Shown here: one piece after another, positions 1-64,000 of the stretch | Position numbering within the stretch: the first letter of the stretch is position 1 | Layout of the letters: every line of letters starts with the position of its first letter | NCBI GenBank assembly: GCA_963788175.1 | Contig: CAWBFZ010000006.1 | Span: 55,221 to 119,220 of the forward strand | Length of the DNA: 64,000 bases | Source of the DNA: Thermoanaerobaculia bacterium | GTDB taxonomy: Bacteria; Acidobacteriota; Thermoanaerobaculia; Multivoradales; JAGPDF01 | Direction of reading: 5' to 3' | Made by a program: the position numbers and the translations under genes | Notes under the pieces: generated by a model | What the model saw: only the letters and a program-made list of their open reading frames with translations | Told to the model about the DNA's origin: nothing | Databases searched by the model: none

Positions 1-42
1 GGCTGCGGGGTCGGCATCGATTTGATACCCTCCCGCCTCGCC

Positions 43-888
43 ATGAGCCAACTCGTTCGTATCGCCCACAGCCCTGACTCCGACGATGCCTTCATGTTCT
101 ACGCCCTGACCCAGGGCCGCCTCGACATCGCCGGGCTCGAGATCCAACACGTCCTGCGCGACATCGAAACGTTGAATCGCGCTGCCTTCGATAGCACGTA
201 CGAGATCTCTGCGATCTCTTTTCACGCTTACGCCCATCTCGCCGACCGCTATGCCCTGATGCCTTCGGGCGCGAGTTTCGGGGACGGCTACGGCCCGGTC
301 GTAGTTACCAGAACCCCCCGGCGGCGGGAGGAATTTCCGGAGCTGGTGACGGCGATCCCCGGTGAGCTCACCACCGCCGCCCTCGCCCTCAAGCTCTGGC
401 AGCCCGGAGTGCGCACGGTCGTGGTGCCGTTCGACCAGATTCTGGAGGAGGTCCGGTCGGGGAGGGTCGACGCCGGCGTGGTCATTCACGAGGGCCAATT
501 GACCTACCAGCAGGAGGGGCTCGTGGCGGTCACCGACCTCGGGGCCTGGTGGAAGGAGGAGACCGGCGATCCCCTGCCGCTGGGTGGCAACGGCATCCGC
601 AAGGATCTCGACCCCGCCCACTCCCGCCGGCTCTGCCGGCTGCTCACCGAGAGCATCGCCTACGGCCTCGACCACCGGCAGGAGGCGATGGACTACGCCA
701 TGCGCTACGCGCGCGGGCTCGAAGACGACCCGGTGCGCTCGGACCGTTTCGTCGGCATGTACGTCAACGACTGGACGCGCGACTACGGCGCGGTCGGGCG
801 GCGTGCCGTGCAGCGCCTGCTCGATCGCGGCCACGACGCCGGCATCCTGCCGCAGCGCGTGATCGCGGAGTGGGTGGAATCCGACTAG
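43..888 (+). CDS. mqnD: 1,4-dihydroxy-6-naphthoate synthase (futalosine menaquinone pathway)
   Basis: N-terminal IAHSPDSDDAFMFYAL, GVVIHEGQLTY and PLPLGG motifs typical of MqnD; ATG at 43. Confidence 0.9.
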   Translation: MSQLVRIAHSPDSDDAFMFYALTQGRLDIAGLEIQHVLRDIETLNRAAFDSTYEISAISFHAYAHLADRYALMPSGASFGDGYGPVVVTRTPRRREEFPELVTAIPGELTTAALALKLWQPGVRTVVVPFDQILEEVRSGRVDAGVVIHEGQLTYQQEGLVAVTDLGAWWKEETGDPLPLGGNGIRKDLDPAHSRRLCRLLTESIAYGLDHRQEAMDYAMRYARGLEDDPVRSDRFVGMYVNDWTRDYGAVGRRAVQRLLDRGHDAGILPQRVIAEWVESD

Positions 889-890
889 GG

Positions 891-1568
891 ATGACCGTCG
901 CCGCCGTCGTCTTCGACCTCGACGGCACCCTGGTCGATTCCCGCCCCGATATCGCGACGGCGGTGAACCGCCTGCGTGCCGGGCTCGCTCTGCCACCGCT
1001 CGACCTCGAAGCGGTCGGGGGGCTGATGGGGGAGGGCTCGCGCACTCTCGTCCGGCGCGCGCTCGCCGACGCTCCGGCGGCGGTGCGGGCGGCGGCGAAC
1101 GCCGATTTCGACCGCCTCCACGCCCGCTACCTGGAGCACTACGCCGCCGTCTGTACCGTCGCGACGCGGCCCTACGACGGCGTCGAGGAGCTGCTCGCCG
1201 GCTGTACGCGACGCTGGCCGCTGGCTCTGCTCACCAACAAGCCGATCGCGATGACCCGGGCGCTGGTCGACCACTTCGGCTGGGGGACGCTCTTCCGCGC
1301 CGTCGTCGGGGGCGACAGTCTGCCGTACCGCAAGCCGGACGGGCGCGGACTGCTGGGGATCGCCGCCGGCCTGGCGGTCGCTCCGGCTGCGACGTTGCTC
1401 GTCGGCGACAGCCGGATCGACGCCGAGACGGCGCAGGCCGCCGGATCGGCGTTCGTCTGGGTGGAGTGGGGCTACGCGGCGGCAGGGGACCGCCGCGGGC
1501 TCGCCAGCGGTCTCACCGCCCGTTCGCCCGCGGCGCTCCTCGCCTGGTTCGACGCCCTCCCTCAGTAG
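891..1568 (+). CDS. HAD-family hydrolase, phosphoglycolate phosphatase-like
   Basis: FDLDGTLVDS motif I, LTNK, KP and VGDS..D motifs; ATG at 891, 2 nt after the mqnD stop. Confidence 0.85.
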   Translation: MTVAAVVFDLDGTLVDSRPDIATAVNRLRAGLALPPLDLEAVGGLMGEGSRTLVRRALADAPAAVRAAANADFDRLHARYLEHYAAVCTVATRPYDGVEELLAGCTRRWPLALLTNKPIAMTRALVDHFGWGTLFRAVVGGDSLPYRKPDGRGLLGIAAGLAVAPAATLLVGDSRIDAETAQAAGSAFVWVEWGYAAAGDRRGLASGLTARSPAALLAWFDALPQ

Positions 1569-4204
1569 GCCTTCAGGAAAGCGCTGACGCCGGCCTCCTG
1601 CTTCTCTCGCCGGCCGATGCAGATGTTGACGACGTCGAGCACGCGGTCCAGATTGTTCTGGCCGCCGGAGAGCTTCTGCACCCGCGGTCCGAAGAACGCC
1701 GCGATTTCATCGCGATGGGTGGTGTCGCAGTAGCCGATGGCCATATAGACCAGGGCGGCCGTGTACTGCTCGGGCATGGCGGCCGCGAGCGGGTCGAACG
1801 ACCGCTTCACCCACTCGTAGGCCATGGCGCGGCTGACCCGGTCGCCCGACAGACCCCAGGCGACGCCGCCGGCCTCGCGAATGTCGAACTTCCCGGAGAG
1901 CACCAGCTGCAGTCCCTTTTCGACCGCCGCCGGATCCCGGAACTGACCGAGCGCGCCGAGAATCTGGCCGCGGGTCCGACGATCCTGCTCCTTCAGCGCG
2001 GCGGCTTCGAAGCGATCGAAGAGCGCGGCGTCGCCGGTGGTCGCCGCGATGGCGAGCACCGGGCCGAGCATCTCCGGTCCGATCGCCTTCGGGTCCTCAA
2101 ACCAGGCCTCGGTCAGCCGGCGGGCCTCGGCGCGGGTCGCCGGATCGGCGGCGGTGATTCCCAGCGCGCGCTGGACGGCCGGCCGCAGGAGGGTGTCGTC
2201 GAGGCTCTCGCCGTCGCGCTTCGAAAAGCCGAGCTTCTGGCCACGGGCGCCGAAGAGGTGGACCAGGTAGCGCGCGTAGTTCGGTCGCGCGGTGTCGGCG
2301 ACCAGATTGTCGTCCACCGAAGTGGCAAGGTCGAGCACCGAGTCGAGCACCAGCCGGCTCGTGCTGCCGGTGAAGCGCGGCAGGATGCCGAGCGCAGCTT
2401 CCGGCGAGAGGTCGCCGGCGGAGAACAGGAACCGGGTGTCGTCGAGCAGCGCCATCTGCTCGGCGATCGGCAGCGTCGTCGCGGCCGCAGCGAGGCGCGC
2501 GAGGAGCGCACCGCTGTACTCCGCGACGTAGTAGCCGAAACCGCCGTGGTTGGCCTGCACCCAGTCGGGGCAGAAAGCGAGATCGGTCGACTTGGCCGCC
2601 GTGTCCACCAGGACTTTCGCCGTCGCGCTCTTGCCGCTCCCGCCGATCACCCCGTAGCGCAGCGTCACCGGCACCTGCCAGAGCTGGCTCTTCGAGACCG
2701 GCGAGCCGAGCGGTACATAGCGCCGTTGCGCGAGCGCGAGCTTGCCCTTGCCGGCTTCGCAGGTGACCGCCACCGAGACTACCGGCACGCCGGGCTGGTC
2801 GAGAAAGGTCGCGAACGACTTGGCGACTTCGGGCGCGCCTTCGGCCGCCAGGGCCGCCAGGAAGTCGTCGGAGGTGGCGTTCCCCCAGGCGTGCGTCGTC
2901 AGGTACCGCTGCACCCCCTTGCGGAAGCGCTCGGGGCCCATCCAGGTTTCGAACATCGAGAGCAGGGCGCCGCCCTTGGCGTAAGAGATGCCGTCGAAGG
3001 CGCTCTGGACGTCACCGTTATTGTGGATTGGGCGGCGCACCGGCTGGGAGGAGGCCAGGCTGTCGGCGCCCATGGCGCCGCTGCGCCGGCCGGCGTTCTC
3101 GTCCTCACCACCCCATTCGGGCTTCCACTGGGCGACGATCTTGCCGGCCATCCAGGTGGCGAAGCCTTCGTTCAGCCAGATGTCGTCCCACCACTTCATG
3201 GTGACGTAGTCGCCGAACCACATGTGGGCGTTCTCGTGCGCAGCGGTGCCGGCGTAGGCGCGCTGGCGCTCGAGGGTCTGGCGGGAGGGGTCGGCGAGGA
3301 GCAGCCGGTCGACGTAAGTGATGAGACCTGGATTCTCCATCGCGCCGAAGCCGACGGTCTGCGGAATCCCCAGATTGTCGAGCTTGCCGAACGGATACGG
3401 AATTTCGAAGTAGTCCTCGAGGGCGGCGAGCAGTGGCCCGGTGACTTCCGTCGCGTAACCGGTCATGCCCTGTTTGCCCTTGGTGACGATCATGCGAACG
3501 GGAGTCTTCGACCGGCCCCAGGTGCCGGCATCGACCACTGTGAACGGGCCGACGCCGAGCGCGACGAGGTAGGAGGGGATCGGCTTCGTGGACGCGAACT
3601 CGACCGCCTTCATGCCGTTCGCCTCCGGCCGCTCGGCGACCGCCGGCGCGTTCGAGACGGCGAGGTTGCCCTCCTTGACGTGCAGGGTGAGCTTCCAGGG
3701 GGTACGGTACGACGGTTCGTCGAAGCAGGGGAAGGCGCGGCGGGCAAAGGTCGACTCGAACTGGCTGAAGGCGTACCAGTCGCCGCCGTCCTGCTGCCGG
3801 AAGAGCCCCTCGGTCTCGACCGAGTCGAGCTTGCCGCGGTAGGCGATTGCCAGGTGGACGCCGCCCGTCGGGAGCTCGCGGCCGAAATCGAAGCCGGCGA
3901 AATCGTCGCCGCCCGCGACGACCCGCGCCGGAGACTCTTGGCCGCCAGCCGTGAGCGTCGCCGACTGGATCTCGAGGTGGCGCGCGTTCAGCCAGAGAAA
4001 GGAGGTGGCGCGCGTGAGCTCGAGGTCGATCCCGACCTTGCCGTCGAAGGTCTCCTGCTCGGGCAGGATCGTCAGGTCGACGGTCATCGAGGTCGGACGA
4101 GCGACCTCGGGCAGACGAAGCTCGGGCGGTTGCGGGTCGGCGGCCCGGCACAGGGTGGGCAGGGCGAGGGCGAGGATCAGGATTCCAGTCAGGCGTGTCT
4201 TCAA
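1562..4204 (-). CDS. Exported M1-family zinc aminopeptidase with ERAP1-like C-terminal domain
   Basis: GAMEN exopeptidase motif and HENAH-x18-E (AHENAHMWFG...WLNEGFA); N-terminal signal peptide. Confidence 0.92.
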   Translation of the reverse strand: MKTRLTGILILALALPTLCRAADPQPPELRLPEVARPTSMTVDLTILPEQETFDGKVGIDLELTRATSFLWLNARHLEIQSATLTAGGQESPARVVAGGDDFAGFDFGRELPTGGVHLAIAYRGKLDSVETEGLFRQQDGGDWYAFSQFESTFARRAFPCFDEPSYRTPWKLTLHVKEGNLAVSNAPAVAERPEANGMKAVEFASTKPIPSYLVALGVGPFTVVDAGTWGRSKTPVRMIVTKGKQGMTGYATEVTGPLLAALEDYFEIPYPFGKLDNLGIPQTVGFGAMENPGLITYVDRLLLADPSRQTLERQRAYAGTAAHENAHMWFGDYVTMKWWDDIWLNEGFATWMAGKIVAQWKPEWGGEDENAGRRSGAMGADSLASSQPVRRPIHNNGDVQSAFDGISYAKGGALLSMFETWMGPERFRKGVQRYLTTHAWGNATSDDFLAALAAEGAPEVAKSFATFLDQPGVPVVSVAVTCEAGKGKLALAQRRYVPLGSPVSKSQLWQVPVTLRYGVIGGSGKSATAKVLVDTAAKSTDLAFCPDWVQANHGGFGYYVAEYSGALLARLAAAATTLPIAEQMALLDDTRFLFSAGDLSPEAALGILPRFTGSTSRLVLDSVLDLATSVDDNLVADTARPNYARYLVHLFGARGQKLGFSKRDGESLDDTLLRPAVQRALGITAADPATRAEARRLTEAWFEDPKAIGPEMLGPVLAIAATTGDAALFDRFEAAALKEQDRRTRGQILGALGQFRDPAAVEKGLQLVLSGKFDIREAGGVAWGLSGDRVSRAMAYEWVKRSFDPLAAAMPEQYTAALVYMAIGYCDTTHRDEIAAFFGPRVQKLSGGQNNLDRVLDVVNICIGRREKQEAGVSAFLKAY

Positions 4205-4260
4205 GGGTAAGTCCTCCAGCGCGGAAGTTTCGGGAATCGAGCGAGGCTAGAGATACGTCG

Positions 4261-4668
4261 TCAGGAGCCGGAGGTTTCTCCGGCCGGGAAGCGGAAGGGC
4301 TCGGGGAAGAGGGCGCCCAGGGAGGTCTCGCGGCGCTCGCCCGCCGGATTGAAGAGCAGAATCGGCAGTTCGGGGGTGCAGAACTCGCTCATCGTTTCCC
4401 GGCAGAGCCCACAGGGGGCCGAGGGGGGCGAGCTCGAAGTGACGATTGCCACGCCGAGGAAACGCCGGTGCCCTGCGGAAACGGCGGCGGCAAAGGCCGA
4501 GCGTTCGGCGCAGAGGGTGACGCCGAAGCTGCGGTTCTCGACGTTGGCGCCTGCGAAGACGGCGCCGCTCTCGGTTTCGACCGCAGCGCCCACGGCGAAC
4601 CGGCTGTAGGGGCTGTGCGAGTGGCGTCGGGCTTCGATCGCGGCGGCGGCAAGCGGCTCCCACTTCAC
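4261..4668 (-). CDS. cdd: Cytidine deaminase (homotetrameric type)
   Basis: PYSRFAVGAA, GANVEN, CAERSA and PCGLCRE zinc motifs. Confidence 0.93.
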   Translation of the reverse strand: MKWEPLAAAAIEARRHSHSPYSRFAVGAAVETESGAVFAGANVENRSFGVTLCAERSAFAAAVSAGHRRFLGVAIVTSSSPPSAPCGLCRETMSEFCTPELPILLFNPAGERRETSLGALFPEPFRFPAGETSGS

Positions 4669-4810
4669 GAAATCAGCCTAACATCGAACCGGTTGTGCTA
4701 ATTTTCGCCCGCGCCAGACCCCAGAAAGCCCTTGTCCGGCCGAAATCCGGCGGCCGGCGGTAAACCTCCCTTCGGGCTGTGCGTATTTTCGAGGCGAGGA
4801 GCCTTCCTTC

Positions 4811-7222
4811 ATGCGAGAGCCTTACCGCAAGACCCTGACCTGGCTGGCGGTGCTCCTTTCCGGAGCCGTGCTCTGCGCCTGGGCCTTTCCGCGCGCCTTT
4901 CCGTTCTTCCCCGCCAACTGGCAGGTGTCGCGGGTCGAGGCCGAGAAGATCGCGCTCGAGGAACTGCGCGTCCTCGGGGAGCTGCCCGACGATCCTTACG
5001 TCGTGGCGCAGATGGATGACGACGCCGGGCTCGAGGTGCGGCTGCTCCAGGCCTCGCGCGACGGCCAGGCCGCCGTGGTCCGCGACTCCGGGATGGCGAA
5101 GCGTGTCCTGCTCTGGCAGGTCACGGTCTACGCCCCCGGAGCGCAGCCGCGGGACTGGGCCTACCAGGCAGAGATTGCTTTCGACGGCACGGTGCTCGCG
5201 CTGCTCAAGGGCTTCAAAGCGACCGACGCCGGCGGCACACTCAGCGACGAGGAGGCCATCGGCCGGGCGCGTGCGCTGCTCGCCGAGCGCGGCGTCGATC
5301 CCGCCAAGCTCGCGCCGCCCGAGGTGCGGAAGAAGGACCTCGAGAAGCGCACCGACCGCGTCGTGCGCTTCGCGGACCTGGTGTCGCCGCTCGCCAGCCG
5401 GCTGCGCTCCGGCATGGAGGTGACCTTCGCCGGCGACCAGCTCGCCGGGGTCGGGAGCTTTGCCGAGGACGTCCATCCGGACGAGGTCACTCAGCTCCTG
5501 CAGCCGATCGGCCTGTTCGGCAACATCGCCTTCTTCTCGACCTTTCTCGTCCTGCCCCTGGTGGCGCCGATCTTCCTCAAGCGCTATCACGAGGGCGAGC
5601 TGGGGGTCCGTCGCGGACTCCAGATCCTGCTCCTCATCCTGGGCCTGGCGGTGGTCTTCATGGCGCAGGTCTCGGCGGGAGCGACCCAGGGCAGCAATTT
5701 CGGCGTCCTCTCGCGCCAGCAGACGACCTGGGTCTGGGGCGGGCAGATGATCGTGCTCTTCTTCCTGCCGATGGCGATCGCGGCCCTCCTCTCCTGGTCG
5801 GTCGGCGAGTCGCTTTGCCGGGAGGGCTGGGGGGCGAAGCTGGCGGCATTCGACGCCCTTTTCCAGCGGCAGTGGAAGAACCGCACCGTCGCGCTGGCGT
5901 CGCTGCGGGGTTATGCCGCGGGCTTCGCGATCGCCGGCGGGATCTTCGCCTGCCTGGTGCCGCTGGCGCGCTTCGGCGGCATCGCGCCGATCTCCTATCA
6001 GTTCGGTCCGTTCTGGAATCACGCCCGCTGGCCGAGCTTCGCCCTCATTCTCTTTCTGATCATTTTCAGCCTCTATACGACGCTCTTCGGGCGGCTGTTT
6101 CTGCTCCCGTGGCTGGTGCGCAAGCTCGGCCGGGTCGCCGGCGCGACGATCGCGGCTCTGGCCACGAGCTTCGTCTTCTTCTCGCCGGTGATCGTCCTGC
6201 CACTGTCGCTGGGGACGCCGATCTGGATCCTGAACAGCCTGGCGACCGTGATCCTCTTCCTCTACGCCGATCTGCTGACCACGATCCTGGCCTCGTTCAC
6301 CTCGGCGGCGGTGCTGTCGATCTTCCCGTTCGTCTTCGCCACCGACCCGGGCCTGCAACTTCACGGCTGGATCGGTGTTCTGGCGGGCGCCGTCCCGCTG
6401 CTCCTGACCGCCCGCTACCTGGTCTCGGATCAGGTCTTCGTCTATCGCTACGAGGATGTGCCGCCGCACGTTCGCCGGATTGCCCAGCGTGAGCGCCAGC
6501 GCGTGGAGCTCGAGACGGCGCGCAACATCCAGAGCTCGATCCTGCCGCAGCTGCCGCCGCAGCTTTGTGGCGTCGAGCTCTCCCACGTCTACCTGCCGGC
6601 GACCGAGGTGGGTGGCGACTTCTACGACGTCCTGGCGCTCGAAGACGGGCGGCTGGCGGTGGCGGTCGGTGACGTCGCCGGGCACGGCGTGTCGTCGGGG
6701 CTGGTGATGTCGATGGCCAAGTCGGCGCTCGCCGTGCAGGTGACCTTCGATCCGGAGGTCGCAGCGGTCTTCACGACGCTCAACCGCATGGTCTTCCAGA
6801 GCGCCCGGAAGCGCCTGCTGGCGACCCTCTGCTATGCCTTGATCGACCCGGTGCGGCGCGAGATGCGCTTCGCCAGCGCCGGCCATCTCTTCCCCTACCG
6901 GATCTCGCGGCTCGGCAAAGTCGAAAGCCTCGAGTCGGTGGCCTACCCGCTCGGTGTCCGCGAGATCCTCGACATCGACTCGCACACCGCCAGGCTCGAT
7001 CCCGGTGACATCATCTTCCTGTGCAGCGACGGCGTCGTCGAAGCGCGCAAGGAGGGCTCGGACGAGCACTTCGGTTTCGACCGGCTCGAGGAGGTGCTCG
7101 GGAAGTTCGGCGGGCACGGCGCGAGCGTGGTGCGCGACAAAGTCCTCGCGGCCCTCGATTCCTTCACCCAGGGCGCCGAGCGGGAGGACGACCTGACGGT
7201 CCTCGTCCTGCGTATGCCCTGA
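4811..7222 (+). CDS. Multi-pass membrane PP2C/SpoIIE-family (RsbU-like) phosphatase
   Basis: Extracytoplasmic N-domain, about 10 hydrophobic segments, C-terminal ELETARNIQ...VGGDFYD...GDVAGHG...CSDGVVE...EDDLTV. Confidence 0.85.
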   Translation: MREPYRKTLTWLAVLLSGAVLCAWAFPRAFPFFPANWQVSRVEAEKIALEELRVLGELPDDPYVVAQMDDDAGLEVRLLQASRDGQAAVVRDSGMAKRVLLWQVTVYAPGAQPRDWAYQAEIAFDGTVLALLKGFKATDAGGTLSDEEAIGRARALLAERGVDPAKLAPPEVRKKDLEKRTDRVVRFADLVSPLASRLRSGMEVTFAGDQLAGVGSFAEDVHPDEVTQLLQPIGLFGNIAFFSTFLVLPLVAPIFLKRYHEGELGVRRGLQILLLILGLAVVFMAQVSAGATQGSNFGVLSRQQTTWVWGGQMIVLFFLPMAIAALLSWSVGESLCREGWGAKLAAFDALFQRQWKNRTVALASLRGYAAGFAIAGGIFACLVPLARFGGIAPISYQFGPFWNHARWPSFALILFLIIFSLYTTLFGRLFLLPWLVRKLGRVAGATIAALATSFVFFSPVIVLPLSLGTPIWILNSLATVILFLYADLLTTILASFTSAAVLSIFPFVFATDPGLQLHGWIGVLAGAVPLLLTARYLVSDQVFVYRYEDVPPHVRRIAQRERQRVELETARNIQSSILPQLPPQLCGVELSHVYLPATEVGGDFYDVLALEDGRLAVAVGDVAGHGVSSGLVMSMAKSALAVQVTFDPEVAAVFTTLNRMVFQSARKRLLATLCYALIDPVRREMRFASAGHLFPYRISRLGKVESLESVAYPLGVREILDIDSHTARLDPGDIIFLCSDGVVEARKEGSDEHFGFDRLEEVLGKFGGHGASVVRDKVLAALDSFTQGAEREDDLTVLVLRMP

Positions 7223-7227
7223 CCTTT

Positions 7228-7264
7228 GGGGTGGCCGTGGGTGGGGTGGGCGGTGGGATAGAAT
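7228..7264 (+). promoter_or_regulatory. G-run tract followed by a TAGAAT -10-like hexamer upstream of sucC
   Basis: GGGGTGGCCGTGGGTGGGGTGGGCGGTGGG at 7228-7257, TAGAAT at 7259-7264, AGGAG before the GTG at 7302. Confidence 0.4.
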
Positions 7265-7301
7265 CTGCTTGCAGTTCAGCAGCTTCCCATAGGAGCCCAA
7301 C

Positions 7302-8471
7302 GTGAAGATCCACGAGTATCAGGCGAAGGAAATCCTCCGCCGCTACGGTGTCGCGACGCCGCGCGGCAAGGTGATCGAAGATCCGGGCGAAGCCAAGGCG
7401 ATCTGCGAGGAGATGGGCGGGAAATGCGTCGTCAAGGCGCAGATCCATGCCGGCGGACGCGGCAAGGGCGGCGGCGTGAAGGTCGTTCAGAGCCCGGCCG
7501 AGGCCGTCGCGGCGGCCACCCGTATCCTCGGCATGCAGCTCGTCACCCACCAGACCGGCCCGGAAGGCCAGAAGGTGCGCAAAGTCCTCATCGAAGAGGC
7601 CGCCGACATCGCCCAGGAGCTCTACGTCGCGGTGACCCTGGACCGCCAGTCGGGACGGCCGGTGGTCATCTCCTCGCCGTTCGGCGGCATGGACATCGAG
7701 GCCGTCGCCGCCAAGACTCCGGAGGCGATCCATCGCGAGGAAGTCGATCCGCAGATCGGCCTGGTGCCGTTCCAGGCGCGGCGAGTGGCGCGCGGCCTGG
7801 GCTTGAAGGGTGACGTCGCGGCGCGCGCCGCCAAGCTGGTGAGCGCGCTGGTCGCCGCCTACCTCGACACCGACGCCTCGCTCGCCGAGGTCAATCCGCT
7901 GATGATCACTGGCCAGGGCGAGGTCATGGCGCTCGACGCCAAGATGAACTTCGACGACAACGCCCTCTTCCGCCACAAGGACATCGTCGCCATGCGCGAC
8001 CTTGCCGAAGAGAACGCGCTCGAAGTCGAAGCCTCGCGGTTCAATCTCAACTACATCAAGCTCGACGGCGAGATCGGCTGCATGGTGAACGGCGCCGGTC
8101 TGGCGATGGCGACGATGGACATCATCCAGCTCGAAGGCTCGTCGCCGGCGAACTTCCTCGACGTCGGCGGCTCGGCGTCGCAGGAGGCGGTGGCCAACGC
8201 CTTCCGCATCCTGATCGCGGATCCGGACACCAAGGCGGTGCTGATCAACATCTTCGGTGGCATCGCGCGCACCGACCGGATCGCGAGCGGTGTCGTCGAA
8301 GCGCTGCGCGGCCTGGGCGGAGTCAAGATCCCCGTGGTCGTGCGGCTCGAGGGCACCAACGTCGAACAGGGCAGGGCGATTCTGCGGGAGAGCGAGTTCC
8401 ACTTCCTGGTCGCCGATACGATGGCCGACGCGGCGAAGAAGGTCGTCGCGTCGATTCAGGGAGGTGCGTGA
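7302..8471 (+). CDS. sucC: Succinyl-CoA synthetase beta subunit
   Basis: [43 protein letters not shown]. Confidence 0.97.
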
Positions 8472-9349
8472 TGGCGATCTGGCTCAACAGGGAGACGCGC
8501 CTCGTCGTGCAGGGGATCACCGGCAAGGAGGGCAAGTTCCACGCCCTCGGCTGCCGCGACTACGGCACGCAGGTGGTCGCCGGCGTCACCCCCGGCAAGG
8601 GCGGGGAGATGGTCGAAGGGATTCCGGTCTTCGATTCGGTGGAAGAGGCCCGGGCGGCAACCGGAGCCAACGCCGCGATGGTCTTCGTGCCGCCGCCCTT
8701 CGCGGCCGACGCCATCATGGAGGCGGCCGATGCCGGCATCGAGCTCGTGGTGGCGATTACCGAGGGCATCCCGGTCAACGACATGATCCGCGCCAAGGCC
8801 TTCCTGCGCGGCAAGCCCCGGACCCGTCTCATCGGACCGAACTGCCCCGGCATCATCAGCCCCGGGCAGGCGAAGATCGGCATCATGCCGGGGCACATCC
8901 ACCGTCCCGGCCGGGTCGGCGTGGTGTCGCGCTCGGGAACGCTCACCTACGAGGCGGTCTGGCAGTTGACCGGCCTGGGGCTCGGGCAGTCGACCTGCGT
9001 CGGCATCGGCGGCGATCCGATCAACGGCACGAACTTCCTCGACGTCATGCAGGCGTTCCGCGACGACAAGGAGACCGACGCCGTCATCCTGATCGGCGAG
9101 ATCGGCGGCAGCGCCGAAGAGGAGGCCGCAGCCTGGATCCAGGCGAACTACGACCGCCCGGTGGTCGGCTTCATCGCCGGCCGCACGGCGCCGCCCGGAC
9201 GCCGCATGGGTCACGCAGGCGCCATCGTGGCGGGAGGCAAGGGCACCGCCGCGGCCAAGATGGAGGCGATGACCGCCGCCGGCATCCACGTCTGCGAGTC
9301 ACCGGCCGATCTCGGCGCCACGGTGGCACGGGCGCTCGGGAAGCCCTGA
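8471..9349 (+). CDS. sucD: Succinyl-CoA synthetase alpha subunit
   Basis: [31 protein letters not shown] phospho-His motif. Confidence 0.97.
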
Positions 9350-9384
9350 CTCGCGATGCCGGAGCGCCGCGCGGTGATTGAAAA

Positions 9385-10062
9385 GTGAGGGGCTGGCTGG
9401 CGCTCCTCGGCGGCGGAGAGTTCACTTTCGGCGAAACCGAAGAGGCCGATCGCGCCTGGCTGGAGAAGTGTCCGGCCGGGCCAATCGGTTTCGTGCCGGC
9501 GGCCTCGGGCTCGATCGACTACGGCAAGCACTTCACGGCGTACATGAAAGAGGCGTTCGAGCGCGAGGTGGAGGTCATCCCGGTCTATCGCGATCGCGAC
9601 GCGCGCCGGGGCAGGAACTGCGAGCGGATTCGGGACTGCGCCGCGGTCTATCTGGGCGGTGGCGTCGCCGACCACCTGATCGAGGCGCTCGCTGGCTCGC
9701 CGGCGAGCGCCGCGCTCGCGGCGAAGCTCGAGAACGGGGGAGTCGTCGTGGCGATCGCTGCGGCCGCCCAGGCTTGCGGCGTCGAGGTGCGCAGCGTCCT
9801 CGGCGGCCGGCTCATTCCCGGTCTCGGCCTCTTGCCGGGAGCCGTCGTCGAGACCAACTTCGATCCCGGCCACGACCGCCGGCTGCGCAAGCTCCTCGAA
9901 GGAGCGAGCGAGTCGTTCGGCCTCGGCATCCCGGCAGAGGGAGCGATCCTCCTCGGCCCGGAGGGCACCTTCGAGGCGGTCGGCACGGTTTTTCGCCTCA
10001 GCGGGCCCGAAGCCGACCTCGAGCCGCTGGTCGACGAGACCCCCGCAGCCGACGCCGATTGA
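9385..10062 (+). CDS. Peptidase S51/cyanophycinase-like protein (class I GATase fold), probably inactive
   Basis: LLGGGE, FVPAAS, YLGGG, GLGLLPGAVVETNF and FGLGIPAEGA pattern; the nucleophile-elbow G-x-S-A-G reads A-I-A-A-A. Confidence 0.65.
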   Translation: MRGWLALLGGGEFTFGETEEADRAWLEKCPAGPIGFVPAASGSIDYGKHFTAYMKEAFEREVEVIPVYRDRDARRGRNCERIRDCAAVYLGGGVADHLIEALAGSPASAALAAKLENGGVVVAIAAAAQACGVEVRSVLGGRLIPGLGLLPGAVVETNFDPGHDRRLRKLLEGASESFGLGIPAEGAILLGPEGTFEAVGTVFRLSGPEADLEPLVDETPAADAD

Positions 10063-10116
10063 CTGCAATCATCCTGGGCGCTCTCGCTGCCGTAGAGCGA
10101 GACAGAGGAGAACGTC

Positions 10117-10659
10117 ATGAAAAGAGCAGTACTTGGAGCCACAGTGGCAATTGCGATCGGAGGTCTCATGTTCTTCAACTTCGGTGCCAAGGCCGACGAG
10201 CTCGCGGACGGGGCGAAGCTGCCGGCGGTCACGGTCAACGATCAGGATGGCCGCGCCGTCGATCTCGCGGCCGCGGGCAGCCAGGGCTGGACTCTGGTCT
10301 ACTTCTACCCCAAGGCCGACACCCCGGGCTGTACCAAGCAGGCCTGCAGCATCCGGGACTCGTACGCCTCGCTCACCGGCAAGGGGATCCGGGTCTACGG
10401 CGTCTCGACCGACGACGAAAAGGCCCAGAAGGCGTTTCGGGAGAAGTACCAGCTGCCGTTCACGCTGCTCGCTGACAAGGACAAGAAGGTGCTCGCGGCG
10501 TTCGGCGTCCCGGCGACAATGGGCTTCGCCAAGCGCCAGGCCTACCTGTTCCGCGACGGCGTTCTCGTCTGGCGGGATCTCGAAGCGGCGACTTCGGCGC
10601 AGGCCGCCGATGTGCTCGCCGCGATCCAGGAGCTCGAGGGCAAGGCCGCCGGCAGTTAG
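10117..10659 (+). CDS. bcp: Peroxiredoxin, Bcp/PrxQ family, with N-terminal hydrophobic segment
   Basis: YFYPKADTPGCTKQAC motif. Confidence 0.88.
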   Translation: MKRAVLGATVAIAIGGLMFFNFGAKADELADGAKLPAVTVNDQDGRAVDLAAAGSQGWTLVYFYPKADTPGCTKQACSIRDSYASLTGKGIRVYGVSTDDEKAQKAFREKYQLPFTLLADKDKKVLAAFGVPATMGFAKRQAYLFRDGVLVWRDLEAATSAQAADVLAAIQELEGKAAGS

Positions 10660-10730
10660 CGCCCGTCCGCGGGTGCGAGTCGAAAGTGTTTCACTTCAAC
10701 GGAGTTCCATTCAATCTGGAGGCTGCACGC

Positions 10731-11162
10731 ATGAACATGACGCTCGCCATTCTCAAGCCCGACACGGTTGCCGCGGGCAACGCCGGCAAGGTCCTCGCCC
10801 ACCTCGAAGCCACGGGCTTCACGATCCGCGGACTGCGGGTGCTGCACCTCACGCCGGCGCAGGCGGAGGCGTTCTACGCCGTGCACCGTGAGCGCCCGTT
10901 CTTCGGCAGCCTGGTCACCTTCATGACCGAGGGCCCGGTCATCCCGGTGGCCCTCGAGCGCGCCGACGGCGCCGACCCGGTGCCGGCGCTGCGCGAGGTC
11001 ATGGGCGCGACCGACGTGGCGAAGGCCGCCCCCGGCACCGTCCGCAAGCTCTTCGGCACCTCGATCGAGCGCAACGCCATCCACGGCTCGGACTCTCCGG
11101 AGAACGCCAGGATCGAGCTCGGCTTCTTCTTCCCGCACGCCGATCTGGTCGCCGCCGTCTAG
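10731..11162 (+). CDS. ndk: Nucleoside diphosphate kinase
   Basis: TLAILKPD, FYAVHRERPFF, RNAIHGSDS; ATG at 10731 after GGAGG. Confidence 0.96.
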   Translation: MNMTLAILKPDTVAAGNAGKVLAHLEATGFTIRGLRVLHLTPAQAEAFYAVHRERPFFGSLVTFMTEGPVIPVALERADGADPVPALREVMGATDVAKAAPGTVRKLFGTSIERNAIHGSDSPENARIELGFFFPHADLVAAV

Positions 11163-11224
11163 CCCATCAGGGAGGGGCGGCGCCCCGCTTGGCAGGCGAG
11201 CGCCGTTCCGGTAGCCTTTCCCCG

Positions 11225-11488
11225 ATGATCCACATCTCTCCCGCCTGGGCCCCCGCATCGACGCTGCCGGAAGAACGCCGCGGCAAGGTCGTCGGACGTT
11301 TCTGCCGTGAATGTTCGAGCTTCTACCCGCTGCATGCCGGGCGGCACAAGGGGAAGCCGTCGTTCGGACGCGACCACGTGAGCTCGCCCTGCAGCTGCGA
11401 AGGCCGGACGTTCGAAGAGGGTGCGACCTGGTGGGAGCCGGCCGTCGCGGTGCTCGCTCCGGCCGCTCCGCTAGCCGTACCGGCCTGA
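11225..11488 (+). CDS. Small Cys/His-rich hypothetical protein
   Basis: 87-aa ORF filling the gap after ndk; GC-rich third positions; CRECSSFYPLH and SPCSC motifs. Confidence 0.55.
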   Translation: MIHISPAWAPASTLPEERRGKVVGRFCRECSSFYPLHAGRHKGKPSFGRDHVSSPCSCEGRTFEEGATWWEPAVAVLAPAAPLAVPA

Positions 11489-11530
11489 TCCGCTGCCCGA
11501 GAGCCGCGCCGGCCGGTGGCCGCCGCGGCG

Positions 11531-11896
11531 TCACTCGCGCAGCGCGCGTTCCAGTTCCTGGGCCACCGCCGCGATCTCGGATTTCGCGGCGAGATGCCAA
11601 CCGCTGCGGAAGCGCTCGCGCAACAGGCGGTTGACCGCCGCGAGCGGGAGGTCCCGGGTGGCCTCCGCCAAAACCTGCCAGTCGGACTCGAGCTCTTCGA
11701 CGTCGTCGAGGTCGGCTTCGCCGATGAAGGCGTAGGCCGCCTCGGCCGCCGAGCCGAATTCGAGCTGCCAGTCCTCGTGCAGATAGCCGCCGACGAAGGC
11801 GGCGAGGCTCGGCAGGTCCTCCGGGTTCACCCGGTCGAGGAGCGCCGCGCGCGACGCGGAATCAGCGGGATCGAACCCCTCCAGGTGCCGGCTCAC
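11531..11896 (-). CDS. CdiI-like immunity protein (CdiI_4-type)
   Basis: Acidic 121-aa protein with LAAFVGGYLHEDW motif; overlaps the stop codon of the upstream RNase-like gene. Confidence 0.7.
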   Translation of the reverse strand: MSRHLEGFDPADSASRAALLDRVNPEDLPSLAAFVGGYLHEDWQLEFGSAAEAAYAFIGEADLDDVEELESDWQVLAEATRDLPLAAVNRLLRERFRSGWHLAAKSEIAAVAQELERALRE

Positions 11897-12423
11897 GGTT
11901 CCACCGGGTAGGCGGTGAGAACAAAAAAGCGCGCGCCGCGCTTGCGCAGGACGACGCGCGCGTCGGTCGCTGCGCGCGACCGGTTCTCGCCACGCAGCAG
12001 GACCTGGCCGATCGTCCGGCCGCTTTCGCCGCGGTAGTCGAGGGCAAGAGTCTCTTTGTCATGGCGCATCCAGAATGCAATGCGCTCCTGCTCGCGCGCG
12101 AGGGTCGCGCCGACCACCGCCTCGGCGGTCGCCCGGTCGGCGAAGCTCGAAGCGGCGGCGACGCCGGATTCGCGCTCGAGACGCAGGGCGAGCTCGCTCG
12201 CGCTGCGTCCGACGTGCCGCGCCAGGGCGTGCCCTCCCTGCTGCTCGTCCCACGCCAGGTCGCGCCCCGCTCTGCCGGCGGATTCGGAAACCTCCGCCCG
12301 GGCGGACCCGGAGTGGGGCGTCGGGCGCGTGGACTTGAGGACGTGCGTGCGCCAGAGGAGGATCAGCAGGATCGCGCCGAAGGCGAGCATCGCGACCAGC
12401 CTGCTCCCTGTGCGGTTCCGCAT
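11893..12423 (-). CDS. Bacterial RNase A-like (CdiA-CT-type) domain protein with N-terminal signal/anchor
   Basis: GGHALARHVG, ASSFADRATAE and C-terminal VLTAYP motifs; hydrophobic LVAMLAFGAILLILLW; ATG at 12423 (read inside the 11893..14049 ORF). Confidence 0.75.
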   Translation of the reverse strand: MRNRTGSRLVAMLAFGAILLILLWRTHVLKSTRPTPHSGSARAEVSESAGRAGRDLAWDEQQGGHALARHVGRSASELALRLERESGVAAASSFADRATAEAVVGATLAREQERIAFWMRHDKETLALDYRGESGRTIGQVLLRGENRSRAATDARVVLRKRGARFFVLTAYPVEP

Positions 12424-12434
12424 CGGAGCGGATC

Positions 12435-13788
12435 TTAGACCGAACGGGCCGCCGTTGCGGGATCGTTGCCCGCTTCGTTGCCGAACAGGACCCCGATGCT
12501 GCGCAGGAAGGGGAACGGTGGCTCGCCGCCGATCAGGACGAAGACGTAGTCGTTGTCGAGCGTGATCTCGCCCTCGGCAGTGCGGAGCCGCACCTGATCG
12601 CGACGGATCTCCAGAACCTCGGACCCGAGGAGCGGGCGGATCTTGCCGCGTTTGACGAGCTTGTCCAGAGTCTCCAGGTTCTTCGCCTTGACGCGGTCGA
12701 ATGCCTTGCCGCGATAGGAGAGGGTCAACTGGTTGCCGGCCTGCCGGGCGAGGCCCATGGCGGCCTCGATCGCGCTGTCGCCGCCGCCGACGCAGATGAT
12801 CTTCTTGCCGCGGTACTCCTCGGCGTCGCGCACCTGGTACATCACCTTCGGCAGCTGCCTCGCCGGGAACCCCGAGCTTGCGTGGCGTGCCGCGGCGGCC
12901 GAGCGCCAGCAGCACGCGGCGGGCGCGCCAGGCACCGTTGACGGTGAGGATGTGGAAGAGCCCGCCCTCCGGGATCACCTGCAGCACCTTCTGGCCGAAG
13001 AGGACCTCGAGCCGGTGCTTCTCCAGCAGGCCGCGGAAGAGCTCGAGCAGTTCCTCCTTGCTGTACTCCTGCTTGCGCAGCGGGCCGTAGAGCGGCAGAA
13101 CGACCTCTTCGGTATGGGTGAGCTTGCGGCGCGGGAAGTTGTAGATCGTTCCGCCGAGATCGCTCTGTTGTTCGAAGACGGCGTAGCGCAGGCCGCTCTC
13201 GACCGCGGTGAGCGCGGCGGCGAGACCGGCCGGGCCGGCGCCGAGGATGGCGACGTCGAGCAGCTCCGGGTCCTGGCGGACGACTCCGGCGAGGTCCGCG
13301 GCGATGGCGTGCACCGTTTCCCTGCCCTGGCGCACCGCGTTGCGGATCAGGGCGAGGCCGGCGAGCTCGCCGGCCACGTAGACGCCCGGCACGTTGGTCT
13401 CGCGTCGCTCGGTCATCCACGGCACGTCGGCGCGGCCGCGCAGGTCGCCGAGCGCGATCTCGATCGCCTGCACCGGGCAGGCCTTGGCGCAGGCGGCGAT
13501 GCCGACGCAGCGGCTCCCCTGGACGGCGACCGCCAGTCCGCCGACGATGCCCAGGACCTTCTCCGGACAGGCCGCGACGCAACCGCCGCAGCCGATGCAG
13601 ACGGCGGGGTCGATGTAGGGGAAGGCACCCATCGGCTGTTGGGGACCGTGGAGCAGCGCGGCGCCGGCGCGCTCGCGATCGCGCCGATTGCGGCGCCGGA
13701 AGGAGATCAGGTAGCCGAGCACGATCAGCGCCACGACGGCGAGGGCCGACGCCCAGATCAGAGTCCCGGTGTGCAGTACGGAGGGCAT
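12435..13788 (-). CDS. Membrane-anchored ferredoxin (two FeS motifs) fused to a TrxB-like FAD/NAD(P) oxidoreductase; one frameshift near 12857
   Basis: TM helix followed by RRRNRRDRER; CIGCGGCVAACP and CVGIAACAKACP; GAGPAG and VGGGDSA Rossmann motifs; no TrxR CxxC. Confidence 0.82.
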
Positions 13789-13790
13789 CG

Positions 13791-15690
13791 TCACAGCGGC
13801 AGGACGGCCGACTTGTGGCAGTCGGCGCAGGCACTGCCGACCGGCTTGAGGCGGGCGACCTCCTTGCCGCCGATGCGCTCCCGGAAGTGGCAGCCGACAC
13901 AGGCGACGGCGCGGTGCGCGCCCTCGAGGCGGTAGGTCGAGTCGCGATTGTGGTCGAAGCGTGAGGGGCCCCAGCTCGAGTCGCCGTGGCACTTCTCGCA
14001 GCCGGTGCCGACCTGCCCGAGATGCGGATCGGCGTGGCAGCCAGAGCACAGGAGCGGCGCCCCGGCGAGGCGGACCTCGCGCGGCGTCGCCCAGGCGCGC
14101 GCCGACGGCGGCGGCAGCACGACGGCGGCCGACGTCGGCAGCGGACGGCCCCCGGCCGGGGTCGGCAAAGGAAAGGCGCGGCCGACCTCGACTGGGGCAG
14201 GCCGCCGGCGGCCGGGCTCTTGTGGCAGCCGAGGCAGGCGACCTTGAGATGCAATCCGGCGACCGGGAACTTCGTCACGCTGTGGTCGAAGCGGATCGCG
14301 CGCCAGTCGGTGAGCGCATGACAGGCGAGGCAGCCCTCCTTCCCGAGGTACTTCTCGGTGTCGCCGGCGTGCGGATCGCGATGGCAGTCCGCGCAGTCCG
14401 ACTTCGGGAAACGGAACTGGGTGATGGCCGGCGGTCCGGTCGGCCTTGGGCGCGGGCGCGACCCGGACGAGAGCGATGCCGGCGCGTTCGAGCTCGGCGG
14501 GCGGCAGGGTGCGATGGCAGGTGGCGCACTTCGTCGTGCGATGGCTCCCCAGCAGCGGGTAGGAGGTGGCCTCGTGCAGCGCGACGGTGTAGGTCGAGGG
14601 GCGGAAACCGGAGGTCGTGTGGCACTCGCCGCACTCTCCGCCGCTCTTGCGCCGGGCGAGCTGGCCGGCGTGCGCGTCCGCGTGGCAGGAGGCGCAGCGC
14701 TCGAAGCCGGGAATCTGCCTCGGCTTGCCGGGCAGGTGGCAGGCGAGGCAGTCGGTCGCCTGGTGCTTGCCGGTGAGCGGATAGCGGGTGCGGGCGTGGT
14801 CGAAGTTGGCGCGCTGGATCCGCTTCCAGTCGTCGCTCGTGTGGCAGCTCTCGCACTTCGCCCCGAAGCGGCCCTGGTGCGGGTCCTTGTGGCAACCGGC
14901 ACAGGTGGTGGGCACGCCGCGATAGGCGACGTCCGGCGGGGCCGATCCGGCCTGCGGAGTGTCCGCAGAGCGTGGAAGATGCGGCGGGGCGGAAGTTGCG
15001 CCAGCCGGGACGGTCGGGTGGCAGCGCGCGCAGGCCACCTTGACGTGGGCGAGGGTGAGCGGGAACTTCGACTTGTCGTGGTCGAAGAGCTCGGCGGGCC
15101 GGAACTTCTTCAGCCCGTGACAGCTCGCGCAGTCGGCGGTGCCGAACTGGCCGCGATGGGCGTCCTTGTGGCAGGAGGCGCAGCGCGTCTCGAGTCCGAG
15201 GAAGGTGCGCTCGAGCTCGACGCCCTTGGCGAGAAGCGGCGCCGGGTCGGCGATCGACTGCTTGCGATGGCAGGCGCGGCACTCGAGCGGCGCGTGCGCG
15301 CCCTGCAGGGTGTAGCCGGCGAGCGCGTGGTCGAAGGCCTTCTGGCCGGCCTTGCCCCAGTAGACCAGCTCGAAGTCGCGGCCCTGATGCTCGATGTGGC
15401 AGTGCTCGCAGTCGCCGTGGTCCGGCCGGGAGTGGAGGCCTCGCCGGCGTCGATGCGCTGCTGGATCGGCGTGTGGCAGGTGAGGCAGAGCCCCCGGTCG
15501 ACGCCGCGCTTGGCGCTGTGGCAGTTGAGGCATCCGTCGCTGCCGTCGAACTTCGCATGCGCGTGGCTCAACTCGCCGGGCGAGATCTGGCCGCGCGCCG
15601 CCGGCGGCGAGAGCAGCGCGCATCCCAACCCGGCGAGGATCCCGGCGGCGGCCAGGATGCGCCCCGATGCCCGGCCGCAGCTCAGTGTCC
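13791..15690 (-). CDS. Exported multiheme cytochrome c, 20 CXXCH; frameshifted near 15440 and 14440
   Basis: Signal-like ILAAAGILAGLGCALLSPPAARG; 20 CXXCH counted across frames; FDH..FPL.G.H and CH.D.H.G repeats; exact start unclear. Confidence 0.85.
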
Positions 15691-16553
15691 GATCCCCGCG
15701 TAACCGGTCATCCAGGCGACGCCGATGTGCACCACCATGAAGAGATACATGACGACGGCGAACGGCTTGTGGAAGACGTGCCAGTAGTGGAAGAGCTCGC
15801 GCACTCTCTGCCACAGCAGGATGCGGCGGTGGAGGCGCACCTTGTGGGTCGCCAGGAGCTCGAACCGGCGGCGCAGACGCCGATCGACCGCCGGGAAATC
15901 GCGCCGGAAACGGCGCAGCCGGAAGCGCAGCGCCAGGGCGTCGTAGGGAAATCGGAGGACCATGCCGAAGAGGGACTGTTTGGCGCCGGTACCGATCTCC
16001 GCCACGGCATCGAGTTGCCGGATCGCATCGGCATCGAGGCCGACCTCGTCCATCAGCTGGCGGGCAAGCTCCTGGTCGAGCTTCTCGACCTCGGCCAGCG
16101 ACAGCTCGTCACCGGCGTTCGAGTGTGGAATCTGGCGGTACAGGTACCGCCCGGCGACGCCGCTCGAGGCGACCGCGACCATCGACCAGAAAGAGAGCGC
16201 GACCAGGCCCTGCACCTTGAAGGAGCTGTGGAGGAGGATGAAGAGAGGACCGCACAGGCCGAGCAGAATGTGAAAGTCGAGCCAGTCGCTGACCGGTCCC
16301 AGACGGCGCAGGAGGGCGAAGCGCTTGCGCACCGAGTAGAGCAGCATGACGATCATCATCGCCGCGCCGACGATGCCGAAGGCGAGGCCCCACGAGCCTC
16401 CCGGCTTGAGCTGCCAGTAGAGCGGGTGGCGCGGCCGTTCGGCGAGCGGCGTCAGGTAGTAGGGCAGTCCCTGCGAGCCGCGAACCAGGCGAGGCTGCCG
16501 AGAAACAGCACATAGAGGCCAACGAGCACGAGCCGCTGGGGGGCGACCTTCAC
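15682..16553 (-). CDS. Inner-membrane protein with paired TM histidines (ferric-reductase/cytochrome b-like); frameshift near 16470
   Basis: About 5 TM segments with WLDFHILLG, ILLHSSFK, HYWHVFHKPF and MVVHIG; GTG at 16553. Confidence 0.65.
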
Positions 16554-16554
16554 T

Positions 16555-17849
16555 TCACTTCGCTCCGCTCTCCAGGGTGATGGTGACCGGCGTGCCGGAG
16601 AAGCGCCTGCGACCGCGGCGGTCGAGATCGCCGGGCTCCTTGGTCGAGGCGTTGCCGTCGCCGTCGAGGCTGACCGAGAGGTTGCCCTTCGAGCGGCAGG
16701 GGCTGACCCATCATGCTGTCGTCGACGGAAAGGGTCAGCTCGAGCGGGAAGGTCGGATTCGAGATCCGCTTGACCGCGGCCGGCGGCCCCGGCGTGTCGC
16801 CGCGCAGGGCGACGAAGAGGGTCGCCCGACTGCCCGCCGCACCGCGCGGCGCGACCGTCCCCGGCGCGAGCTCGATGTGCAGGCGATAGGCGCCGCCGCC
16901 TGCGGCCGCCGCCGCGGGGGACTGGGCGGCAGCCGGAGGGGCCGCGCCGGCCATCGCGATGGCTCCGGCGCCGCCGGCGCCGCCGCCCGCCTCGACTTCC
17001 GCCAGCAGCTCCTCGATCGGCGGGAAGTTGCCGCCGGCCGCCGCCAGGCCCTTCTTCCAGGTCGCGATCGCCTGCGGCATCTGGCCGAGAGCGGCCTCCG
17101 CCTGGCCCTTCGCCAGCGAGGCCAGGAGGTGGTCGGGATGCTGCGCGAGGACGCCGTCCATGAGCTGCACGGTGAGCGGCCACTGGCCCATGGCCAGGCG
17201 CACCACGCCTTCGACGAAGAGGCCGTCCGGATCGTTGGGCGGCCTGCTTCTGCAGCTCTCTCGCCTGCTCGAAGGCCTCCATCAGGAGGTTGGCGTTGAG
17301 CAGCGCGACGGTGAGCTGGCGGCGCGCCTGGAGGTCCTGCGGCGCCGCCTGGACCTGCGCGCGAAACTGCTCGAGCTGCGCCGCGACTTCCGGGGTGAGC
17401 TCGGCGCTCTCGTCGTGGGCGGCTGCGGCGGCCTCGGGCGAGGCGGCGGGCGCGGCCGCGAGCCATTTGAGCCATCGGAGCCATCGGAGCCATCGGGGCC
17501 GTCGGAGCCATCTGCGCCGTCGGCGACATCGCAGCGGTACCCGCGCCCATCTCGTCCTTCGGTCGCGAGCCCACGGTGGCCCAGTAGATCGAGGCCGCCG
17601 ATGACGAGGCAGCTGGCGACTCCGAAGAGGAATCCGACCAGCCCCGACCGCCGTTCGGAGGTCGCCGGTCCGGCGGTGGTGCCCGGCCCAGCGGCCGAGA
17701 CAGCGTCCGGCGCGCCGGCACCAGATCCTTCGGAGGGCAGGCCTGTCGCGCTGCCCAGCGGGCTCTCGCTGCTTGCCCCGCAAAGCGAACCAGAGACCTG
17801 CGGCAAGGCCCACGGCGACGACGATCAGACCAGGAATCCAGACGTTCAT
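16555..17849 (-). CDS. ccmI: CcmI/CycH-like TPR cytochrome c maturation protein; several frameshifts
   Basis: N-terminal TM, TPR-like helices (PQDLQARRQLTVALL; PNDPDGLFVEG), C-terminal ATLFVALR...PPAAVKRI...FPLELTLSVDDSMM domain; follows ccmH with an ATGA overlap. Confidence 0.7.
17461..17530. repeat. 9-bp tandem repeat encoding Met-Ala-Pro repeats in ccmI
   Basis: GAGCCATCG x3 plus degenerate copies; minus strand reads MSPTAQMAPTAPMAPMAPMAQMA. Confidence 0.75.
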
Positions 17850-18352
17850 GACGGTTTCGAATCCTCCTGCGGGGTGGAAGTTGGGGGCGCCGGGCGCTGC
17901 GGCCGCAGGCGGAAGAAGATCATCAGCGCGCCGGCGGCGAACGCCAGCATCGGCATCAGCCAGACCATCCAGTTGAAGCCCTCCGCCTTGGGCTCGAGGC
18001 GGATGAACTCGCCGTAGGAGCGCTCGAACGCGGCGATCACCTGGTCCTCGGAGTAGCCGAGGGAGAGCATGCGACGGACCTCGGCCTTGAGGTCGACCGC
18101 CGAGGAGGACGGCGAGTCGGCCACCGACAGGCCCTGGCAGACCGGGCAGCGCATCAGGGAGGAGACCTCCTCCGTGGCGCGGTCGAGCGCCGCGCCGGCG
18201 AGCGGCGGCCCGAGCGGCGCCGGTCCTGGCCCGGCGCGGCGGGCGCTCTGTGCGCTGACGGCAAGCGGCGTCAGAACGACCACCAGGGCAGCAGCAGCGA
18301 CGAGCGCCGTGAGGCACGCGCCGCGGCGCGACAGCTTCGGGAGAGAGTTCAC
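17846..18352 (-). CDS. ccmH: Cytochrome c biogenesis protein CcmH
   Basis: MRCPVCQGLSVADS, YGEFIRLEP, WMVWLMP. Confidence 0.92.
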   Translation of the reverse strand: MNSLPKLSRRGACLTALVAAAALVVVLTPLAVSAQSARRAGPGPAPLGPPLAGAALDRATEEVSSLMRCPVCQGLSVADSPSSSAVDLKAEVRRMLSLGYSEDQVIAAFERSYGEFIRLEPKAEGFNWMVWLMPMLAFAAGALMIFFRLRPQRPAPPTSTPQEDSKPS

Positions 18353-18863
18353 AGCATCGCCTCCAGCGAGCGGGTCAGACCGTCGAAGCTCACCATGCCG
18401 GTGACCTTCTCGTGGACGATGCCCCGGGCGTCGATGAGGAAGGTCTCGGGCACGCCGTAGACGCCGAACCGAATGGCGGTGCGCGAGTCGGGGTCGACCA
18501 GCGCCGGGCCCCAGACTGCCGCGCTGGCGTTCGTAGGCGCGGATCGCCTCGCGGCGTGTCCTGGTAGATCACGCTCACGAACCGCGCCCGCCCGGCGTAG
18601 CGGCGCGCCAGGGCGGCGAAGATCGGATTCTCCGCGGCGCACGGCTGGCACCAGGTCGCCCAGAAGTTGACCACCACCGGCTGCCCGCGCAGGTCCGCGA
18701 GCCGGAGCGTCCGTCCCTCGAGGTCGCTCAGAGCGAACTCCGGCGCCGGCTGGCCGATGAGCGGCGAGATCACCTCGCGCGGGTCGTGGCGCAGGCCCGA
18801 GGCCAGCATGACGAGCAGCGGGGCGACCAGGATCAGGCCGATGAGCAGGACCTTGCGGTTCAT
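18349..18863 (-). CDS. ccmG: CcmG/DsbE thiol-disulfide oxidoreductase; frameshift near 18550
   Basis: VVNFWATWCQPC, GVYGVPETFLID, N-terminal TM. Confidence 0.9.
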
Positions 18864-20853
18864 GCCGCGGCCTCCGCGCCGGGGACCGGATCGGGCTTGC
18901 CGCCCCGAGAAGCGCAGGCCGGCGGGCAGCAGACAGATCGCCGTGCCGACGACGATGATGAAGACGCCGATCCAGATCCAGACCACGGCCGGCGTGACGA
19001 TGGCGCGCAGGCCGATGCTGCCGTCGGTGCCGACGTTCATCAGCGAGAGGTAGAGGTCGTGGCCGAGCGCCGTGCGGACGGCCGGCGTGCCGATCGGCTC
19101 CATGCGGGTGTCGTAGCGGTTGAGCGCCGGCTCGAGCGTGCCGGCGTCCTTGCCGTTGCGCTCGATCCGCATCACGGGCGCGATCCGAGACCCGATGCGG
19201 CTCCGGGCGCGCGTCCACCTTCTCGAAGGTGAGGTTGTAGCCCGCGACCGTCCATCGACTCGCCGGGTCGCATCGTCGCCTCGTGCGCGACCTGATAGGA
19301 CGACGAGACGGCGATGGCGACGAAGGTCACGACGACGCCCAGATGGGCGAGGTAGGCGCCGTAGCGGCGCGCTCCCGCGTCGCACGGCTTCGCCGACCGC
19401 CTCGGTCCACGGCTCGTCCTCGCGGCGCCGGCGGGTGAGGCGCAGTCCCTGGTCGAAGTTGACCCAGACGGCGTAGCCGGCGAGGGCGCCGGTGACGAGG
19501 ACGCCCCAGCTGCGGCCGCCGGCGGCGAGCGTCACGAGGAGGCCGGCGATCGCCGCCGGAATCGGAAAGAGCAGGGCGCGGCGGACGTTGCGGTTGTCGG
19601 CCCGCCCCCAGGGGAGCGCCGGACCGATGCCGATGAGCAGCAGCAGGCCGAGGCTGATCGGAATCGCCATGCGGTTGAAGTAGGGCTCGCCGACGCTGAC
19701 CTTGACGCCGCGCACCATCTCGGCGGCGATCGGGAAGAGCGTGCCGACCAGCACCGTGAACATGAAGACGAGCAGCAGCAGGTTGTTGATCAGGAAGGCG
19801 CCTTCGCGGGTCCACAGCGTCTCGCGGTCGGGATCCGAGGCGAGGGTGTCCATGCGCATGGCGAGCACGACGACGGAGGCCACGAGGCAGAAGCCGAGGA
19901 AGGCGAGGAAGGCCGGGCCGATCGGCGTCTGGGTGAAGGAGTGCACCGAGTTGACGACTCCCGAGCGGGTGAGGAAGGTGCCGAGGATCGTCAGCAGGAA
20001 GGTCACGACGACGAGCACGACCGTCCAGGCCCGCAGCGTCCCCTTGCGCTGCAGCACCAGCGCCGAGTGCACGGCGGCGATGGCGGTGAGCCAGGGGAGG
20101 AAGGAGGCGTTCTCCACCGGATCCCAGGCCCAGTAGCCGCCCCAGCCGAGCACTTCGTAGGACCACCAGCCGCCGAGCATCACGCCCATCGTCAGGAAGC
20201 CGGTCGGCACGAGCAGCCAGGTGCGCAGCGAGCGGATCCAGTCGCGGTCGAGCCGGCCGGCGAAGAGCGCGGCCATGGCGATCGCGAACGGCACGCTCAT
20301 GCCGACGTAGCCGAGATAGAGCATCGGCGGATGGATGATCATCAGCGGATGGTTCTGCAGCAGCGGATTCGGCCCCGGGCCGTCGGTCGGCACCGGCAGC
20401 GGCGTCGGCGCGAACGGATCGGCCGGCCCGGCGATCAGGAAGGTGAAGAAGATGCCGACCACGAAGAGCGTCCCGAGCATGTAGCCCAACTGGTCGGGAG
20501 CGCTCCGGCGCAGGTGGAAGGCCGACCCGGCGGTGAAGACCCCGAGGATCGAGGCCCCAGAAGAGGATCGACCCGTCGAGCGACGACCAGAGCGAGACGA
20601 TGGTGATGTGCAGGGGGGTCGCGAGCGACCCGACCTGCGCCACGTAGGAGACCGAGAAGTCGTGGCGAACGAGGGCGAAGATCATCAGGCCGGTGGCGAG
20701 CGCCATCATGACGGCATAGACGTAGGCGAGGCGCCGCGCGCGCGCGATCCCGCCGGCGGCGCGCCGCTGGGCGGCAGCGAAGCTCATCACCGCGCCGGTC
20801 GTCGCGAGGAGCAGCGCCGCCAGGACGACGGAGCGGCCGAGGATGGAGATCAT
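18860..20853 (-). CDS. ccmF: Heme lyase CcmF; several frameshifts
   Basis: NPLLQNHPLMIIHPPMLYLGY, WSYEVLGWGGYWAWDPVENAS, FLTRSGVVNSVHSF, VSVGEPYFN. Confidence 0.93.
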
Positions 20854-21349
20854 CGGGGATCTCCGGATGCGGAGGGCTCGAGCGTCTCGGCGAGCTCTTT
20901 GACCGTTCGAGAGTCGCCCTTGCCGGGCGCCTGGTACTCGTTGTCGTGCTTGATCATCAGGCGGTCGGTGCGCGAACGTTCCGTCGGCCTGCAGCGCGCC
21001 TTCGACGACCACGCCGATCCCTTCGCGGAACATCGCCGGCGGCACCGCCGTGCGTCGAGACGGCGACCGTCTCCGTGCCGTCGGTCATCTTGAACTGGAG
21101 ACCGAGGCCGCCCTCGCCGGTCTCGATCGAGCCCGGCGCGACCAGGCCGCCGAGGCGGATGGTGGCGCCTTCGGCCTTGCCGCCGTGGGCGCGCAGCTCG
21201 GTCGGGCTCCAGTAGTAGACCAGGCTCTTGCCGAGGCCGCCCAGGGCGAGAAATCCGAAGGTCCCGGCGGCGATGAGGATGGCGACGAGGGCGAGCAGCC
21301 GGTGCCGCCGGACTTCGGCGCGCGCCTTGTTCGAGGATTCGATCGTCAT
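20850..21349 (-). CDS. ccmE: Heme chaperone CcmE; frameshifted
   Basis: LVYYWSPTE, IRLGGLV, PPAMFREGIGVVVEG, MIKHDNEY heme-binding H-x3-Y. Confidence 0.9.
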
Positions 21350-21483
21350 GACTTGCCCTCCTTCTGATGCTGCTGTCGCGTGCGCCGGATCAGGCTCCAG
21401 GCGTAGAGGACCAGGCCGACGGCGGTGATGCTGTAGGCGGCGATGACGAAGTTCCATCCGCCGAGGATGACTCCCTCAGGCAT
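21346..21483 (-). CDS. ccmD: Heme exporter protein CcmD (45 aa, not in the ORF track)
   Basis: MPEGVILGGWNFVIAAYSITAVGLVLYAWSLIRRTRQQHQKEGKS between ccmC and ccmE, overlapping both; single TM plus basic tail. Confidence 0.82.
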   Translation of the reverse strand: MPEGVILGGWNFVIAAYSITAVGLVLYAWSLIRRTRQQHQKEGKS

Positions 21484-22174
21484 GACGCACCTCGATTCTC
21501 TCGATTCGGTCGGGAATGGCGGTTTCGCTGCTGCGCCGCCGGGCGAGCTCGAGGCGGGCGCGGCGGACGATGAACCAGATGGCGGCGAACATCAGGGCGA
21601 AAGCGTTCAGCCGCAGCGGCAGCACCATAGCTGGATCTACGGTGGCGGGCGAGGACTGGATCTGATGCAGGCTCCGCCACCAGCGCACGCAGAAATAGAC
21701 CAGCGGCACGTCGACGTAGGCGACGATCGCGGCCACCGCCGTCAGGCTCGCCCGGCGCTCCGAGCCGACGGCGAACGAGCGCAGCGAGAGCACGCCGATG
21801 AAGAGCAGGAGCAGGACCAGGGAGGTCGTGAGGCGCACGTCCCAGTCCCACCAGACGCCCCAGGTGGCGCGGCCCCAGAGTGAGCCCTGGATGAGGAGCA
21901 GGCCGTTCAGGACCACGCCGGCCTCGGCGGCGCCGACGAGGGTCGCGTCCCAGCGCTCCCGCCCGGTCCACAGCGAGCCGATCGCCGCGATGAAGGCGCA
22001 GGTGAAGCAGAGCAGCGCGTTCCAGGCGGTCGGCACGTGCACGTACATGATGCGCTGGACCTCGCCCATATGGCGTTCGGCCGGGGCCACGAAGAGACCG
22101 ATGTAGCAGCCGACGATGAACAGCAGGACGCCGGCGAGTCCCACCCAGTGCTCTTTGGCAAAGCGACGGTTCAC
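21476..22174 (-). CDS. ccmC: Heme exporter protein CcmC
   Basis: RIMYVHVPTAW, WGRATWGVWWDWDVRLT, WWRSLHQ. Confidence 0.95.
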   Translation of the reverse strand: MNRRFAKEHWVGLAGVLLFIVGCYIGLFVAPAERHMGEVQRIMYVHVPTAWNALLCFTCAFIAAIGSLWTGRERWDATLVGAAEAGVVLNGLLLIQGSLWGRATWGVWWDWDVRLTTSLVLLLLFIGVLSLRSFAVGSERRASLTAVAAIVAYVDVPLVYFCVRWWRSLHQIQSSPATVDPAMVLPLRLNAFALMFAAIWFIVRRARLELARRRSSETAIPDRIERIEVRHA

Positions 22175-22177
22175 GGT

Positions 22178-22864
22178 TCAGCCCTCCTCGATGACGAACG
22201 GAAAGAGGATCCCTCCCAGGGACCAGTAGATGAGGTCGAAACAGAGCAGCAGCAGCGCCCACGACCGCATCTGCCCCATCGGGTCGCCGGTGAGGACGAG
22301 CGCCAGCGCCTTGCAGGAGGCCATCAGGACCGGCACCACGAGCGGGAAGAGCAGCAGCGGCAGCAGGACGTCGCGGCTGCGCAGCTGGGCGGTCATGGCG
22401 GCGTAGAGCGTTCCTGGCGCCGAGAGCCCGGCCGCGGCGAGGCCCCAGATGGTGAAGAAGCTCACCACGTTCGCCGGCTGGAGCTCGACGCCGTAGAGCA
22501 CGACGCCGAACAGCGACAGCCCGGGCGCCAGCATCGCGAGCGAAAGCGTATTGGCGATCGCTTTGCTGTAGAAGACGGCGCCCGGCCGGACCGGCAGCAG
22601 GAGGATGCCCTCGAGCGCCCGGCGTTCGTGCTCGATGCGAAAGCTCTCGGCGAGCGCCAGCGTCGAGGAGAGCAGCAGGGCGATGACCAGAAACCCGGCC
22701 GCCCCGGCGGTGAGGGCCTTCGAGTCCGGGCCGACGGCGATCGAAAACACCACCAGCGAGAGCAGCCCGAAGACGCCGACCGCGACGAGGCGCGCCTTCG
22801 CCCGCCATTCGAGCCGGAGGTCCTTGGCGAGAAGTGTCAGGGTCTGGCTGCGCAGCTCGCTCAC
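22178..22864 (-). CDS. ccmB: Heme exporter protein CcmB
   Basis: LLAKDLRLEWR, LLPLLLFPLVVPVL; about 6 TM; GTG at 22864. Confidence 0.92.
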   Translation of the reverse strand: MSELRSQTLTLLAKDLRLEWRAKARLVAVGVFGLLSLVVFSIAVGPDSKALTAGAAGFLVIALLLSSTLALAESFRIEHERRALEGILLLPVRPGAVFYSKAIANTLSLAMLAPGLSLFGVVLYGVELQPANVVSFFTIWGLAAAGLSAPGTLYAAMTAQLRSRDVLLPLLLFPLVVPVLMASCKALALVLTGDPMGQMRSWALLLLCFDLIYWSLGGILFPFVIEEG

Positions 22865-23580
22865 GAGGCCCTCGCCAGCACGTTCGGGAGGTCGCGGGCG
22901 GCGCCCTGCCAGGTCATCTGGCCGCGGGCGAGGAGCACGGCGCGGTCGGCGATCGGCGCCGCGCGCTCGAGGTTGTGCGAGGCGATGACCACGGTCTTGC
23001 CCGCCTTGCGGTCGGCGGCGATCCAGTCGGTCACCAGCTCCTGGCCGGCGGTGTCGAGGGCGGCGAACGGCTCGTCGAGCAGCACCAGATGCGGAGTCCT
23101 CGAGGCGCACCCGGGCGAAGGTCAGACGCTTCTGCATGCCGGCGGAGAAGCCGCTCACGACGGTGTCGCTCTCGGGCTCGAGGCCGACCTCCGCCGAGGC
23201 GCGCGCGCAGGTCCGCGTTCGGCCGTCGAGCGGCCGAGGAGGCGCGCCCAGAGGCGCACCGTCTCGAGGGCGGTGAGAGGCTCGTAGAGATAGGAGGCAT
23301 GCGAGAGCAGCGAGACATTTCGGCGCCAACCGAAGGGGTCGGATGCGAGGTTCTTGCCAAACAGCTCGAGCTCGCCGGCGGTGGGTCGCAGGAGGCCCGC
23401 GAGCAGGCGCAGAAAGGTCGTCTTGCCCGAGCCGTTGGGGCCGGCGATGAGCAGCACCTCGCCCGGCGCGGCGGTGAGGTCGAGGTGGGCGAGCGCCCAC
23501 TTCTGCCCGTATCTGCGGGACAGATCGCGGGCACGGAACGCCGCCGGCGGCGTTTCGGACGGGCGATTGGCGACCTTCAA
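22861..23580 (-). CDS. ccmA: Heme ABC exporter ATPase CcmA; frameshifts near 23210 and 23095
   Basis: GPNGSGKTT, FSAGMQKR, LLDEPF, VIASH. Confidence 0.9.
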
Positions 23581-23719
23581 GGACGCTTCGATTCCGCGCG
23601 GGCCGGGCGACGGGGCAGCAGGGCAGGTCTCGACCGCATAAGACTGCGTACGATACCGCAGCGCGGGGGGGCCCGGCCACCCTGCGGCCCGGCGGCAGGG
23701 TGGGGATGCTGGCGACCAC

Positions 23720-26094
23720 CTAGAGCCGGTAGCCGAGCTGGAGGAAGAGCCGCTCGCCTTCGAGGTCGTCGCCGGTGGCCGATTCGAGCTCGCCGAGCAG
23801 GTAGAAGCGCCGGCCGAGCTGGAGCGTGCCGGAAAGGCGCAGCCACTGGTTCTCGCGCACCTCGCCCGTGGCGAGGAGCTCGGTGCTGGAGATGCCGAAG
23901 GTGAGCTCGACGTCGTGGCCGCTGCGGAAGTACTTCTGGACCCGCAGGCCGGCGCGGAAGCCGCTCGAGGTGTCGCCGTCGAAACCCGAGTAGTCGCCGC
24001 CGACGAGCATGTTCCAGCCGAAGACGTTGCTGTGGTAGACGTTGGCGTTGTAGGCGAGGCTGCGGTCGGGGTTGCCCTGCTTCCAGCGCTGGCCGACCGA
24101 GAAGTTGGCGCGCACCGTCTTCGCCGAGCCGAGGTAGGCCGTCACCCGATAGCCCTCGCGCAGCGCGTTGTCGAACAGCTCTTCGGGCGTGAAGCGGTCG
24201 TCAAGGGTGAAGATCTGGCGCGACTGGTCGTAGCTCACGCCGAGGCGCACCGCCTTGGAGACGCTGTAGCTGCCGGAGAACAGGACGTTGCTCAGCTGAC
24301 TGTTGTTGGCGGCCGGATTGTCGCGCCAGTTGTGGCCGAGGTCGAACTCGGCGCGCTCGTAGAGCGACCAGCGGCTGCCGGAGCCCTGCCGGCCGTAGAA
24401 CGACAGGTACTCCCGGTTGGTATCGCCCCCGAGGTAGTCGCCGATCGCCTCGAAGCAGGTACTCGGCGTAGAAGGGCTTCCCGGGCGACTGGTCGAGCCA
24501 GTGCACGAAGGCGCCGTAGGCGCGGCCCGGGCTGGCGAAGTTGATCTGGTCGCCGTTCGAGCGCGAGCCGTAGAACGCTCCGAGACTGAAGCGCCGGGTG
24601 GCGTGGAACTCGCCGACTCCGCCGTCGAGATAGTCGAAGCCGACGAGCGGCCCGGAGATCAGCCGGCCGACCTGGTAGGTGAAGCGTGCCTCGGGCGGCT
24701 CGTAGGAGAGGGTCGCTTCGTAGAGGCGGTCGTTGTCGCGCGACTCCGACCTGCCGGAGGAGAGCTGGATCTGCTCGCGGCTGGCGGTGCCGCGCAGCCG
24801 GAAGTCGAACTTGCTGCCGCCGATGTGGCCGGCGTAGATGTTGACCAGAGCCGACTCCTGGTTGAAGTCGCGCCCGGCCGGACCGCCATCCTTGAAGCCC
24901 TGGTAACGCAGCGCCAGCGACCCGGAATAGTCGGTGTGTTCGGCGGGGTTCCAGCCCGGCGGCTTGCCCTTCTGGCCCGGCACGACCGGCGCGCCGGTCG
25001 GTGCGCCGGCGCTGCCGGCACCGGCCGGGAGCGCGGCCGAGGGCGGCAGCGGACCCGGGATGACGAGATCACCGACGGCGATCGTCTCCGTCGCCGCGAC
25101 GATCTTGCACGAGGCCGAGTGGCTGGCGATGAAGGCGATCTCGAGCTCGGCGATCTCGGAGGTCGCGCCGGTCGCGGCGTCGGTGCGCCGCACCTTGACG
25201 CGCTGGCCGACCGCCAGGCCCGGCGCTGCGGCCGGCGTCGAGGAAGACCTCTTCGGCGAGCACCTGGCGCACCCGGATCGGTTGCGCCACGGCGGGCTCG
25301 CCCGGTACTGGGCGGCGGGCGTTGCCGGCAGCGGTCGGGGTTGCGGCAATCGCCGGCTCCGTCACCGGCGCCGGCGGCGGCGGCGGGACTTCGAGCCGCC
25401 GAACGCGGTCTCCCTGGGTGATCGGGCGCACTTCGCGATCGATCCGGCAGGTCGCCGAGTGCTCGCCGACCAGCAGGACCTCGAGCTCGCCGATGACCAG
25501 GCTGCCGCGCTCCACCACGAGGCGATCGCCGACCGCCACCGGCTGCGAGGAGACCAGCGAGATGTCGACCGCACCGCGCAGCACGCGCTGCACGATCATC
25601 GTCTGGTTGCTCGGGTGCTCGCCCGCGTCGTCGGGCCTGGAGGCGACTGGGTGGCGGCGGGCAGAGCGCCTGGCGACGGCGATCGGAGCGGCCGGAGCGC
25701 GCAGCGGTCGCCGCGGCCGAGGGCTTTGCCCGCCGCGCGCGGGCGCACCAGATCGCCGCCGGCGATCGCGCGCCGTCATGCGCTCGATCCGGCACGAAGC
25801 CTCGTGGTTCGCCGACGATGGTGACCTCGAGATCGGCGAGCTTGACGCCGTCGCGCTCCACGGACGAGGCGATCGCCGACCGCGAGTCGCCGCGTGCCCG
25901 GTACGTCGATGTCGACCCGCCCGGCGACGACGCGCGCGACGGTCATCGGCGGCGCGCTGTCGGGGGACTGCCGCGGCGGAAGCCAAGCCGGATGCGAACA
26001 GAGGACCAGAGCGAGGGTCGCCAGGATCGAGAATCGGAGTCGGACGCCGGCCGCTCTGCGCAGAGGCGGCCGAGAAATTCATGGAATCAGTCAT
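23720..26094 (-). CDS. Outer-membrane beta-barrel (porin-like) with three tandem N-terminal beta-domains; frameshifted
   Basis: Signal-like FSILATLALVLCSHPAW; three similar ~70-aa domains; Pro/Ala linkers; long amphipathic beta region ending LFLQLGYRL (aromatic beta-signal). Confidence 0.75.
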
Positions 26095-26129
26095 CAGGTT
26101 CAGTGGTCTCTCTTGTCGTTCGCTGCGGC

Positions 26130-29100
26130 CTAGGCCGACCCGCGCGGGTGACACTGGTAGCAGGCGTGGCTCTCGTAGAGGTAGCCGCCGACCTCGTTGT
26201 GGTCGTTGTTGGTCTCGCTCTGGCTGTGTTCGTGACAGAGGATGCACTCGAAGTTGTTGAAGTTCCCGGCGCTCACGTGGCACGAGGCGCAGGGGAGCTG
26301 GTGGCGGCCCGAAGCGATCGGGAAGCAGGTCGTTGTGATTGAAGGTCGACGGCTCCCAGGCGGTCGTGCTGTGGCAGCTCTCGCAGGTGGTCGGGAAGCC
26401 GGCGCTCTGGTGGTCGGGGTCGTTGGTGCCGTTGTAGTCGCTCTGATGGCAGGCGAAGCACAGGGTGGGCGTGCCGGAGTAGCCGCCGGAATGGCAGTCG
26501 AGGCAGGCCGCGCCGGCGTGCGCGCCGGTGAGCGGGAAACCGGTGGCGCTGTGGTTGAAGCTCGCCGGCTGCCAGGCGGTGTCGGAGTGGCAGTCCTGGC
26601 AGGTGTGCGGGAAGCCGGTGTGACTCGGGTTGTTGGCGCCGTTGAAGTCGGACTGATGACAGGAGAAGCAGGCCGACGGCGTGCCCGGCGTAGCCGCCGC
26701 TGTGACAGTCGAGACAGGACGCGGCCAGGTGGGCGCCGTGCAGCGGGAAGCCGGTGGCGCTGTGATTGAAGCTCGCCGGCTGCCAGGCGGAGACGCCGTG
26801 GCAGTCCTGGCAGCTGTGCGGGAAGCCGGTGTGGCTCGGGTTGTTGGCGCCGTTGAAGTCGGACTGGTGACAGGAGAAGCAGTCGGTCGGCGTTCCGGCG
26901 TAGCCGCCGCTGTGGCAGTCGAGGCAGGAGGCGGCCTGGTGCGCGCCGTTGAGCGGGAAGCCGGTCGCGTTGTGGTTGAAGCTCGCCGGCTGCCAGGCGG
27001 CGACGCCGTGGCAGTCCTGGCAGGTGTGCGGGAAGCCGGTGTGACTCGGGTTGTTGGCGCCGTTGTAGTCGGACTGGTGACACGAGAAGCAGTCGGACGG
27101 CGTTCCGGCATAGCCGTTCTGGTGGCAGGCGGTGCAGGAAGCGCCGAGCGGTGGGCGCCGTTGAGCGGGAAGCCGGTGGCGTTGTGGTCGAAGCTCGCCG
27201 GCTGCCAGGCGGTGACGCCGTGGCAGTCCTGACAGCTGTGCGGGAAGCCGGCTGTGGCTCGGATTGTTGGCGCCGGTGTAGTCGGTCTGATGACAGGAGA
27301 AGCAGTCGGAGGGCGTCCCGGCGTAGCCGTTCTGGTGACAGTGAGGTGCAGGAGGCCGAGCGATGGGCGCCGTTCAACTGGAAGCCGGTGGCGTTGTGGT
27401 CGAAGCTCGCCGGCTGCCAGGCGGAGACGCCGTGGCAGTCCTGGCAGGAGTGCGGGAAGCCGCTGTGGCTCGGATTGCTGGCGCCGGTGAAGTCGGTCTG
27501 ATGGCAGGAGAAGCAGTCGGAGGGCGTGCCGGCGTAGCCGTTGCGGTGGCAGGAGGTGCAGGAGGCCGAGCGATGGGCGCCGTTCAGCTGGAAGCCGGTG
27601 GAGTTGTGGTCGAAGTTGGCCGGCTGCCAGGCGGAGACGCCGTGGCAGTCCTGGCAGGATGTGCGGGAAGCCGCTGTGGCTCGGATTGCTGGCGCCGGTG
27701 AAGTCGGTCTGATGACAGGAGAAGCAGTCGGAGGGCGTGCCGGCGTAGCCGTTGCGGTGACAGGAGGTGCAGGAGGCCGAGCGATGGGCGCCGTTCAGCG
27801 GGAAGCCGGTGGAGTTGTGGTCGAAGTTGGCCGGCTGCCAGGCGGAGACGCCGTGGCAGTCCTGGCAGGTGTTCGGGAAACCGGTGTGGCTCGGATTGCT
27901 GGCGCCGGTGAAGTCGGTCTGATGGCAGGAGAAGCAGTCCGAGGGCGTGCCGGCGTAGCCGTTGCGGTGACAGGAGGTGCAGGAGGCCGAGCGATGGGCG
28001 CCGTTCAGCTGGAAGCCGGTGGAGTTGTGGTCGAAGTTGGCCGGCTGCCAGGCGGAGACGCCGTGGCAGTCCTGGCAGGTGTTCGGGAAGCCGCTGTGGC
28101 TCGGATTGCTGGCGCCGGTGAAGTCGGTCTGATGGCAGGAGAAGCAGTCCGAGGGCGTGCCGGCGTAGCCGTTGCGATGGCAGGAGGTGCAGGAGGCCGA
28201 GCGGTGGGCGCCGTTCAGCGGGAAGTCGGTGGAGTTGTGATCGAAGGTGGCCGGCTGCCAGGCGGAGACGCCGTGGCAGTCCTGGCAGCTGTTGGGGAAG
28301 CCGCTGTGGCTCGGATTGCTGGCGCCGGTGAAGTCGGTCTGGTGGCAGGAGAAGCAGTCCGAGGGCGTGCCGGCGTAGCCCGATGCGATGACAGGAGGTG
28401 CAGGAGGCCGAGCGATGGGCGCCGTTCAACTGGAAGCCGGTCGCGTTGTGGTCGAAGCTGGCCGGCTGCCAGGCGGAGACGCCGTGGCAGTCCTGGCAGG
28501 AGTTGGGGAAGCCGCTGTGGCTCGGGTTGCTGGCGCCGGTGAAGTCGCTCTGATGACAGGAGAAGCACTCACTGGGCGTTCCGGCGTAGCCCGTGCGATG
28601 GCAGGAGGTGCAGGAGGCCGAGCGATGGGCGCCGTTCAACTGGAAGCCGGTCGCGTTGTGGTCGAAGGTCGCCGGCTGCCAGGCGGAGACGCCGTGGCAG
28701 TCCTGGCAGGAGTTGGGGAAGCCGCTGTGACTCGGGTTGCTGGCGCCGGTGAAGTCGCTCTGATGGCAGGAGAAGCAGTCGGTGGGCGTGCCGGCGTAGC
28801 CGTTGCGGTGGCAGCTCGCGCAGTCGGTGGAGCGGTGGGCACCGTTCAACTGGAAGCCGGTGGAGTTGTGGTCGAAGAGCGCCGGCTGCCAGGCGGTGAC
28901 GCCGTGGCACTCGCGACAGGTGATGGGGAAGCCGGCATGCACCGGGTTGCGGGCGCTGGTGAAGTCGGTCTGGTGGCAGGAGAAGCACTCGATCGGCGTG
29001 CCGGCGTAGCCGGTGCGATGGCAGGTCGTGCAATCGACCGTGCGGTGGGCGCCGAGGAGCTGGAAGCCGGTCTGGTTGTGATCGAAGGTCGCCGGCTGCC

Positions 29101-29744
29101 AGGCAGAGACGCCGTGGCAGTCCTGGCAAGTCGTGGCGAACCCGGCATGCACGGGGTTGCGCGCCCTGGTGAAGTCCTTCTGGTGACAGGTAAAGCAGTC
29201 GGTCGGGGTCGCGGTGTAGCCGTTGCGGTGACAGGAGACGCAGTCGACCGAGCGATGGGCGCCGTTGAGCTGGAAGGTGGTCTGATTGTGGTCGAAGGTC
29301 GCCGGTTGCCAGGCTGCACACGCCGTGACAGTTCTTGCACGCGGTCGGGAACCCGGCGTGGCTCGGGCGGGTGGCGCGGATGAACGCCGGCTCGTGACAG
29401 GCGAAGCAGTCGGCCTTGGCCTTGGCCGTCGGCGAAGTCGAGGGTCGCGTGGCAGGACTTGCAGGTGGCGTCGGCGTGCGCGCCGGCGAGGTCGAAGCCG
29501 GTCGTCGCGTGTTTCCACGGCAGCGGCGACCGGAGCGGCGTCCAGCCCTCCATCGAATGGCATTCGGCGCACGCGGTCGCCGAGCGCGCCGTGCGGGCTC
29601 GCCGAACCCCCTTGCGCGCGCCAGCGGCGCCGGGACGCCGAGCGCAGCGAAGGCAGCCAGGATGGGCACCAGCCAAAGGCCGGCTTGCACGAAGTGCCGA
29701 GGTCCTGCGCGATGGCGAAAGCCGCACGCGATGCATCCGGGCAT
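26130..29744 (-). CDS. Giant repeat multiheme cytochrome c, about 49 CXXCH; several frameshifts
   Basis: Signal peptide, 4 N-terminal hemes, 14 units of 70 aa x 3 CXXCH, 3-heme C-terminal cap ending CYQCHPRGSA. Confidence 0.88.
26356..29308. repeat. Coding tandem repeat, ~210-bp unit x14
   Basis: GCCAGGC anchor recurs at 26571, 26782, 26992, 27204, 27416, 27626, 27837, 28047, 28257, 28468, 28678, 28888, 29098 and 29308 (variant near 26356). Confidence 0.92.
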
Positions 29745-29851
29745 CCTCTCGCATACGCGATGAGCTTCCTGTGAACACGACCATCCTCCAGCTGTTGAGA
29801 ATTGCCAGAGTTATGAACCAGAGATGAACGAGAGCGCGAGCTGCCGCGCGC

Positions 29852-31985
29852 TCACTCACGGCCGCGCGGGTGACACTGGTAGCAGGCCCGACTCTCGTAG
29901 ACGTAGCCGCCGACCCCCCGGTGCTCGGGATTGGTCTCACCCTGGCTGTGCTCGTGACAGAGGATGCACTCGAAGACGTTGTAGTTTCCCGCCGCCACGT
30001 GACAGGAAGAGCAGGGGAGCTGATGGCGCCCTGAAGCGATCGGGAAAGAGCTCTCGTGATTGAACGTCGCCGGCGTCCAGGCGTTCGTGCCGTGGCAGTC
30101 GGCGCAACTGGTCCCGAATCCGGCGCTGGCGTGATTGGGATTGCGGGTCCCGTTGTAGTCGCTCTGATGGCAGGCGAAGCAGTCGGACGGTGTTCCGGAG
30201 TAGCCGTTGCGGTGGCAGGTGGTGCAGGCGAGCGAGCGGTGCGCGCCGGTGAGCTGGAAGCCGGTCGTGTTGTGGTCGAAGCTCGCGGGCTGCCAGGCGG
30301 TGACGCTGTGGCAGTTCTGGCAGGTCGTCGGGAAGCCGGAGTGGCTCGGGTTCGAAGCCGCCGTTGTAGTCGCTCTGATGGCAGGACAGACAGTCGGATG
30401 GCGTGCCGGCGTAGCCGTTGCGGTGACAGGTGGTGCAGGCGACCGAGCGGTGCGCTCCGTTCAGCTGGAAGCCGGTCGTGTTGTGGTCGAAGGTCGCGGG
30501 CTGCCAGGCGGTCGCGCTGTGACAGTTCTGGCAGGTGGTCGGGAAGCCGGCGTGGCTCGGGTTGCGGGCGCCGGTGTAGTCGCTCTGATGGCAGGCGAAA
30601 CAGTCGGCGGCGGTGCCGGCATAGCCGTTGCGGTGGCAGGAGGTGCAGGCGACCGAGCGATGCGCACCGCTCAACTGGAAACCGGTCGCGTTGTGGTCGA
30701 AGGTCGCGGGCTGCCAGGCGGTCGAGCTGTGGCAGCTCTGGCAGGTGGTCGGGAAGCCGGAATGGCTCGGATTGCGGGCACCGTTGTAAGCGGCTTGATG
30801 ACAGGCGAAACAGTCCGCCGGGGTGCCGGCGTAGCCGTTCGCATGGCAGGAGGTGCAGGGGGCCGAGCGGTGCGCGCCGGCGAGCTGGAAGCCGGTCGCG
30901 TCGTGGTTGAAGGTCGCCGGCTGCCAGGCGGTGACGCTGTGGCAGTCCTGGCAGGTGTTGGGGAAACCGCTGTGGCGCGGGTTGCTGGCGCCGTTGTAGT
31001 CGCTCTGGTGGCAGGAGAAGCAGTCCGTGGGAGTGCCGGCGTAGCCCGTGCGGTGACAGTTGACGCAGCTGGTGGAGCGATGTGCCCCGCTGAGCGGGAA
31101 GCCCGAGCTGTCGTGATCGAAGAGCGCCGGTTGCCAGGCGGTGAAGCTGTGGCATTCGCGGCAGGTGACGGGGAAGCCGGCGTGCACCGGGTTGCGGGCG
31201 CTGGTGAAGTCGGTCTGGTGGCACGACAGGCACTCGACCGGCGTGCCGGCGTAGCCGGTGCGGTGACAGAGCGTGCACTCGACCGTGCGGTGGGCGCCGA
31301 GGAGCTGGAATCCGGTCTGGTTGTGGTCGAAGACCGCCGGCGACCAGGCGGAGACGCCGTGACAGTCCGCACAGCTGGTGGAGAAGCCGGCGTGGGAAGG
31401 ATTCCGGGCGCTCGCGAAGTCCTTCTGATGGCAGGTGAAGCACTCGGTTGGCGTCGCCGTATAGCCGGCGCGATGACAGGCGACGCAGTCGACGGTGCGA
31501 TGGGCGCCGTTCAACTGGAAGGTGGTTCGGTTGTGATCGAAGGTGGCCGGCTGCCAGGCGGCGACGCCGTGGCAGGACTTGCAGGTGGTCGGGAAGCCCG
31601 CGTGGGCGGGTCGGGTGGCGCGGGTGAAGGCCGGCTCGTGGCAGGCGTAGCAGTCGGTCTTGCCCTTTTCTCTGGCGAAGTCGAGCGTCGCATGGCAACT
31701 CTTGCAGGCGATGGCGGAGTGTCCGCCGGCGAGATCGAAGCCGGTTTCCGAGTGCCTGTAGGGCAGCGGCGACTTGAGCGGAGACCAGCCCTCGGTGGAG
31801 TGGCAGTCGGTGCATTCGTTCTTGAGGGCGCCGTGCGGATTCGCCGAGCGCGCCTGCCCCGCGACCGGAGCCGCGCGCAAGAGAAGGAGGAAGGCGAGTC
31901 CTGCACCGTAGGTGGCGAGTCGCAGCGGCTGGGTCGCAACGAGCCACGGCGGCATTCGCGACCGCAAGGTCTCCAAAGAAGCCAT
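29852..31985 (-). CDS. Repeat multiheme cytochrome c, 28 CXXCH; frameshift near 30355
   Basis: Signal peptide, 4 N-terminal hemes, 7 units x 3 CXXCH, 3-heme cap ending CYQCHPRGRE; start may be 31985 or 31955. Confidence 0.9.
30075..31555. repeat. Coding tandem repeat, ~210-bp unit x7
   Basis: AWQP/AWSP/AWTP-ATFDH junctions roughly every 210 bp. Confidence 0.88.
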
Positions 31986-32037
31986 TGTACGATCCTGACG
32001 CAAACATCATGAATGGGATGTGAACGCTTGCATCTCC

Positions 32038-32064
32038 GCGCCGATGGCGCCGATGGCGCCGATG
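32038..32064. repeat. GCGCCGATG x3 tandem repeat upstream of the cytochrome operon
   Basis: Three exact 9-bp copies in the intergenic region. Confidence 0.8.
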
Positions 32065-32112
32065 ACCATCGCCAGGGCGAGCTCCCGGCGCCGCCCGGTA
32101 GAGGAGCGCCGG

Positions 32113-33943
32113 TCAGGTGTGGATGCGGCCGAGGCGTTCGAGGCGCACGAGGTGGGCGAGGATCTGGCGCTCGGCGAGCGGCTGCACCGCCGGCACGATC
32201 TCGGGGTAGAGGCGCGGGATCATCGCCCGGGGCTCGCGCACTCCGGCCTCCCAGCAGTCGAGAATCTGGGCTTCGCGCTCCAGGCGGTGATCGCGGTACT
32301 CGGTGAGCTTGGTCACGCTGTCGAGGAACGGCGCGCCGTGACTCACGAAGAGCGTGCGCGGCGCGAGCTCGCGCAGGCGGTCGAGCGACGCGAGGTAGAG
32401 GTCCATGTCGCCTTCGGGTGGATCGATGACGATGGTGCCGAAGCCGGCGACCATGTCGCCGGCGACGAGGTCCCCGGTCGCTTCGACCTCGAAGCAGAGA
32501 TGGCCGCCGGCGTGCCCGGGCGTGTGATGCACCTTCAGGTTGAACGGCGGCGAGCCCTCGAGCTCGACGCGCTGGCCGTCGTGCAGCCAGCCGTCGACGG
32601 CGATACCCCGCGCCTGCAATCGCTCCGCGGTACGCTGGATGTCCGAAGACCGGGACGTCGAGGGCCCGGCGCATGAATTCGACACCGCCGACATGGTCGG
32701 GGTGGTGATGGGTGAGCCAGATCGCCCGGACGCGGCGGCCCAACCGTTGGCTGGCGACCTCGAGCGCCGCGAGCAGGCGTTGGTTCTCGGCCTCGAACGG
32801 TGACCCCGGATCCACGAGGACGCAGTCGCCGGTGCCGAGCAGGTAGGCGTTGGTGTGCGCCGCCGGTGGCAACGTCGCTGCGGCGAGCGGGAACAGCACT
32901 ACGCCCGGCCGCAGCTCGATGCGCCGGAGCGGCCCGAGGTTCGCCTCCGAGGTGTCGAGGAGGCGCGGGGAGGCGTGTTCTGGTCCCTCCTCGGCGAGCA
33001 CCTCGAGCAGGTGAAGGATCGGCGGCGCGGCGAGGGCGAGACCGGCGTCGAGGTGGGCGAGGGCGGCGCGCGGCGCGATCCACTCGCCCTCTTCGCTCTC
33101 CGGTGGAGCGATCCGCGGCTCGCCGTCTTCCGGCCGCCACTCGAGCAGGAAGAAGCGGTTGTCGAAGCGCGCCGGCGAGAACGGCGGGGTCAGCCAGCGG
33201 CCGGCGAAGCGGAGGCGGGAAGCGTCGAGGGCGAGACCGTTGTGCTCGAGCCAGGGGCCGAGGGACTTCTCGCCGGCCAGCTGGGACCGACGAAGTTCCG
33301 CTACGGACTCCGATTTCTCCACCGTCGAAGTGGGGACATCTTGCGCGGCCTCGGTCCTTCGCGAGATCGTAGCTGCCTCGCCCGCGCTAGGTGTCCCCTG
33401 CGGTGCTTCAGCGCGCGAGTTTGCCGCTCGGCGTCCCATCGGCCCCGACCGGGGACACATAGCGGGATTCGGCATCTGCGGCTCGGCGGGTACGACTCGA
33501 GCCCGCAATGTGTCCCCAGCTGTTTCGCCCTCGGTCCAGCCACCCCTCGCTGCCGCTGTTGCCGGACAGGCGACCAAGACCCCGGTTTCCTCGAAAAGCT
33601 CGCGCAGAGCGCAGGCGAGGATGCCGGGGACAAGATCCAATTCCTTTGGTGAGCTTTCCCTGTCGGCGGCCGCTGGGGTCCAGCCGTCCGGATGCAGTTC
33701 GGTCGGCACTCCGGCGAGCGGCAAGTTCGCGTCGCCGCGCTCGAGCCCGCCGCCGGGAAAGGCGTGCCAGCCGCCCATGAACGGCAGGATCTCGCCGCGC
33801 CGCAGCCAGAAGAGCTCGATCTCCCCGCCCGCGAGACAGCGGAAGAGAACGACTGAGGCCGAGCCGCGGGGCGGCTTCGGCGCGGCGAGCTCGCCGCCGG
33901 CAGCGGCGAGCACCTTCTCGTACAGTCCTTCGCCGCTGGTCAA
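32113..33943 (-). CDS. NUDIX hydrolase fused to a metallo-beta-lactamase-fold hydrolase; frameshift near 32650
   Basis: FPGG...CALRELFEETG NUDIX box, WLTPPF...RFDNRFF, THHHPDH, TPGH, AGDMV; TTG start overlapping the upstream stop. Confidence 0.85.
33332..33517. repeat. Two GGGGACA...TGTCCCC hairpins (REP/BIME-like) inside the NUDIX gene
   Basis: Arms 33332-33348/33382-33398 (15/17 match) and 33451-33466/33502-33517 (15/16 match). Confidence 0.7.
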
Positions 33944-34896
33944 GGCTGGGCGTCGTGGCCGGCGAAGCTCTTCTCGCCGGCTTCGATCCGCAGCGGCAGG
34001 CGGTTCTCGCGCGGTGGCAGCGGGCAGGTGGCGTAGGGAGTGAAGACGCACGGCGGATTGTAGGACCGGTTGAAGTCGAGCTCGACCCGGCCGCCCTGCG
34101 GCGGATCGGTATAGAGGAAGCGCCCGCCGCCGTAAGTCTCCTTGCCATTGGTCTTGTCCCCGAAGACCAGGAAGAGCCGGCCGTCGCCGGTGTCGTCGAG
34201 CGCCAGCAGGCGGTGTTCGACGCCATCGAGGGTGAAGACGACGTGGCCGGGCGACAGAATCGGCTCGTCGAATCCGAGCGCGTTCGGAATCGGGATCGCC
34301 TTGGGCTCGGCCGCGGCCTCGAAGCGCGCCGCGATCTTCCACCTGCGGTCGAGCGGGTAGTAGTCGAGGCCGTGGAACGCCTTGAGGGTCGCGGCCGCGC
34401 TGTCCTTGACCCGGATGCCGACGCGGTCGCCGCGCCGGATGGCGAAAAACGAGAGGCTGCCGTGCTGGAGCACGGTCGGCCCGGCATCGTCCGGGGCGTC
34501 GGCGTCGGTCACCAGAGCGAGGGTGGCCACCGGAGCGCCGGCGTGCGTGACGGCGGCGCCTGGCCCGGCGACGAAGGTGACCTGGCGCTGCCCGGCGGAT
34601 TCCACCAGACGCAGCGTTCCGAGCCGCACCGGCGCCTTGCCGGCGGGCAGCACGACGGCGCTCTTCGGGTCGCTGCCGATGCTGTTGTCGCCGGCTTTCA
34701 GCCAGCCGAGGCCGACCAGGGTCAACCAGCCGTCCGGCCTCTGCAGGCGCTCGAAGCGGGTCTGCTTCCAGGCGGCGACCTCTTCCTCCCAGGTCGGCGC
34801 TTTTCCCTGGCCGGCCGCGGGAGCGGTCTGGGCGGCGGCGCTGGCGAAGGTGCAGCTGGTGAGGAGCAGGACGAGAGCCGGAATCGTGCGCTTCAT
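33940..34896 (-). CDS. Exported DUF1684-family protein
   Basis: [46 protein letters not shown]; signal peptide. Confidence 0.88.
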
Positions 34897-34921
34897 GGTC
34901 GAAAGGTCTCCGGCTCGAAGC

Positions 34922-35662
34922 CTACTGCAACAGGCGCGGGAACAAGGACGGGACGCGCCGCTTGTGCTCCCGGTAGGCCTCGCCGAACTGGCGCTCGAGA
35001 TCGCGCTCCTCGTAGCCCAGGCCGATGAAGAGATAGATCGTGAGAACCCCGACCAGCAGCAGGCGCCCCTGGCTCATCGTCGGCGTCGCCCAGATGGCGA
35101 CGAGCGACCCCGTGTAGACGGGATGGCGGACCCGCCGGTAGAGGCCCCGGACCTCGAACTGCGGTGCGACGTACGGCACCCGGCGCGCCGCGCACCAGGC
35201 CTGCTGGAGCCCGAAGAGATGGGTGCTGCCGATCGCCGCGAGGGCGGCGATGACGATGCCCCAGCCAGCGCCCTGGAGCGCCCAGAGCCCAAGGCCCAGC
35301 GCCGCCCAGCCGGTGCCCGCGGGAACCTCCCAGACCGGCAGCGGCAGAGATTGCCATCCCCAGCAGATCAGGCCCATCTGCAGGCCGGCGATGAGCGAGT
35401 AGAGGCTGCGCTCGAGCTCGGGCGGAAAGTACGCCGCGAGGCGCTCCTTCGCGGTCCGGCGCGCCAGGAGGCTGTGCACCAGGGCAAAGGCGAGGAGCAG
35501 CGCCAGGTCGACGCCGAGCGCCGGGCCGGCCGGGCCGGCCGGGCCGCTGTCGACGCTCTTCGGCACGACGAGGTTGGCGAGAAAGAAGCCGAAATAGGCC
35601 ATCGAGAGGAGGGACGCGAGGTAGCCGGCCAGGCCGAAGGCGAGATAATGCGGGCGCTGCAT
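34922..35662 (-). CDS. Membrane methyltransferase, ICMT/MddA (methanethiol S-methyltransferase)-like
   Basis: [33 protein letters not shown]...YREHKRRVP; multiple TM segments. Confidence 0.75.
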
Positions 35663-35773
35663 CGGCCGATTCTCTCCCATCCGCCCTGCCATCCGCCGGT
35701 GCCGGCGGGCCGTAGGAGAGAATGGAGGGAGCGCAATGAAACCGCCGTCCGTCACGCGCATCCAACACTTGCC

Positions 35774-36904
35774 ATGAAAAGCCACCGACTCCTGGCCCTC
35801 GCCCTGACCGCCGCCGTCGCCCTGATTGCCGTTCCGTGGCTGCTTTCTGCCCTGCAGCGGCCCGCCCCGAGCGCGCTCGCGGCCCTCGGTGCGGGCGAAC
35901 CGGCTACCGGCGCGGCGACCACCGACTCGCCCAGGAAAGGAAAATCCATGTCGAACTTCGCCAAGCCCACGGATGCCGAGCTCAAGGCCCGGCTGACGCC
36001 GCTGCAGTACGAGGTCACCCAGCAGGCGGGCACCGAGCCCTCGTTTCGCAACGACTACTGGAACGAGAAGCGTCCCGGGATCTACGTCGACGTCGTCTCG
36101 GGCGAGCCGCTCTTCTCGTCGCTCGACAAATTCGACTCCGGAACGGGCTGGCCGTCGTTCTCGAAGCCGATCGATGCCGCGAGCGTCACGACCCATACCG
36201 ACAGCGGGCTCTTCATGACCCGGGTAGAAGTGCGCTCGAAGCAGGCCGACTCGCACCTCGGCCACGTCTTCGACGACGGTCCGGCGCCCACCGGTCTGCG
36301 CTACTGCCTGAACTCCGCGGCGCTGCGCTTCGTGCCGGTCGAGAAGCTGGTCGACGAAGGCTATGAGCAGTACTTGCCGGCGTTCGAGAAGGCCGGCCAG
36401 CTGGCCAAGGACTCCGGCGAGCGCGAGACGGCGATCCTTGCCGGCGGCTGCTTCTGGGGGATGGAGGAGATCCTCCGCGGCATCCCCGGCGTGGTCGAGA
36501 CCGAGGTCGGCTACACCGGCGGCACGGTCAAGAACGCCACCTACGCCATCGTCAAGCACGGCGACTCCGGCCACGCCGAAGCGGTGAAGGTGACTTTCGA
36601 TCCGCAGCGGATCGCTTACGAGCAGCTGCTCGGCTGGTTCTTCCGCATGCACGACCCGACGACCAAGAACCGCCAGGGCAACGACATCGGCACCTCGTAC
36701 CGGTCGGCGATCTTCTTCACCAGCGCGGCGCAGAAGGCGACCGCCGAAGCGGTCCGGGCGCGCGTCGACCAGTCGGGCAAGTGGAAGAACCCGGTGGTGA
36801 CCGAGATCGTCGCCGCCTCCGACTTCTGGTCGGCCGAGGAGTACCACCAGGACTACCTGGTCAAGAACCCCGGCGGCTACACCTGCCACTACCTGCGCGA
36901 CTGA
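35774..36904 (+). CDS. msrAB: Bifunctional methionine sulfoxide reductase MsrB-MsrA with N-terminal signal/anchor
   Basis: [23 protein letters not shown] (MsrB); [15 protein letters not shown] (MsrA). Confidence 0.93.
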
Positions 36905-36911
36905 GCCGCGC

Positions 36912-37005
36912 GGGAAAAATGGGGACAGGCACCAATTTCTCCGAAGCAGCTGGTGCGATCGACACCAACTATCGAGAGAAATTGGTGCCTGTCCCCATTT
37001 TTCCC
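36912..37005. repeat. Perfect 30-bp inverted repeat (REP-like palindrome)
   Basis: GGGAAAAATGGGGACAGGCACCAATTTCTC at 36912-36941 and its reverse complement at 36976-37005. Confidence 0.9.
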
Positions 37006-37055
37006 TAACTTTCGACAGTGCAAGGCTCCCCCAGGTCGAAAGGTAGACTCGAAAA

Positions 37056-38473
37056 ATGAGCTCACAGGACCTTCTGCGCCGCGCGGCCGAGATCGCGACC
37101 GACTACCTCGATCGCCTGCCTGAACGCCCCGTCGGCAGCACCGCGACCGTCGACGAGATGCGCCGCGCCCTCGGCGGGGCGCTGCCGGAGGCGGGCGAGA
37201 GCGCCGAGTCCGTTCTCGAGGCTCTGGCGCGCGCCGCCGATCCCGGCATCGTCGCGACCGCCGGCCCGCGCTATTTCGGCTTCGTCGTCGGCGGCACGCT
37301 GCCGGTAACGATCGCTGCCGACTGGCTGACCTCGACCTGGGACCAGAACGCCGGACTCTTCGTTCTCTCGCCGGCGAACGCGGTCGCCGAGGAGACTGCG
37401 GGCGTCTGGCTGGGCGAGCTGTTCGGACTCCCGTCGGGCGCCAGCGTCGGCTTCGTCACCGGCTGCCAGGCGGCGAATTTCTCGGCCCTCGCCGCCGCCC
37501 GCCACGCCCTCTCGCAGCGCTTCGGTTGGGACGTCGAGGCGCGCGGCCTCTATGGCGCGCCGGAGATCGAGGTGGTGGTCGGCGCCGAGGCCCATGTCAC
37601 CGTGCACACCGCGCTGCAGATGCTCGGGCTCGGCCGCGAACGCGTGCACCGCGTGGCCATCGACGATCAGGGCCGGATGCTCCCCGCGGCGCTCGCCGCG
37701 ACGCTCGCGCCCGCTCGCCGGCCGCCCGACGCTGGTCTGCGCGCAGGCTGGAAACGTCAACTCCGGGGCATTCGATCCCCTCGCCGAGATCGCCGACCTG
37801 ACCGTGCCGCATGGCGCCTGGCTGCATGTCGACGGCGCCTTCGGGCTCTGGGCCGGAGCCTGCTCCCGCGCTGCGTCCGCTGGTCGCCGGCGTCGGGCGC
37901 GCCGACTCCTGGGCAACCGACGCCCACAAGTGGCTGAACGTCCCCTACGACAGCGGGCTGGTCTTTTGCGCTCACCCTGAAGCGCACCGCGCCGCGCTCA
38001 CTGCCCACGCCGACTACCTCGAGCAGACCGCGGGGCAGGAGCGCGATTCGTTCGAGTGGGCGCCCGAGTTCTCGCGCCGGGCGCGCGGCTTCGCGATCTG
38101 GGCGGCGTTGCGTCACCTCGGACGCAGCGGCGTCGCCGGCCTCGTCGAGCGCTGCTGCCGCCACGCCCGCCGCTTCGCCGAGCTGCTCGAACACCAAGGC
38201 CGGGTGGAGATCCTCAACGACGTCGTGCTGAATCAGGTGTTGGTGCGGTTCCACCCGCCGGGGGACTCCTCCGGCGCCGCCGCCGCGGGGATCGATGCGT
38301 TCACCCGGGAGGTCATCCGGCGCGTGCAGCTCGACGGCACCTGCTGGCTGTCCGGCACGACCTGGCGGGGCCAGGCCGCGATGCGCATCTCGGTCTCCAA
38401 CTGGTCGACCTCCGACGCCGATGTCGAACGCTCCGCTGCCGCCATCCGCCGCGCCGCGGAACTGCCCCACTGA
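37056..38473 (+). CDS. PLP-dependent group II decarboxylase family protein; frameshifts near 37715 and 37860
   Basis: [35 protein letters not shown] (PLP Lys), RISVSNW. Confidence 0.87.
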
Positions 38474-38524
38474 GCCCCACTCGGCGCGCGGACTTCCGGC
38501 GCCGGGGATCGCCGTCCGCAGGGA

Positions 38525-39023
38525 CTAACTCTGCGGGCGCGCCTGCAGCAGGGTCCGGGTATAGGGAATCAAGCCCCCGGCATCCATGATGCCCTGCCGC
38601 GCCGCGGGCATCTTCACCTGGGCGAAGGCTCTTGCCGGTGGTCTGGTTCACCACCTGGTCGGCGGTGATCTCCAGCTCGTCGCCCTCGCTGGCCTCCAGG
38701 GCCGGACAGAGCACGACCTTCAGTCCGAGATTGATGCTGTTCTGCAGGAAGATGCGCGCGATCGACTTGGCCACTACCGTGACCTCGTAGCCCTTGAGCG
38801 CCGAGCACGCCTGCTCGCGGCTCGAACCGCAGCCGAAGTTCTCGCCGCCGACGATGATGCTGCCGGCGGGGAACTCCCGCGCCTTCAGCCGGGCGTTGAA
38901 CTCCGTGCGGTCGAAAAAGGCGAACTGCGGCGTCTCCGTGGGCAGCACCGTCGCCATGTAGCGCCCGGGATAGATGTCGTCCGTGCTGATGTCGTTGCCG
39001 AGCTGGATGATGACTTTGGCCAT
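38525..39023 (-). CDS. LeuD/HacB-like aconitase-family small subunit; frameshift near 38625
   Basis: DISTDDIYPG, GENFGCGSSREQA, ARIFLQNSINLGL, DAGGLIPY. Confidence 0.85.
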
Positions 39024-39045
39024 GCAGGACTCCTGTCTCGCGCTG

Positions 39046-40332
39046 TCAGGCGGTTCGGGGATCGGTGATGACGCCGGTGATGGCCGAGGCGGCGGCGACG
39101 GCCGGGCTGCAGAGGTAGACCTCCGACTTCGGGTTGCCCATGCGGCCCTTGAAATTGCGATTCGTCGTGCTGAGCGCGGTCTCGTTGTCGCCGAGCGCCC
39201 CTTCGTGCACGCCGAGGCAGGGTCCGCAGCCGGAGTTCATCACCACGGCGCCGGCCCGCATGAAGTCCTGGATGTAGCCCTTGTCCAGCGCCTGCGAGAA
39301 GATCCGCCCCGAGGCCGGGAAGACCAGCATCCGGGTGCCCGTCGCGACCTTCTTGCCACGCAGAATTTCCGCCGCCACGGCGAGGTCGTCCAGCCGGCCG
39401 TTGGTGCAGCTGCCGATGACGATCTGCTGCACGCTCGTGCCGGCGACGGCGCTGACCGGCTTGACGTTGTCCACCATGTGCGGGCAGGCGATCTGCGGCT
39501 CGAGCTTCGAGACGTCGACTTCGAGCGTGCGAACGTAGCGCGCGTCGGCGTCGGGAGCGACGCAAGGAATAGGCTCCGTCACGCCCGATTCTTCGCGCAG
39601 GTAGCGCACGGTCTCGGCGTCGCCGGGAACGATTCCCGAGGTGGCGCCGGCCTCGACGCTCATGTTGCAGATGGCGATGCGTCCGCTGGTGCTCATCCTG
39701 CGGATGGTCTCGCCGTGGAACTCCAGCACCTTGTAGTTGGCGCCCTGGGCGGTCAGCGTGCCGATGATGTGCAGGATCAGATCCTTGGCGCCGACGAACG
39801 GGGGGAACTCGCCGTTCACCACGACCTTGATGGTGGCCGGGACTTCGATGTTGACGGCGAAGCCCAGGCTCCAGACGGAGGCCATCTCGGTGGCGCCGAC
39901 ACCGAAGCTGAAGGCGCCCAGCGCGCCGTGCGTCGTGGTGTGGGAATCGGTTCCGACCACGACGTAGCCGGGGCGCACGTAGCCGTACTCGGGGAGGATC
40001 TGGTGGCAGATTCCGCCCACGTCGCCGCGGATGTCGTGAAACTTGGCGATGCCGTTGGCGGCGGTGAAATCGCGGATCTTCTTCTGGTTGGTCGCGGTCT
40101 TGGGCGACTCGGCGGGCACGCGATGATCGAAAATAATCGCGACCCGCGAAGGATCCCAGACCTTCGGGGCCAGTCCGGTGCCCGCGAAGATCTCCATGAA
40201 CTGGTTGATCACCAGCGCGGCGTTCTCGTGCGACATCGCGAGATCCACCTGCGGCTCGACGACGTCCCCGGCAGCGACGGTCGGCAGGCCTGCGGCGCGC
40301 GCGAGAATCTTTTCGACGACGGTCATTCCCAT
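39046..40332 (-). CDS. LeuC/HacA-like aconitase-family large subunit
   Basis: FDHRVP, GICHQ, GTDSHT, IGSCTNGR, GCGPCLG, STTNRNFKGRMG. Confidence 0.9.
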   Translation of the reverse strand: MGMTVVEKILARAAGLPTVAAGDVVEPQVDLAMSHENAALVINQFMEIFAGTGLAPKVWDPSRVAIIFDHRVPAESPKTATNQKKIRDFTAANGIAKFHDIRGDVGGICHQILPEYGYVRPGYVVVGTDSHTTTHGALGAFSFGVGATEMASVWSLGFAVNIEVPATIKVVVNGEFPPFVGAKDLILHIIGTLTAQGANYKVLEFHGETIRRMSTSGRIAICNMSVEAGATSGIVPGDAETVRYLREESGVTEPIPCVAPDADARYVRTLEVDVSKLEPQIACPHMVDNVKPVSAVAGTSVQQIVIGSCTNGRLDDLAVAAEILRGKKVATGTRMLVFPASGRIFSQALDKGYIQDFMRAGAVVMNSGCGPCLGVHEGALGDNETALSTTNRNFKGRMGNPKSEVYLCSPAVAAASAITGVITDPRTA

Positions 40333-40343
40333 AGTGGCTCCTG

Positions 40344-41543
40344 TCAGATGACGCCTGCGGTCTTGAGTCGGGACTGTTCGGCTGCGGAGATGTCCAGGGC
40401 AGTGTAGATCTCGCTGTTGTGCTCGCCCAGGAGCGGCGGCGGGGTATCGACCGAGCCTGGCGTCTTCTCGAACAGCGCCGTCATGCCGAAGACCTCGATG
40501 TCGCCGAATCCCTGAAGCGGCAGCTTCTTCAGCACGTCGCGGTGGCGCAGCTGCGGTTGCCGCAGCGCCTCTTCGAGGCTCAGAATCGCACCGCTGGGAA
40601 CATCGGCGGCGTTGAGCTCGGCCACCCATGCCGTCGTCGTGCGCTGGGCCAGCTTCTCCTCCAGCAGCGGCGTGAGCGCCCGGCGATTCTTCTTGCGCGT
40701 GTCGCGCTCGGCGAATCGCGGGTCGTTCTTGAGCTCGGGAAGCTCGAGGACGTCGCAGACCGCTTCCCATTGCTCCTGCTTGTTGGCGGCGATGTTGATG
40801 TGGCCGTCGAGCGTCCTGAACGTGCCACTGGGCGCGGCGGTGAAGTTGTCGTTCCCCATGAGCACCGGCTGCTGCTGCCCGATCAGGAGGTTGGCCGCGA
40901 CCCATCCCATGAGCGGCATGATGCTGTCCAGCAACGCGATATCGATCGATTGGCCTTCCCCGGTGCGTTGACGGTGGAAGAGCGCCGCCATCACCGCGAA
41001 GGCCGCGTTGAGTCCGCCGACCGTGTCGCATACCGGGAAACCGGCGCGCAGCGGGTTCAGGCGCTCGTCGCCGTTCACCGCCATCTCGCCCGACAGCCCC
41101 TGGATGATCTGATCGTAGGCCGGATTCAACGCGTCGGGTCCGGTCTGCCCGAAGCCGGAGATCGCGCAATAGACCAGTCCGGGGTTGATCCCGGAGAGCA
41201 CCTTGTATCCGAGCCCGAGGCGATCCATCACCCCGGGGCGGAAATTCTCCACCACGACGTCCGCATCCTTGGCCAGGCGCAGGAAGATCGCCTTGCCGGG
41301 GGCGCTCTTGGTGTTCAGCGTGATCGACTTCTTGTTGCAGTTCTGGGCGATGAAGCTGGTGCCCATGAGGCGCTTGTTGAGCTCCGGAAGAATTCCCAAC
41401 TTGCGCGCCAGGTCGCCGTCTTTCGGGTTCTCGACCTTGACGACTTCGGCGCCGAGCAGCGCCAGATGCAACGTCGTGAACGGTCCGGACAACACGTTGG
41501 TGAGGTCGAGAACCTTGATGCCTTCGAGAATGCGTCGATTCAT
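40344..41543 (-). CDS. Family III CoA-transferase (CaiB/BaiF)
   Basis: LEGIKVLDLT, VVENFRPGV, ISGFGQTGP, AYDQIIQG. Confidence 0.92.
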   Translation of the reverse strand: MNRRILEGIKVLDLTNVLSGPFTTLHLALLGAEVVKVENPKDGDLARKLGILPELNKRLMGTSFIAQNCNKKSITLNTKSAPGKAIFLRLAKDADVVVENFRPGVMDRLGLGYKVLSGINPGLVYCAISGFGQTGPDALNPAYDQIIQGLSGEMAVNGDERLNPLRAGFPVCDTVGGLNAAFAVMAALFHRQRTGEGQSIDIALLDSIMPLMGWVAANLLIGQQQPVLMGNDNFTAAPSGTFRTLDGHINIAANKQEQWEAVCDVLELPELKNDPRFAERDTRKKNRRALTPLLEEKLAQRTTTAWVAELNAADVPSGAILSLEEALRQPQLRHRDVLKKLPLQGFGDIEVFGMTALFEKTPGSVDTPPPLLGEHNSEIYTALDISAAEQSRLKTAGVI

Positions 41544-41562
41544 GTCTGCTCTCCTGGATCGC

Positions 41563-42504
41563 TCAGCTGGCCGGTGCTGCAGGCTGTGCGTCGGCCGGCA
41601 CTTCGTCCGGGACCGGGCCGATCTTGTAGACACAACCCGGAAGATCACGCCCGAAAAACGCCGCGACATCGCGCGCGACGCCGATCAGACGCGGCAGGTC
41701 GATTCCGGCGCACTCTCCCGCGCGCTGCAGGCCGTGCACGAGATCCTCGGTGGCGACGTTGCCCGCGGCGACCTTCGTGAAGGGACAGCCTCCGAGCCCA
41801 CCGAAGCTGGTCTCGATGGCGGTCGCTCCGGCACCGATCGCAGCGTAGACGTTGGCCATGCCGAGGCCGTAGGTGTTGTGGATGTGCGCCGTGATCCTGG
41901 CGCCGGGCGCCAGCACCAGAATGCGGCGCACATAGGCCGCGACCTGCGCCGGATGGGCGTGACCGGCCGTGTCCGCAAGGCTGATGGCCTCGAGGCCGGC
42001 GTCGAGGTAGGCCGCGACGATCTCGAAGACGCGCGCCTCGGCAACCCGCCCCTCGAAGCCGCAGCCGAAGGCGCTCTGCACGCTGACCTGGACCTCCCTG
42101 CCGGCCCGCTTCGCTTCGCGGGCCGTGGCAAGGATGCGCTGGGTGGCTTCTGCCGTCCCCATGCCGGTGTTCTTGCGACTGTGGGTTTCCGAAGCGGAGA
42201 CGCCGAGGCAGAACATCTCCACGCCACAGGCCAGTCCACGCTCCAGGCCCTTCTCGTTGAGCACCAGGCCCGAGAGGATGGCGCCCGAATCGCGCCTGCC
42301 CGCGGTGAGTCTGCGGAACAGCTCGTCGGTGTCGGCCATCTGGGGCACCTTCACCGGATGAACGAAGGAGCCCACCTGCACGATGTCGACGCCGCTGCCG
42401 ATCAGTCGTTCGAGCCAGGCGAGCTTGACCTCGGTCGGGACCACCTGCTTCTCGACCTGCAGGCCGTCCCGTGGGCCGACTTCATGAATGAGGATGTGCG
42501 CCAT
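41563..42504 (-). CDS. HMG-CoA lyase family (DRE-TIM) protein
   Basis: EVGPRDGLQ, LADTAG, HIHNTYGLG, GGLGGCPF...GNVATED. Confidence 0.9.
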   Translation of the reverse strand: MAHILIHEVGPRDGLQVEKQVVPTEVKLAWLERLIGSGVDIVQVGSFVHPVKVPQMADTDELFRRLTAGRRDSGAILSGLVLNEKGLERGLACGVEMFCLGVSASETHSRKNTGMGTAEATQRILATAREAKRAGREVQVSVQSAFGCGFEGRVAEARVFEIVAAYLDAGLEAISLADTAGHAHPAQVAAYVRRILVLAPGARITAHIHNTYGLGMANVYAAIGAGATAIETSFGGLGGCPFTKVAAGNVATEDLVHGLQRAGECAGIDLPRLIGVARDVAAFFGRDLPGCVYKIGPVPDEVPADAQPAAPAS

Positions 42505-42555
42505 AGCTGGACTCCGTTACTGGGCTCCGTCACTGGGCTCCGTTCGCTCGCCGTC

Positions 42556-43674
42556 TCAGAGTTTCCGCGCGATGGCTTCGCTCATCTCGAGCGTGGTCGC
42601 GCTGCCGCCCATGTCGTAGGTGCGCACCCGGCCCTCGGCGATGACGGCGGCGGTCGCGGCCTCGAGCTTCGCAGCCTTCTCGGCCTCGCCCAGCCAGTCG
42701 AGCATCATCTTCGCCGAGAGAATCATGGCGATCGGGTTCACCTTGTACTGACCCGCATACTTGGGCGCGCTGCCGTGGCTGGGCTCGAACACGCCGAGCT
42801 TCGCGCCGATGTTCGCCGAGCACGCGAACCCCAGGCCTCCGACCATCTGCGCCGCGAGGTCGCTGATGATGTCGCCGAAGAGATTCGTCGCCACCAGGAC
42901 GCTGTAGCTCTGCGGGTTCTTCAGCAGCCACATCGTGATGGCGTCGACGTTGGCGTCGTCCATCGCGATCGCTGGATACTCCTTCGCTATGCGCTTGCCG
43001 ATCTCGAGGAACATGCCCTCGGTCGCGCGCACCACGTTGGCCTTGTGGATGACCGTGACCTTCGGCAGCCCATGCTTCTGCGCGTACGCGAAGGCGGCGC
43101 GGATGATCCGTTCGCAGCCCTTCTGCGTGTTCACCTTGCAGGTGATGGCGAACTCGTCCCCCGGTATCTCCGCGAAGTGGGCGAAGGGCTTGCTCAGCCT
43201 GGAGAGCGTCGCTTTGAGCTCGTCGGGGACCGGACTGAACTCGACGCCCGCGTAGAGCCCTTCGGTGTTCTCGCGGAAGATCACCAGGTCGATCCCTTCC
43301 TTGTAGTTCAACGGATTGCCGGGATAGGCCTTGCAGGGCCGCAGGCAGGTGAACAGATCGAACCTCTGCCGCATGCGCACGATGGGGCTGCGATAGCTCA
43401 GTCCCTTGCCCTGCAGGGCGGGCACCAGCTCCGCCTCGGCATCTCTCGCCGGCTTCGAGGTGATGGCGCCGAACAGCGCGGCGTCGCTCGCCTGCAGGAG
43501 GTCGATCGTGCGTTGGGGAAAGGACTCGCCCTCGGTGCGCCAGAACTCCCAGCCGATGTCGCCGTGGGAGTACTGGGCGTCGAACTTCAGCGCGTCGAGA
43601 CAGATTCTCGCTCCCTCCATCACCTCGACACCGACGCCGTCGCCTGGCAACCACGCAATCTTGTACTGGCTCAT
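42556..43674 (-). CDS. Beta-decarboxylating dehydrogenase (isocitrate/isopropylmalate/tartrate family)
   Basis: LPGDGVGVEV, FRENTEGLY, HKANV, NLFGDIISD, EPSHGSAPKYAG. Confidence 0.9.
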   Translation of the reverse strand: MSQYKIAWLPGDGVGVEVMEGARICLDALKFDAQYSHGDIGWEFWRTEGESFPQRTIDLLQASDAALFGAITSKPARDAEAELVPALQGKGLSYRSPIVRMRQRFDLFTCLRPCKAYPGNPLNYKEGIDLVIFRENTEGLYAGVEFSPVPDELKATLSRLSKPFAHFAEIPGDEFAITCKVNTQKGCERIIRAAFAYAQKHGLPKVTVIHKANVVRATEGMFLEIGKRIAKEYPAIAMDDANVDAITMWLLKNPQSYSVLVATNLFGDIISDLAAQMVGGLGFACSANIGAKLGVFEPSHGSAPKYAGQYKVNPIAMILSAKMMLDWLGEAEKAAKLEAATAAVIAEGRVRTYDMGGSATTLEMSEAIARKL

Positions 43675-43752
43675 CTGAAGCTCCTGCGCCCCGGAGGGCG
43701 TTCGGTCAGTTGGCGGCAGCCGGGGCTGCGGTCGCCGACCCTGAGTTTGGTT

Positions 43753-45225
43753 TCAAGTGGACTCCTGTGCAAAAGGCAGTTCGAAGATGCCGTGCTGCGC
43801 CGCGTCGGCGACGACGACCGCGGCGAGCTCGGCGTCGATACCGGGGGCATGGTCGGCGAGGGGCGAGCCGGCGTGGCGGTGGCGTTCGAGCTCGCCCCGG
43901 GCGCGATCGAGGGCGCTCGAGCTGCCCGCGGCCTCCCAATCGCCGTAGCTCTCGCGATCGACGAGCGGCGAGGCGATGGAGAGCTCGGCCTTCCATCGGC
44001 TGCGGGTGTGCGGGTGCGAGAGCAGCTCGCCGGTGCGGACGAGGTCACCGAGCAGCTCGAGCGTCTCGTCGCCCGACGCCCCGGAGAGGATTTCGATGCC
44101 GCGAGCGCAGCGCAGCGCCGCGCGGCAAGCCTCGTGGTCGAGCAGCAGCTTCTCGAGCGACTGCGAGAGCAGGAAGTCGAGCAGGCCCGGTCCGGAGACC
44201 AGGTCGATGCCAGCGAGCGCGCCGAGCAGGGCGCCGCTGGCGCTCTCCATCCCGGCCTGGTAGTCGGGACTCTTGGCGTCCGAGAGCCCGAGGTAGCCAT
44301 GGGTCGGCAGGCCGAGCGCGCGCCCGACCTGGGCGTTCGCCACGTTGAGCATGGCGCTCTCGATCGCCCCCATCGCCGCGCTGCCGTGCCGCATGTCGAA
44401 GGCCGAGGGGGCGCCGCCCCAAACGAGCGGAGCTCCCGGCGCCGCCAATTGGTGGATCGCGACTCCCGCCAGGTTCTCGGCGGCGAGTTGGACGAGGGCG
44501 CCGCGCAGGGTGACCGGCGCGGTCGCGCCGGTCATCGGCACCGCGATGAGATTCGCCGGTACGCCGGCGCGCGCCGCGTCGATGAGCGCCGCCGCCGTCA
44601 GGTCGCTCCAGGTGAGCGGCGAGGTCGGACAGCAGTCGAAGAGTGCCAGCGGCTTCTCGCGCAGTGCCTGCTCGCCGCCGCGGACGACAGTGAGCATGGC
44701 GAGCATCGGCGCGAAGCCGTCCTTGGAGAAAGTCCCGGTGACCACCGGCTTCGCGCTGTAGGTGAGCGCCAGGAAAAGCCGCCAGCGGTCGGCGATCTCG
44801 TCCGGCACGTCGCCGGGGACGAGGGCGGTCGATTGCGCCGCGTAGCACGGCAGTCCGTCGACCAGCCGCGCGAGCGCGATGACGTCGGCGGTGGTCGCTG
44901 GACGGCGTCCGCCGGCGGTTGCGTCGATGCGATAGATCGCGGCCGAACCGGGGTCGAAGTTCGTGCGCCCGGCGCCGAGCTCGACGACGGCGGCGCCCGA
45001 ACGATCGCAGAGCGCAAAGCGCGGCGGCACGGAGGCGAGCGCCGCTGCCACCAGCGCTTCGGGGAGATGGATCCGCCCGCCACGTTCGGCCGCGCCGGCG
45101 GCGAGCAGCAACTCCGCGGCAGCGGGGCTCTCGATTCGCACGCCGATCCGTTCGAGCACCTGGAATGACTCTCCCAGCATGCTCTCGAGCTCGACCCTGG
45201 CGAGCAGCTCGAGGCGCGGCGTCAT
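43753..45225 (-). CDS. Trimethylamine methyltransferase (MttB) superfamily protein, non-pyrrolysine
   Basis: TSPLTWS, PMTGATAPVTLRG, SDAKSPDYQAG, SLEKLLLDHE; no in-frame TAG. Confidence 0.85.
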   Translation of the reverse strand: MTPRLELLARVELESMLGESFQVLERIGVRIESPAAAELLLAAGAAERGGRIHLPEALVAAALASVPPRFALCDRSGAAVVELGAGRTNFDPGSAAIYRIDATAGGRRPATTADVIALARLVDGLPCYAAQSTALVPGDVPDEIADRWRLFLALTYSAKPVVTGTFSKDGFAPMLAMLTVVRGGEQALREKPLALFDCCPTSPLTWSDLTAAALIDAARAGVPANLIAVPMTGATAPVTLRGALVQLAAENLAGVAIHQLAAPGAPLVWGGAPSAFDMRHGSAAMGAIESAMLNVANAQVGRALGLPTHGYLGLSDAKSPDYQAGMESASGALLGALAGIDLVSGPGLLDFLLSQSLEKLLLDHEACRAALRCARGIEILSGASGDETLELLGDLVRTGELLSHPHTRSRWKAELSIASPLVDRESYGDWEAAGSSSALDRARGELERHRHAGSPLADHAPGIDAELAAVVVADAAQHGIFELPFAQEST

Positions 45226-45935
45226 CCTTCGCCCGCCTGTCCGGGGGCTCGCGGTTCGCGACGGTAGCGGCAGCTCTCGAGCTCGCAGCGGGCGCAGCCG
45301 GCGAGGCCAGCCAGCGGCCGGGCGTCGGCGCCCAGCCACATCGCGAACGAGACCGACTTGCGCGGCACCATGAGCAGCGAATGCGCCAGGTGGACCCCGA
45401 TCTCACGGTGCGGGAGACGGGCGAAGAGCGCCGGCTGCGAGGTGAGCGGCCACTTGCCGTAGCCCGGACTGATGCGGCAGGAGACCGCTGCAGCGCGGTC
45501 GGGCGCCACGCTTTCCCCGGGCGACTCGTCGCCCGCGATCCCTCCGAGAGCCGCGATGATCGCCGCTGAAATGCGGTCGGCCGCCTCTTCGGCGGCAGCG
45601 CTGCCGCAGGCATCGAGAATCAGCGCGCCGGTGGCGTCGCCGAGCGCCATGCGGTTCGAGGCCGCCTCGACGATGGCGGCGCCCGCAGTGACCAGTCCGA
45701 CGACCAGTCCGCTGGCCGGGATCGGAACCAGCCCGACCTCAGCCGCCTCGTCGACGGGGAGCGTCGTCCAGACCCCGCGGCCCTGAACCAGAGCCTGGGC
45801 CTCGACCAGGCGTTCTTCGAGCACCGCTGCGACCCGCGGCTGCGGCTCGCGCCCCGGCGGGTAGCCGAGAAAGTGGAGCACGTCGGCGCGCGGCAGGGAG
45901 AGCGGCAGGTCGACGCGATGGATCGCCGGACTCAT
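45222..45935 (-). CDS. Standalone methionine synthase activation-domain-like protein
   Basis: LDACGSAAAEEAAD, RISPGYG, MVPRKSVS, C-terminal CARCELESCRYR. Confidence 0.78.
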   Translation of the reverse strand: MSPAIHRVDLPLSLPRADVLHFLGYPPGREPQPRVAAVLEERLVEAQALVQGRGVWTTLPVDEAAEVGLVPIPASGLVVGLVTAGAAIVEAASNRMALGDATGALILDACGSAAAEEAADRISAAIIAALGGIAGDESPGESVAPDRAAAVSCRISPGYGKWPLTSQPALFARLPHREIGVHLAHSLLMVPRKSVSFAMWLGADARPLAGLAGCARCELESCRYRREPRAPGQAGEG

Positions 45936-46843
45936 CGCAGGCCCCGCCGTGCGAGGGCCGCCGCGAGCGCGGCGATGAACCGCGGGTCGGTGCCGCAGCA
46001 TCCACCGACGGCGAGGCCGGAGCCGATTCCGGAGCCGGGCGAGACCGCGATGCTCGCCGCAGCGGTGAGATCGGAGGCGAACTCCTCCGGCGTCTGGTGG
46101 TAGAGCGCCTGACCGTCCTCGAGCTGGGGCGCACCGGCGTTCGGTTGCAGGAGGAGTGGTCCGGCGTGGACCCCGCGCGCCGCGGCGGCGAGCGCCGGGA
46201 AATCAGCGCTGGTGAGCGAGCAGTTGGCGCCGACCGCCGTCGCGCCGGCGGCGGCGAGCGCCGGCAGCGCCTCCTCGAGGCGGTCGCCCATGACGGTGAA
46301 GAAACCGCGCTTCTTGTATTCGAAGGTCAGCGAGACACAGACCGGGATGCCGGGCGCGGCCTCGAGCAGCGCCGCGAGCGCGATTCCGGCCTCGGCGAGG
46401 TCGCTCATCGTCTCGACGTGCAGCGCGTCCACCCCGGCGGCGGCGAAGGCGCGCCCGAGCTCGGCGAAACCGCGGCGAAACTCCTCGGGCGCGCCGCGAC
46501 CGACCGGGGGCAGGTATTCGCCGGTCGGTCCGATGTCGCCGATGACGTAGCGCGCGCCGGCCTGGCGGGCGAGAGCCGTGGCGGCAGTCGCGATTTCGGT
46601 CGCCCGGCCGGCGAGACCGGCGGCGGCCAGCCGCAGCGGATGGGCGCCGAAGGTGTTGGTCTGCACCGCGTCGCTGCCGGCGTCGACATAGGCGCGGTGG
46701 ACGGCGACGATTTCCTCGCCGCGGTCGAGCGTCCAGTGTTCGGGGGCGCGGCCCGCAGCGAGGCCGCGCGCCATGAGCATCGAGCCCATGCCGCCGTCGA
46801 GCAGCAGGACCGGACCGTGGGCCAGGCGGGCGGCGAAACTCAT
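45932..46843 (-). CDS. Homocysteine S-methyltransferase family protein
   Basis: LDGGMGSML, TNTFG, GANCS, QPNAG, GGCCGT zinc ligands. Confidence 0.88.
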   Translation of the reverse strand: MSFAARLAHGPVLLLDGGMGSMLMARGLAAGRAPEHWTLDRGEEIVAVHRAYVDAGSDAVQTNTFGAHPLRLAAAGLAGRATEIATAATALARQAGARYVIGDIGPTGEYLPPVGRGAPEEFRRGFAELGRAFAAAGVDALHVETMSDLAEAGIALAALLEAAPGIPVCVSLTFEYKKRGFFTVMGDRLEEALPALAAAGATAVGANCSLTSADFPALAAAARGVHAGPLLLQPNAGAPQLEDGQALYHQTPEEFASDLTAAASIAVSPGSGIGSGLAVGGCCGTDPRFIAALAAALARRGLR

Positions 46844-47484
46844 CGCAGGAGCGCCTCCGCCGCAGCGACGGCGCGCAGCGCGTTCTCGGCGTGGGTCGCG
46901 CCGAACGACGCTGCCCACTTCGGGCTGGTCGGCGCGCCGCCGATGAGCAGCTTCGGCCGGCGTGGCAGGTCGGCGGCGGCGATCGCCTCGGCGAGCCTGC
47001 GCTGCTCGGGCATGGTCGTCGTGAGGAGCGCCGAGGCGGCGACGATGTCGGCGTCGACCTCGCGCGCCTTGGCGAGGAAGCGCTCGACCGGCACGTCGTG
47101 GCCGAGGTCGTGGACCTCGAAGCCGTGGGCGGCGAGCAGCACGCCGACCAGGCCCTTGCCGATGTCGTGGAGATCGCCCTTGACCGTGCCGAGAACGACC
47201 CGGCCGCGCGAGAGGGAGCCGGCGCGGCCCGCGGCGAGCGCCGGCAGGACCACCGCCATCGCCGCCTTCATCGCTTCGGCACCCTGCACGAGCTCGGGAA
47301 GAAAATACTCGCCTTCCTCCCAGAGCTCGCCCACCCGGCGGATGCCGGCGGCGAAGCCGTTTTCGACCGCGGTGACGAGGTCGGTGCCCGAGGCGACGAG
47401 GGCCAGCGCGAGCTCCCGGGCGCGGATGGCATCGCCCTGGACCACCGCGTCGCACATGTCGGACGCAGCAGGGCCCGAGGACAT
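46840..47484 (-). CDS. Corrinoid (B12-binding) methyl-carrier protein
   Basis: GTVKGDLHDIGK (DxHxxG), SALLTTTM, GGAP; cap domain with EYFLPELV. Confidence 0.9.
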   Translation of the reverse strand: MSSGPAASDMCDAVVQGDAIRARELALALVASGTDLVTAVENGFAAGIRRVGELWEEGEYFLPELVQGAEAMKAAMAVVLPALAAGRAGSLSRGRVVLGTVKGDLHDIGKGLVGVLLAAHGFEVHDLGHDVPVERFLAKAREVDADIVAASALLTTTMPEQRRLAEAIAAADLPRRPKLLIGGAPTSPKWAASFGATHAENALRAVAAAEALLR

Positions 47485-47534
47485 GTGCGCAGGCTAGCCG
47501 CGTTTCCACCGCCTTCCCACCCCCAAACAGGCAG

Positions 47535-47590
47535 GAAAAAGAGGGACAGGCACGGATTTCCGCGGAAATCCGTGCCTGTCCCTCTTTTTC
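47535..47590. repeat. Perfect 56-bp palindrome (REP-like)
   Basis: GAAAAAGAGGGACAGGCACGGATTTCCG|CGGAAATCCGTGCCTGTCCCTCTTTTTC; between a gene ending at 47618 and one starting at 47484. Confidence 0.9.
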
Positions 47591-47617
47591 TCAAACGGGC
47601 AGGCGGCGGGCGCTTTC

Positions 47618-49583
47618 CTAGAGCTCGAGGCGGCGGGGGTCGGCCTGGCCGCGCTGGGCGAGGCGGGTGAGGGCGCTGAAGATGTCCGGGTCCCATTTGC
47701 CGGCGTCGGTCTCGTGGCCGAGGAGCGCGACCGCTTCTTCGACCGAGAGGCTGCGCCGGTAGGCGCGCTCGGAGGTGAGGGCGTCGAGGGCGTCGGCGAC
47801 CGCGAGCAGGCGGGCCTGGTAGGGGATCTTCTCGCCGGCGAGCCCCTCCGGATAGCCGCAGCCGTCGAAGCGTTCGTGGTGGTAGAGGATGCAGTCGAGG
47901 ACCGACTTCGCCGTGCGCAGCGGCTTGCAGATCTCCCAGCCGACGACCGGATGGGTCATCAGCTTGGCGAACTCCTCGGTCGTCAGGCGGCCCGGCTTGT
48001 TGAGCAGGCTCTGGGGGATGGCGACCTTGCCGATGTCGTGCAGGAGCCCGGCGGTGCGCATCCGCTGCACGACCACCGCGTCCTGGCCGAGCTCGCGGGC
48101 GAGGCGCGTCGAGAGCTCGCCGACGCGCTGGCTGTGGCCACGGGTGTAGGGGTCCTTGGCCTCGAGCGCCGCCGAGAGCGAGAGCACGACGCTCTCGTGG
48201 CGCACCAGGTCCTGGTAGTAGATCTTGAGCCGGAGGAGCGAGCGCACGCGCGCCAGCAGCTCTAGCCGGTTGACCGGCGCGAGCAGCAGCTCGTCGGCGT
48301 TGCAGTCGAGGGCGCGCAGGCGCAGGCCGCTCTCCTCGTAGGCGGTGACCAGGATCACCGGCAGGTAGGCCGCGCTTTCGTCGGCCTTGATGATCCGGCA
48401 GACCTCCTGGCCGTCGATGTCCGGCATCCGGATGTCGAGGATCATCAGGTCGGGTTTGTGCCTCCGGTAGGCGGCGAGGGCCGCCTCGCCACCCGTGGCG
48501 GTCTCGACCTCGTAGCCCGCCCCCGCCAGCAGCTCGCGGTAGAGCTGGCGATTGGTCGAGTTGTCGTCGGCGACCAGGATGAGGCCGCCCGGATCGATCT
48601 CGGGCGCCGGCAGCAGGTCCTCGATCGTCGGCAGCGCGTCCGCAGCCTCCAGGCGCTCGCCTGCGCGGATGATCTCCTCGACCAGCGCCGCCTCGAAGCG
48701 GCCCGCCCGGCCTCCTCGCGCAGGGCCTCGGCGCGCTCCGCCGCGCTCGTCGGGAAGATCGCCCGCGCCATGTCGTAGGCGTTCGCCGCCGCCAGGATCT
48801 CGACCTCCGGTGCCAGCTCCGCGGCGACGGAGCCGTTCGGGTAGCCGCTGCCGTCGCGGCGCTCGTGATGCTGACGCACGAACGGAATCGCGCCGGCGAG
48901 CGAGTCGATCGGCGCCAGGATCCGTTCGCCGAGCTCGGTGTGCAGGCGGTAGATCTCGCTGGTCCTCGGCGGAGCGCTCGCCGACCGGCGAGCAGGATCG
49001 ACTCCGGGACGCCGAGCTTGCCGATGTCGTGCAGCAGCGCGCCGAGCGTCAGGTTGTAGTGCGCGCGGCCGGAGAGCCGGCGCCGCGGCCGGTGTCGGCG
49101 GCGATCGCGGCCACGCGCTGCGAGTGATTGCGGGTCAGCGGGTCCTTCTCTTCGAGCAGCTGGACCATGCTGAAGATCAGCGCCTCGGTCGAGTCGAGCT
49201 CGTCGCGCAGGCCGCGGATCCGGAGCAGCGAGCGCAACCGGGTCAGCAGCTCGATGCGGTGGAACGGCTTGTTGAGGAAGTCGTCGGCGCCGGCCTCGAA
49301 ACCGCGGATCTTGCTCTCGACGTCGGAGAGCGCGGTCAGCATCACGACCGGAATGAAGCAGGTCGGACGGCCGCCTTGAGGCGGCGGCAGACCTCGAAGC
49401 CGTCGAGCCGCGGCATCATGATGTCGAGCAGGATCGCGTGCGGCGGGTTCGCGCGACCGCGTCGAGCGCGGCTTCGCCGTCGGTCGCGAAGTCGACCTCG
49501 AAGCCCTCGTCGCCCAGGATCGCGCCGAGCAGCTCGAGGTTCTCCGGCTGGTCGTCGACCGCCAGGATGCGCGGCGCGCTCAC
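47618..49583 (-). CDS. Tandem REC-HD-GYP-REC-HD-GYP cyclic-dinucleotide phosphodiesterase; frameshifts in the N-terminal half
   Basis: RILAVDD...LLHDIGK...[11 protein letters not shown], then LILVADD...LLHDIGK...[11 protein letters not shown]; the second half is in frame across 48445. Confidence 0.78.
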
Positions 49584-49974
49584 CGGCTTCTCCTCCTCCG
49601 TCGCCGGCGGGCGAAACTCGCGAGGCGAGGAAGGCGCCGAGTCGATCGGCTTCGACATGTAGCCGTCGCAGCCGGCGGCGAGGAAGCGTTCGCGGTCGCC
49701 GTGCATCGCGTGGGCGGTGAGGGCGACCACCGGCACCCGGCGGGAAGCGCTCGTCGGCCGCGCAGGCGGCGAGCAGCGTCCAGCCCGGACCCGGTCGGCA
49801 GGTTCATGTCGAGCAGGACGAGGTCGGGCGCCTCGCCGTCGAGCAGCGCGCGCGAGCTCGCCGGCGTCGCGCGCGCGGGCGACGCCGGTATCCGGCCTCG
49901 TCGAGCAGGAAGTCGATGAGCTCGAAGTTCTGGTCGTTGTCCTCAATCACCCAGACGAGGCCGGCTCGGCTCAT
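49580..49974 (-). CDS. Single-domain response regulator (DivK-like); frameshifted
   Basis: [46 protein letters not shown]. Confidence 0.78.
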
Positions 49975-52198
49975 GGCGCGCCCTCCGCGGCACCTGCGGC
50001 GCGCTCGAGTTCGCGGATCGTCGCGACCATCCGGTGGCGGTCCTCGGGGGCTTTCGAGAGGAGCGCCGGCGGTCCAGCCCGGCGAGCGGCGGCGGTCCTC
50101 GGGCTCATGTCCTTCGACGTGAAGACCAGGATCGGGATGCGCCGGTCTCGGGCTGGCGCGCGAGCTCGCTGGCGGTCTGGAAGCCGTCGACCCCCTCCAT
50201 CAGCAGGTCGAGCACGATCACGCTCGGGCGGCGCTCGACGGCGAGCTCGATGCCCTCGCGGCCGCTCGTCGCCGACAGCATCTCGTAGCCGGCCTCGGCG
50301 AGCTCGACGTCGAGGAAGTCGTGGATCTGCGGGTCGTCGTCGATCACCAGGACGACCGGCGTTCGAGCCGGCGTTCTCCGGCGCGAGCTCGCGCAGCCGT
50401 CCGAGGAAGCGGTCGCGGTCGAGCGGCTTCACGAAGTAGTCGTCGGCGCCGAGGGCGAAGCCGAGCTCGTGGTTCTCGATCAGGCTGACGATGATGACCG
50501 GGAACGCGGCGGTGCGGGATCGGACTTGAGCTCCTTGAGCACCTCCCAGCCGTCGCGGCCGGGCAGCACGAGGTCGAGCGTGATCGCGACGGGGCCGCGG
50601 CGAGCGCGAGATCGACGACCTCGTCGCCGTCGCGCGCCCGGACGACGCGATAGCCCGCCGCCTCGAGGTCGCCGGCGAGGCCCCGGAAGAAGACGTCGTC
50701 GTCCTCCGCGACCAGCACGGTGCGGCCGCGCTTCGACGAACGCCTCCCGGGCCTCGGCACGGTGAAGCCGAACGAGATCGGCTCGCCCGACGCCCGGCGT
50801 TGGGGCGGCGGAAGCGTCGACCGGCAGCAGGACGCGGAAGAGGCTGCCGTGGTCCGGCTCCGACTCGACCTCGACCCGGCCGCCGTGCATCTCCACGAAG
50901 CGCTTGACCAGCGCGAGGCCGAGGCCGGTGCCGCCCATGTTGCGCGTGGTGCCGCCGTCGACCTGGCGGAACTCCTCGAAGATGAGCTGCTGGTCGTCGC
51001 TGCGGATGCCGATGCCGCGGTCGATCACCTCGATGCAGATGCAGCGCCCCGGCAGGGTGGACTCGGACGGCGGGGCGGCGCGCACCCGCAGCGTCACCTC
51101 GCCGCCGTCGCGCGAGAACTTGACCGCGTTCGAGAGCAGGTTGTAGAGCACCTGCTTGATCCGCGGCGGGTCGGCGACGATCACCGGCAGGCCGGGCTCG
51201 ATCTCCATCTCGATGTGGATGCGTCGGCGCGAGGCGATGCCGTGCATGACGCTCTCGACGCCGTGCACGATGTCGTGGAGCGAGACCGGCTCGAAGACCA
51301 GGTCCATCTTGCCGGCCTCGATCTTCGACAGGTCGAGGATGTCGTTGATCAGGCCGAGCAGATGCCGGCCGGAGGACAGGATGTTGTGCAGGAAGCGGAT
51401 GAAGCGGGGCTCGATAGTGCCTTCGAGCTTGTCGCCGAGGATCTCCGAGAATCCGATGATCGAGTTGAGCGGGGTGCGCAGCTCGTGGCTCATGTTGGCC
51501 AGGAACTGGCTCTTGGCGCGGTTGGCCTCGAGAATGCGGACGTTCGCCTGGGCGAGCTCGCGGCCCCGGCGGTCGAGCTCGGCAGTGAGGCGCTGGAGCT
51601 CGGCGAGGCGCAGGCTGTTCTCTTCGTTGAGCGTGGCGATCTGCATCCGGCGCTCGCGCAGGCTCGCGATGCCGGCGACCATGAAGTAGGAGCCGCCGAA
51701 GAGCAGGGTGAGCCGGCCGCAGGCCAGGGCGAGCTCATGGTCGAGTCCCTGGATCTTGCCCATGCCGACGAGCAGCAGGAGGTAGGCCGAGCAGCTCCCG
51801 GCCATCACCGCGAGCGCGGCGCGGCGGCCGGCCACGAAGGCGGCCGCCGCGGTGTTGGTGAGGAACCAGATCAGCCAGAGCGGCGAAGAGTCGCGAATCA
51901 GGTAGATCGTCCAGCAGGTGAGGCCGATGTCGCCGACCATCCAGGCGACGTTGAGGCGGCGCTGCGCCTCGGCGTTCGGCGCCCGGCGCTGCAGCAGCAT
52001 GAAGAGAGGCACCGACGACAGACCGAGGGCGCAGGCGATCGATCCGCCCACGACGTCGAACTCCAGCACGCCGGTCGTCCAGGCGACGACCACGACTCCG
52101 GCCATCACCAGCATGACGCCCAGCCGGCTGCGCTGCACGGCGAGGTTGTACCTCACCGCATTGGCGTCGACCGGAGTTCGCTCTGCCGTGACGGACAC
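49971..52198 (-). CDS. Membrane hybrid sensor histidine kinase with two receiver domains; C-terminal frameshifts
   Basis: TM bundle, FLANMSHELRTPLNSIIGFS, QVLYNLLSNAVKF, GGTGLGL, VLVAEDD and VLVIDDD receiver domains. Confidence 0.85.
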
Positions 52199-52311
52199 TG
52201 GATCGCCTCTCCTCGCAGCTGGAATCGGGCTGCATTCTAACCACTCCGGCAGGCGCCGGGCGCGCCGCGAACGGCGATAGCATCTCGCGGAACTGAAATG
52301 GGAGGACGACA

Positions 52312-52848
52312 ATGAGTTTCGACCTGTCAGCGCGGCCTGGAAACGGGGAGTACGGCGAGTTCTACGCCGGCTACGTCGCGGCGGTGCCGCTGGGCGATAT
52401 CCGGACGACGCTCGCCCGGGAGGCGGCGGCCGCCGCCGCCTTCTACGGCGCTATCTCCGCGGAGCGCGCGGGCCATGCCTATGCGCCGGGCAAGTGGACG
52501 ATCCGGGAGGTCCTGGCGCACGTCGCCGACGGCGAGCGGGTCTTCGCCTACCGCGCCCTGCGGTTCGGGCGCGGCGACCGGACGCCGTTGCCCGGTTTCG
52601 ACCAGGATCTCTGGGTGCCGGAGAGTCACGCCGCCACCCGGCCCTGGCAGGAGCTGCAGGCCGACTTCGCCGCGGTCAGGGCGGCTTCGCTCGAGCTTTT
52701 CAGGTCGTTCTCTCCCGCCGATTGGGAGCGCCGCGGCGAAGCGAGCGGCGTCGAGGTCTCGGTGCGGGGGATCGCCTGGATCCTCGCCGGCCACGAGCTG
52801 CATCACCGCCGGATCCTCGTCGAGCGCTACGGCGTCGGCGCCGGCTGA
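52312..52848 (+). CDS. DinB family protein
   Basis: YAPGKWTIREVLAHVADGER, LAGHELHH. Confidence 0.87.
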   Translation: MSFDLSARPGNGEYGEFYAGYVAAVPLGDIRTTLAREAAAAAAFYGAISAERAGHAYAPGKWTIREVLAHVADGERVFAYRALRFGRGDRTPLPGFDQDLWVPESHAATRPWQELQADFAAVRAASLELFRSFSPADWERRGEASGVEVSVRGIAWILAGHELHHRRILVERYGVGAG

Positions 52849-52896
52849 ATCTCCGGACGCCTGCCGCCGCTCAGCCGGCTCGCGCCAGGCCCGCGA

Positions 52897-53391
52897 CTAC
52901 GGCAGCGTCTGCTTCAGGACCTCTTGCCGGCGGGCTTCCCGCCAGGCGGCGAGGCGTGCGAGGAGCTCCGGATCGGAGAGCGCCAGGATCTCGGCCGCGA
53001 ACAGCGCGGCGTTGGCGGCCCCGGCCTTGCCGATGGCGAAGGTCGCCACCGGAATTCCCTTGGGCATCTGGACCATCGCGAGCAGGGCGTCGAGCCCCTG
53101 GAGGGCCGAAGAGTCGATCGGCACCGCGAGCACCGGCAGGAGGGTCTTCGCGGCCAGCACGCCCGCCAGGTGGGCCGCGCCGCCGGCGCCGGCGATGAGC
53201 GCCCGGATGCCGCGCGCCGCGGCCGAGGCCGCATAGTCGAGCGCTTCGTCCGGCGTGCGATGCGCCGAGAGCACCCTGGCCTCGCAGGGGATGCCCAACT
53301 CCTGGCAGATCTTCACCGCCTCGGACATCACTTCGTAGTCGTTCTTGCTGCCCATCAGGATCGCGACCAGCGGGCGCTCGCTCCAGCTCAT
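52897..53391 (-). CDS. purE: N5-carboxyaminoimidazole ribonucleotide mutase
   Basis: ILMGSKND, SAHRTP, AGAGGAAHLAG, VQMPKGIPV. Confidence 0.96.
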   Translation of the reverse strand: MSWSERPLVAILMGSKNDYEVMSEAVKICQELGIPCEARVLSAHRTPDEALDYAASAAARGIRALIAGAGGAAHLAGVLAAKTLLPVLAVPIDSSALQGLDALLAMVQMPKGIPVATFAIGKAGAANAALFAAEILALSDPELLARLAAWREARRQEVLKQTLP

Positions 53392-53431
53392 CTCGGACTC
53401 TCCGTGGCTACCGGGGGTGGGAGGGCTGCGT

Positions 53432-54985
53432 TCACTCTTTGCGCCGCGAGCCGGAGGGGCGCTCTTTCCGGGCTGCCGGCGCGGCCTTCCCGGCGGTCTC
53501 GGGCTTCTCGCGCTTCTCGAGATCGACCGGTGGGGCTTCGAGCTGTTCGATGAGGCGCTCCATGCGAATACCGCGCGACCCCTTCACGAGCAGGAGGTCG
53601 CCGGCGTGCACGATCTTCAGGAGCGCCGCTGCCGCGGCCGTAGAATCCGCGAACCACTGGTTCGGGGTCTTGAGCGCGGCGGGCGATCCGGCACTGGCGG
53701 CCAGGGCGCTCGCGATCTCGGCGCCGACGAAGATCAGCTGGTCCGCGCCCGACTGATCCGCTGCCTCGATCATGGCCAGATGCTCCGCCGCCGAGACCTC
53801 GCCGAGCTCCAGCATGTCGCCGAGGGCGACGACCAGGCGAGCGCCGCGGCGCTCCGCCAGTTCGCGCGCCGCGACGAGGGCGGCGCGCACCGAGCGTGGA
53901 TTCGAGTTGTAGGTGTCGTCGAGGACGTGGACGCCACCGGATTCGAGCGGACGCAACCGTCCGGGAACGGGTTCGACCGCGGCGATCGCCGAGGTCATGC
54001 GCGAAATCTCCTCGGGCGAAGCCGAACGGTCGAGCAGGGCGAGCGCTCCGGCAAGGGCGGCCGCGATGTTCATTCCAGCGGTGTCGCCGAGCAGGTTCGT
54101 GGGGATGCGGATCTCGCGCGGCGACCCGCCGAGCGCCGCGAACGAGCGCCCGCGCGCGCGCAGGATGACCGTTGCCGCCCCGTTCGCGTCGACCGTGCGC
54201 CCGGCGACGACGAGATCGCAGCTCGCCGACCTGCCGAAGGTGAGCTGTTTGGCTCCGGCGCGCGCCAGGCGGGCGCGCAAGAGCGGCTCGTCGCCGTTGG
54301 CGACCGCCACCCGCCTTGCTGCGAGCAGGAGAGCCGCCTCTTCGTCGGCGATCGCCGCCAGCGAGCCGAGCTTCTCGGAGTGCTCCAGGTCGACGTTGAC
54401 GACCACGGCGACGGTGGGGCGCGCGACGCGGCCCAGTTTGGCGATCTCCCCCGGCAGGCTGGTGCCGCATTCGAGCACGATCGCCCGATGCTCCGGCGTG
54501 AGGGTGAAGAGCGTCATCGGGACGCCGACCCGGTTGTTGAGGTTGCCCGCGGTGACGAGGGTCTGTCCGAAGAGCGCCCGCACCGCCGCCGCAGCGAGCG
54601 TCTTGGTCGTGGTCTTGCCGGCCGCGCCGCCGATGGCGAGGACGGGCAGCGGCCGGCTGCGGGTCTCGCGATCGACGAAGTGCCGGGCCAGATCGCCGAG
54701 CGCGACCAGCGTGTCGGGAACTTCGATGCGCGGACCGCTCGCGCCGCGACCGCTCGCGACGAGGTTCACCGCGCCGCGTGCCGTGGCCTCGCCGGTGAAG
54801 CGGTGGGCGTCGTGAACTTCGCCGACGATGGCCACGAAGAGACCGCCGGCCGGGACGCTGCGCGAGTCCGTGCAAACCTCGACGAGCGCCCGCGCCGGCT
54901 CGAGCTCGCACAGCGTCCCACCCGTCGCCGCCGCGATCTCGCCGGCGGTGAACGAAGCGGAGTTGCGCGGGATCGGTGTCGCCAA
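53432..54985 (-). CDS. murF: UDP-MurNAc-tripeptide--D-Ala-D-Ala ligase
   Basis: TDSR, GAAGKTTTK, GNLNNRVGVP, DDTYNSNPRS, LGDMLELG, LVKGSRG. Confidence 0.9.
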   Translation of the reverse strand: MATPIPRNSASFTAGEIAAATGGTLCELEPARALVEVCTDSRSVPAGGLFVAIVGEVHDAHRFTGEATARGAVNLVASGRGASGPRIEVPDTLVALGDLARHFVDRETRSRPLPVLAIGGAAGKTTTKTLAAAAVRALFGQTLVTAGNLNNRVGVPMTLFTLTPEHRAIVLECGTSLPGEIAKLGRVARPTVAVVVNVDLEHSEKLGSLAAIADEEAALLLAARRVAVANGDEPLLRARLARAGAKQLTFGRSASCDLVVAGRTVDANGAATVILRARGRSFAALGGSPREIRIPTNLLGDTAGMNIAAALAGALALLDRSASPEEISRMTSAIAAVEPVPGRLRPLESGGVHVLDDTYNSNPRSVRAALVAARELAERRGARLVVALGDMLELGEVSAAEHLAMIEAADQSGADQLIFVGAEIASALAASAGSPAALKTPNQWFADSTAAAAALLKIVHAGDLLLVKGSRGIRMERLIEQLEAPPVDLEKREKPETAGKAAPAARKERPSGSRRKE

Positions 54986-56431
54986 CTACTCGCCGCCGGC
55001 GGAGTAGCCGCGTTCACCGTCGAAGGTGAACAGTCCTTCGGTCTTGATGAAGTCGAGTCCGGCGGCAGCGCAGCGTGCGAGCAACGCCGCCACCTGGTTG
55101 TGGGAAACGGCGCTATGACCATCGGGAGCCAGGAACCGGCAACACCAGTGATCGGTGCAGAAGGTCTCGGGCGAGCCCCCGGGCCAGACCTTGGTACCGC
55201 GGTTGGAGATCGCCTTGAGCTCGAGACCGTCACCGCCGAGCGGGCCCACCAGCCGGGCGAGCGCGTCGCCGCCCGCGCCGGTCCAATCGAGAAACAGATC
55301 GACGCCGACCATCGCCTTGGTGGCGCGCTTGCGCGCTTCGGCACCCTGGGCGGCCTGCGCCGGAGCGTTGACGTAGCGGGCCGGCTTGAGCACCGAGGGC
55401 TCCTGCCCGACTCTCGCGATGACCGCCTCGCCGAACTCGCGCGTACCGACCTTCTGCTTCGAAATTCCTTCCGAGTAGATGTCGTAGGTGTGAACGCCGT
55501 CCTCGATGGTCTTCAGCCAGGCATTGTGCACGCGCTCGGCGATCTCCGCCTGGCCGATGTGGACGAGCATGAGAATCGCGCCGTGCAGGAGGCCCGACGG
55601 GTTCGCCAGGTTCTGCCCGGCGCGCCGCGGCGCCGAGCCGTGGATGGCCTCGAACATCGCCACGTGCTCGCCGATGTTCGCCGAACCCGCGAGCCCGACA
55701 GAGCCGGCGATCTGCGCCGCGACGTCGGAGAGAATGTCGCCGTAGAGGTTCGGCATCACGATGACGTCGAAAGCGGTCGGCGTGTCGGCGAGCTTGGCGG
55801 CGCCGATGTCGACGATCCAGGCTTCCTTCTCGATGTCGGGATATTCGGCGCCGATCACATCGAAGACCTCGTGGAAGATGCCGTCGGTCATCTTCATGAT
55901 GTTGTCCTTCATGAAGCAGGTGACCTTCTTGCGCTTGTTGCGCCGCGCGTACTCGAAGGCGTACCGGACGATCTTCTCGGAACCCGGGCGGCTGATGAGC
56001 TTGAGGCACTGGAAGACCTGGTCGGTCTGGCGGTGCTCGATGCCGGCGTAGGTGTCCTCCTCGTTCTCGCGCACGATGACGACGTCCATGCCGGGATGGC
56101 GCGTGCGCACGAAAGGATGCAGCGACATGCACGGCCGGATGTTGGCGTACTGGCCGAACGTCTTGCGGACCGTGACGTTCATGCTCTTGAAGCCGCCCCC
56201 CTGGGGAGTGGTGATCGGCGCCTTGAGGAAGACGTTGGTGCGGCGGAGGGAGTCCCAGGCCGACGGTTCGATGCCGGACATGTGTCCGCGCTTGTAGACC
56301 GCTTCGCCGATCTCGATGGTCTCGATCTCGATCTGGGCGCCGGCCGCCTGGATGATGGCCAACGTCGCCTGCATGATCTCGGGGCCGATGCCGTCGCCAT
56401 GCGCCACCGTGATGGGAGTCTTGGAAGTCAT
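54986..56431 (-). CDS. icd: NADP-dependent isocitrate dehydrogenase
   Basis: GDGIGPEI, KAPITTPQGGGFKSMNV, KDNIMKMTDG, NLYGDILSD, EAIHGSAP, ISNRG C-terminal domain. Confidence 0.93.
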   Translation of the reverse strand: MTSKTPITVAHGDGIGPEIMQATLAIIQAAGAQIEIETIEIGEAVYKRGHMSGIEPSAWDSLRRTNVFLKAPITTPQGGGFKSMNVTVRKTFGQYANIRPCMSLHPFVRTRHPGMDVVIVRENEEDTYAGIEHRQTDQVFQCLKLISRPGSEKIVRYAFEYARRNKRKKVTCFMKDNIMKMTDGIFHEVFDVIGAEYPDIEKEAWIVDIGAAKLADTPTAFDVIVMPNLYGDILSDVAAQIAGSVGLAGSANIGEHVAMFEAIHGSAPRRAGQNLANPSGLLHGAILMLVHIGQAEIAERVHNAWLKTIEDGVHTYDIYSEGISKQKVGTREFGEAVIARVGQEPSVLKPARYVNAPAQAAQGAEARKRATKAMVGVDLFLDWTGAGGDALARLVGPLGGDGLELKAISNRGTKVWPGGSPETFCTDHWCCRFLAPDGHSAVSHNQVAALLARCAAAGLDFIKTEGLFTFDGERGYSAGGE

Positions 56432-56525
56432 TTGGGGGAGCCCTCTCTGATTTGCCGGAGGCCGGCGGTAGTCGTCAGTCTATCGGACGGCGCCCTGGGA
56501 GGCGGACGCCGGGTCTTTTGCACCT

Positions 56526-57314
56526 TTAACTCGTGGTGTCGGTTGCCGAAGGAAGCCCGAGCGCCGAAACCCTCGGCGGACAGGAATCGCTCTCGCCGGC
56601 AGCGCCGCCGTGACGGCCTGGATGGCCGGCCGGGGCGGTGAGCGCGCTGAAAGCGAGCCAGATTCCGAGCCCGACGTAGATCGCCGCGGCACTCCGCCGG
56701 AGGATCGTCGAGCGCGCCAGATCCCGCAGACGCGCGGCGGCGAGGCCGGCGGCGAACAGGGCGGGGAGCGTCCCGGCGCCGAAGGCGAGCATGACGAGCG
56801 CCCCCTCGGCCGGGCCGCCGGCGAGGCTCGCCATGGCCAGCATCGAGTAGACCAGCCCACAGGGCAGGAAACCCCAGACCAGCCCAAGGGCCAGCGCGTG
56901 CCCGCGGCTGCGCGCCCGCAGGAGTCTGCGGCTCAAGGGCTCGATCCGCCGCCAGAGCCGCGCTCCCAGGCGCTCGATCGGCTGCAGGAACTGCGGCCGC
57001 CCGGCGAGATAGAGGCCGAGCCCGACGAGGAAGAGCGCCGCCAGGAGACGTCCGCCCCGCCGCGCGACCTCCGGCGGCAGGACACCGCCCAGCGCCGCGC
57101 CGAGCGTCCCCGCGAGGGCGCCGAGCGCCGCATAGGTGAGGATCCGCCCCGCGTTATAGGCCAGGAGTCCCGGGAGCCGTCGCCCGCCGTTGCCCGGGCT
57201 CTCGGCGCCGCCGCCGAGCGAGAACGCTCCGACGATGCCGCCGCACATGCCGAAACAGTGTCCGGACGAGAGCAGGCCCGCGACGAAGGCGCTGCCGGCC
57301 GCGACCGTGTTCAT
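56526..57314 (-). CDS. TauE/SafE (DsbD_2)-type membrane protein of cbb3 assembly clusters
   Basis: SSGHCFGMCGG, YNAGRILTY, WGFLPCGLVY, FGAGTLP. Confidence 0.85.
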   Translation of the reverse strand: MNTVAAGSAFVAGLLSSGHCFGMCGGIVGAFSLGGGAESPGNGGRRLPGLLAYNAGRILTYAALGALAGTLGAALGGVLPPEVARRGGRLLAALFLVGLGLYLAGRPQFLQPIERLGARLWRRIEPLSRRLLRARSRGHALALGLVWGFLPCGLVYSMLAMASLAGGPAEGALVMLAFGAGTLPALFAAGLAAARLRDLARSTILRRSAAAIYVGLGIWLAFSALTAPAGHPGRHGGAAGESDSCPPRVSALGLPSATDTTS

Positions 57315-57832
57315 TGAGCCGGCCCCAGGCTGGTGACGCTGTCGGCAGGACGCCGCAGGGCGCCCACGATGCGCCAGTCCTGGGCTTCGAGCTGCAGGTA
57401 GTACTTGCCGGGAGCGAGCGCCGGCAAGGCGGCGCGATAGGCGCCGGCCGCGGTGCGCTCGAGGTCGACCCGGGCGTCGGCACCGCCGTGGGTCGAGTGC
57501 AGAAAGGAGAGCTGGAGCGTCGCCGGCAGGGCCGCGACGTCGAGCGCCGTGACGGTGACTTCGAGCGCGATCGCAGGGTGCCCATCGGCGCTCGCCGCCG
57601 GCGTCAGGTTCGCCAGCGCGGTGAGGCCCCGGCGGGAGGCGGCGACGTCGCGCTCGATCGTGACGTTGATCGCCTTGCCGCGGGCGTAGTAGTCGTCGAC
57701 TACGACGCCGTCGAAGACCTGGAAGGCGAGGACGACCGTCGAGATCCCGGCGACCACCGCCGAGGCCGGGAGAGCGATCATCATCCAGACCAGTGGATGG
57801 CGGTACCAGGCGTTGCTGCCGGTGGCGGTCAT
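57311..57832 (-). CDS. fixH: FixH/CcoH family protein
   Basis: WYRHPLVWMMIALP, VVVDDYYARGKAIN; lies after ccoG. Confidence 0.85.
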   Translation of the reverse strand: MTATGSNAWYRHPLVWMMIALPASAVVAGISTVVLAFQVFDGVVVDDYYARGKAINVTIERDVAASRRGLTALANLTPAASADGHPAIALEVTVTALDVAALPATLQLSFLHSTHGGADARVDLERTAAGAYRAALPALAPGKYYLQLEAQDWRIVGALRRPADSVTSLGPAQ

Positions 57833-59283
57833 CGATCTTCCTTGTGCTCCCCGCTGCCGGACTTCCCGTCGTCGTCGTCGTCGGTCTCTGCCTGCCGCGG
57901 GCCGAGAAAGCGCGCCGATTCGCGCACGTGGATGCGAGCGTCGTCGGCGGCGACCAGCTCGAGCTCGATCGCGTTCGAATGCTCGTGGAGATCCTCCAGG
58001 GCGACCCGCAGACGCACCGGTACGTCGCGGACCTGCCCCGCGCCAACGTCGAGATCGCCGGCCTCGTAGTCCACCGTGATCCCCGGCAGCCCCGAGGCGC
58101 GCAGCAGGTAGGTGCGCGCCTGCTCTTCCATGTTCAGCACCTTGAGCCGATAGACGTTTTCGATCCGGCCGTCGCGCGCTTCGCGGTAGGGCGCGTTGCG
58201 GTCGCGCAGCACGTCGAAGGCGACCGGCACGCGGCGCGCCAGCGAGACCGCGACCGCCGCGATGATGCCCACCATCAGCAACGAGTAGGCGGCGACCCGG
58301 GGGCGCAGGATCTTCGTCTTCAGGTTCTCCATGGCGTTGAGGGTGGTGTAGCGCACCAGGCCGCGCGGCGAGCCGACTTTGTCCATGACCTCGTCGCAGG
58401 CGTCGATGCAGGCGGTGCAGGCGATGCACTGGTACTGCAGGCCGTTGCGGATGTCGATGCCGGTCGGACAGGCCTGGACGCAGAGGGTGCAGTCGACGCA
58501 GTCGCCGAGCGGCTTGTCGCCCTGGCGGCCCTCGCGCGCCGACTCCTTGCCGCGCGCGCCGCGCGGCTCGCCGCGAGCGGGGTCGTAGGAGACGATCAGG
58601 GTGTTGCGGTCGAACATCGCGCTCTGGAAGCGCGCGTACGGGCACATGTAGATGCAGACCTGCTCGCGCATCTTGCCGGCGAAGAGGAGGATCGCGACCA
58701 CGATGAAACCGAGGAAGAAGGTCTCCCACGGGCCCAGGGCGCCGGCAAGGATGCGACTCCCGAGCTCGCGTATGGGGGTGAACGAGCCGAGCGTCGAGAA
58801 GGCGGTGAAGAGGGCGAAAACGAGCCACAGGGACCACTTGATGGCGAGCTTCATGTTGCGCGGCAGCGAAAAGCCGTTCTTGCGCAGCCGGATCTGGCTG
58901 GCGCGGTCGCCTTCGACCCAGCGCTCGATCCAGACCAGCACCTGGGTGAAGACGGTTTGCGGGCAGGCGTAGCCGCACCAGACGCGGCCGGCGAGCGCGG
59001 TGAAGAGGAACAGGGCGAGCGCCGCCACCACCAGCACGGCGGTGAGGTAGATCAGGTCCTGCGGCCAGAAGACGAGACCGAAGAAATAGAACTTGCGCGC
59101 CGGCAGGTCGTGAAGAAAGGCCGGCCGGCCCCCCCATCGCAGCCAGGGGAGACCGTAGAGGAGGCCCAGGGTGAGGAAGAGCGCCGCGATGCGCAGCCGC
59201 GCGAAGCGGCCGTGGACGATCCGCGGATGAACCTTCTGGTGAACCGAGAAGAACGAATTGCCCGCTGTGCTGCCCGTGGTCAT
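57829..59283 (-). CDS. ccoG: cbb3 oxidase accessory FeS protein CcoG/FixG
   Basis: WCGYACPQTV, CIYMCPYARFQ, CVDCTLCVQACP, CIACTACIDAC. Confidence 0.93.
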   Translation of the reverse strand: MTTGSTAGNSFFSVHQKVHPRIVHGRFARLRIAALFLTLGLLYGLPWLRWGGRPAFLHDLPARKFYFFGLVFWPQDLIYLTAVLVVAALALFLFTALAGRVWCGYACPQTVFTQVLVWIERWVEGDRASQIRLRKNGFSLPRNMKLAIKWSLWLVFALFTAFSTLGSFTPIRELGSRILAGALGPWETFFLGFIVVAILLFAGKMREQVCIYMCPYARFQSAMFDRNTLIVSYDPARGEPRGARGKESAREGRQGDKPLGDCVDCTLCVQACPTGIDIRNGLQYQCIACTACIDACDEVMDKVGSPRGLVRYTTLNAMENLKTKILRPRVAAYSLLMVGIIAAVAVSLARRVPVAFDVLRDRNAPYREARDGRIENVYRLKVLNMEEQARTYLLRASGLPGITVDYEAGDLDVGAGQVRDVPVRLRVALEDLHEHSNAIELELVAADDARIHVRESARFLGPRQAETDDDDDGKSGSGEHKEDR

Positions 59284-60179
59284 GATCCTTTCGAAAGGCC
59301 GTAGACGTAGGCCGCGAGCAAGCGGACCTTCGCCGGACCGAGGAACTCGCCGTGCGCCGGCATCATCCCCTTGCGACCGGCGCTGACGGTCTGGGTGATG
59401 ATGGCTTCGGAGCCGCCGTACTGCCAGATGTCGTTGGTGAGGTCGGGGGCGCCGACCGCGGGATTGCCCTTGCCGGAGATGCGGTGGCAGGAGAAGCAGA
59501 GCATCTCGAACTTCTGCTTGCCGGCCTCGACGAGCTCGGGATGACTCTGGCGGTTGGTGAACGAGAGGACGTACTGCACGACCTCCCGCACGCCCTCCTT
59601 GCCGAGCGCCGGCTCCCAGGCCGCCATGTTGGCCTGCCGTCCGCCGGTGATCGTCGTCTCGATCGCTTCCGGGGTGCCGCCCCACTTCCATTCCTCGTCG
59701 CGGAGGTTCGGATAGCCGGGGGCGCCGCCGGCGTCGGAGCCGTGGCAGGTGGTGCAGTAGTTGAGGAACAGGCGCTTGCCGATCTTCTGCGCTTCCGGAT
59801 CCCGGGCGAGCGTCTCGACGTCCATCGCGCCGTAGCGGACGTAGATCGGCCCGTAGGTGGCGTCGGCGGCGGCGACCTCGGCGCGGTACTGGTCCTCCTG
59901 CGACCAGCTCTGGGTGCCGTTCCAGAAGCCGAGCCCCGGAAAGAGCACCAGATAGACCACCGCGAAGGCGATCGTGCCGTGGAAGAGCCAGCGCCACCAG
60001 CCGGGGAGCGGGTTGTTGAGCTCGCGCAGGTCCTCGTCCCAGACGTGGCCGGTGGTCTTCGCCTCGTCCGGCCGCCTGCCGCGGGTGACCGCGATCAGGA
60101 AGACGAAGCAGGCGAGGAGCGAGAGGATCGAGGCGATGCCGATGAACCACGGCCAGAAGCTGCTGGTGAATTCGCTCAT
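59280..60179 (-). CDS. ccoP: cbb3 oxidase subunit III
   Basis: GHVWDEDLRELNNPLP, two CXXCH (CTTCH, CFSCH). Confidence 0.95.
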   Translation of the reverse strand: MSEFTSSFWPWFIGIASILSLLACFVFLIAVTRGRRPDEAKTTGHVWDEDLRELNNPLPGWWRWLFHGTIAFAVVYLVLFPGLGFWNGTQSWSQEDQYRAEVAAADATYGPIYVRYGAMDVETLARDPEAQKIGKRLFLNYCTTCHGSDAGGAPGYPNLRDEEWKWGGTPEAIETTITGGRQANMAAWEPALGKEGVREVVQYVLSFTNRQSHPELVEAGKQKFEMLCFSCHRISGKGNPAVGAPDLTNDIWQYGGSEAIITQTVSAGRKGMMPAHGEFLGPAKVRLLAAYVYGLSKGS

Positions 60180-60361
60180 TTCGCGCTCCTCGCTGGCCCA
60201 CCGGCCGGAAGATCCTCTTCGAACGGAATGCGCTCGGCCTCGGTGAACTCGGCCTTGGCGCGCCGGCTCCAGGCCCAGGCGACGATGGCGATGAATCCGG
60301 CTGCCGCAGCCAGGGTGAAAATGTTCTGCATCAGGACGGGGTCCACGCTCACCTCGGTCAC
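60176..60361 (-). CDS. ccoQ: cbb3 oxidase subunit IV
   Basis: Short TM protein [10 protein letters not shown]...EAERIPF between ccoO and ccoP. Confidence 0.82.
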
Positions 60362-60987
60362 CTCCGGGCCTTGACAGCGGTGCCCAGGTTCTGCAGATAG
60401 GAGATCAGGGCGTCGAGCTCGGTCTTGCCTTCGAGGTCAGCCGGCGCCGCGGCGATCTGTTCGTCGGTGTAGGGCGATCCGAGCTTGCGCAGGGTGCGCA
60501 TCTTCGCCTGGATGAACGCCGCATCGGAGCCCCCCGCCGGAGCCTTGGCGAGCCAGGGGAAGCCGGGCATGATCGACTCCGGCACCAGATCGCGCGGGTT
60601 GTTCAGGTGGTCGCGATGCCACTCGTCCGAGTAGCGTCCGCCGACCCGCGCGAGGTCGGGGCCGACCCGGCGCGAGCCGAACAGGAACGGCCGGTCGTAG
60701 ACGAACTCGCCGGCTACCGAATAGTGCCCGTAGCGCTCGGTCTCGGCGCGGAACGGCCGCACGAGCTGCGAGTGGCAGACGCCGCAGCCTTCGCGGATGT
60801 AGATGTCGCGGCCGGTCAAGTCGAGCGCCGAGTAGGGCGCGAGGCCTTCGACCGGCACGGTGGTCGATTTCATGTACCAGAGCGGGACGATCTGGACGAG
60901 GCCGCCGACGCTGATCGCGAGCAGGATCCCGACGATCAGCAGGGCGACGTTCTTTTCGATCTTCTCGTGCGGATAGGGCTGGGTCAT
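60358..60987 (-). CDS. ccoO: cbb3 oxidase subunit II
   Basis: [28 protein letters not shown]. Confidence 0.95.
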
Positions 60988-61015
60988 GGCGCTCTCCGAT
61001 TACCTCAGTGGGGGC

Positions 61016-62440
61016 TCAGTGGGCCAAACCCGGAATGGGCATGTCGACGGTGCGGGCGCCACGCGTCGTCCGCACGAGGTTGTAGACCATGATCAGCATG
61101 CCGGTGAAATAGAGGACTCCGCCGAGGAAGCGCACCAGGTAATAGGGGTGCATCGCCTGCACGGTCTCGACGAAGCTGTAAGTGAGGTTCCCTTCCGCGT
61201 TCACCGCCCGCCACATGAGGCCCTGCATGACGCCGCCGGCCCACATCGAGGTGATGTAGAGGACGATGCCGACGGTGGCGATCCAGAAATGGAGCTCGGC
61301 GAGCTTGTTGCTGTAGAGCTCGCGGCCGAAGAGCTTCGGGATCAGGAAGTAGAGCGCCCCGATCGACACGAAACCGACCCAGCCGAGCGCGCCGGAGTGG
61401 ACGTGTCCGACCGTCCAGTCGGTGAAGTGCGAGAGGGCGTTCACCGTCTTGATCGACATCATCGGCCCCTCGAAGGTCGACATGCCGTAGAACGACAGCG
61501 AAACGATCAGGAACTTGAGGATCGGATCGGTGCGCAGCCGGTTCCAGGCGCCCGAGAGCGTCATCATGCCGTTGATCATGCCTCCCCAGGAGGGCGCGAG
61601 CAGCACCAGCGAGAAGACCATGCCGAGCGACTGCGCCCAGTCCGGCAGCGCGGAGTAAAGGAGGTGATGCGGACCGGCCCAGATATAGGTGAAGATCAGC
61701 GCCCAGAAGTGCACCACCGACAGGCGGTAGGAGTAGATCGGTTTGCCGACCTGCTTGGGGATGAAGTAATACATGATGCCGAGGAAGCCGGCGGTGAGGA
61801 AGAAGCCGACCGCGTTGTGGCCGTACCACCACTGCACCATGGCGTCCTGGACCCCGGCGTAGGCCGAGTACGACTTGAGCCAGCCGGCCGGCAGCGCCAG
61901 GCTGTTCACGATGTGCAGCATCGCCACCGCCAGGATGAACGACATGAAGAACCAGTTGGCGACGTAGATGTGCTTCACCCGGCGCTTGGCGATGGTGCCG
62001 ATGAAGACGATGGCGTAGGCCACCCAGACGACGGCGATCAGGATGTCGATCGGCCATTCGAGCTCGGCGTACTCCTTGCTCGTGGTGATTCCCAGCGGCA
62101 GCGAGACGGCCGCGGAGAGAATCACCAGCTGCCAGCCCCAGAAGGTGAAGGCGGCGAGCTTGCCGGCGAACAGCCGCACCTGGCAGGTGCGCTGGACGAC
62201 GTAGTACGAGGTCGCGAAGAGCGCACAGCCGCCGAAGGCGAAGATCACCGCGTTGGTGTGCAGCGGACGGAGGCGCCCGAAGCTGATCCACTGCAGGTCG
62301 AAGTTGAGCGCCGGCCAGACCAGCTCGGCGGCGATCCACAGGCCGACGAGCATGCCGACGACCCCCCAGACCACCGACATGACGGCGAACTGGCGCACGA
62401 CTTTGACGTTGTAGGTCTCTTCCACGGACGTCTGAGCCAT
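61016..62440 (-). CDS. ccoN: cbb3 oxidase subunit I
   Basis: [41 protein letters not shown]. Confidence 0.97.
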
Positions 62441-62568
62441 TCCCTCTCCCTTCACCTGCGGTCGGATGGGCAATTCTCGCTCAAAACTCTAGCGAGGAGT
62501 CGACTTCGAGTGGCTACCCGGACGGGTGGTGACGGAGGCGGCAAGAGGGCGGTCGGCGAGACGGTAGC

Positions 62569-64000
62569 ATGCGCGCCGTGACGACCTGCTTCCACTGCGG
62601 CCTGCCGGTGCCCGGATCTGCGGGCGCCTGGAGTGTCGACCTCGACGGCGCCGAGCGTCCGCTCTGTTGCGCCGGTTGCGAGGCGGTGGCGCGGGCGATC
62701 GTCGGCAGCGGCGGCGCCGACTACTACCGGTTGCGGACGGAGCTGCCGCCGCAGGGGCGCGAGCTCGTGCCGGCGTTCCTCGACCAGTTGGCGGTCTACG
62801 ACCACCCGGCCGTCCAGCGCACGATGGTGCGCGATGCCGGCGAGCTCAAGGAGGCGGCGCTGCTGCTCGAGGATCTCTCCTGCGCCGCCTGTGTCTGGCT
62901 CGCCGAGAAGAGTGTCGGCGGGCTCGCCGGGGTGCGCGAGTTCTCGATCAACTACGCCACCCGCCGGGCGCTGGTGCGCTGGGATCCGGCCGTCGCGACG
63001 CTGTCGCGCATCCTCGCGGCGATCGCCGCGATCGGCTTCACCGCCCACCCCTACGATCGCGAGCGCGCGCAGGAGGGTCTGGCGCGCGAGCGCCGCGACC
63101 GCCTGCTGCGCTTCCTGGTCGCCGGGGCGCTCGGCATGCAGGTGATGACCCTCGCGGTCGCCCTCTACGCCGGGGCGTTTTCCGGCATGGAGGCGCCGTT
63201 CCGCCAGTTCTTCCGCTGGGCGAGCCTGCTGCTCTCCGCACCGGTGCTGCTCTACTCGGCGCGGCCGTTCTTCGCCGGTGCGTTGCGGGACCTGACTCAC
63301 CGCCGGGTCGGCATGGACGTGCCGGTCGCCCTCGGCCTGACGCTGGCCTATTTCGGCTCCGTCTGGGCGACGATCGCCGACCGCGGCGAGGTCTACTTCG
63401 ACTCGGTCGTCATGTTCGTCTTCCTCCTCCTCGGCGCGCGCGTCCTCGAGTTGGTGGCCCGCGAGCGCGCCGTGCGCGAGCAGGAGTCGGTGGTGCGCAG
63501 CGCCCCGGCGACCGCCCGGCGGCTGGACACCGGAAACGGCGGGTCGATCGCCGAGACCATCGTCGCCTCCGTCGAGCTCGCGGTCGGCGACCGGGTGCGG
63601 GTCCTCCCCGGGGAGAGTGTGCCGGCCGACGGCATGATCGAGGACGGCCTGTCGTCGCTCGACGAGGCGCTGCTCACCGGCGAAAGCGTGCCGGTGGCGC
63701 GCGCCGCGGGCGAGCGCGTGATCGGCGGGTCGGTGAACGTCGAGAGTCCGCTCATCGTCCGGGTCACGGCGGTGGGCGAGGCGACGGTGCTCTCGGCGCT
63801 GCTGGCGCTGGTCGAGCAGGCGCTTGCCGCGAAGCCGGAGATCGCCCGCGTCGCCGATCGCACCGCGCAGTGGTTCGTGCGCCGGATCCTGGTGCTCGCC
63901 GCGGGCGTCGGCCTCTACTGGGCCTGGGCCGACCCCGAGCGCGTGCTGCCGACGGTGATCGCGGTACTGGTCGTCTCCTGCCCCTGCGCCCTGTCGCTCG
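62569..64000 (+). CDS. ccoI: CcoI/FixI-type heavy-metal (Cu) P1B ATPase, truncated at the window end
   Basis: Read directly (absent from the ORF track because there is no stop): CFHCG...CCAGCEAV...YY, LSCAACVWL, LTGES, SCPCALSL. Confidence 0.88.
   Translation, partial: MRAVTTCFHCGLPVPGSAGAWSVDLDGAERPLCCAGCEAVARAIVGSGGADYYRLRTELPPQGRELVPAFLDQLAVYDHPAVQRTMVRDAGELKEAALLLEDLSCAACVWLAEKSVGGLAGVREFSINYATRRALVRWDPAVATLSRILAAIAAIGFTAHPYDRERAQEGLARERRDRLLRFLVAGALGMQVMTLAVALYAGAFSGMEAPFRQFFRWASLLLSAPVLLYSARPFFAGALRDLTHRRVGMDVPVALGLTLAYFGSVWATIADRGEVYFDSVVMFVFLLLGARVLELVARERAVREQESVVRSAPATARRLDTGNGGSIAETIVASVELAVGDRVRVLPGESVPADGMIEDGLSSLDEALLTGESVPVARAAGERVIGGSVNVESPLIVRVTAVGEATVLSALLALVEQALAAKPEIARVADRTAQWFVRRILVLAAGVGLYWAWADPERVLPTVIAVLVVSCPCALSL

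What the first reader, a model, noticed from the sequence alone, without database searches (positions are those of the whole stretch)
12435..31985. Candidate complete cytoplasm-to-exterior electron conduit with giant repeat cytochromes, a porin and its own Ccm system
Seen: one co-oriented run with overlapping or tightly spaced genes in the order 28-heme cytochrome, ~49-heme cytochrome, beta-barrel, ccmABCDEFGHI, His-paired membrane protein, 20-heme cytochrome, TM-anchored FeS/FAD/NAD(P) oxidoreductase (about 97 CXXCH in total). Known: porin-cytochrome modules (MtrAB/MtoAB, Geobacter OmaB/OmbB/OmcB) usually connect to the quinone pool through CymA/NapC, ImcH or CbcL. Inference: none of those is present here. 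A cytoplasmic NAD(P)H flavo-FeS protein plus a b-heme-like membrane protein could instead link pyridine nucleotides to an extracellular wire, giving an undescribed extracellular electron transfer architecture. Direction (metal reduction, oxidation or interspecies transfer) cannot be read from sequence.
Basis: partly seen in the sequence, partly recalled or inferred. Interest (0 to 1): 0.93.

Follow-up and report, generated by a model that had tools for sequence, protein, structure and literature searches.

The report
Envelope-spanning cytochrome wire with flavoprotein
This Thermoanaerobaculia (Acidobacteriota) genome carries a real gene cluster, conserved across several phyla, that looks built to carry electrons from the cytoplasm through both membranes to the outside. 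Four of its five core parts match the predicted but untested "PCC3" porin-cytochrome cluster published in 2017. The fifth, an NAD(P)H-type iron-sulfur flavoprotein, suggests the wire may bypass the quinone pool.

Summary
On the minus strand, 31985 to 12435, lie a 28-heme and a 49-heme c7-repeat cytochrome, a roughly 22-strand outer-membrane barrel and ccmABCDEFGHI. After them come a 5-TM di-heme-b-type membrane protein (IMP), a 20-heme cytochrome and a TM-anchored FeS/TrxR-like flavoprotein, giving 97 CXXCH in all. Every gene in this assembly is broken by frameshifts, mostly +1 insertions; relatives are intact, so these are probably consensus errors.

The core (IMP, 20-23-heme cytochrome, a 7+3n-heme cytochrome, barrel, flavoprotein) occurs together in 38 of 39 well-flanked loci. 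These span Acidobacteriota, Myxococcota, Ignavibacteria, Calditrichota and Zixibacteria, in at least four gene orders. It also sits on a plasmid of cultured Emticicia oligotrophica.

Four parts fit "PCC3" (He et al. 2017), including the IMP motifs WX3HX13H (twice) and SGXXG. It is therefore not an undescribed architecture. The conserved flavoprotein is not part of published PCC3.

Best reading: NAD(P)H, FAD, FeS, two b hemes, 20-heme periplasmic cable, then the barrel-threaded cytochrome. This is inferred, not shown. The main rival is a quinone-coupled IMP.

I rate it a new variant of a known kind.

The parts
29852..31985 (-). cyt1: secreted c7-repeat multiheme cytochrome, 28 CXXCH (7 + 3x7). 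It has one frameshift near 30400 in this assembly.
   Evidence: (PF14522, 7e-29); 7.2 x 210-nt repeat at 30141-31657.
26130..29744 (-). cyt2: tandem paralogue of cyt1, 49 CXXCH (7 + 3x14). It lies directly upstream of the barrel and has many frameshifts in this assembly.
   Evidence: 14.2 x 210-nt repeat at 26417-29413, 88% matches.
23720..26094 (-). Outer-membrane protein. After a signal peptide come three small beta domains (H-x-A-x-C motif) on Pro/Ala-rich linkers, then a ~22-strand beta-barrel ending LQLGYRL. There are at least two frameshifts (~25217 and ~24455).
   Evidence: AF2 model of orthologue P0019; Foldseek.
22861..23690 (-). ccmA (ABC ATPase); approximate start. Three +1 insertions at 23215, 23195 and 23089.
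   Evidence: tblastn to G004 CcmA, 66% identity; indels.
22178..22864 (-). ccmB
   Evidence: PF03379, 2.3e-26; 91% identity to G004.
21476..22174 (-). ccmC
   Evidence: PF01578, 4.7e-25.
21346..21483 (-). ccmD (45-aa single-TM protein MPEGVILGGWNF...)
   Evidence: conserved in G004.
20850..21385 (-). ccmE, with two frameshifts (~21050 and ~20971).
   Evidence: PF03100.
18870..20853 (-). ccmF, with frameshifts at ~20550, 19376, 19250 and 19175.
   Evidence: PF16327 and PF01578.
18349..18863 (-). ccmG (thioredoxin-like)
   Evidence: AhpC-TSA and Redoxin hits.
17846..18316 (-). ccmH
   Evidence: PF03918, 1.6e-28.
16555..17849 (-). ccmI/CycH-like TPR + Ig_CycH protein. A ccmI-like gene also accompanies the module in lineages that have no other ccm genes in the cluster.
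   Evidence: PF23892 and TPR hits.
15682..16553 (-). IMP: 289-aa 5-TM membrane protein. It has W90-x3-H94-x13-H108 on TM3, S130-G-x-x-G134 on TM4 and W257-x3-H261-x13-H275 on TM5, plus a ~110-aa Arg-rich cytoplasmic helical insert. It is a predicted di-heme b cytochrome. A 2-nt insertion lies at ~16479.
   Evidence: motif definition from PMC5566968.
13791..15685 (-). cyt20: 20-heme c3/c7-type cytochrome with a signal peptide, the predicted periplasm-spanning cable. It always lies directly after the IMP gene. At least three frameshifts.
   Evidence: 20 hemes in 48 loci and 23 hemes in 15 loci.
12435..13782 (-). Oxidoreductase. An N-terminal TM helix followed by RRRNRR places the body in the cytoplasm. 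Then come a 7-Cys ferredoxin domain (CxxCxxCxxxCP + CxxIxxCxxxCP) and a TrxR-type FAD/NAD(P)H domain (YpdA/FNR-like, no CxxC). A +1 insertion lies at 12857.

Best explanation
The cluster encodes a PCC3-type envelope-spanning electron conduit with an added cytoplasmic input module.

Proposed path (inferred):
1. NAD(P)H reduces the FAD of the membrane-anchored TrxR/FNR-like flavoprotein.
2. Electrons pass through its [4Fe-4S] cluster and its atypical second cluster (3Fe-4S-like here, His-containing motif in most orthologues).
3. They reach the cytoplasmic-side b heme of the 5-TM IMP and cross the membrane to the periplasmic-side b heme.
4. They enter the 20-heme cytochrome, which is long enough to bridge the periplasm.
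5. They leave through a 7+3n-heme c7-repeat cytochrome (28 and 49 hemes here) associated with the ~22-strand barrel, to an extracellular acceptor such as Fe(III)/Mn(IV) minerals, humics or a partner cell.

The embedded System I ccm operon supplies heme attachment for 97 c-hemes.

Shown here: the parts, their cofactor motifs, their order and their co-conservation. Inferred: heme b binding, contacts between the parts, independence from quinones, and the outward direction. Outward flow is favoured because electrons from NAD(P)H run downhill and with the membrane potential, whereas inward reduction of NAD(P)+ would run against both.

My odds: real trans-envelope conduit about 0.85; flavoprotein-to-IMP electron input about 0.5.
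For: - Anatomy and cofactor motifs.
- IMP: six invariant His, including two H-x13-H pairs on TM3 and TM5. Sub-threshold but consistent hits to three di-heme-b families: DUF4405 in 28/30 members, Ferric_reduct in 19/30, Ni_hydr_CYTB in 11/30. DUF4405 proteins bind heme b experimentally (PMC11334425).
- Co-conservation: IMP, cyt20, barrel and flavoprotein all present in 38 of 39 loci with enough flank. Four gene orders and at least five phyla, plus an Emticicia plasmid.
- Replacement by a non-homologous partner: in Variovorax and Bradyrhizobium plasmids an IMP-like gene is coupled to an FNR-type FAD/NAD/2Fe-2S reductase and a 7-heme cytochrome.
- The flavoprotein domain is closest to YpdA and to TrxR-type ferredoxin-NADP reductases (7a7b, 1.7e-30; 3ab1, 2.8e-18) and lacks the TrxR CxxC.
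- The second FeS motif never has the fourth Cys in 57/58 orthologues. From my own knowledge, this resembles clusters that hand electrons to hemes in SdhB and NiFe hydrogenases.
- The barrel models as a ~22-strand pore with no plug. Its best structural matches are usher and Occ/AlgE pores, not TonB receptors.
- No NapC/NirT-type gene lies in the cluster.
Against: - There is no experimental datum for any member, and published PCC3 is itself functionally unverified.
- The IMP model (pLDDT 84.7) has no significant Foldseek match in the PDB and no PDB sequence match. The FRD/NOX resemblance therefore rests on motifs and sub-threshold HMM hits.
- Ni_hydr_CYTB-type relatives are quinone-reactive, so quinone coupling is not excluded.
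- In many loci the flavoprotein gene sits next to the barrel gene, not next to the IMP gene.
- Gallionellaceae PCC3 works, if at all, without this flavoprotein.
- The copy in this window is frameshifted throughout, so function in this strain is unproven.
Confidence: 0.5

Rival explanations
1. Quinone-coupled PCC3, the published model. The IMP is a quinol/quinone-reactive di-heme cytochrome b that links the cytochrome cable to the menaquinone pool. The flavoprotein is a second, optional input or an accessory, for example keeping the chain reduced or serving maturation.
For: He et al. 2017 proposed this for IMPs with the same motifs. In total, 11/30 family members give sub-threshold hits to Ni_hydr_CYTB, a quinone-reactive family. 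Gallionellaceae PCC3 clusters have four genes and no flavoprotein.
Against: In this IMP subfamily the flavoprotein is retained in 38/39 loci through rearrangements and across phyla. Distant IMP-like genes are coupled to a different NAD(P)H reductase. No quinone-site motif was identified. A long, conserved, Arg-rich cytoplasmic insert in the IMP has no role in this model.
Confidence: 0.3
2. Inward electron uptake. The module oxidises extracellular Fe(II), Mn(II) or a cathode/partner, as proposed for PCC3 in iron oxidisers. It delivers electrons inward, and the flavoprotein reduces NAD(P)+.
For: PCC3 was found in Fe(II) oxidisers, and its genes are expressed there. Heme chains are reversible.
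Against: Reducing NAD(P)+ (about -320 mV) from Fe(II)-type donors while moving electrons inward against the membrane potential is strongly uphill, and no energy-coupling subunit is present. This is reasoning from established bioenergetics. The hosts here are mostly sediment or sludge heterotroph lineages.
Confidence: 0.1
3. The copy in this window is a decaying pseudogene array. The frameshifts are real, so the conduit is non-functional in this strain.
For: Frame-shifting indels are 3-6 times denser in the cluster (3.7/kb) than in the syntenic flanks (0.6-1.2/kb).
Against: There are 23 clean +1 insertions against 4 clean -1 deletions, an error-like bias. Amino-acid identity to G004 equals that of the intact relative G009. 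Frameshifts also occur in flanking genes and in the CcsBA locus on C7. All seven same-genus relatives with the locus have open frames.
Confidence: 0.07

Closest known systems
PCC3 porin-cytochrome c gene cluster (He, Barco, Emerson & Roden 2017, PMC5566968; Gallionellaceae pangenome, PMC9900912). Predicted, not characterised.
   Same: A porin gene next to a repeat-rich giant 'extracellular' MHC, and a ~21-heme 'periplasmic' MHC. Also a ~300-aa IMP with 5 TM helices, WX3HX13H on TM3 and TM5, and SGXXG on TM4. The low residue-to-heme ratio (~23-25 aa per heme) also matches.
   Different: Here a TM-anchored FeS/TrxR-like NAD(P)H flavoprotein is a constant fifth gene. A full ccm operon (or a ccmI-like gene, or ccsA in Emticicia) is embedded. 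The hosts are Acidobacteriota, FCB-group phyla and Myxococcota, not Proteobacteria. The barrel has ~22 strands plus 1-3 N-terminal beta domains, whereas published porins are predicted with up to 42 TM segments. There are two tandem giant cytochromes. Direct sequence homology to the type cluster of Sideroxydans ES-1 could not be tested.
MtrCAB / MtoAB / PioAB
   Same: The principle is shared: a multiheme cytochrome threaded in an outer-membrane barrel. The minimal form of the barrel-adjacent cytochrome has 10 hemes, like MtrA (Ignavibacteria and Holophagales loci).
   Different: No family-level homology. The barrel hits no Pfam or NCBIfam model. The DmsE/MtrA model scores 43-52 bits against a cut-off of 192. 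Mtr systems connect to quinol through CymA/NapC-type proteins.
NADPH oxidase / ferric reductase (NOX/FRE) and the FRD superfamily (MsrQ, DUF4405)
   Same: Two H-x13-H pairs on TM3 and TM5 stacking two b hemes across the membrane. An NAD(P)H-flavin donor sits on the cytoplasmic side and an acceptor outside.
   Different: The dehydrogenase is a separate, membrane-anchored protein of TrxR fold with two FeS clusters, not a fused FNR-fold domain. The IMP has 5 rather than 6 TM helices and a large cytoplasmic insert. PF01794 is below its cut-off (17 vs 28 bits), and Foldseek gives no match.
Hmc/Tmc transmembrane redox complexes of sulfate reducers
   Same: A periplasmic multiheme c3-type cytochrome, a membrane cytochrome b and a cytoplasmic FeS protein encoded together, with weak HmcA/TmcA HMM hits.
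   Different: Different protein families (HdrD-like FeS subunits). Hmc/Tmc have no barrel and no flavoprotein, and their physiological flow is inward to sulfate reduction.
Geobacter c7-polymer cytochromes (GSU1996, GSU2210) and the OmaB/OmbB/OmcB Pcc
   Same: Tandem triheme c7-type domains (PF14522) forming a linear heme wire; a porin-cytochrome gene neighbourhood.
   Different: Far more repeats in one chain (7 and 14 units). The N- and C-terminal caps are conserved from 10-heme to 58-heme orthologues. There is no OmbB homology.

Membership tests
PCC3 (He et al. 2017) | An outer-membrane beta-barrel gene adjacent to a multiheme cytochrome gene | tested here: met
   The barrel lies directly after cyt2. 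AF2 gives ~22 strands. The MHC-then-barrel order is kept in all lineages inspected.
PCC3 (He et al. 2017) | An 'extracellular' MHC with very many hemes, built of sequence repeats, with a low residue-to-heme ratio | tested here: met
   28 and 49 hemes; 210-nt (70-aa, 3-heme) repeats in 7.2 and 14.2 copies. Surface location was not tested.
PCC3 (He et al. 2017) | A 'periplasmic' MHC of about 21 hemes encoded with the IMP | tested here: met
   20 hemes here; 20 hemes in 48 loci and 23 in 15 loci; always directly after the IMP gene.
PCC3 (He et al. 2017) | An IMP of ~300 aa with 5 TM helices, WX3HX13H on TM3 and TM5, and SGXXG on TM4 | tested here: met
   289 aa. W90/H94/H108, S130/G131/G134 and W257/H261/H275 are invariant in 30 sequences. 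The helix pattern comes from the AF2 model.
PCC3 (He et al. 2017) | Sequence homology to the type cluster of Sideroxydans lithotrophicus ES-1 / Leptothrix | not testable with these tools
   No proteobacterial PCC3 sequence could be fetched.
MtrB/PioB-type porin with MtrA/DmsE decaheme | Match to the family HMMs above their cut-offs | tested here: not met
   The barrel gives 0 Pfam families at E<=1 (apart from one spurious hit at 0.28) and 0 NCBIfam families at E<=0.1. TIGR03508 scores 52 and 43 bits against a cut-off of 192.
Ferric reductase domain (FRD: NOX/FRE/MsrQ) superfamily | Pfam PF01794 (or the related DUF4405) above the gathering score | tested here: not met
   PF01794 scores 17 bits vs 28. 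DUF4405's best E-value is 1.2e-5 but below its cut-off. The hits are consistent across 28/30 and 19/30 members.
Ferric reductase domain (FRD) superfamily | Fold similarity to solved FRD, NOX or MsrQ-type structures | tested here: inconclusive
   Foldseek of the pLDDT-84.7 model against the PDB gave no match with E<1. The large helical insert may mask the core.
TrxR-type ferredoxin-NADP reductase / YpdA flavoproteins | A two-dinucleotide-binding-domain fold with FAD and NAD(P)H sites, and no redox-active CxxC | tested here: met
   Pyr_redox_3 at 1e-42 (147 bits vs 30). PDB matches are 7a7b at 1.7e-30 and 3ab1 at 2.8e-18. No CxxC in the NADPH domain. The NCBIfam YpdA equivalog is below its cut-off (168 vs 340), so the protein is not YpdA itself.
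System I cytochrome c maturation (Ccm) | CcmA through CcmI all present | tested here: met
   Pfam hits for CcmB, C, E, F, G, H and I; CcmA by tblastn; CcmD by ORF and conservation.

The most novel reading that the evidence does not exclude
A widespread class of extracellular electron-transfer machines, in Acidobacteriota, Ignavibacteria, Calditrichota, Zixibacteria, Myxococcota and on a Bacteroidota plasmid, does not start at the quinone pool. A membrane-anchored NAD(P)H-FAD-FeS dehydrogenase docks on a 5-TM di-heme b protein, forming a 'split NOX'. It injects cytoplasmic reducing equivalents directly into a hard-wired c-heme cable of adjustable length (7+3n hemes) that crosses the periplasm and outer membrane. 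The whole would be a three-compartment NAD(P)H:extracellular-acceptor oxidoreductase.
Probability: 0.4. Interest if true: 0.85.

Novelty: new variant of a known kind. Interest (0 to 1): 0.68.

Why it matters
All characterised Gram-negative extracellular electron-transfer routes (Mtr, Pcc/Ext, Mto/Pio) take electrons from or give them to quinones, through CymA/NapC-, ImcH- or CbcL-type proteins. A conduit fed directly by NAD(P)H would be a different solution to the energetics: an electron sink for fermentative or overflow metabolism that spends membrane potential instead of building it. It would also change how EET capacity is read from genomes of abundant, uncultured soil, sludge and sediment phyla.

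The IMP family is large, with 4002 clusters at 50% identity at E<=1e-3, and carries no functional annotation in the source names of any hit listed here (one mislabelled NUDIX, one 'cytochrome b561').

The length-variable 7+3n-heme cytochrome is a natural series of single-chain heme wires. The module on a plasmid of cultured Emticicia oligotrophica DSM 17448 makes the hypothesis testable at the bench.

Tried and rejected
- Plain ORF listing was useless at 70% GC with frameshifts. I replaced it with GC3 frame plots and tblastn against intact orthologues.
- L016:5723-7279 (a 518-aa ATG ORF, P0001) is an out-of-frame artefact with no CXXCH. The true cyt1 of G004 is 5851-8001.
- My first translation of L009 was in the wrong phase.
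- Foldseek and PDB profile searches of the IMP gave nothing significant.
- Foldseek of the barrel gave only generic large-barrel matches with TM<0.5.
- Literature searches found no paper describing the flavoprotein-containing five-gene form. Two papers turned out to be unrelated: PMC13013709, which uses 'PCC3' in another sense, and PMC13322032.
- The Shi et al. 2014 Pcc clusters are a different system.
- The automatic count of hemes upstream of the barrel sometimes picked the 20/23-heme gene or a truncated ORF. I relied on hand-checked loci.


Full report
**1. What is in the sequence**

The window is contig C6:55221-119220 of a 4.46-Mb, 20-contig, 70% GC assembly with 88.7% completeness. Homologues are named Thermoanaerobaculia bacterium (Acidobacteriota) MAGs.

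All three plus-strand frames contain 0 CXXCH. The minus-strand frames contain 100, and 96-97 of them lie between 13829 and 31814. The motifs hop between frames, and stop-to-stop ORFs are short, so this copy is full of frameshifts.

Same-genus relatives (G001, G003, G007, G009, G010, G011, G013; 89-96% identity on the barrel), G004 (75%) and G027 of another family (65%) have open frames. I translated the intact G004 genes and laid them on the window with tblastn.
- cyt1 31985-29852 (28 hemes in the 716-aa orthologue)
- cyt2 29744-26130 (49 hemes, 1203 aa)
- barrel 26094-23720
- ccmA-I, including a 45-aa ccmD
- membrane protein 16553-15682
- 20-heme cytochrome 15685-13791
- oxidoreductase 13782-12435

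In G004 the ccmI/IMP, IMP/cyt20 and cyt20/oxidoreductase junctions overlap by 4 nt. The giant cytochromes are arrays of a 210-nt (70-aa, three-heme, PF14522 c7-type) unit, 7.2 and 14.2 copies.

**2. The frameshifts**

Against at least two same-genus relatives there are 51 frame-shifting indels in 12435-26100 (3.7/kb). The syntenic flanks have 4 each (0.6-1.2/kb). Clean +1 insertions outnumber clean -1 deletions 23 to 4.

Identity to G004 (ccmB 91%, ccmC 86%, IMP 85%, oxidoreductase 84%) is the same as for the intact relative G009. Other loci, namely the MBL gene upstream and CcsBA on C7, are also broken. I read this as insertion-biased consensus error, not as an old pseudogene array.

**3. The parts**

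*IMP.* It is 289 aa, and its family gives 1665 hits in the word-indexed search. Among 1.84 billion representatives it has 4002 clusters at 50% identity at E<=1e-3. The source names carry no functional annotation: nearly all are 'hypothetical protein', apart from one mislabelled NUDIX entry and one 'cytochrome b561'.

In 30 diverse members H42, H94, H108, H258, H261 and H275 are invariant, together with W90, S130, G131, G134 and W257. This gives W-x3-H-x13-H on TM3 and on TM5, and SGxxG on TM4.

AF2 (pLDDT 84.7) gives five long membrane helices and a helical, Arg-rich insert between TM4 and TM5. By the positive-inside rule the insert is cytoplasmic and each helix carries one His near each membrane face. 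That is the classic geometry for two b hemes stacked across the bilayer.

HMM support is sub-threshold but coherent: DUF4405 in 28/30 members, Ferric_reduct in 19/30 and Ni_hydr_CYTB in 11/30. DUF4405 proteins bind heme b (PMC11334425). Foldseek and PDB profile searches found nothing significant.

*Oxidoreductase.* A short N-terminus and one TM helix are followed by RRRNRR, so the body is cytoplasmic. Next comes a ferredoxin domain, then a TrxR-fold FAD/NAD(P)H domain. The latter is closest to YpdA/Bdr (7a7b, 1.7e-30) and to TrxR-type ferredoxin-NADP reductases (3ab1, 2.8e-18), and it lacks the TrxR CxxC.

The first FeS motif is CxxCxxCxxxCP. The second is Cxx[H/I/V]xxCxxxCP in 57/58 orthologues, with Ile in the window's clade and His in 39. 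This suggests a 3Fe-4S-type or His-ligated cluster. From my own knowledge, such clusters sit at the heme-facing end of SdhB and NiFe-hydrogenase chains.

*Barrel.* The family has 40 hits at E<=1e-5, all named 'hypothetical' or unnamed, and some have FlgT_C hits in the N-terminal domains. AF2 of the 765-aa orthologue P0019 (pLDDT 75.8) gives three small beta domains on disordered Pro/Ala-rich linkers and a ~22-strand barrel with no plug. The best Foldseek matches are PapC/FimD usher pores and OprD/Occ/AlgE barrels (E~1e-8, TM<0.5). No TonB receptor and no MtrB appear in the top 50. No Pfam or NCBIfam family matches.

**4. Co-conservation**

A scan of 185,579 species genomes found 393 loci encoding the IMP. 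The best 80 are from Thermoanaerobaculia, Vicinamibacteria, Holophagales, Polyangiaceae, 'Multivoradales', Calditrichota, Zixibacteria and Ignavibacteria.

The 20/23-heme cytochrome gene always follows the IMP gene. Of 39 loci with at least 8-9 kb on both sides, 38 also carry the barrel and the flavoprotein.

The gene order differs between lineages:
- MHC-barrel-(ccm/ccmI)-IMP-cyt20-oxred (this lineage, G027 and a 'Deltaproteobacteria' MAG)
- IMP-cyt20-MHC-barrel-oxred (Ignavibacteria, Zixibacteria, Calditrichaceae, Holophagales)
- MHC-barrel-oxred-X-IMP-cyt20 (Polyangiaceae, Multivoradales)
- ccsA-IMP-oxred-23-heme-40-heme-barrel on plasmid pEMTOL02 of cultured Emticicia oligotrophica DSM 17448

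The barrel-adjacent cytochrome keeps homologous N- and C-terminal caps. Its heme number follows 7+3n: 10, 22, 25, 28, 31, 40 and 49 in hand-checked loci, plus 16, 19, 34, 37, 46 and 58 in the automatic count.

Full ccm operons inside the module occur only in the window's genus and G004, with ccmABC nearby in one other MAG. A ccmI-like gene is more widespread, and Emticicia uses System II instead. The window's genome also has a System II CcsBA-like locus on C7. The in-cluster Ccm is therefore a second maturation system, and it holds the only ccmB/C/E/F/H copies in the genome.

**5. Comparison with what is known**

He et al. 2017 (PMC5566968) define PCC3 by four parts:
- a porin;
- an 'extracellular' MHC (median 34 hemes, up to 85, built of repeats);
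- a 'periplasmic' MHC (median 21 hemes);
- a ~300-aa IMP with five TM helices, WX3HX13H on TM3 and TM5, and SGXXG on TM4.

They note the FRD/NOX resemblance but propose a quinone-active cytochrome b. All four features are met here. Later papers keep PCC3 at four genes and call it functionally unverified. None of my searches found the flavoprotein-containing form.

The module is not MtrAB/PioAB and not the Geobacter Pcc of Shi et al. 2014. The new elements are the constant FeS-flavoprotein, the embedded maturation genes, the barrel's N-terminal domains and the host phyla.

**6. Mechanism and rivals**

The flavoprotein stays with the IMP through rearrangements. Distant IMP-like genes on Variovorax and Bradyrhizobium plasmids are instead translationally coupled to an FNR-type FAD/NAD/2Fe-2S reductase and a 7-heme cytochrome. 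That is a non-homologous NAD(P)H reductase in the same position. This is the strongest argument that these IMPs take electrons from a cytoplasmic NAD(P)H-flavin-FeS donor, as NOX/FRE do with a fused domain.

Outward flow is favoured on bioenergetic grounds. It is downhill from -320 mV and runs with the membrane potential, while the reverse runs against both.

The main rival is the published quinone-coupled model (0.3). It cannot be excluded from sequence, because Ni_hydr_CYTB-like relatives are quinone-reactive and Gallionellaceae PCC3 lacks the flavoprotein. Inward Fe(II)/cathode oxidation (0.1) and real pseudogenisation of this copy (0.07) are less likely.

No NapC/NirT gene is in the cluster. 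Such genes do exist elsewhere in the genome, next to other multiheme clusters.

**7. Verdict**

The cluster is a PCC3-type conduit, a kind known only as a prediction, in a five-gene variant with a cytoplasmic NAD(P)H-type input. That input would make it quinone-independent if the inference holds.

Other agents of this scan reached the same reading on other genomes. That is not independent evidence, but I re-derived each step here.
- a cultured, plasmid-borne example;
- the replacement of the flavoprotein by a non-homologous reductase in Proteobacteria;
- the atypical second FeS motif;
- the 7+3n heme rule;
- the finding that the genome holds two cytochrome c maturation systems.

Interest 0.68.

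Noticed in passing
window 11531-12423 (-): Directly after the flavoprotein stop lies a small protein with a bacterial CdiA-CT RNase A domain (PF18431, 3.8e-24), followed by a CdiI_2 immunity protein (PF18593, 3.5e-7). This is a stand-alone toxin/immunity pair at the tail of the operon. The region is syntenic in same-genus relatives.
   Followed up: partly
window 12435-26100 versus 8970-12434 and 32100-38500: Frame-shifting indels relative to at least two relatives are 3-6 times denser inside the cluster than in its flanks, and strongly biased to +1 insertions (23 vs 4). Amino-acid divergence shows no excess. The cause is unexplained.
   Followed up: partly
L104 = NC_018749.1 78197-89995 (Emticicia oligotrophica DSM 17448 plasmid pEMTOL02): A complete module in a cultured Bacteroidota strain, on a plasmid: ccsA (System II), IMP, FeS-flavoprotein, 23-heme MHC, 40-heme MHC and a 538-aa putative barrel. 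It would serve as a bench model and hints at horizontal mobility.
   Followed up: partly
L105 7914-11600 (Variovorax sp. WDL1 plasmid 3); L106 9270-11424 (Bradyrhizobium sp. BTAi1 pBBta01): A three-gene unit: an FNR-type FAD_binding_6/NAD_binding_1/Fer2 reductase, an IMP-like 5-TM protein and a 7-heme c3-family cytochrome, with no barrel. The same kind of membrane protein is here paired with a different NAD(P)H reductase.
   Followed up: partly
G000 C7:207831-210556 (-): A CcsA-like piece (WGRYWGWDPKE) and a ResB/CcsB-like N-terminal piece, i.e. a System II cytochrome c maturation locus, also frameshifted. The genome therefore has both System I (inside the cluster) and System II.
   Followed up: partly
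G000 C8:241982-248800 and C7:218538-234600: Further multiheme cytochrome clusters, with pieces of 23, 11, 13 and 10 CXXCH. The C8 cluster is next to a NapC/NirT-type hit (PF03264, 4.2e-9), a possible quinol-linked second EET route.
   Followed up: no
barrel orthologue P0019, residues 21-88, 116-183 and 247-320 (window ~26030-25100): Each N-terminal beta domain keeps an H-x-A-(S/T)-C motif, and C166 and C303 are invariant in 28 sequences. The number of domains varies from 1 to 3 between lineages. They may be docking or redox-active sites for the cytochromes.
   Followed up: no
window 13480-13600 (ferredoxin domain of the oxidoreductase) and 58 orthologous loci: The second FeS motif is Cxx[H/I/V]xxCxxxCP in 57/58 orthologues and never has the canonical Cys. 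It is 3Fe-4S-like in this clade and has His in most others.
   Followed up: yes
window 26130-31985 and loci L030, L047, L078, L093, L099, L104: Heme counts of the barrel-adjacent cytochrome follow 7+3n: 10, 22, 25, 28, 31, 40 and 49 in hand-checked loci, plus 16, 19, 34, 37, 46 and 58 in the automatic count. The conserved caps flank a variable number of triheme units. Short-read relatives show lower totals (50 and 64), which may be collapsed repeats.
   Followed up: partly

What the first reader, a model, noticed from the sequence alone, without database searches (positions are those of the whole stretch)
12435..16553. Inner-membrane module: His-paired membrane protein, 20-heme cytochrome and anchored FeS-flavoprotein
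Seen: the membrane protein has His in TM segments (DFH, LLH, WHVFH, VVH). The flavoprotein has a TM helix followed by a basic patch (cytoplasmic C-terminus by the positive-inside rule), one canonical 4Fe-4S motif, a second motif lacking a Cys (CVGIAAC, possibly 3Fe-4S), two Rossmann motifs and no TrxR CxxC. Inference: a quinone-independent, NOX/ferric-reductase-like transmembrane electron path feeding the periplasmic 20-heme cytochrome.
Basis: partly seen in the sequence, partly recalled or inferred. Interest (0 to 1): 0.7.

Follow-up and report, generated by a model that had tools for sequence, protein, structure and literature searches.

The report
NAD(P)H-fed input module of PCC3 wire
Three neighbouring genes encode a probable two-heme membrane protein, a 20-heme periplasmic cytochrome and a membrane-anchored iron-sulfur flavoprotein. 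They look like the inner-membrane end of the published but untested "PCC3" electron conduit, possibly fed from cytoplasmic NAD(P)H rather than quinones, and in this assembly five sequencing-type frameshifts break them.

Summary
The three genes are real. However, they read as single proteins only after stitching across five frameshifts. Short-read contigs from four independent sludge metagenomes and a 95%-identical relative correct each one, so these are assembly errors, not pseudogenes.

The membrane protein meets every published sequence signature of the PCC3 "conserved inner membrane protein" (He et al. 2017). It has about 290 aa, 5 TM helices, SGxxG on TM4 and Wx3Hx13H on TM3 and TM5. All four His are invariant. 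It sits next to a 20-heme cytochrome.

The third gene is not in the published PCC3 descriptions. It has a TM anchor, a ferredoxin domain whose second cluster site has only three Cys, and a TrxR/YpdA-fold FAD/NAD(P) domain without a redox CxxC. It co-occurs with the membrane protein in 18 of 18 related genomes and in 41 of 42 full-length loci from several phyla. In eight loci it is fused in frame, through a second TM helix, to a 16-34-heme cytochrome. That fusion places the flavoprotein in the cytoplasm.

Best reading: a split, NOX-like NAD(P)H-to-cytochrome electron exporter. Cofactors, donor, direction and quinone independence are all untested. I rate it a new variant of a known kind.

The parts
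15682..16553 (-). PCC3-type inner membrane protein (IMP). About 289 aa, 5 TM helices, candidate di-heme b. Frame broken by a 2-base excess near 16471-16478.
   Evidence: Three-frame translation. The intact 289-aa ORF exists in G010. The 2 extra bases are removed in contigs of 4 DNA runs and 1 RNA run. There are 1725 homologues. H94, H108, H261, H275, W90, W257 and S130-G131-x2-G134 are invariant. The AF2 model has pLDDT 84, with TM helices at 5-27, 53-69, 87-109, 116-139 and 247-282.
16228..16284 (-). TM3 motif WLDFH-x13-H. His94 is towards the cytoplasm and His108 towards the periplasm.
   Evidence: The motif is defined in He et al. 2017.
15727..15783 (-). TM5 motif WHVFH-x13-H (His261 and His275). 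It is preceded by two further invariant His, H255 and H258.
13791..15690 (-). Periplasmic 20-heme cytochrome c with a Sec-type signal peptide. The frame is broken at about 15438-15445, 14440-14442 and 14179. The start codon is uncertain.
   Evidence: 20 CxxCH in the stitched window pieces and in the intact G010 ORF. Pfam Cytochrome_C7, Cytochrom_c3_2 and Paired_CXXCH_1 match. The indels are corrected in independent contigs. No canonical start codon lies near the signal peptide.
12435..13788 (-). Membrane-anchored FeS flavoprotein of about 450 aa. It has an N-terminal TM helix, a basic patch, a ferredoxin domain and a TrxR/YpdA-fold FAD/NAD(P) domain. The frame is broken by 1 extra base at 12856-12858.
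   Evidence: Pfam Pyr_redox_3, Pyr_redox_2 and several Fer4 families are above cut-off. The closest solved relatives are YpdA/Bdr 7a7b (3e-30) and TrxR-type FNR 3ab1. Foldseek gives 7apr at 2.9e-22. The extra base is absent in 4 of 4 DNA runs. The start ATG lies 2 nt after the cytochrome stop.
13474..13599 (-). Ferredoxin domain. Site 1 is CIGCGGCVAACP, with all Cys. Site 2 is CVGIAACAKACP, where the second ligand position is Ile.
   Evidence: Site 1 is invariant. The site 2 position is His in 36, Ile in 15 and Cys in 0 of 53 homologues.
23720..31985 (-). Context: the outer part of the same conduit. It comprises a beta-barrel outer-membrane protein and two giant repeat cytochromes. The ccm genes at about 16555-23580 separate it from the module.
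   Evidence: A tblastn hit of the Calditrichia operon's barrel protein lands at 23723-24427. There are 76 CxxCH on the minus strand between 26 and 32 kb. The boundaries come from earlier notes and I only partly checked them.

Best explanation
The three genes form the inner-membrane input of a PCC3-type porin-cytochrome conduit. I think it works as a split, NOX-like transmembrane electron exporter.

Proposed path:
1. NAD(P)H is oxidised at the FAD of the TrxR/YpdA-fold flavoprotein, which its N-terminal helix holds on the cytoplasmic face. An invariant SYR after the GGGDSA strand hints at NADPH.
2. Electrons pass singly through the fused ferredoxin domain. One cluster is an all-Cys [4Fe-4S]. 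The other has three Cys plus Ile in this lineage, which suggests a 3Fe-4S type. In most homologues that position is His.
3. Electrons reach the cytoplasm-side heme b of the 5-TM protein (His94/His261). They then cross to the periplasm-side heme b (His108/His275).
4. They enter the 20-heme periplasmic cytochrome and continue to the barrel protein and giant cytochromes encoded upstream.

Such a path would pump no protons. It would spend membrane potential, so it would act as an electron outlet for redox balance or for reduction of outside acceptors, not as a coupling site.

What is shown:
- Gene content, motifs and conservation.
- Tight synteny across phyla.
- The flavoprotein-cytochrome fusion and the membrane topology it implies.
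- Low-level transcripts.

What is inferred:
- Every cofactor.
- The donor.
- The direction of flow.
- The bypass of quinones.
For: Module unity:
- IMP and flavoprotein co-occur in 18 of 18 related genomes, and both are absent together from the rest.
- Among 42 loci with 8 kb flanks, IMP is in 42, the 20-heme cytochrome in 42, the flavoprotein in 41 and the barrel in 41.
- In Calditrichia, Ignavibacteria and Zixibacteria the five genes form one compact operon.
- In this window the flavoprotein ATG lies 2 nt after the cytochrome stop.

Topology:
- A basic patch follows the anchor helix.
- Eight loci encode one ORF running flavoprotein, basic linker, hydrophobic helix, then 16-34 c-hemes. Pfam confirms Fer4, Pyr_redox_3 and cytochrome domains in that one protein. 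Gene callers recorded it as one 1293-aa protein on two contigs.
- c-Heme domains mature in the periplasm, so the flavin domain must be cytoplasmic.

Di-heme b:
- There are two Wx3Hx13H motifs on parallel helices TM3 and TM5, and all four His are invariant.
- Weak but consistent matches point to two-heme cytochrome b families: DUF4405 in 23 of 26 members, Ferric_reduct in 19 of 26 and Ni_hydr_CYTB in 12 of 26.
- He et al. 2017 made the same proposal.

NAD(P)H input:
- Both dinucleotide motifs are invariant.
- The closest solved relatives are NADPH-dependent YpdA and TrxR-type ferredoxin-NADP reductases.
- There is no CxxC, and YpdA's active Cys is Ala here.

Paralogue:
- A paralogous system pairs another Hx13H membrane protein with another TrxR-like FeS flavoprotein and a cytochrome.

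Expression:
- Metatranscriptome contigs at 97-98% identity cover parts of all three genes.
Against: - No biochemical data exist for any member.
- Ferric_reduct scores 16.9 bits against a cut-off of 28.
- A profile search of PDB sequences finds nothing.
- Foldseek with the pLDDT-84 model finds no related fold at E below 0.001.
- The ferredoxin domain of the flavoprotein model has pLDDT below 50.
- Published PCC3 clusters of Fe(II)-oxidising Proteobacteria are described as four genes without a flavoprotein. They are modelled as inward, quinone-linked conduits.
- NAD(P)H as donor makes sense only for outward flow.
- This genome also has NapC/NirT-type quinol dehydrogenase candidates elsewhere.
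- RNA contigs may include DNA carry-over.
Confidence: 0.55

Rival explanations
1. This is the quinone-linked cytochrome b model of He et al. 2017. The IMP exchanges electrons with the quinone pool, as NarI/HydC-type or bc1 cytochromes b do. The flavoprotein is then a second, optional input, or it serves regulation, repair or redox poising and is not the main donor.
For: This is the published model for PCC3 and PCC4 IMPs. The canonical proteobacterial PCC3 is described without a flavoprotein. There are weak matches to Ni_hydr_CYTB, a quinone-reactive family. A recent paper's title reports an unexpected ubiquinone cofactor in the FRD-type protein MsrQ. I saw only the title and the start of the abstract.
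Against: The flavoprotein is linked almost one-to-one with the IMP across phyla and is fused to a conduit cytochrome. That is hard to square with an accessory role. No quinone-site motif has been identified, and I did not look for one. The IMP's closest motif match, with 13-residue His spacing on TM3 and TM5, is to NOX-type proteins, which take electrons from a cytoplasmic flavin.
Confidence: 0.2
2. The same wire runs inward. Electrons taken up from low-potential outside donors, such as cathodic minerals, a partner cell or H2-charged surfaces, pass through the c-hemes and the two b-hemes to the FeS flavoprotein. The flavoprotein then reduces NAD(P)+ or another cytoplasmic acceptor.
For: PCC3 was discovered in Fe(II) oxidisers and is modelled as an uptake route. 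From general knowledge, TrxR-type FNRs are reversible. No catalytic domain fixes a direction.
Against: Moving electrons inward against an inside-negative potential, and then up to about -320 mV, needs a very low-potential donor. Fe(II) cannot do this (inference). The host lineage consists of sludge and sediment Thermoanaerobaculia, with no evidence of lithotrophy gathered here.
Confidence: 0.15
3. The locus is decaying. The frameshifts are real, and the three genes are pseudogenes in this organism.
For: There are five frame-changing indels in 4.1 kb of the deposited sequence.
Against: Each indel is corrected in contigs of four independent short-read DNA runs at 95-99% identity. Two are also corrected in RNA contigs. 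Neighbouring ccm genes are broken in the same way. Relatives have intact genes.
Confidence: 0.03

Closest known systems
PCC3 porin-cytochrome c gene cluster and its 'conserved inner membrane protein' (He, Barco, Emerson and Roden 2017, PMC5566968; Hoover et al. 2023, PMC10734462)
   Same: The IMP is about 300 aa with 5 TM helices, SGxxG on TM4 and two Wx3Hx13H motifs. It is adjacent to a periplasmic cytochrome of about 21 hemes, and a barrel protein and giant repeat cytochromes lie in the same region. A di-heme b role was already proposed.
   Different: Published clusters have four genes and no flavoprotein. They are modelled as quinone-linked uptake routes in Fe(II)-oxidising Proteobacteria. 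Here, and in Acidobacteriota, Calditrichia, Ignavibacteria and Zixibacteria, a TM-anchored FeS flavoprotein is a near-constant fifth gene, and ccm genes split the cluster. I did not test sequence homology to the type proteobacterial IMPs.
[quoted passage not shown] 2017, Supplementary Table 6)
   Same: The table lists the same kind of trio, with redox proteins of 412-425, 608-702 and 796-805 aa. The 796-805 aa class matches the paralogous cNMP-TrxR-like-FeS protein that I found next to an IMP-like gene in L103.
   Different: The table does not name or analyse the redox protein. Those clusters lack a porin and were judged unlikely to serve extracellular transfer. No NAD(P)H-fed model was drawn.
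NADPH oxidase / ferric reductase (NOX, FRE; bacterial SpNOX)
   Same: Two bis-His hemes b are stacked across the membrane on TM3 and TM5, with His spacing of about 13. They are fed from a cytoplasmic NAD(P)H flavoprotein that follows an out-to-in TM helix. Here that helix is the flavoprotein's own anchor.
   Different: The system is split into two polypeptides. The IMP has five TM helices, not six. The dehydrogenase has a TrxR fold plus a ferredoxin domain, not an FNR-like FAD/NADPH domain. The acceptor is a multiheme cytochrome, not O2 or Fe(III). The Pfam threshold is not met and no fold match was found.
MsrQ (YedZ) with the cytosolic flavin reductase Fre feeding periplasmic MsrP, described as a two-component NOX-like system in E. 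coli (own knowledge; listed among papers)
   Same: It is a bacterial heme-b membrane protein of the ferric-reductase superfamily. It takes electrons from a separate cytoplasmic NAD(P)H flavoprotein and passes them to a periplasmic redox protein.
   Different: Fre is soluble and has no FeS. The partner is a molybdoenzyme. Quinones are also implicated for MsrQ.
YpdA/Bdr bacillithiol disulfide reductase and TrxR-type ferredoxin-NADP+ reductases (PDB 7a7b, 7apr, 3ab1, 3lzw)
   Same: They share the two-dinucleotide-domain fold. Phmmer gives 3e-30 and Foldseek 2.9e-22. They use NADPH and lack the TrxR CxxC.
   Different: This protein adds a TM anchor and a fused ferredoxin domain. YpdA's Cys in GGGPCG is Ala here. 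The C-terminal FAD-binding segment (ETNVPGxYVAGE) appears to have moved in front of GxGxxG. The NCBIfam YpdA score is 172, against a cut-off of 340.
Hmc/Tmc complexes of sulfate reducers (own knowledge)
   Same: They combine a periplasmic multiheme cytochrome, a membrane cytochrome b and a cytoplasmic FeS protein for quinone-independent transmembrane electron transfer.
   Different: The protein families are unrelated. The cytoplasmic partner is a CCG-type FeS protein that acts on DsrC, not a pyridine-nucleotide flavoprotein.

Membership tests
PCC3-type inner membrane protein (He et al. 2017) | About 300 aa with five predicted TM helices | tested here: met
   289 aa in intact relatives. The AF2 model has helices at 5-27, 53-69, 87-109, 116-139 and 247-282.
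PCC3-type inner membrane protein (He et al. 2017) | Two Wx3Hx13H motifs on TM3 and TM5, and SGxxG on TM4 | tested here: met
   WLDFH-x13-H, WHVFH-x13-H and SSGVAG are present. All the key residues are invariant in 26 homologues.
PCC3-type inner membrane protein (He et al. 2017) | Encoded with a periplasmic cytochrome of about 21 hemes, a porin and a very large multiheme cytochrome | tested here: met
   A 20-heme gene lies directly downstream. A barrel homologue is at 23723-24427, and 76 CxxCH lie between 26 and 32 kb. The same set occurs in 41 of 42 loci.
PCC3-type inner membrane protein (He et al. 2017) | Sequence homology to the type IMPs of Sideroxydans or Leptothrix | not tested
The paper's supplements hold gene IDs only.
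Ferric reductase transmembrane domain (Pfam PF01794; NOX/FRE/STEAP/MsrQ) | Match above Pfam's gathering score | tested here: not met
   16.9 bits against a cut-off of 28. 19 of 26 homologues match weakly, with a best E of 0.001. DUF4405 matches 23 of 26, with a best E of 1.2e-5.
Ferric reductase transmembrane domain (Pfam PF01794; NOX/FRE/STEAP/MsrQ) | Six TM helices, with His pairs on TM3 and TM5 spaced 13 and 12 apart | tested here: inconclusive
   The His pairs are on TM3 and TM5 with 13/13 spacing, but there are only five TM helices. The flavoprotein's anchor helix could supply a sixth in trans; this is an inference.
Ferric reductase transmembrane domain (Pfam PF01794; NOX/FRE/STEAP/MsrQ) | Fold similarity to solved NOX, STEAP or DUOX membrane domains | tested here: not met
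   Foldseek against PDB gave no match at E <= 0.001 and a best E of 0.49. The profile search of PDB sequences gave only noise. The long cytoplasmic helical insert may mask a partial match.
Ferric reductase transmembrane domain (Pfam PF01794; NOX/FRE/STEAP/MsrQ) | Binds two hemes b | not testable with these tools
   This needs a pyridine hemochrome assay or spectra on expressed protein.
TrxR-fold two-dinucleotide flavoproteins (Pyr_redox_2/3; YpdA, TrxR-type FNR) | FAD GxGxxG and NAD(P)H GxGxxA motifs, Pfam match and fold match | tested here: met
   GAGPAG and GGGDSA are invariant. Pyr_redox_3 scores 67 and 64 bits on the two pieces against a cut-off of 30. Foldseek gives 7apr at 2.9e-22.
Thioredoxin reductase proper | Redox-active CxxC in the NADPH domain | tested here: not met
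   The only Cys outside the ferredoxin domain is the single Cys in IICVGGG. TIGR01292 scores 77 against a cut-off of 343.
YpdA/Bdr bacillithiol disulfide reductase | Equivalog score, and the conserved Cys in GGGPCG | tested here: not met
   TIGR04018 scores 172 against a cut-off of 340. The aligned position is Ala in GAGPAG.
2x[4Fe-4S] bacterial ferredoxin domain | Two CxxCxxCxxxCP motifs (eight Cys) | tested here: not met
   Seven Cys are present. In motif 2 the second Cys is replaced by Ile here, by His in 36 of 53 homologues, and never by Cys. The Pfam Fer4 families are still matched.

The most novel reading that the evidence does not exclude
The IMP-flavoprotein pair may be the general cytoplasmic entry point of PCC3-like conduits outside the Proteobacteria. 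It would be a previously unrecognised, quinone-independent NAD(P)H:multiheme-cytochrome oxidoreductase. It would be built like an NADPH oxidase split between TM5 and TM6, with a TrxR-fold dehydrogenase and an FeS relay in place of the FNR-like domain. With the 20-heme cytochrome, the barrel and the giant cytochromes, it would wire cytoplasmic pyridine nucleotides to the cell exterior without touching the quinone pool. The fused variants of up to 1300 aa would be single polypeptides that carry FAD and FeS in the cytoplasm and up to 34 c-hemes in the periplasm.
Probability: 0.45. Interest if true: 0.8.

Novelty: new variant of a known kind. Interest (0 to 1): 0.6.

Why it matters
Known routes for extracellular electron transfer in Gram-negative bacteria, such as CymA, ImcH, CbcL and CbcBA, all start from quinols. 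A route that draws directly on NAD(P)H would be a different bioenergetic design. It would be a non-conserving electron outlet that lets fermentative or oxygen-limited cells dump reducing power on minerals, humics or partner cells.

It would also change how PCC3-type clusters are read in metagenomes. They are currently used as markers of iron oxidation. The IMP family is large, with 3,991 clusters at 50% identity at E <= 0.001. The module occurs in lineages that are abundant in wastewater sludge, soils and sediments. It is also compact, at five genes plus heme maturation, which makes it attractive for wiring cells to electrodes.

The fused flavoprotein-cytochrome proteins give a ready experimental handle on topology.

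Tried and rejected
- **Foldseek of the IMP model against PDB:** no meaningful match. The model is all-helical with a 110-residue cytoplasmic insert, so this is weak negative evidence.
- **Profile search of PDB sequences with the IMP alignment:** only coiled-coil noise.
- **NCBIfam scan:** no family for the IMP.
- **Python tblastn on genome loci:** my first attempt failed because I looked for one file per locus; the loci are stored many to a file.
- **Pseudogene reading:** rejected after laying contigs.
- **Long homologues as IMP fusions:** P0218, P0239, P0241, P0255 and P0257, from the representative search, were checked. P0241 and P0255 combine a partial IMP with partial cytochrome or flavoprotein pieces. 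I judged them gene-calling chimeras from frame errors, not evidence.
- **Literature searches for an earlier description of the flavoprotein partner:**, plus readings, found none. The only trace is the unnamed 'other redox protein' column in He et al.'s Supplementary Table 6.
- **OetABI of syntrophic sulfate reducers:** checked and found unrelated, because OetI is a porin.
- **Absence of quinol dehydrogenases as an argument for quinone independence:** not usable, because the genome has NapC/NirT-family hits elsewhere.
- **His-His distances:** model coordinates are not exposed, so they could not be measured.

Full report
**What is there.** The window has about 70% G+C. Between 16553 and 12435 the minus strand carries three co-directional genes. 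Pfam annotates the pieces as follows:
- a membrane protein with only a sub-threshold Ferric_reduct match (E 0.0067);
- a cytochrome matching Cytochrome_C7, Cytochrom_c3_2 and Paired_CXXCH_1;
- a protein with 4Fe-4S ferredoxin families followed by Pyr_redox_3/Pyr_redox_2.

The cytochrome has exactly 20 CxxCH, plus 22 further His, which is enough for bis-His ligation throughout. Directly downstream lie an RNase_A_bac toxin-like gene and a CdiI_2 immunity-like gene.

**The frames are broken, but by assembly error.** None of the three genes is a single ORF here.
- I aligned the region to the 95%-identical relative G010, where all three are intact ORFs.
- The alignment shows frame-changing indels at about 16471 (+2), 15441 (-1), 14440 (+1) and 12856 (+1). 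It also shows an 83-nt extra segment at 14113.
- I laid contigs from four independent wastewater and sludge DNA runs on the region. They carry the correcting indel at every site, and they add one base at 14179. That makes the extra segment an in-frame 84-nt linker insertion.
- Metatranscriptome contigs also lack the errors at 14442 and 16475/16477.
- The neighbouring ccmF/ccmG genes are broken in the same way.

The pseudogene reading is therefore rejected.

**The membrane protein.**
- It has 1725 homologues at E <= 0.001 in the word-indexed search. The named ones are 'hypothetical protein' from Thermoanaerobaculia and other MAGs.
- A profile search of 1.84 billion representatives finds 3,991 clusters at E <= 0.001 and 646 at E <= 1e-30.
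- In 26 homologues down to 53% identity, these residues are invariant: H94, H108, H261, H275, W90, W257, S130, G131 and G134. Three further His are also invariant, namely H42, H255 and H258.
- The AlphaFold model (pLDDT 84) has five TM helices. A 110-residue, Arg-rich helical insert lies between TM4 and TM5.
- By the positive-inside rule the N-terminus and the insert are cytoplasmic. TM3 and TM5 then run in parallel. H94/H261 would hold a cytoplasm-side heme and H108/H275 a periplasm-side heme. This is an inference.

This is exactly the signature that He et al. (2017) published for the 'conserved inner membrane protein' of PCC3 and PCC4 clusters. They likened it to the ferric-reductase domain and proposed that it binds two hemes b.

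Family membership beyond the motif is weak:
- Ferric_reduct, DUF4405 and Ni_hydr_CYTB match many members, but all below the curated cut-offs.
- PDB sequence and fold searches find nothing.

**The flavoprotein.** After an N-terminal TM helix and the basic patch RRRNRRDRER comes a ferredoxin domain.
- Its first motif, CxxCxxCxxxCP, is invariant.
- In its second motif the second Cys is replaced by Ile in the window's clade (15 of 53). It is His in 36 of 53 homologues and never Cys.
The commoner state suggests a His-ligated cluster, possibly the exit cluster. This is an inference.

The rest of the protein has the TrxR fold.
- The best solved relatives are the NADPH-dependent YpdA/Bdr and TrxR-type ferredoxin-NADP reductases.
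- It lacks the TrxR CxxC, and YpdA's Cys is Ala here. It fails the NCBIfam equivalog cut-offs for both.
- The segment ETNVPGVYVAGE aligns with YpdA's C-terminal FAD-binding segment, yet it lies before GAGPAG. It is modelled with pLDDT above 90. This suggests a circular permutation that places the ferredoxin domain next to the flavin.
- The ferredoxin domain itself is poorly modelled.

**Linkage.**
- Among 41 related genomes, the 18 that have the IMP orthologue also have the flavoprotein orthologue. Wherever the contig allows, it lies about 1.8-2.5 kb away on the same strand. The other genomes lack both.
- A scan of GTDB species genomes returned 80 loci. They come from Thermoanaerobaculia, Vicinamibacteria, Holophagales, Calditrichia (including Caldithrix abyssi), Ignavibacteria, Zixibacteria and a Polyangiaceae MAG.
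- Of the 42 loci with 8 kb on both sides, all have the 20-heme cytochrome directly after the IMP. 41 have the flavoprotein and 41 have a barrel protein of about 540 aa. In the one exception the locus ends at the barrel gene.
- In lower-GC phyla the operon reads IMP, 20-heme cytochrome, giant cytochrome (21-58 hemes), barrel, flavoprotein.

**A natural fusion fixes the topology.** In eight loci of a sister clade the flavoprotein ORF has no stop. It continues through a basic linker and a hydrophobic helix into a cytochrome domain with 16-34 CxxCH.
- One example is L072:10543-14421, with 1293 aa and 34 hemes.
- Pfam finds Fer4, Pyr_redox_3 and cytochrome c domains in that one protein.
- It is on record as a single called protein on two contigs.
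- c-Heme attachment happens in the periplasm, so the flavin/FeS domain must be cytoplasmic and the N-terminus outside.

This agrees with the charge pattern. It also ties the flavoprotein physically to the conduit's cytochromes.

**A paralogous theme.** In the same order, a second system pairs three genes:
- an IMP-like protein with two Hx13H motifs;
- a 798-aa protein combining a TrxR-like domain, two cNMP-binding domains and FeS;
- an FHA-TM-multiheme cytochrome.

Its sizes match the 796-805 aa 'other redox protein' entries in He et al.'s Supplementary Table 6. That table also lists redox proteins of 412-425 aa beside short IMPs in Gallionella, Dechloromonas and Leptothrix. So the co-occurrence of Hx13H proteins with a cytoplasmic redox protein was tabulated in 2017. 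It was not named or built into a model, and it was not reported for PCC3 itself. Further searches of the held library found no description of the flavoprotein partner.

**Mechanism.** The best-supported reading is a split NOX-like exporter. The path would run from NAD(P)H to FAD, through two FeS clusters, to the inner heme b, to the outer heme b, to the 20 c-hemes, and then to the barrel and giant cytochromes.
- The flavoprotein's out-to-in anchor helix followed by a cytoplasmic dehydrogenase mirrors NOX TM6 plus its dehydrogenase domain. The protein families differ.
- From general bioenergetics, outward electron movement with the proton left inside spends membrane potential. The module would therefore be an outlet for reducing power and not a coupling site.
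- The same argument makes inward flow from Fe(II) to NAD(P)+ implausible.
- Transcripts of all three genes are detectable at low depth in a wastewater metatranscriptome. DNA carry-over is a caveat.

**Limits.**
- All cofactors, the donor, the direction and the independence from quinones are inferred.
- The genome has NapC/NirT-type candidates elsewhere, so quinol-fed routes are not excluded.
- I could not fetch proteobacterial PCC3 sequences to test direct homology or to ask whether those genomes hide the flavoprotein elsewhere.
- Earlier notes of this scan reach the same reading in at least 13 other genomes. They are unchecked AI notes and I do not count them as support.

**Verdict.** The membrane protein and cytochrome are known PCC3 parts. 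The constant flavoprotein partner, its three-Cys cluster site and the flavoprotein-cytochrome fusion make this a new variant of a known kind that deserves a biochemical test.

Noticed in passing
L072:10543-14421 (also L055, L068, L070, L071, L073, L080, L094): In a sister clade the FeS flavoprotein is fused in frame to a 16-34-heme cytochrome c domain, through a basic linker and a second TM helix. The ORFs are 858-1300 aa. Such a polypeptide would carry FAD and FeS in the cytoplasm and c-hemes in the periplasm.
   Followed up: yes
window 11531-12423 (minus strand): A 176-aa RNase_A_bac (CdiA-CT-like) toxin gene starts 11 nt after the flavoprotein stop. A CdiI_2-like immunity gene follows it. 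The pair holds the same position in close relatives (L013, L014, L024, L026, L067).
   Followed up: partly
L103:4331-9355 (G026:C24): This is a paralogous three-gene system. It has a 798-aa protein combining a TrxR-like domain, two cNMP-binding domains and a multi-cluster FeS domain. It also has a 276-aa Hx13H/Hx13H membrane protein and an FHA-TM-multiheme cytochrome. The sizes match unnamed entries in He et al. 2017, Supplementary Table 6.
   Followed up: partly
window 13474-13509; alignment of 53 homologues: In the second FeS motif, the position of the missing Cys is His in 36 homologues, Ile in 15, Val in 1, Gly in 1 and never Cys. The Ile type includes the window's clade, a Polyangiaceae locus and a 'Multivoradales' locus.
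   Followed up: partly
window 13366-13401: ETNVPGVYVAGE resembles the C-terminal FAD-binding segment of YpdA/TrxR, yet it lies N-terminal to the GxGxxG motif. This suggests a circular permutation of the TrxR fold.
   Followed up: partly
window 15590-15814: No ATG, GTG or TTG lies between the IMP stop (15684-15682) and the cytochrome's signal peptide. The nearest in-frame GTG is at 15814, inside the IMP gene. G010 shows the same situation.
   Followed up: no
window 14113-14195: The cytochrome carries an insertion of about 84 nt (28 aa) in a linker relative to G010. It is polymorphic among strains: some sludge contigs skip 61 nt and carry 5 other letters at 14159-14221.
   Followed up: partly
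window 16555-21045: The ccm genes (ccmF, ccmG, ccmH/I region) also change frame repeatedly. RNA contigs drop single bases at 16604, 16611 and 16624. Indel errors therefore look pervasive in this assembly.
   Followed up: partly
IMP alignment A1 (P0001 numbering): Besides the four heme-ligand candidates, three further His are invariant. H42 lies in the periplasmic loop RPRH. H255 and H258 lie at the cytoplasmic end of TM5 (HYWHVFH). Their role is unknown.
   Followed up: no

What the first reader, a model, noticed from the sequence alone, without database searches (positions are those of the whole stretch)
26130..29744. ~49-heme cytochrome built from 14 near-identical 70-aa modules, each with 3 CXXCH and 3 spare His
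Seen: unit consensus PATFDHNxTGFQLNGAHRSxxCTSCHRNGYAGTPSDCFSCHQxDFTGASNPSHSGFPNxCQDCHGVSAWQ. Three CXXCH and exactly three non-motif His (FDH, GAH, PSH) fit full bis-His ligation at about 23 aa per heme. Inference: a linear, length-programmable single-polypeptide heme wire, unlike polymerised nanowires such as OmcS, OmcE and OmcZ. The central units (27416-28678) are almost identical in DNA, which suggests recent expansion.
Basis: partly seen in the sequence, partly recalled or inferred. Interest (0 to 1): 0.85.

Follow-up and report, generated by a model that had tools for sequence, protein, structure and literature searches.

The report
Giant modular 49-heme cytochrome, frame-broken assembly
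The region encodes a 49-heme "electron wire" protein made of 14 repeated three-heme units, but it belongs to a large family already described from genomes, and the deposited sequence breaks its reading frame about 12 times, most likely through assembly errors.

Summary
The repeat is real: a 210-nt unit occurs 14.2 times on the minus strand (26417-29413). It is not one ORF as deposited. The coding frame hops 12 times, always by an insertion (eleven +1, one +2).

Removing 11 inserted bases gives a 1205-codon stop-free frame with 49 CXXCH: a 4-heme N cap, 14 modules of 3 hemes, and a 3-heme C cap. His8, His19 and His55 are present in every module.

The breaks are most likely assembly artefacts. 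The genome carries at least 568 stop-less frame switches, 81% of them +1, which is 4-25 times the density in four relatives. Congeners have intact orthologs with 49, 46 and 31 hemes.

The organism is a Thermoanaerobaculia MAG. The gene sits in a PCC3-type porin-cytochrome cluster: a 28-heme paralog, a putative barrel, ccm genes, an inner-membrane protein with two WX3HX13H motifs plus SGXXG, a 20-heme cytochrome and an FeS-flavoprotein.

The family is very large (more than 3400 database hits). Heme counts mostly follow 7+3n and reach 81 within the search's length limit.

Published work already describes such repeat cytochromes as single-chain "molecular wires" with variable heme number. This is a new member of a known, biochemically untested kind. 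The module is not a canonical c7 domain.

The parts
26130..29736 (-). Gene B: conceptual CDS of the 49-heme modular cytochrome c. As deposited, 12 insertion events break it into pieces in three frames.
   Evidence: Searches show the frame hops. One search shows that removing 11 bases gives a 1205-codon stop-free frame with 49 CXXCH. Intact orthologs: L023:4770-7799(-) in G010 and L025:4119-7778(-) in G004.
29600..29736 (-). N-terminal Sec-type signal peptide region, spread over three frames (two further +1 shifts that were not placed exactly).
   Evidence: Three-frame view, compared with the G010 N-terminus MNRAQLQLPRRTSS...LLPLTPLAAQSAS.
29312..29599 (-). N cap with 4 CXXCH (CAECH, CKSCH, CFACH, CKNCH) and 4 spare His.
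26359..29311 (-). Array of 14 tandem triheme modules, each with 3 CXXCH plus His8, His19 and His55. Thirteen modules are 70 aa and the last is 72 aa.
26130..26358 (-). C cap with 3 CXXCH (CASCH, CILCH, CYQCH) and the stop codon.
29579..29579 (-). +1 insertion relative to the G010 ortholog (frame break).
29429..29429 (-). +1 insertion (frame break).
29319..29319 (-). +1 insertion (frame break).
28381..28381 (-). +1 insertion in module 5 (CGCATCGGGCTAC against consensus CGCAAC-GGCTAC).
27659..27659 (-). +1 insertion in module 8 (CACATCC, where other units read CACA-CC or CACT-CC; it looks like two alleles merged).
27342..27342 (-). +1 insertion in module 10 (CTCACTG).
27251..27251 (-). +1 insertion in module 10 (CAGCCGG).
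27142..27143 (-). +2 insertion in module 11.
26684..26684 (-). +1 insertion in module 13 (GGGCACG, where other units read GGG-ACG or GGC-ACG).
26333..26333 (-). +1 insertion in the C cap.
29852..31985 (-). Gene A: upstream paralog with 28 CXXCH and 7 modules, sharing the same caps. It has one +1 insertion near 30360.
   Evidence: The intact G010 ortholog is P0004, 643 aa.
23720..26094 (-). Putative outer-membrane barrel gene downstream of gene B. It is also frame-broken, and the G010 ortholog (816 aa) has no Pfam hit.
   Evidence: The barrel fold was not tested here.
16555..23580 (-). System I cytochrome c maturation genes (ccmA, ccmB, ccmC-like, ccmF and others), with several frame breaks.
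   Evidence: Pfam hits on the G010 orthologs. Frame breaks.
15700..16553 (-). Inner-membrane protein with two WX3HX13H motifs and SGVAG, the PCC3/PCC4-type signature of a putative di-heme b protein.
13794..15630 (-). 20-heme cytochrome c of a different type, with a frame break at 15443.
12471..13790 (-). 4Fe-4S ferredoxin domain fused to an FAD/NAD(P) oxidoreductase, with frame breaks near 12856.

Best explanation
Gene B is a real gene for a Sec-exported c-type cytochrome of about 1150 aa carrying 49 covalently bound, bis-His-ligated hemes. It consists of a 4-heme N cap, 14 tandem 70-aa triheme modules and a 3-heme C cap.

The 12 frame breaks in the deposited sequence are insertion-type consensus errors of an error-prone, probably long-read, MAG assembly. 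They are not biology.

The protein belongs to a very large uncharacterised family in which heme number mostly follows 7+3n. It forms part of a PCC3-type porin-cytochrome gene cluster.

Inferred function, not shown: with about 23.6 residues per heme, the polypeptide can do little more than hold hemes edge to edge. The protein would then act as an elongated intramolecular electron conduit, some tens of nm long by scaling from known heme wires. It would relay electrons between the inner-membrane module (FeS-flavoprotein, putative di-heme b protein, 20-heme cytochrome) and the outer-membrane barrel or the exterior.

Module number drifts by unequal recombination in the middle of the array, so wire length differs between species.
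For: Architecture.

His ligands: His8, His19 and His55 are conserved in at least 90% of 124 four-module windows and 100 single modules from many phyla. There is no Met in any module.

Fold: AlphaFold2 gives pLDDT 83.4 with periodic secondary structure. Pfam class III / c7 / c3 families score above their cut-offs.

Frame breaks are artefacts:
- All 12 events in gene B are insertions.
- There are no in-frame stops after repair.
- The same kind of +1 break occurs in ccmF, the barrel, the flavoprotein, a NUDIX/MBL gene and others.
- Genome-wide there are 568 stop-less frame switches (0.127 per kb), against 0 to 0.033 per kb in four relatives.
- 81% of these switches are phase +1, against 47% at ordinary gene junctions.
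- The genome has 20 contigs but is estimated only 88.7% complete.

Intact orthologs: G004 has 49 CXXCH in a 1220-aa open frame, G001 has 46, G013 has 31, and G010 has a 1009-aa ORF.

Family size and the 7+3n rule.

Cluster context. In 28 of 43 full-flank loci a protein with two WX3HX13H motifs plus SGXXG lies within 6 kb.

Literature proposing wire or capacitor roles, with variable heme number: PMC5566968, PMC7399161, PMC10734462, PMC11492766.
Against: - The frame breaks and the exact count of 14 are therefore unverified.
- rpoB is intact and frame breaks are patchy: 210 of 456 10-kb bins have none. A locally decaying cluster is not strictly excluded.
- No member of this family has been purified. 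Location (periplasm or exterior) and direction of electron flow are unknown.
Confidence: 0.72

Rival explanations
1. Gene B, and perhaps the whole cluster, is a genuine pseudogene in this organism. On this reading the extracellular-electron-transfer cluster is decaying by frameshift mutations.
For: There are 12 frame breaks in 3.6 kb, five of them in the non-repeat N-terminal 450 nt. Breaks are denser between 12.8 and 38.6 kb of the window than in the flanking 3.5-12 kb and 39-42 kb. rpoB is intact.
Against: - All 12 events are insertions, whereas bacterial mutation usually favours deletions (established knowledge).
- No in-frame stop exists and no heme motif or conserved His is lost in 1205 codons after repair.
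- Breaks also hit unrelated neighbours outside the cluster, at 32636, 37712, 37864 and 38633.
- There are at least 568 similar stop-less switches genome-wide, 81% of them +1, at 4-25 times the density in relatives.
Confidence: 0.08
2. The array length of 14 modules is an assembly artefact: the near-identical central units were collapsed or expanded, and the true protein has a different heme number.
For: Modules 5-10 are 90-98% identical in DNA. The assembly is demonstrably error-prone here. The short-read assembly of congener G010 leaves an N gap inside the same array.
Against: An independent congener assembly, G004, on a 956-kb contig, has exactly 14 modules and 49 CXXCH in an intact frame. 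The units are distinguishable, each carrying its own substitutions. The whole array is only 3 kb, which long reads would span.
Confidence: 0.2
3. The protein works mainly as a periplasmic electron store (a capacitor holding up to 49 electrons) or redox buffer, not as a directional wire reaching through the outer membrane.
For: A capacitor role is an accepted alternative for heme-rich periplasmic cytochromes and was proposed for these very proteins (PMC7399161, PMC10734462). There is no lipobox and no recognisable surface-sorting signal, and the N-terminus looks like a signal peptidase I substrate.
Against: The gene is tightly linked with a putative barrel and a trans-membrane module. The two roles are not mutually exclusive.
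Confidence: 0.2
4. It is a polymer of genuine cytochrome c7 domains, that is, a longer homolog of Geobacter GSU1996 and GSU2210.
For: Pfam Cytochrome_C7 (PF14522) scores above its cut-off: 51.5 bits for P0001 and 136 bits for P0003. The module size of 70 aa with 3 hemes equals that of PpcA.
Against: - The order of ligands and motifs is H,H,CXXCH,CXXCH,H,CXXCH. This is not a rotation of the c7 order H,H,CXXCH,H,CXXCH,CXXCH (read from the sequences; the PpcA sequence was recalled from memory).
- hhalign of the module profile against PpcA gives only 20% probability.
- The module profile hits GSU1996 (3ov0) at E=0.007 over 23 residues and PpcA at E=0.14 or worse, whereas the 16-heme HmcA (1z1n) scores 6e-11.
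Confidence: 0.1

Closest known systems
PCC3 porin-cytochrome cluster and its repeat-built multiheme cytochromes (He, Barco, Emerson and Roden 2017, PMC5566968; Gallionellaceae survey, PMC10734462)
   Same: - The cluster holds a putative porin, two very heme-rich cytochromes, and an inner-membrane protein of about 290 aa with two WX3HX13H motifs plus SGXXG.
- The aa-per-heme ratio is very low.
- PCC3 periplasmic cytochromes have internal repeats of about 66-70 aa with 3 hemes each: 21, 24 or 27 hemes (PMC10734462).
- AlphaFold models of PCC3 cytochromes are described there as long and linear.
   Different: - The host is Acidobacteriota (Thermoanaerobaculia), not Proteobacteria.
- Both large cytochromes here are paralogs of the same 70-aa module type (7 and 14 modules).
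- A full ccm operon is inserted in the cluster.
- A 20-heme cytochrome and a cytoplasmic FeS-flavoprotein are added.
- Direct sequence homology to the Sideroxydans or Leptothrix proteins was not tested.
24- and 49-heme cytochromes preceding an OmbB-like porin in Burkholderiales S13 (PMC7399161)
   Same: Two large cytochromes lie upstream of a porin, one with 49 motifs at 23.4 residues per heme. The number of CXXCH domains varies between close relatives. Wire or capacitor roles were proposed.
   Different: The phylum differs, and homology to this protein was not tested here.
GSU1996 dodecaheme 'nanowire' of Geobacter sulfurreducens (concatenated c7-type domains; PDB 3ov0)
   Same: It is a single polypeptide made of tandem triheme modules that form an extended heme chain. 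It is the only experimentally characterised protein of this design (PMC11492766).
   Different: It has only 4 modules. The ligand order of the present module differs from c7, and sequence similarity is marginal.
16-heme high-molecular-weight cytochrome HmcA (PDB 1z1n) and the nine-heme cytochrome c (19hc)
   Same: These are the best solved-structure matches by profile (E=6e-11 and 7e-6). They are class III c3-like heme-binding segments concatenated in one chain.
   Different: They are compact multi-domain proteins with no regular tandem array and far fewer hemes.
Polymerised cytochrome nanowires OmcS, OmcE and OmcZ
   Same: They form a continuous chain of closely packed bis-His hemes for long-range electron transfer.
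   Different: Those are filaments of many 4- to 8-heme subunits. Here the length is encoded in one polypeptide. There is no significant sequence or fold match.

Membership tests
PCC3-type porin-cytochrome cluster (He et al. 2017) | Conserved inner-membrane protein of about 300 aa with two WX3HX13H motifs and an SGXXG motif. | tested here: met
   Window 16553-15700(-) encodes WLDFHx13H, WHVFHx13H and SGVAG; the G010 ortholog is 289 aa. The number of TM helices was not computed.
PCC3-type porin-cytochrome cluster (He et al. 2017) | Two cytochromes with very many hemes, a low aa-per-heme ratio and internal sequence repeats. | tested here: met
   Gene A has 28 CXXCH and gene B has 49, at 23.6 aa per heme, with 70-aa repeats.
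PCC3-type porin-cytochrome cluster (He et al. 2017) | Adjacent outer-membrane beta-barrel porin gene. | tested here: inconclusive
   The adjacent ORF (816 aa in G010) has no Pfam hit. No barrel prediction was run here; a barrel is proposed only by the first-stage note e1-5243613.
PCC3-type porin-cytochrome cluster (He et al. 2017) | Sequence homology of the cytochromes to the reference PCC3 proteins of Sideroxydans lithotrophicus ES-1 or Leptothrix cholodnii SP-6. | not tested
   Reference sequences were not obtainable with these tools. Only the repeat period (66-70 aa, 3 hemes) in the paper's supplement agrees.
Cytochrome c7 / GSU1996-type c7 polymer | Match to the Pfam Cytochrome_C7 model (PF14522) above the gathering score. 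| tested here: met
   51.5 bits against a cut-off of 24.8 for P0001, and 136 bits for the G010 ortholog.
Cytochrome c7 / GSU1996-type c7 polymer | c7 order of distal His and heme motifs: H,H,CXXCH,H,CXXCH,CXXCH. | tested here: not met
   The module order is H8,H19,CXXCH,CXXCH,H55,CXXCH. No cyclic shift of the repeat gives the c7 order.
Cytochrome c7 / GSU1996-type c7 polymer | Detectable full-domain similarity to PpcA or GSU1996. | tested here: not met
   hhalign probability is 20%. 3ov0 scores E=0.007 over 23 residues, and PpcA scores E=0.14 or worse.
Class III (c3-type) multiheme cytochrome superfamily | Match to Pfam Cytochrom_CIII / Cytochrom_c3_2 and bis-His ligation (one spare His per CXXCH, no Met). 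| tested here: met
   PF02085 scores 49.6 bits and PF14537 scores 50.8 bits, both above their cut-offs. Each module has 3 conserved spare His and no Met. Ligation itself is inferred.
Polymerising nanowire cytochromes (OmcS/OmcE/OmcZ) | Sequence or fold similarity to the filament subunits. | tested here: not met

The most novel reading that the evidence does not exclude
The tandem triheme array may be an evolvable 'molecular ruler'. Unequal recombination in the centre of the array, where modules are 90-98% identical within a genome but at most about 92% identical to any module of another species, adds or removes exactly three hemes at a time. This would give the 7+3n series seen across thousands of family members (25 to at least 81 hemes). 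Selection would then match wire length to the distance to be bridged in each lineage: periplasm, outer layers, or the reach to minerals. The 7-module and 14-module paralogs in one operon would be two wires of defined, different reach working in series through one barrel.
Probability: 0.25. Interest if true: 0.6.

Novelty: new member of a known kind. Interest (0 to 1): 0.3.

Why it matters
If the protein is made as inferred, it packs 49 hemes into one chain that would be tens of nanometres long. That is a genetically encoded wire whose length changes in three-heme steps. It would make a good test bed for electron-transfer physics and for engineered bio-wires.

The idea and the family are already in the literature as genomic predictions, and longer members (70-81 hemes) are common, so this locus adds little by itself.

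The practical lesson concerns the assembly. It carries hundreds of insertion-type frame breaks, so gene calls here, and especially in repeats, must be treated as damaged. Automated annotation will miss or fragment this cytochrome.

Tried and rejected
Neither the frameshifts nor the repeat count were checked against reads.
- Geometry: model coordinates are not exposed to the Python box. Rise per unit and heme spacing could not be measured.
- Canonical c7 polymer: considered and rejected on ligand order and weak profile scores.
- Programmed frameshifting or phase variation: rejected. There are 12 shifts in unrelated, non-repetitive sequence contexts, all in the same direction, and the same kind of break occurs genome-wide.
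- First attempt to list indels by nucleotide alignment with G010: this was noisy. The GC3-phase HMM and tblastn frames were more reliable.
- Independent assembly of the same strain: the protein database held none. The best hits were 82% identity (P0005), and 94% over 37% of the query (P0070).
Full report
**What is in the sequence**

Tandem Repeats Finder reports a 210-nt unit repeated 14.2 times at 26417-29413, with 88% matches. A second array lies at 30141 onward. Both encode protein on the minus strand.

The region is not one ORF. The 49 CXXCH motifs between 29571 and 26162 are spread over all three minus-strand frames. A three-frame view shows the homologous reading jumping from frame to frame. 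Unit lengths are 210, 210, 210, 211, 210, 210, 211, 210, 212, 212, 210, 211.

Aligning the units shows single extra bases, and one 2-base insertion, in otherwise conserved columns. Aligning the non-repeat ends with the ortholog of a congener places four more +1 insertions at 29579, 29429, 29319 and 26333. Two further shifts lie in the signal-peptide region. In all there are 12 events, and every one is an insertion.

Removing 11 bases conceptually gives a 1205-codon stop-free frame with 49 CXXCH. The layout is a 4-heme N cap, 14 modules and a 3-heme C cap. Each module has 3 CXXCH, His at positions 8, 19 and 55, and no Met. The ratio is 23.6 residues per heme.

The stitching was not declared, and 29744 is a wrong-frame start codon.

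**Are the frame breaks real?**

The indirect evidence points strongly to assembly error.

1. The window is syntenic, at about 85% nucleotide identity, with contig C80 of congener G010. In G010, gene B (1009 aa, with an N gap inside the array) and gene A (643 aa) are intact.
2. tblastn of G010 open frames onto the window shows the same kind of break in ccmF, the barrel gene, the FeS-flavoprotein, the 20-heme cytochrome, a NUDIX/MBL gene and two further genes. Ten of these 11 breaks are +1 insertions in the window.
3. A GC3-phase HMM over the whole genome recovers the known break points. It finds 568 same-orientation phase switches with no stop codon within 120 nt, or 0.127 per kb, on nearly every contig.
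4. The same test gives 0.005, 0, 0.025 and 0.033 per kb on 400 kb sampled from four relatives.
5. Of the 568 switches, 81% are phase +1, against 47% at ordinary gene junctions. This is a systematic insertion bias.
6. The repaired gene B has no in-frame stop and has lost no heme motif or ligand His.
7. The genome has only 20 contigs yet is estimated 88.7% complete, which fits a long-read MAG with indel errors.

Two insertions look like two alternative alleles written side by side: CACA/CACT becomes CACAT, and GGG/GGC becomes GGGC.

rpoB is intact and the breaks are patchy. A residual chance of genuine decay therefore remains, which I put near 8%.

**What it is**

The closest public contigs are Thermoanaerobaculia (Acidobacteriota) MAGs.

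Pfam places the modules in the class III / c3 / c7 group: PF14522, PF14537 and PF02085 all score above their cut-offs.

The three non-motif His are invariant or at least 90% conserved. This holds in 124 four-module windows and in 100 single modules drawn from Acidobacteriota, Ignavibacteriota, Bacteroidota, Calditrichota, Zixibacteria and others. That supports bis-His ligation of all three hemes.

By profile, the best solved relatives are the 16-heme HmcA (E=6e-11) and the nine-heme cytochrome. GSU1996 and PpcA are marginal. hhalign to PpcA, whose sequence I recalled from memory, gives 20% probability.

The order of ligands and motifs in the module is H,H,C,C,H,C. No cyclic shift turns this into the c7 order H,H,C,H,C,C. 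The module is therefore c3-superfamily-like but not a canonical c7 domain.

**Family and variation**

Within the genus, gene B orthologs carry:
- 49 CXXCH in G004, in an intact 1220-aa frame with 14 modules;
- 46 in G001;
- 31 in G013;
- at least 39 in G010, where an N gap interrupts the array.

End modules are orthologous position by position. Modules 5-10 of the window are 90-98% identical to each other but at most about 92% identical to any module of another species. This indicates lineage-specific expansion or homogenisation in the middle of the array.

Across 78 fetched loci the heme counts are 25, 28, 31, and so on up to 70, that is 7+3n. HMM-detected module counts, which include cap-derived partial hits, run from 3 to 22.

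A search of the 5.8-billion-protein set returned 3423 hits below 1e-20 among the 8000 candidates scored, all named 'hypothetical' or misnamed. Among the best 120, CXXCH counts reach 81 at the search's 2024-aa length limit, and 85 of 120 obey 7+3n. Forty-nine hemes is mid-range for this family.

**Context**

On the minus strand, from upstream to downstream, the genes are:
- gene A (28 hemes, 7 modules, the same caps, one +1 insertion);
- gene B;
- an 816-aa protein with no Pfam hit, the putative barrel;
- ccmA, ccmB, a ccmC-like gene, ccmF and further ccm genes;
- a membrane protein of about 290 aa;
- a 20-heme cytochrome of another type;
- a 4Fe-4S plus FAD/NAD(P) oxidoreductase.

The membrane protein carries WLDFHx13H, WHVFHx13H and SGVAG. 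This is exactly the signature He et al. defined for the PCC3/PCC4 inner-membrane protein (PMC5566968). In 28 of 43 family loci with full flanks, such a protein lies within 6 kb.

**Comparison with what is known**

- He et al. [quoted passage not shown] Their supplement shows 66-70-aa repeats in 21- and 24-heme periplasmic cytochromes.
- Arbour et al. 2020 reported 24- and 49-heme cytochromes upstream of a porin. They noted 23.4 residues per heme, and gain or loss of CXXCH domains between close relatives.
- The Gallionellaceae survey found 21, 24 or 27 hemes and long, linear AlphaFold models.
- Soares et al. 2024 note a record of 113 motifs. They also note that GSU1996 is the only characterised protein of this modular wire design.
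- Earlier notes of this scan on other genomes reached the same classification. I treat these as leads, not evidence.

**Verdict**

The 'single-polypeptide heme wire of variable length' reading is reasonable. It is, however, already the published hypothesis for this kind of protein, and it remains untested biochemically.

I file the finding as a new member of a known kind, the PCC3-type repeat multiheme cytochromes, here in Thermoanaerobaculia. It is not a c7 polymer and not a new class. Interest is modest.

Noticed in passing
whole genome G000 (all 20 contigs); in the window, for example 12856, 14440, 20551, 20970, 21053, 24453, 32636, 37712, 37864, 38633: The assembly carries at least 568 stop-less coding-phase switches (0.127 per kb), 81% of them +1. 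Four relatives show 0 to 0.033 per kb. This is a patchy, insertion-biased consensus error that fragments many ordinary genes. It probably explains the 88.7% completeness estimate despite only 20 contigs.
   Followed up: yes
window 15700-16553 (-): A membrane protein of about 290 aa has two WX3HX13H motifs and SGVAG, the signature of the PCC3/PCC4 inner-membrane (putative di-heme b) protein. It has one +2 insertion near 16471.
   Followed up: partly
window 16555-23580 (-): A system I ccm gene set lies inside the cluster, between the putative barrel and the inner-membrane module. In many homologous loci of other phyla, the inner-membrane protein lies within 6 kb of the giant cytochrome instead.
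   Followed up: partly
L022:4795-10290 (+) (G017, complete Thermoanaerobaculia MAG JAXLQW01): The FeS/FAD oxidoreductase and a 34-heme modular cytochrome lie in one 1831-codon open frame with no stop between them. This could be a fusion, or a cytochrome start internal to the frame.
   Followed up: no
L023:4770-7799 (-) (G010): The short-read assembly of the congener leaves a run of about 100 N inside the same repeat array. Short reads evidently cannot resolve the central modules.
   Followed up: no
L084:1930-7104 (+), L088:3613-8628 (+), P0052: Family members reach 70 and 67 CXXCH (Bacteroidota and Terriglobia MAGs) and 81 CXXCH (2006 aa). Longer ones may exist beyond the search's length limit.
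   Followed up: partly
window 13794-15630 (-): A third multiheme cytochrome (about 20 CXXCH) has a different architecture, with only a C-terminal c7/c3-like Pfam hit. It is adjacent to the FeS-flavoprotein and has a frame break at 15443.
   Followed up: partly
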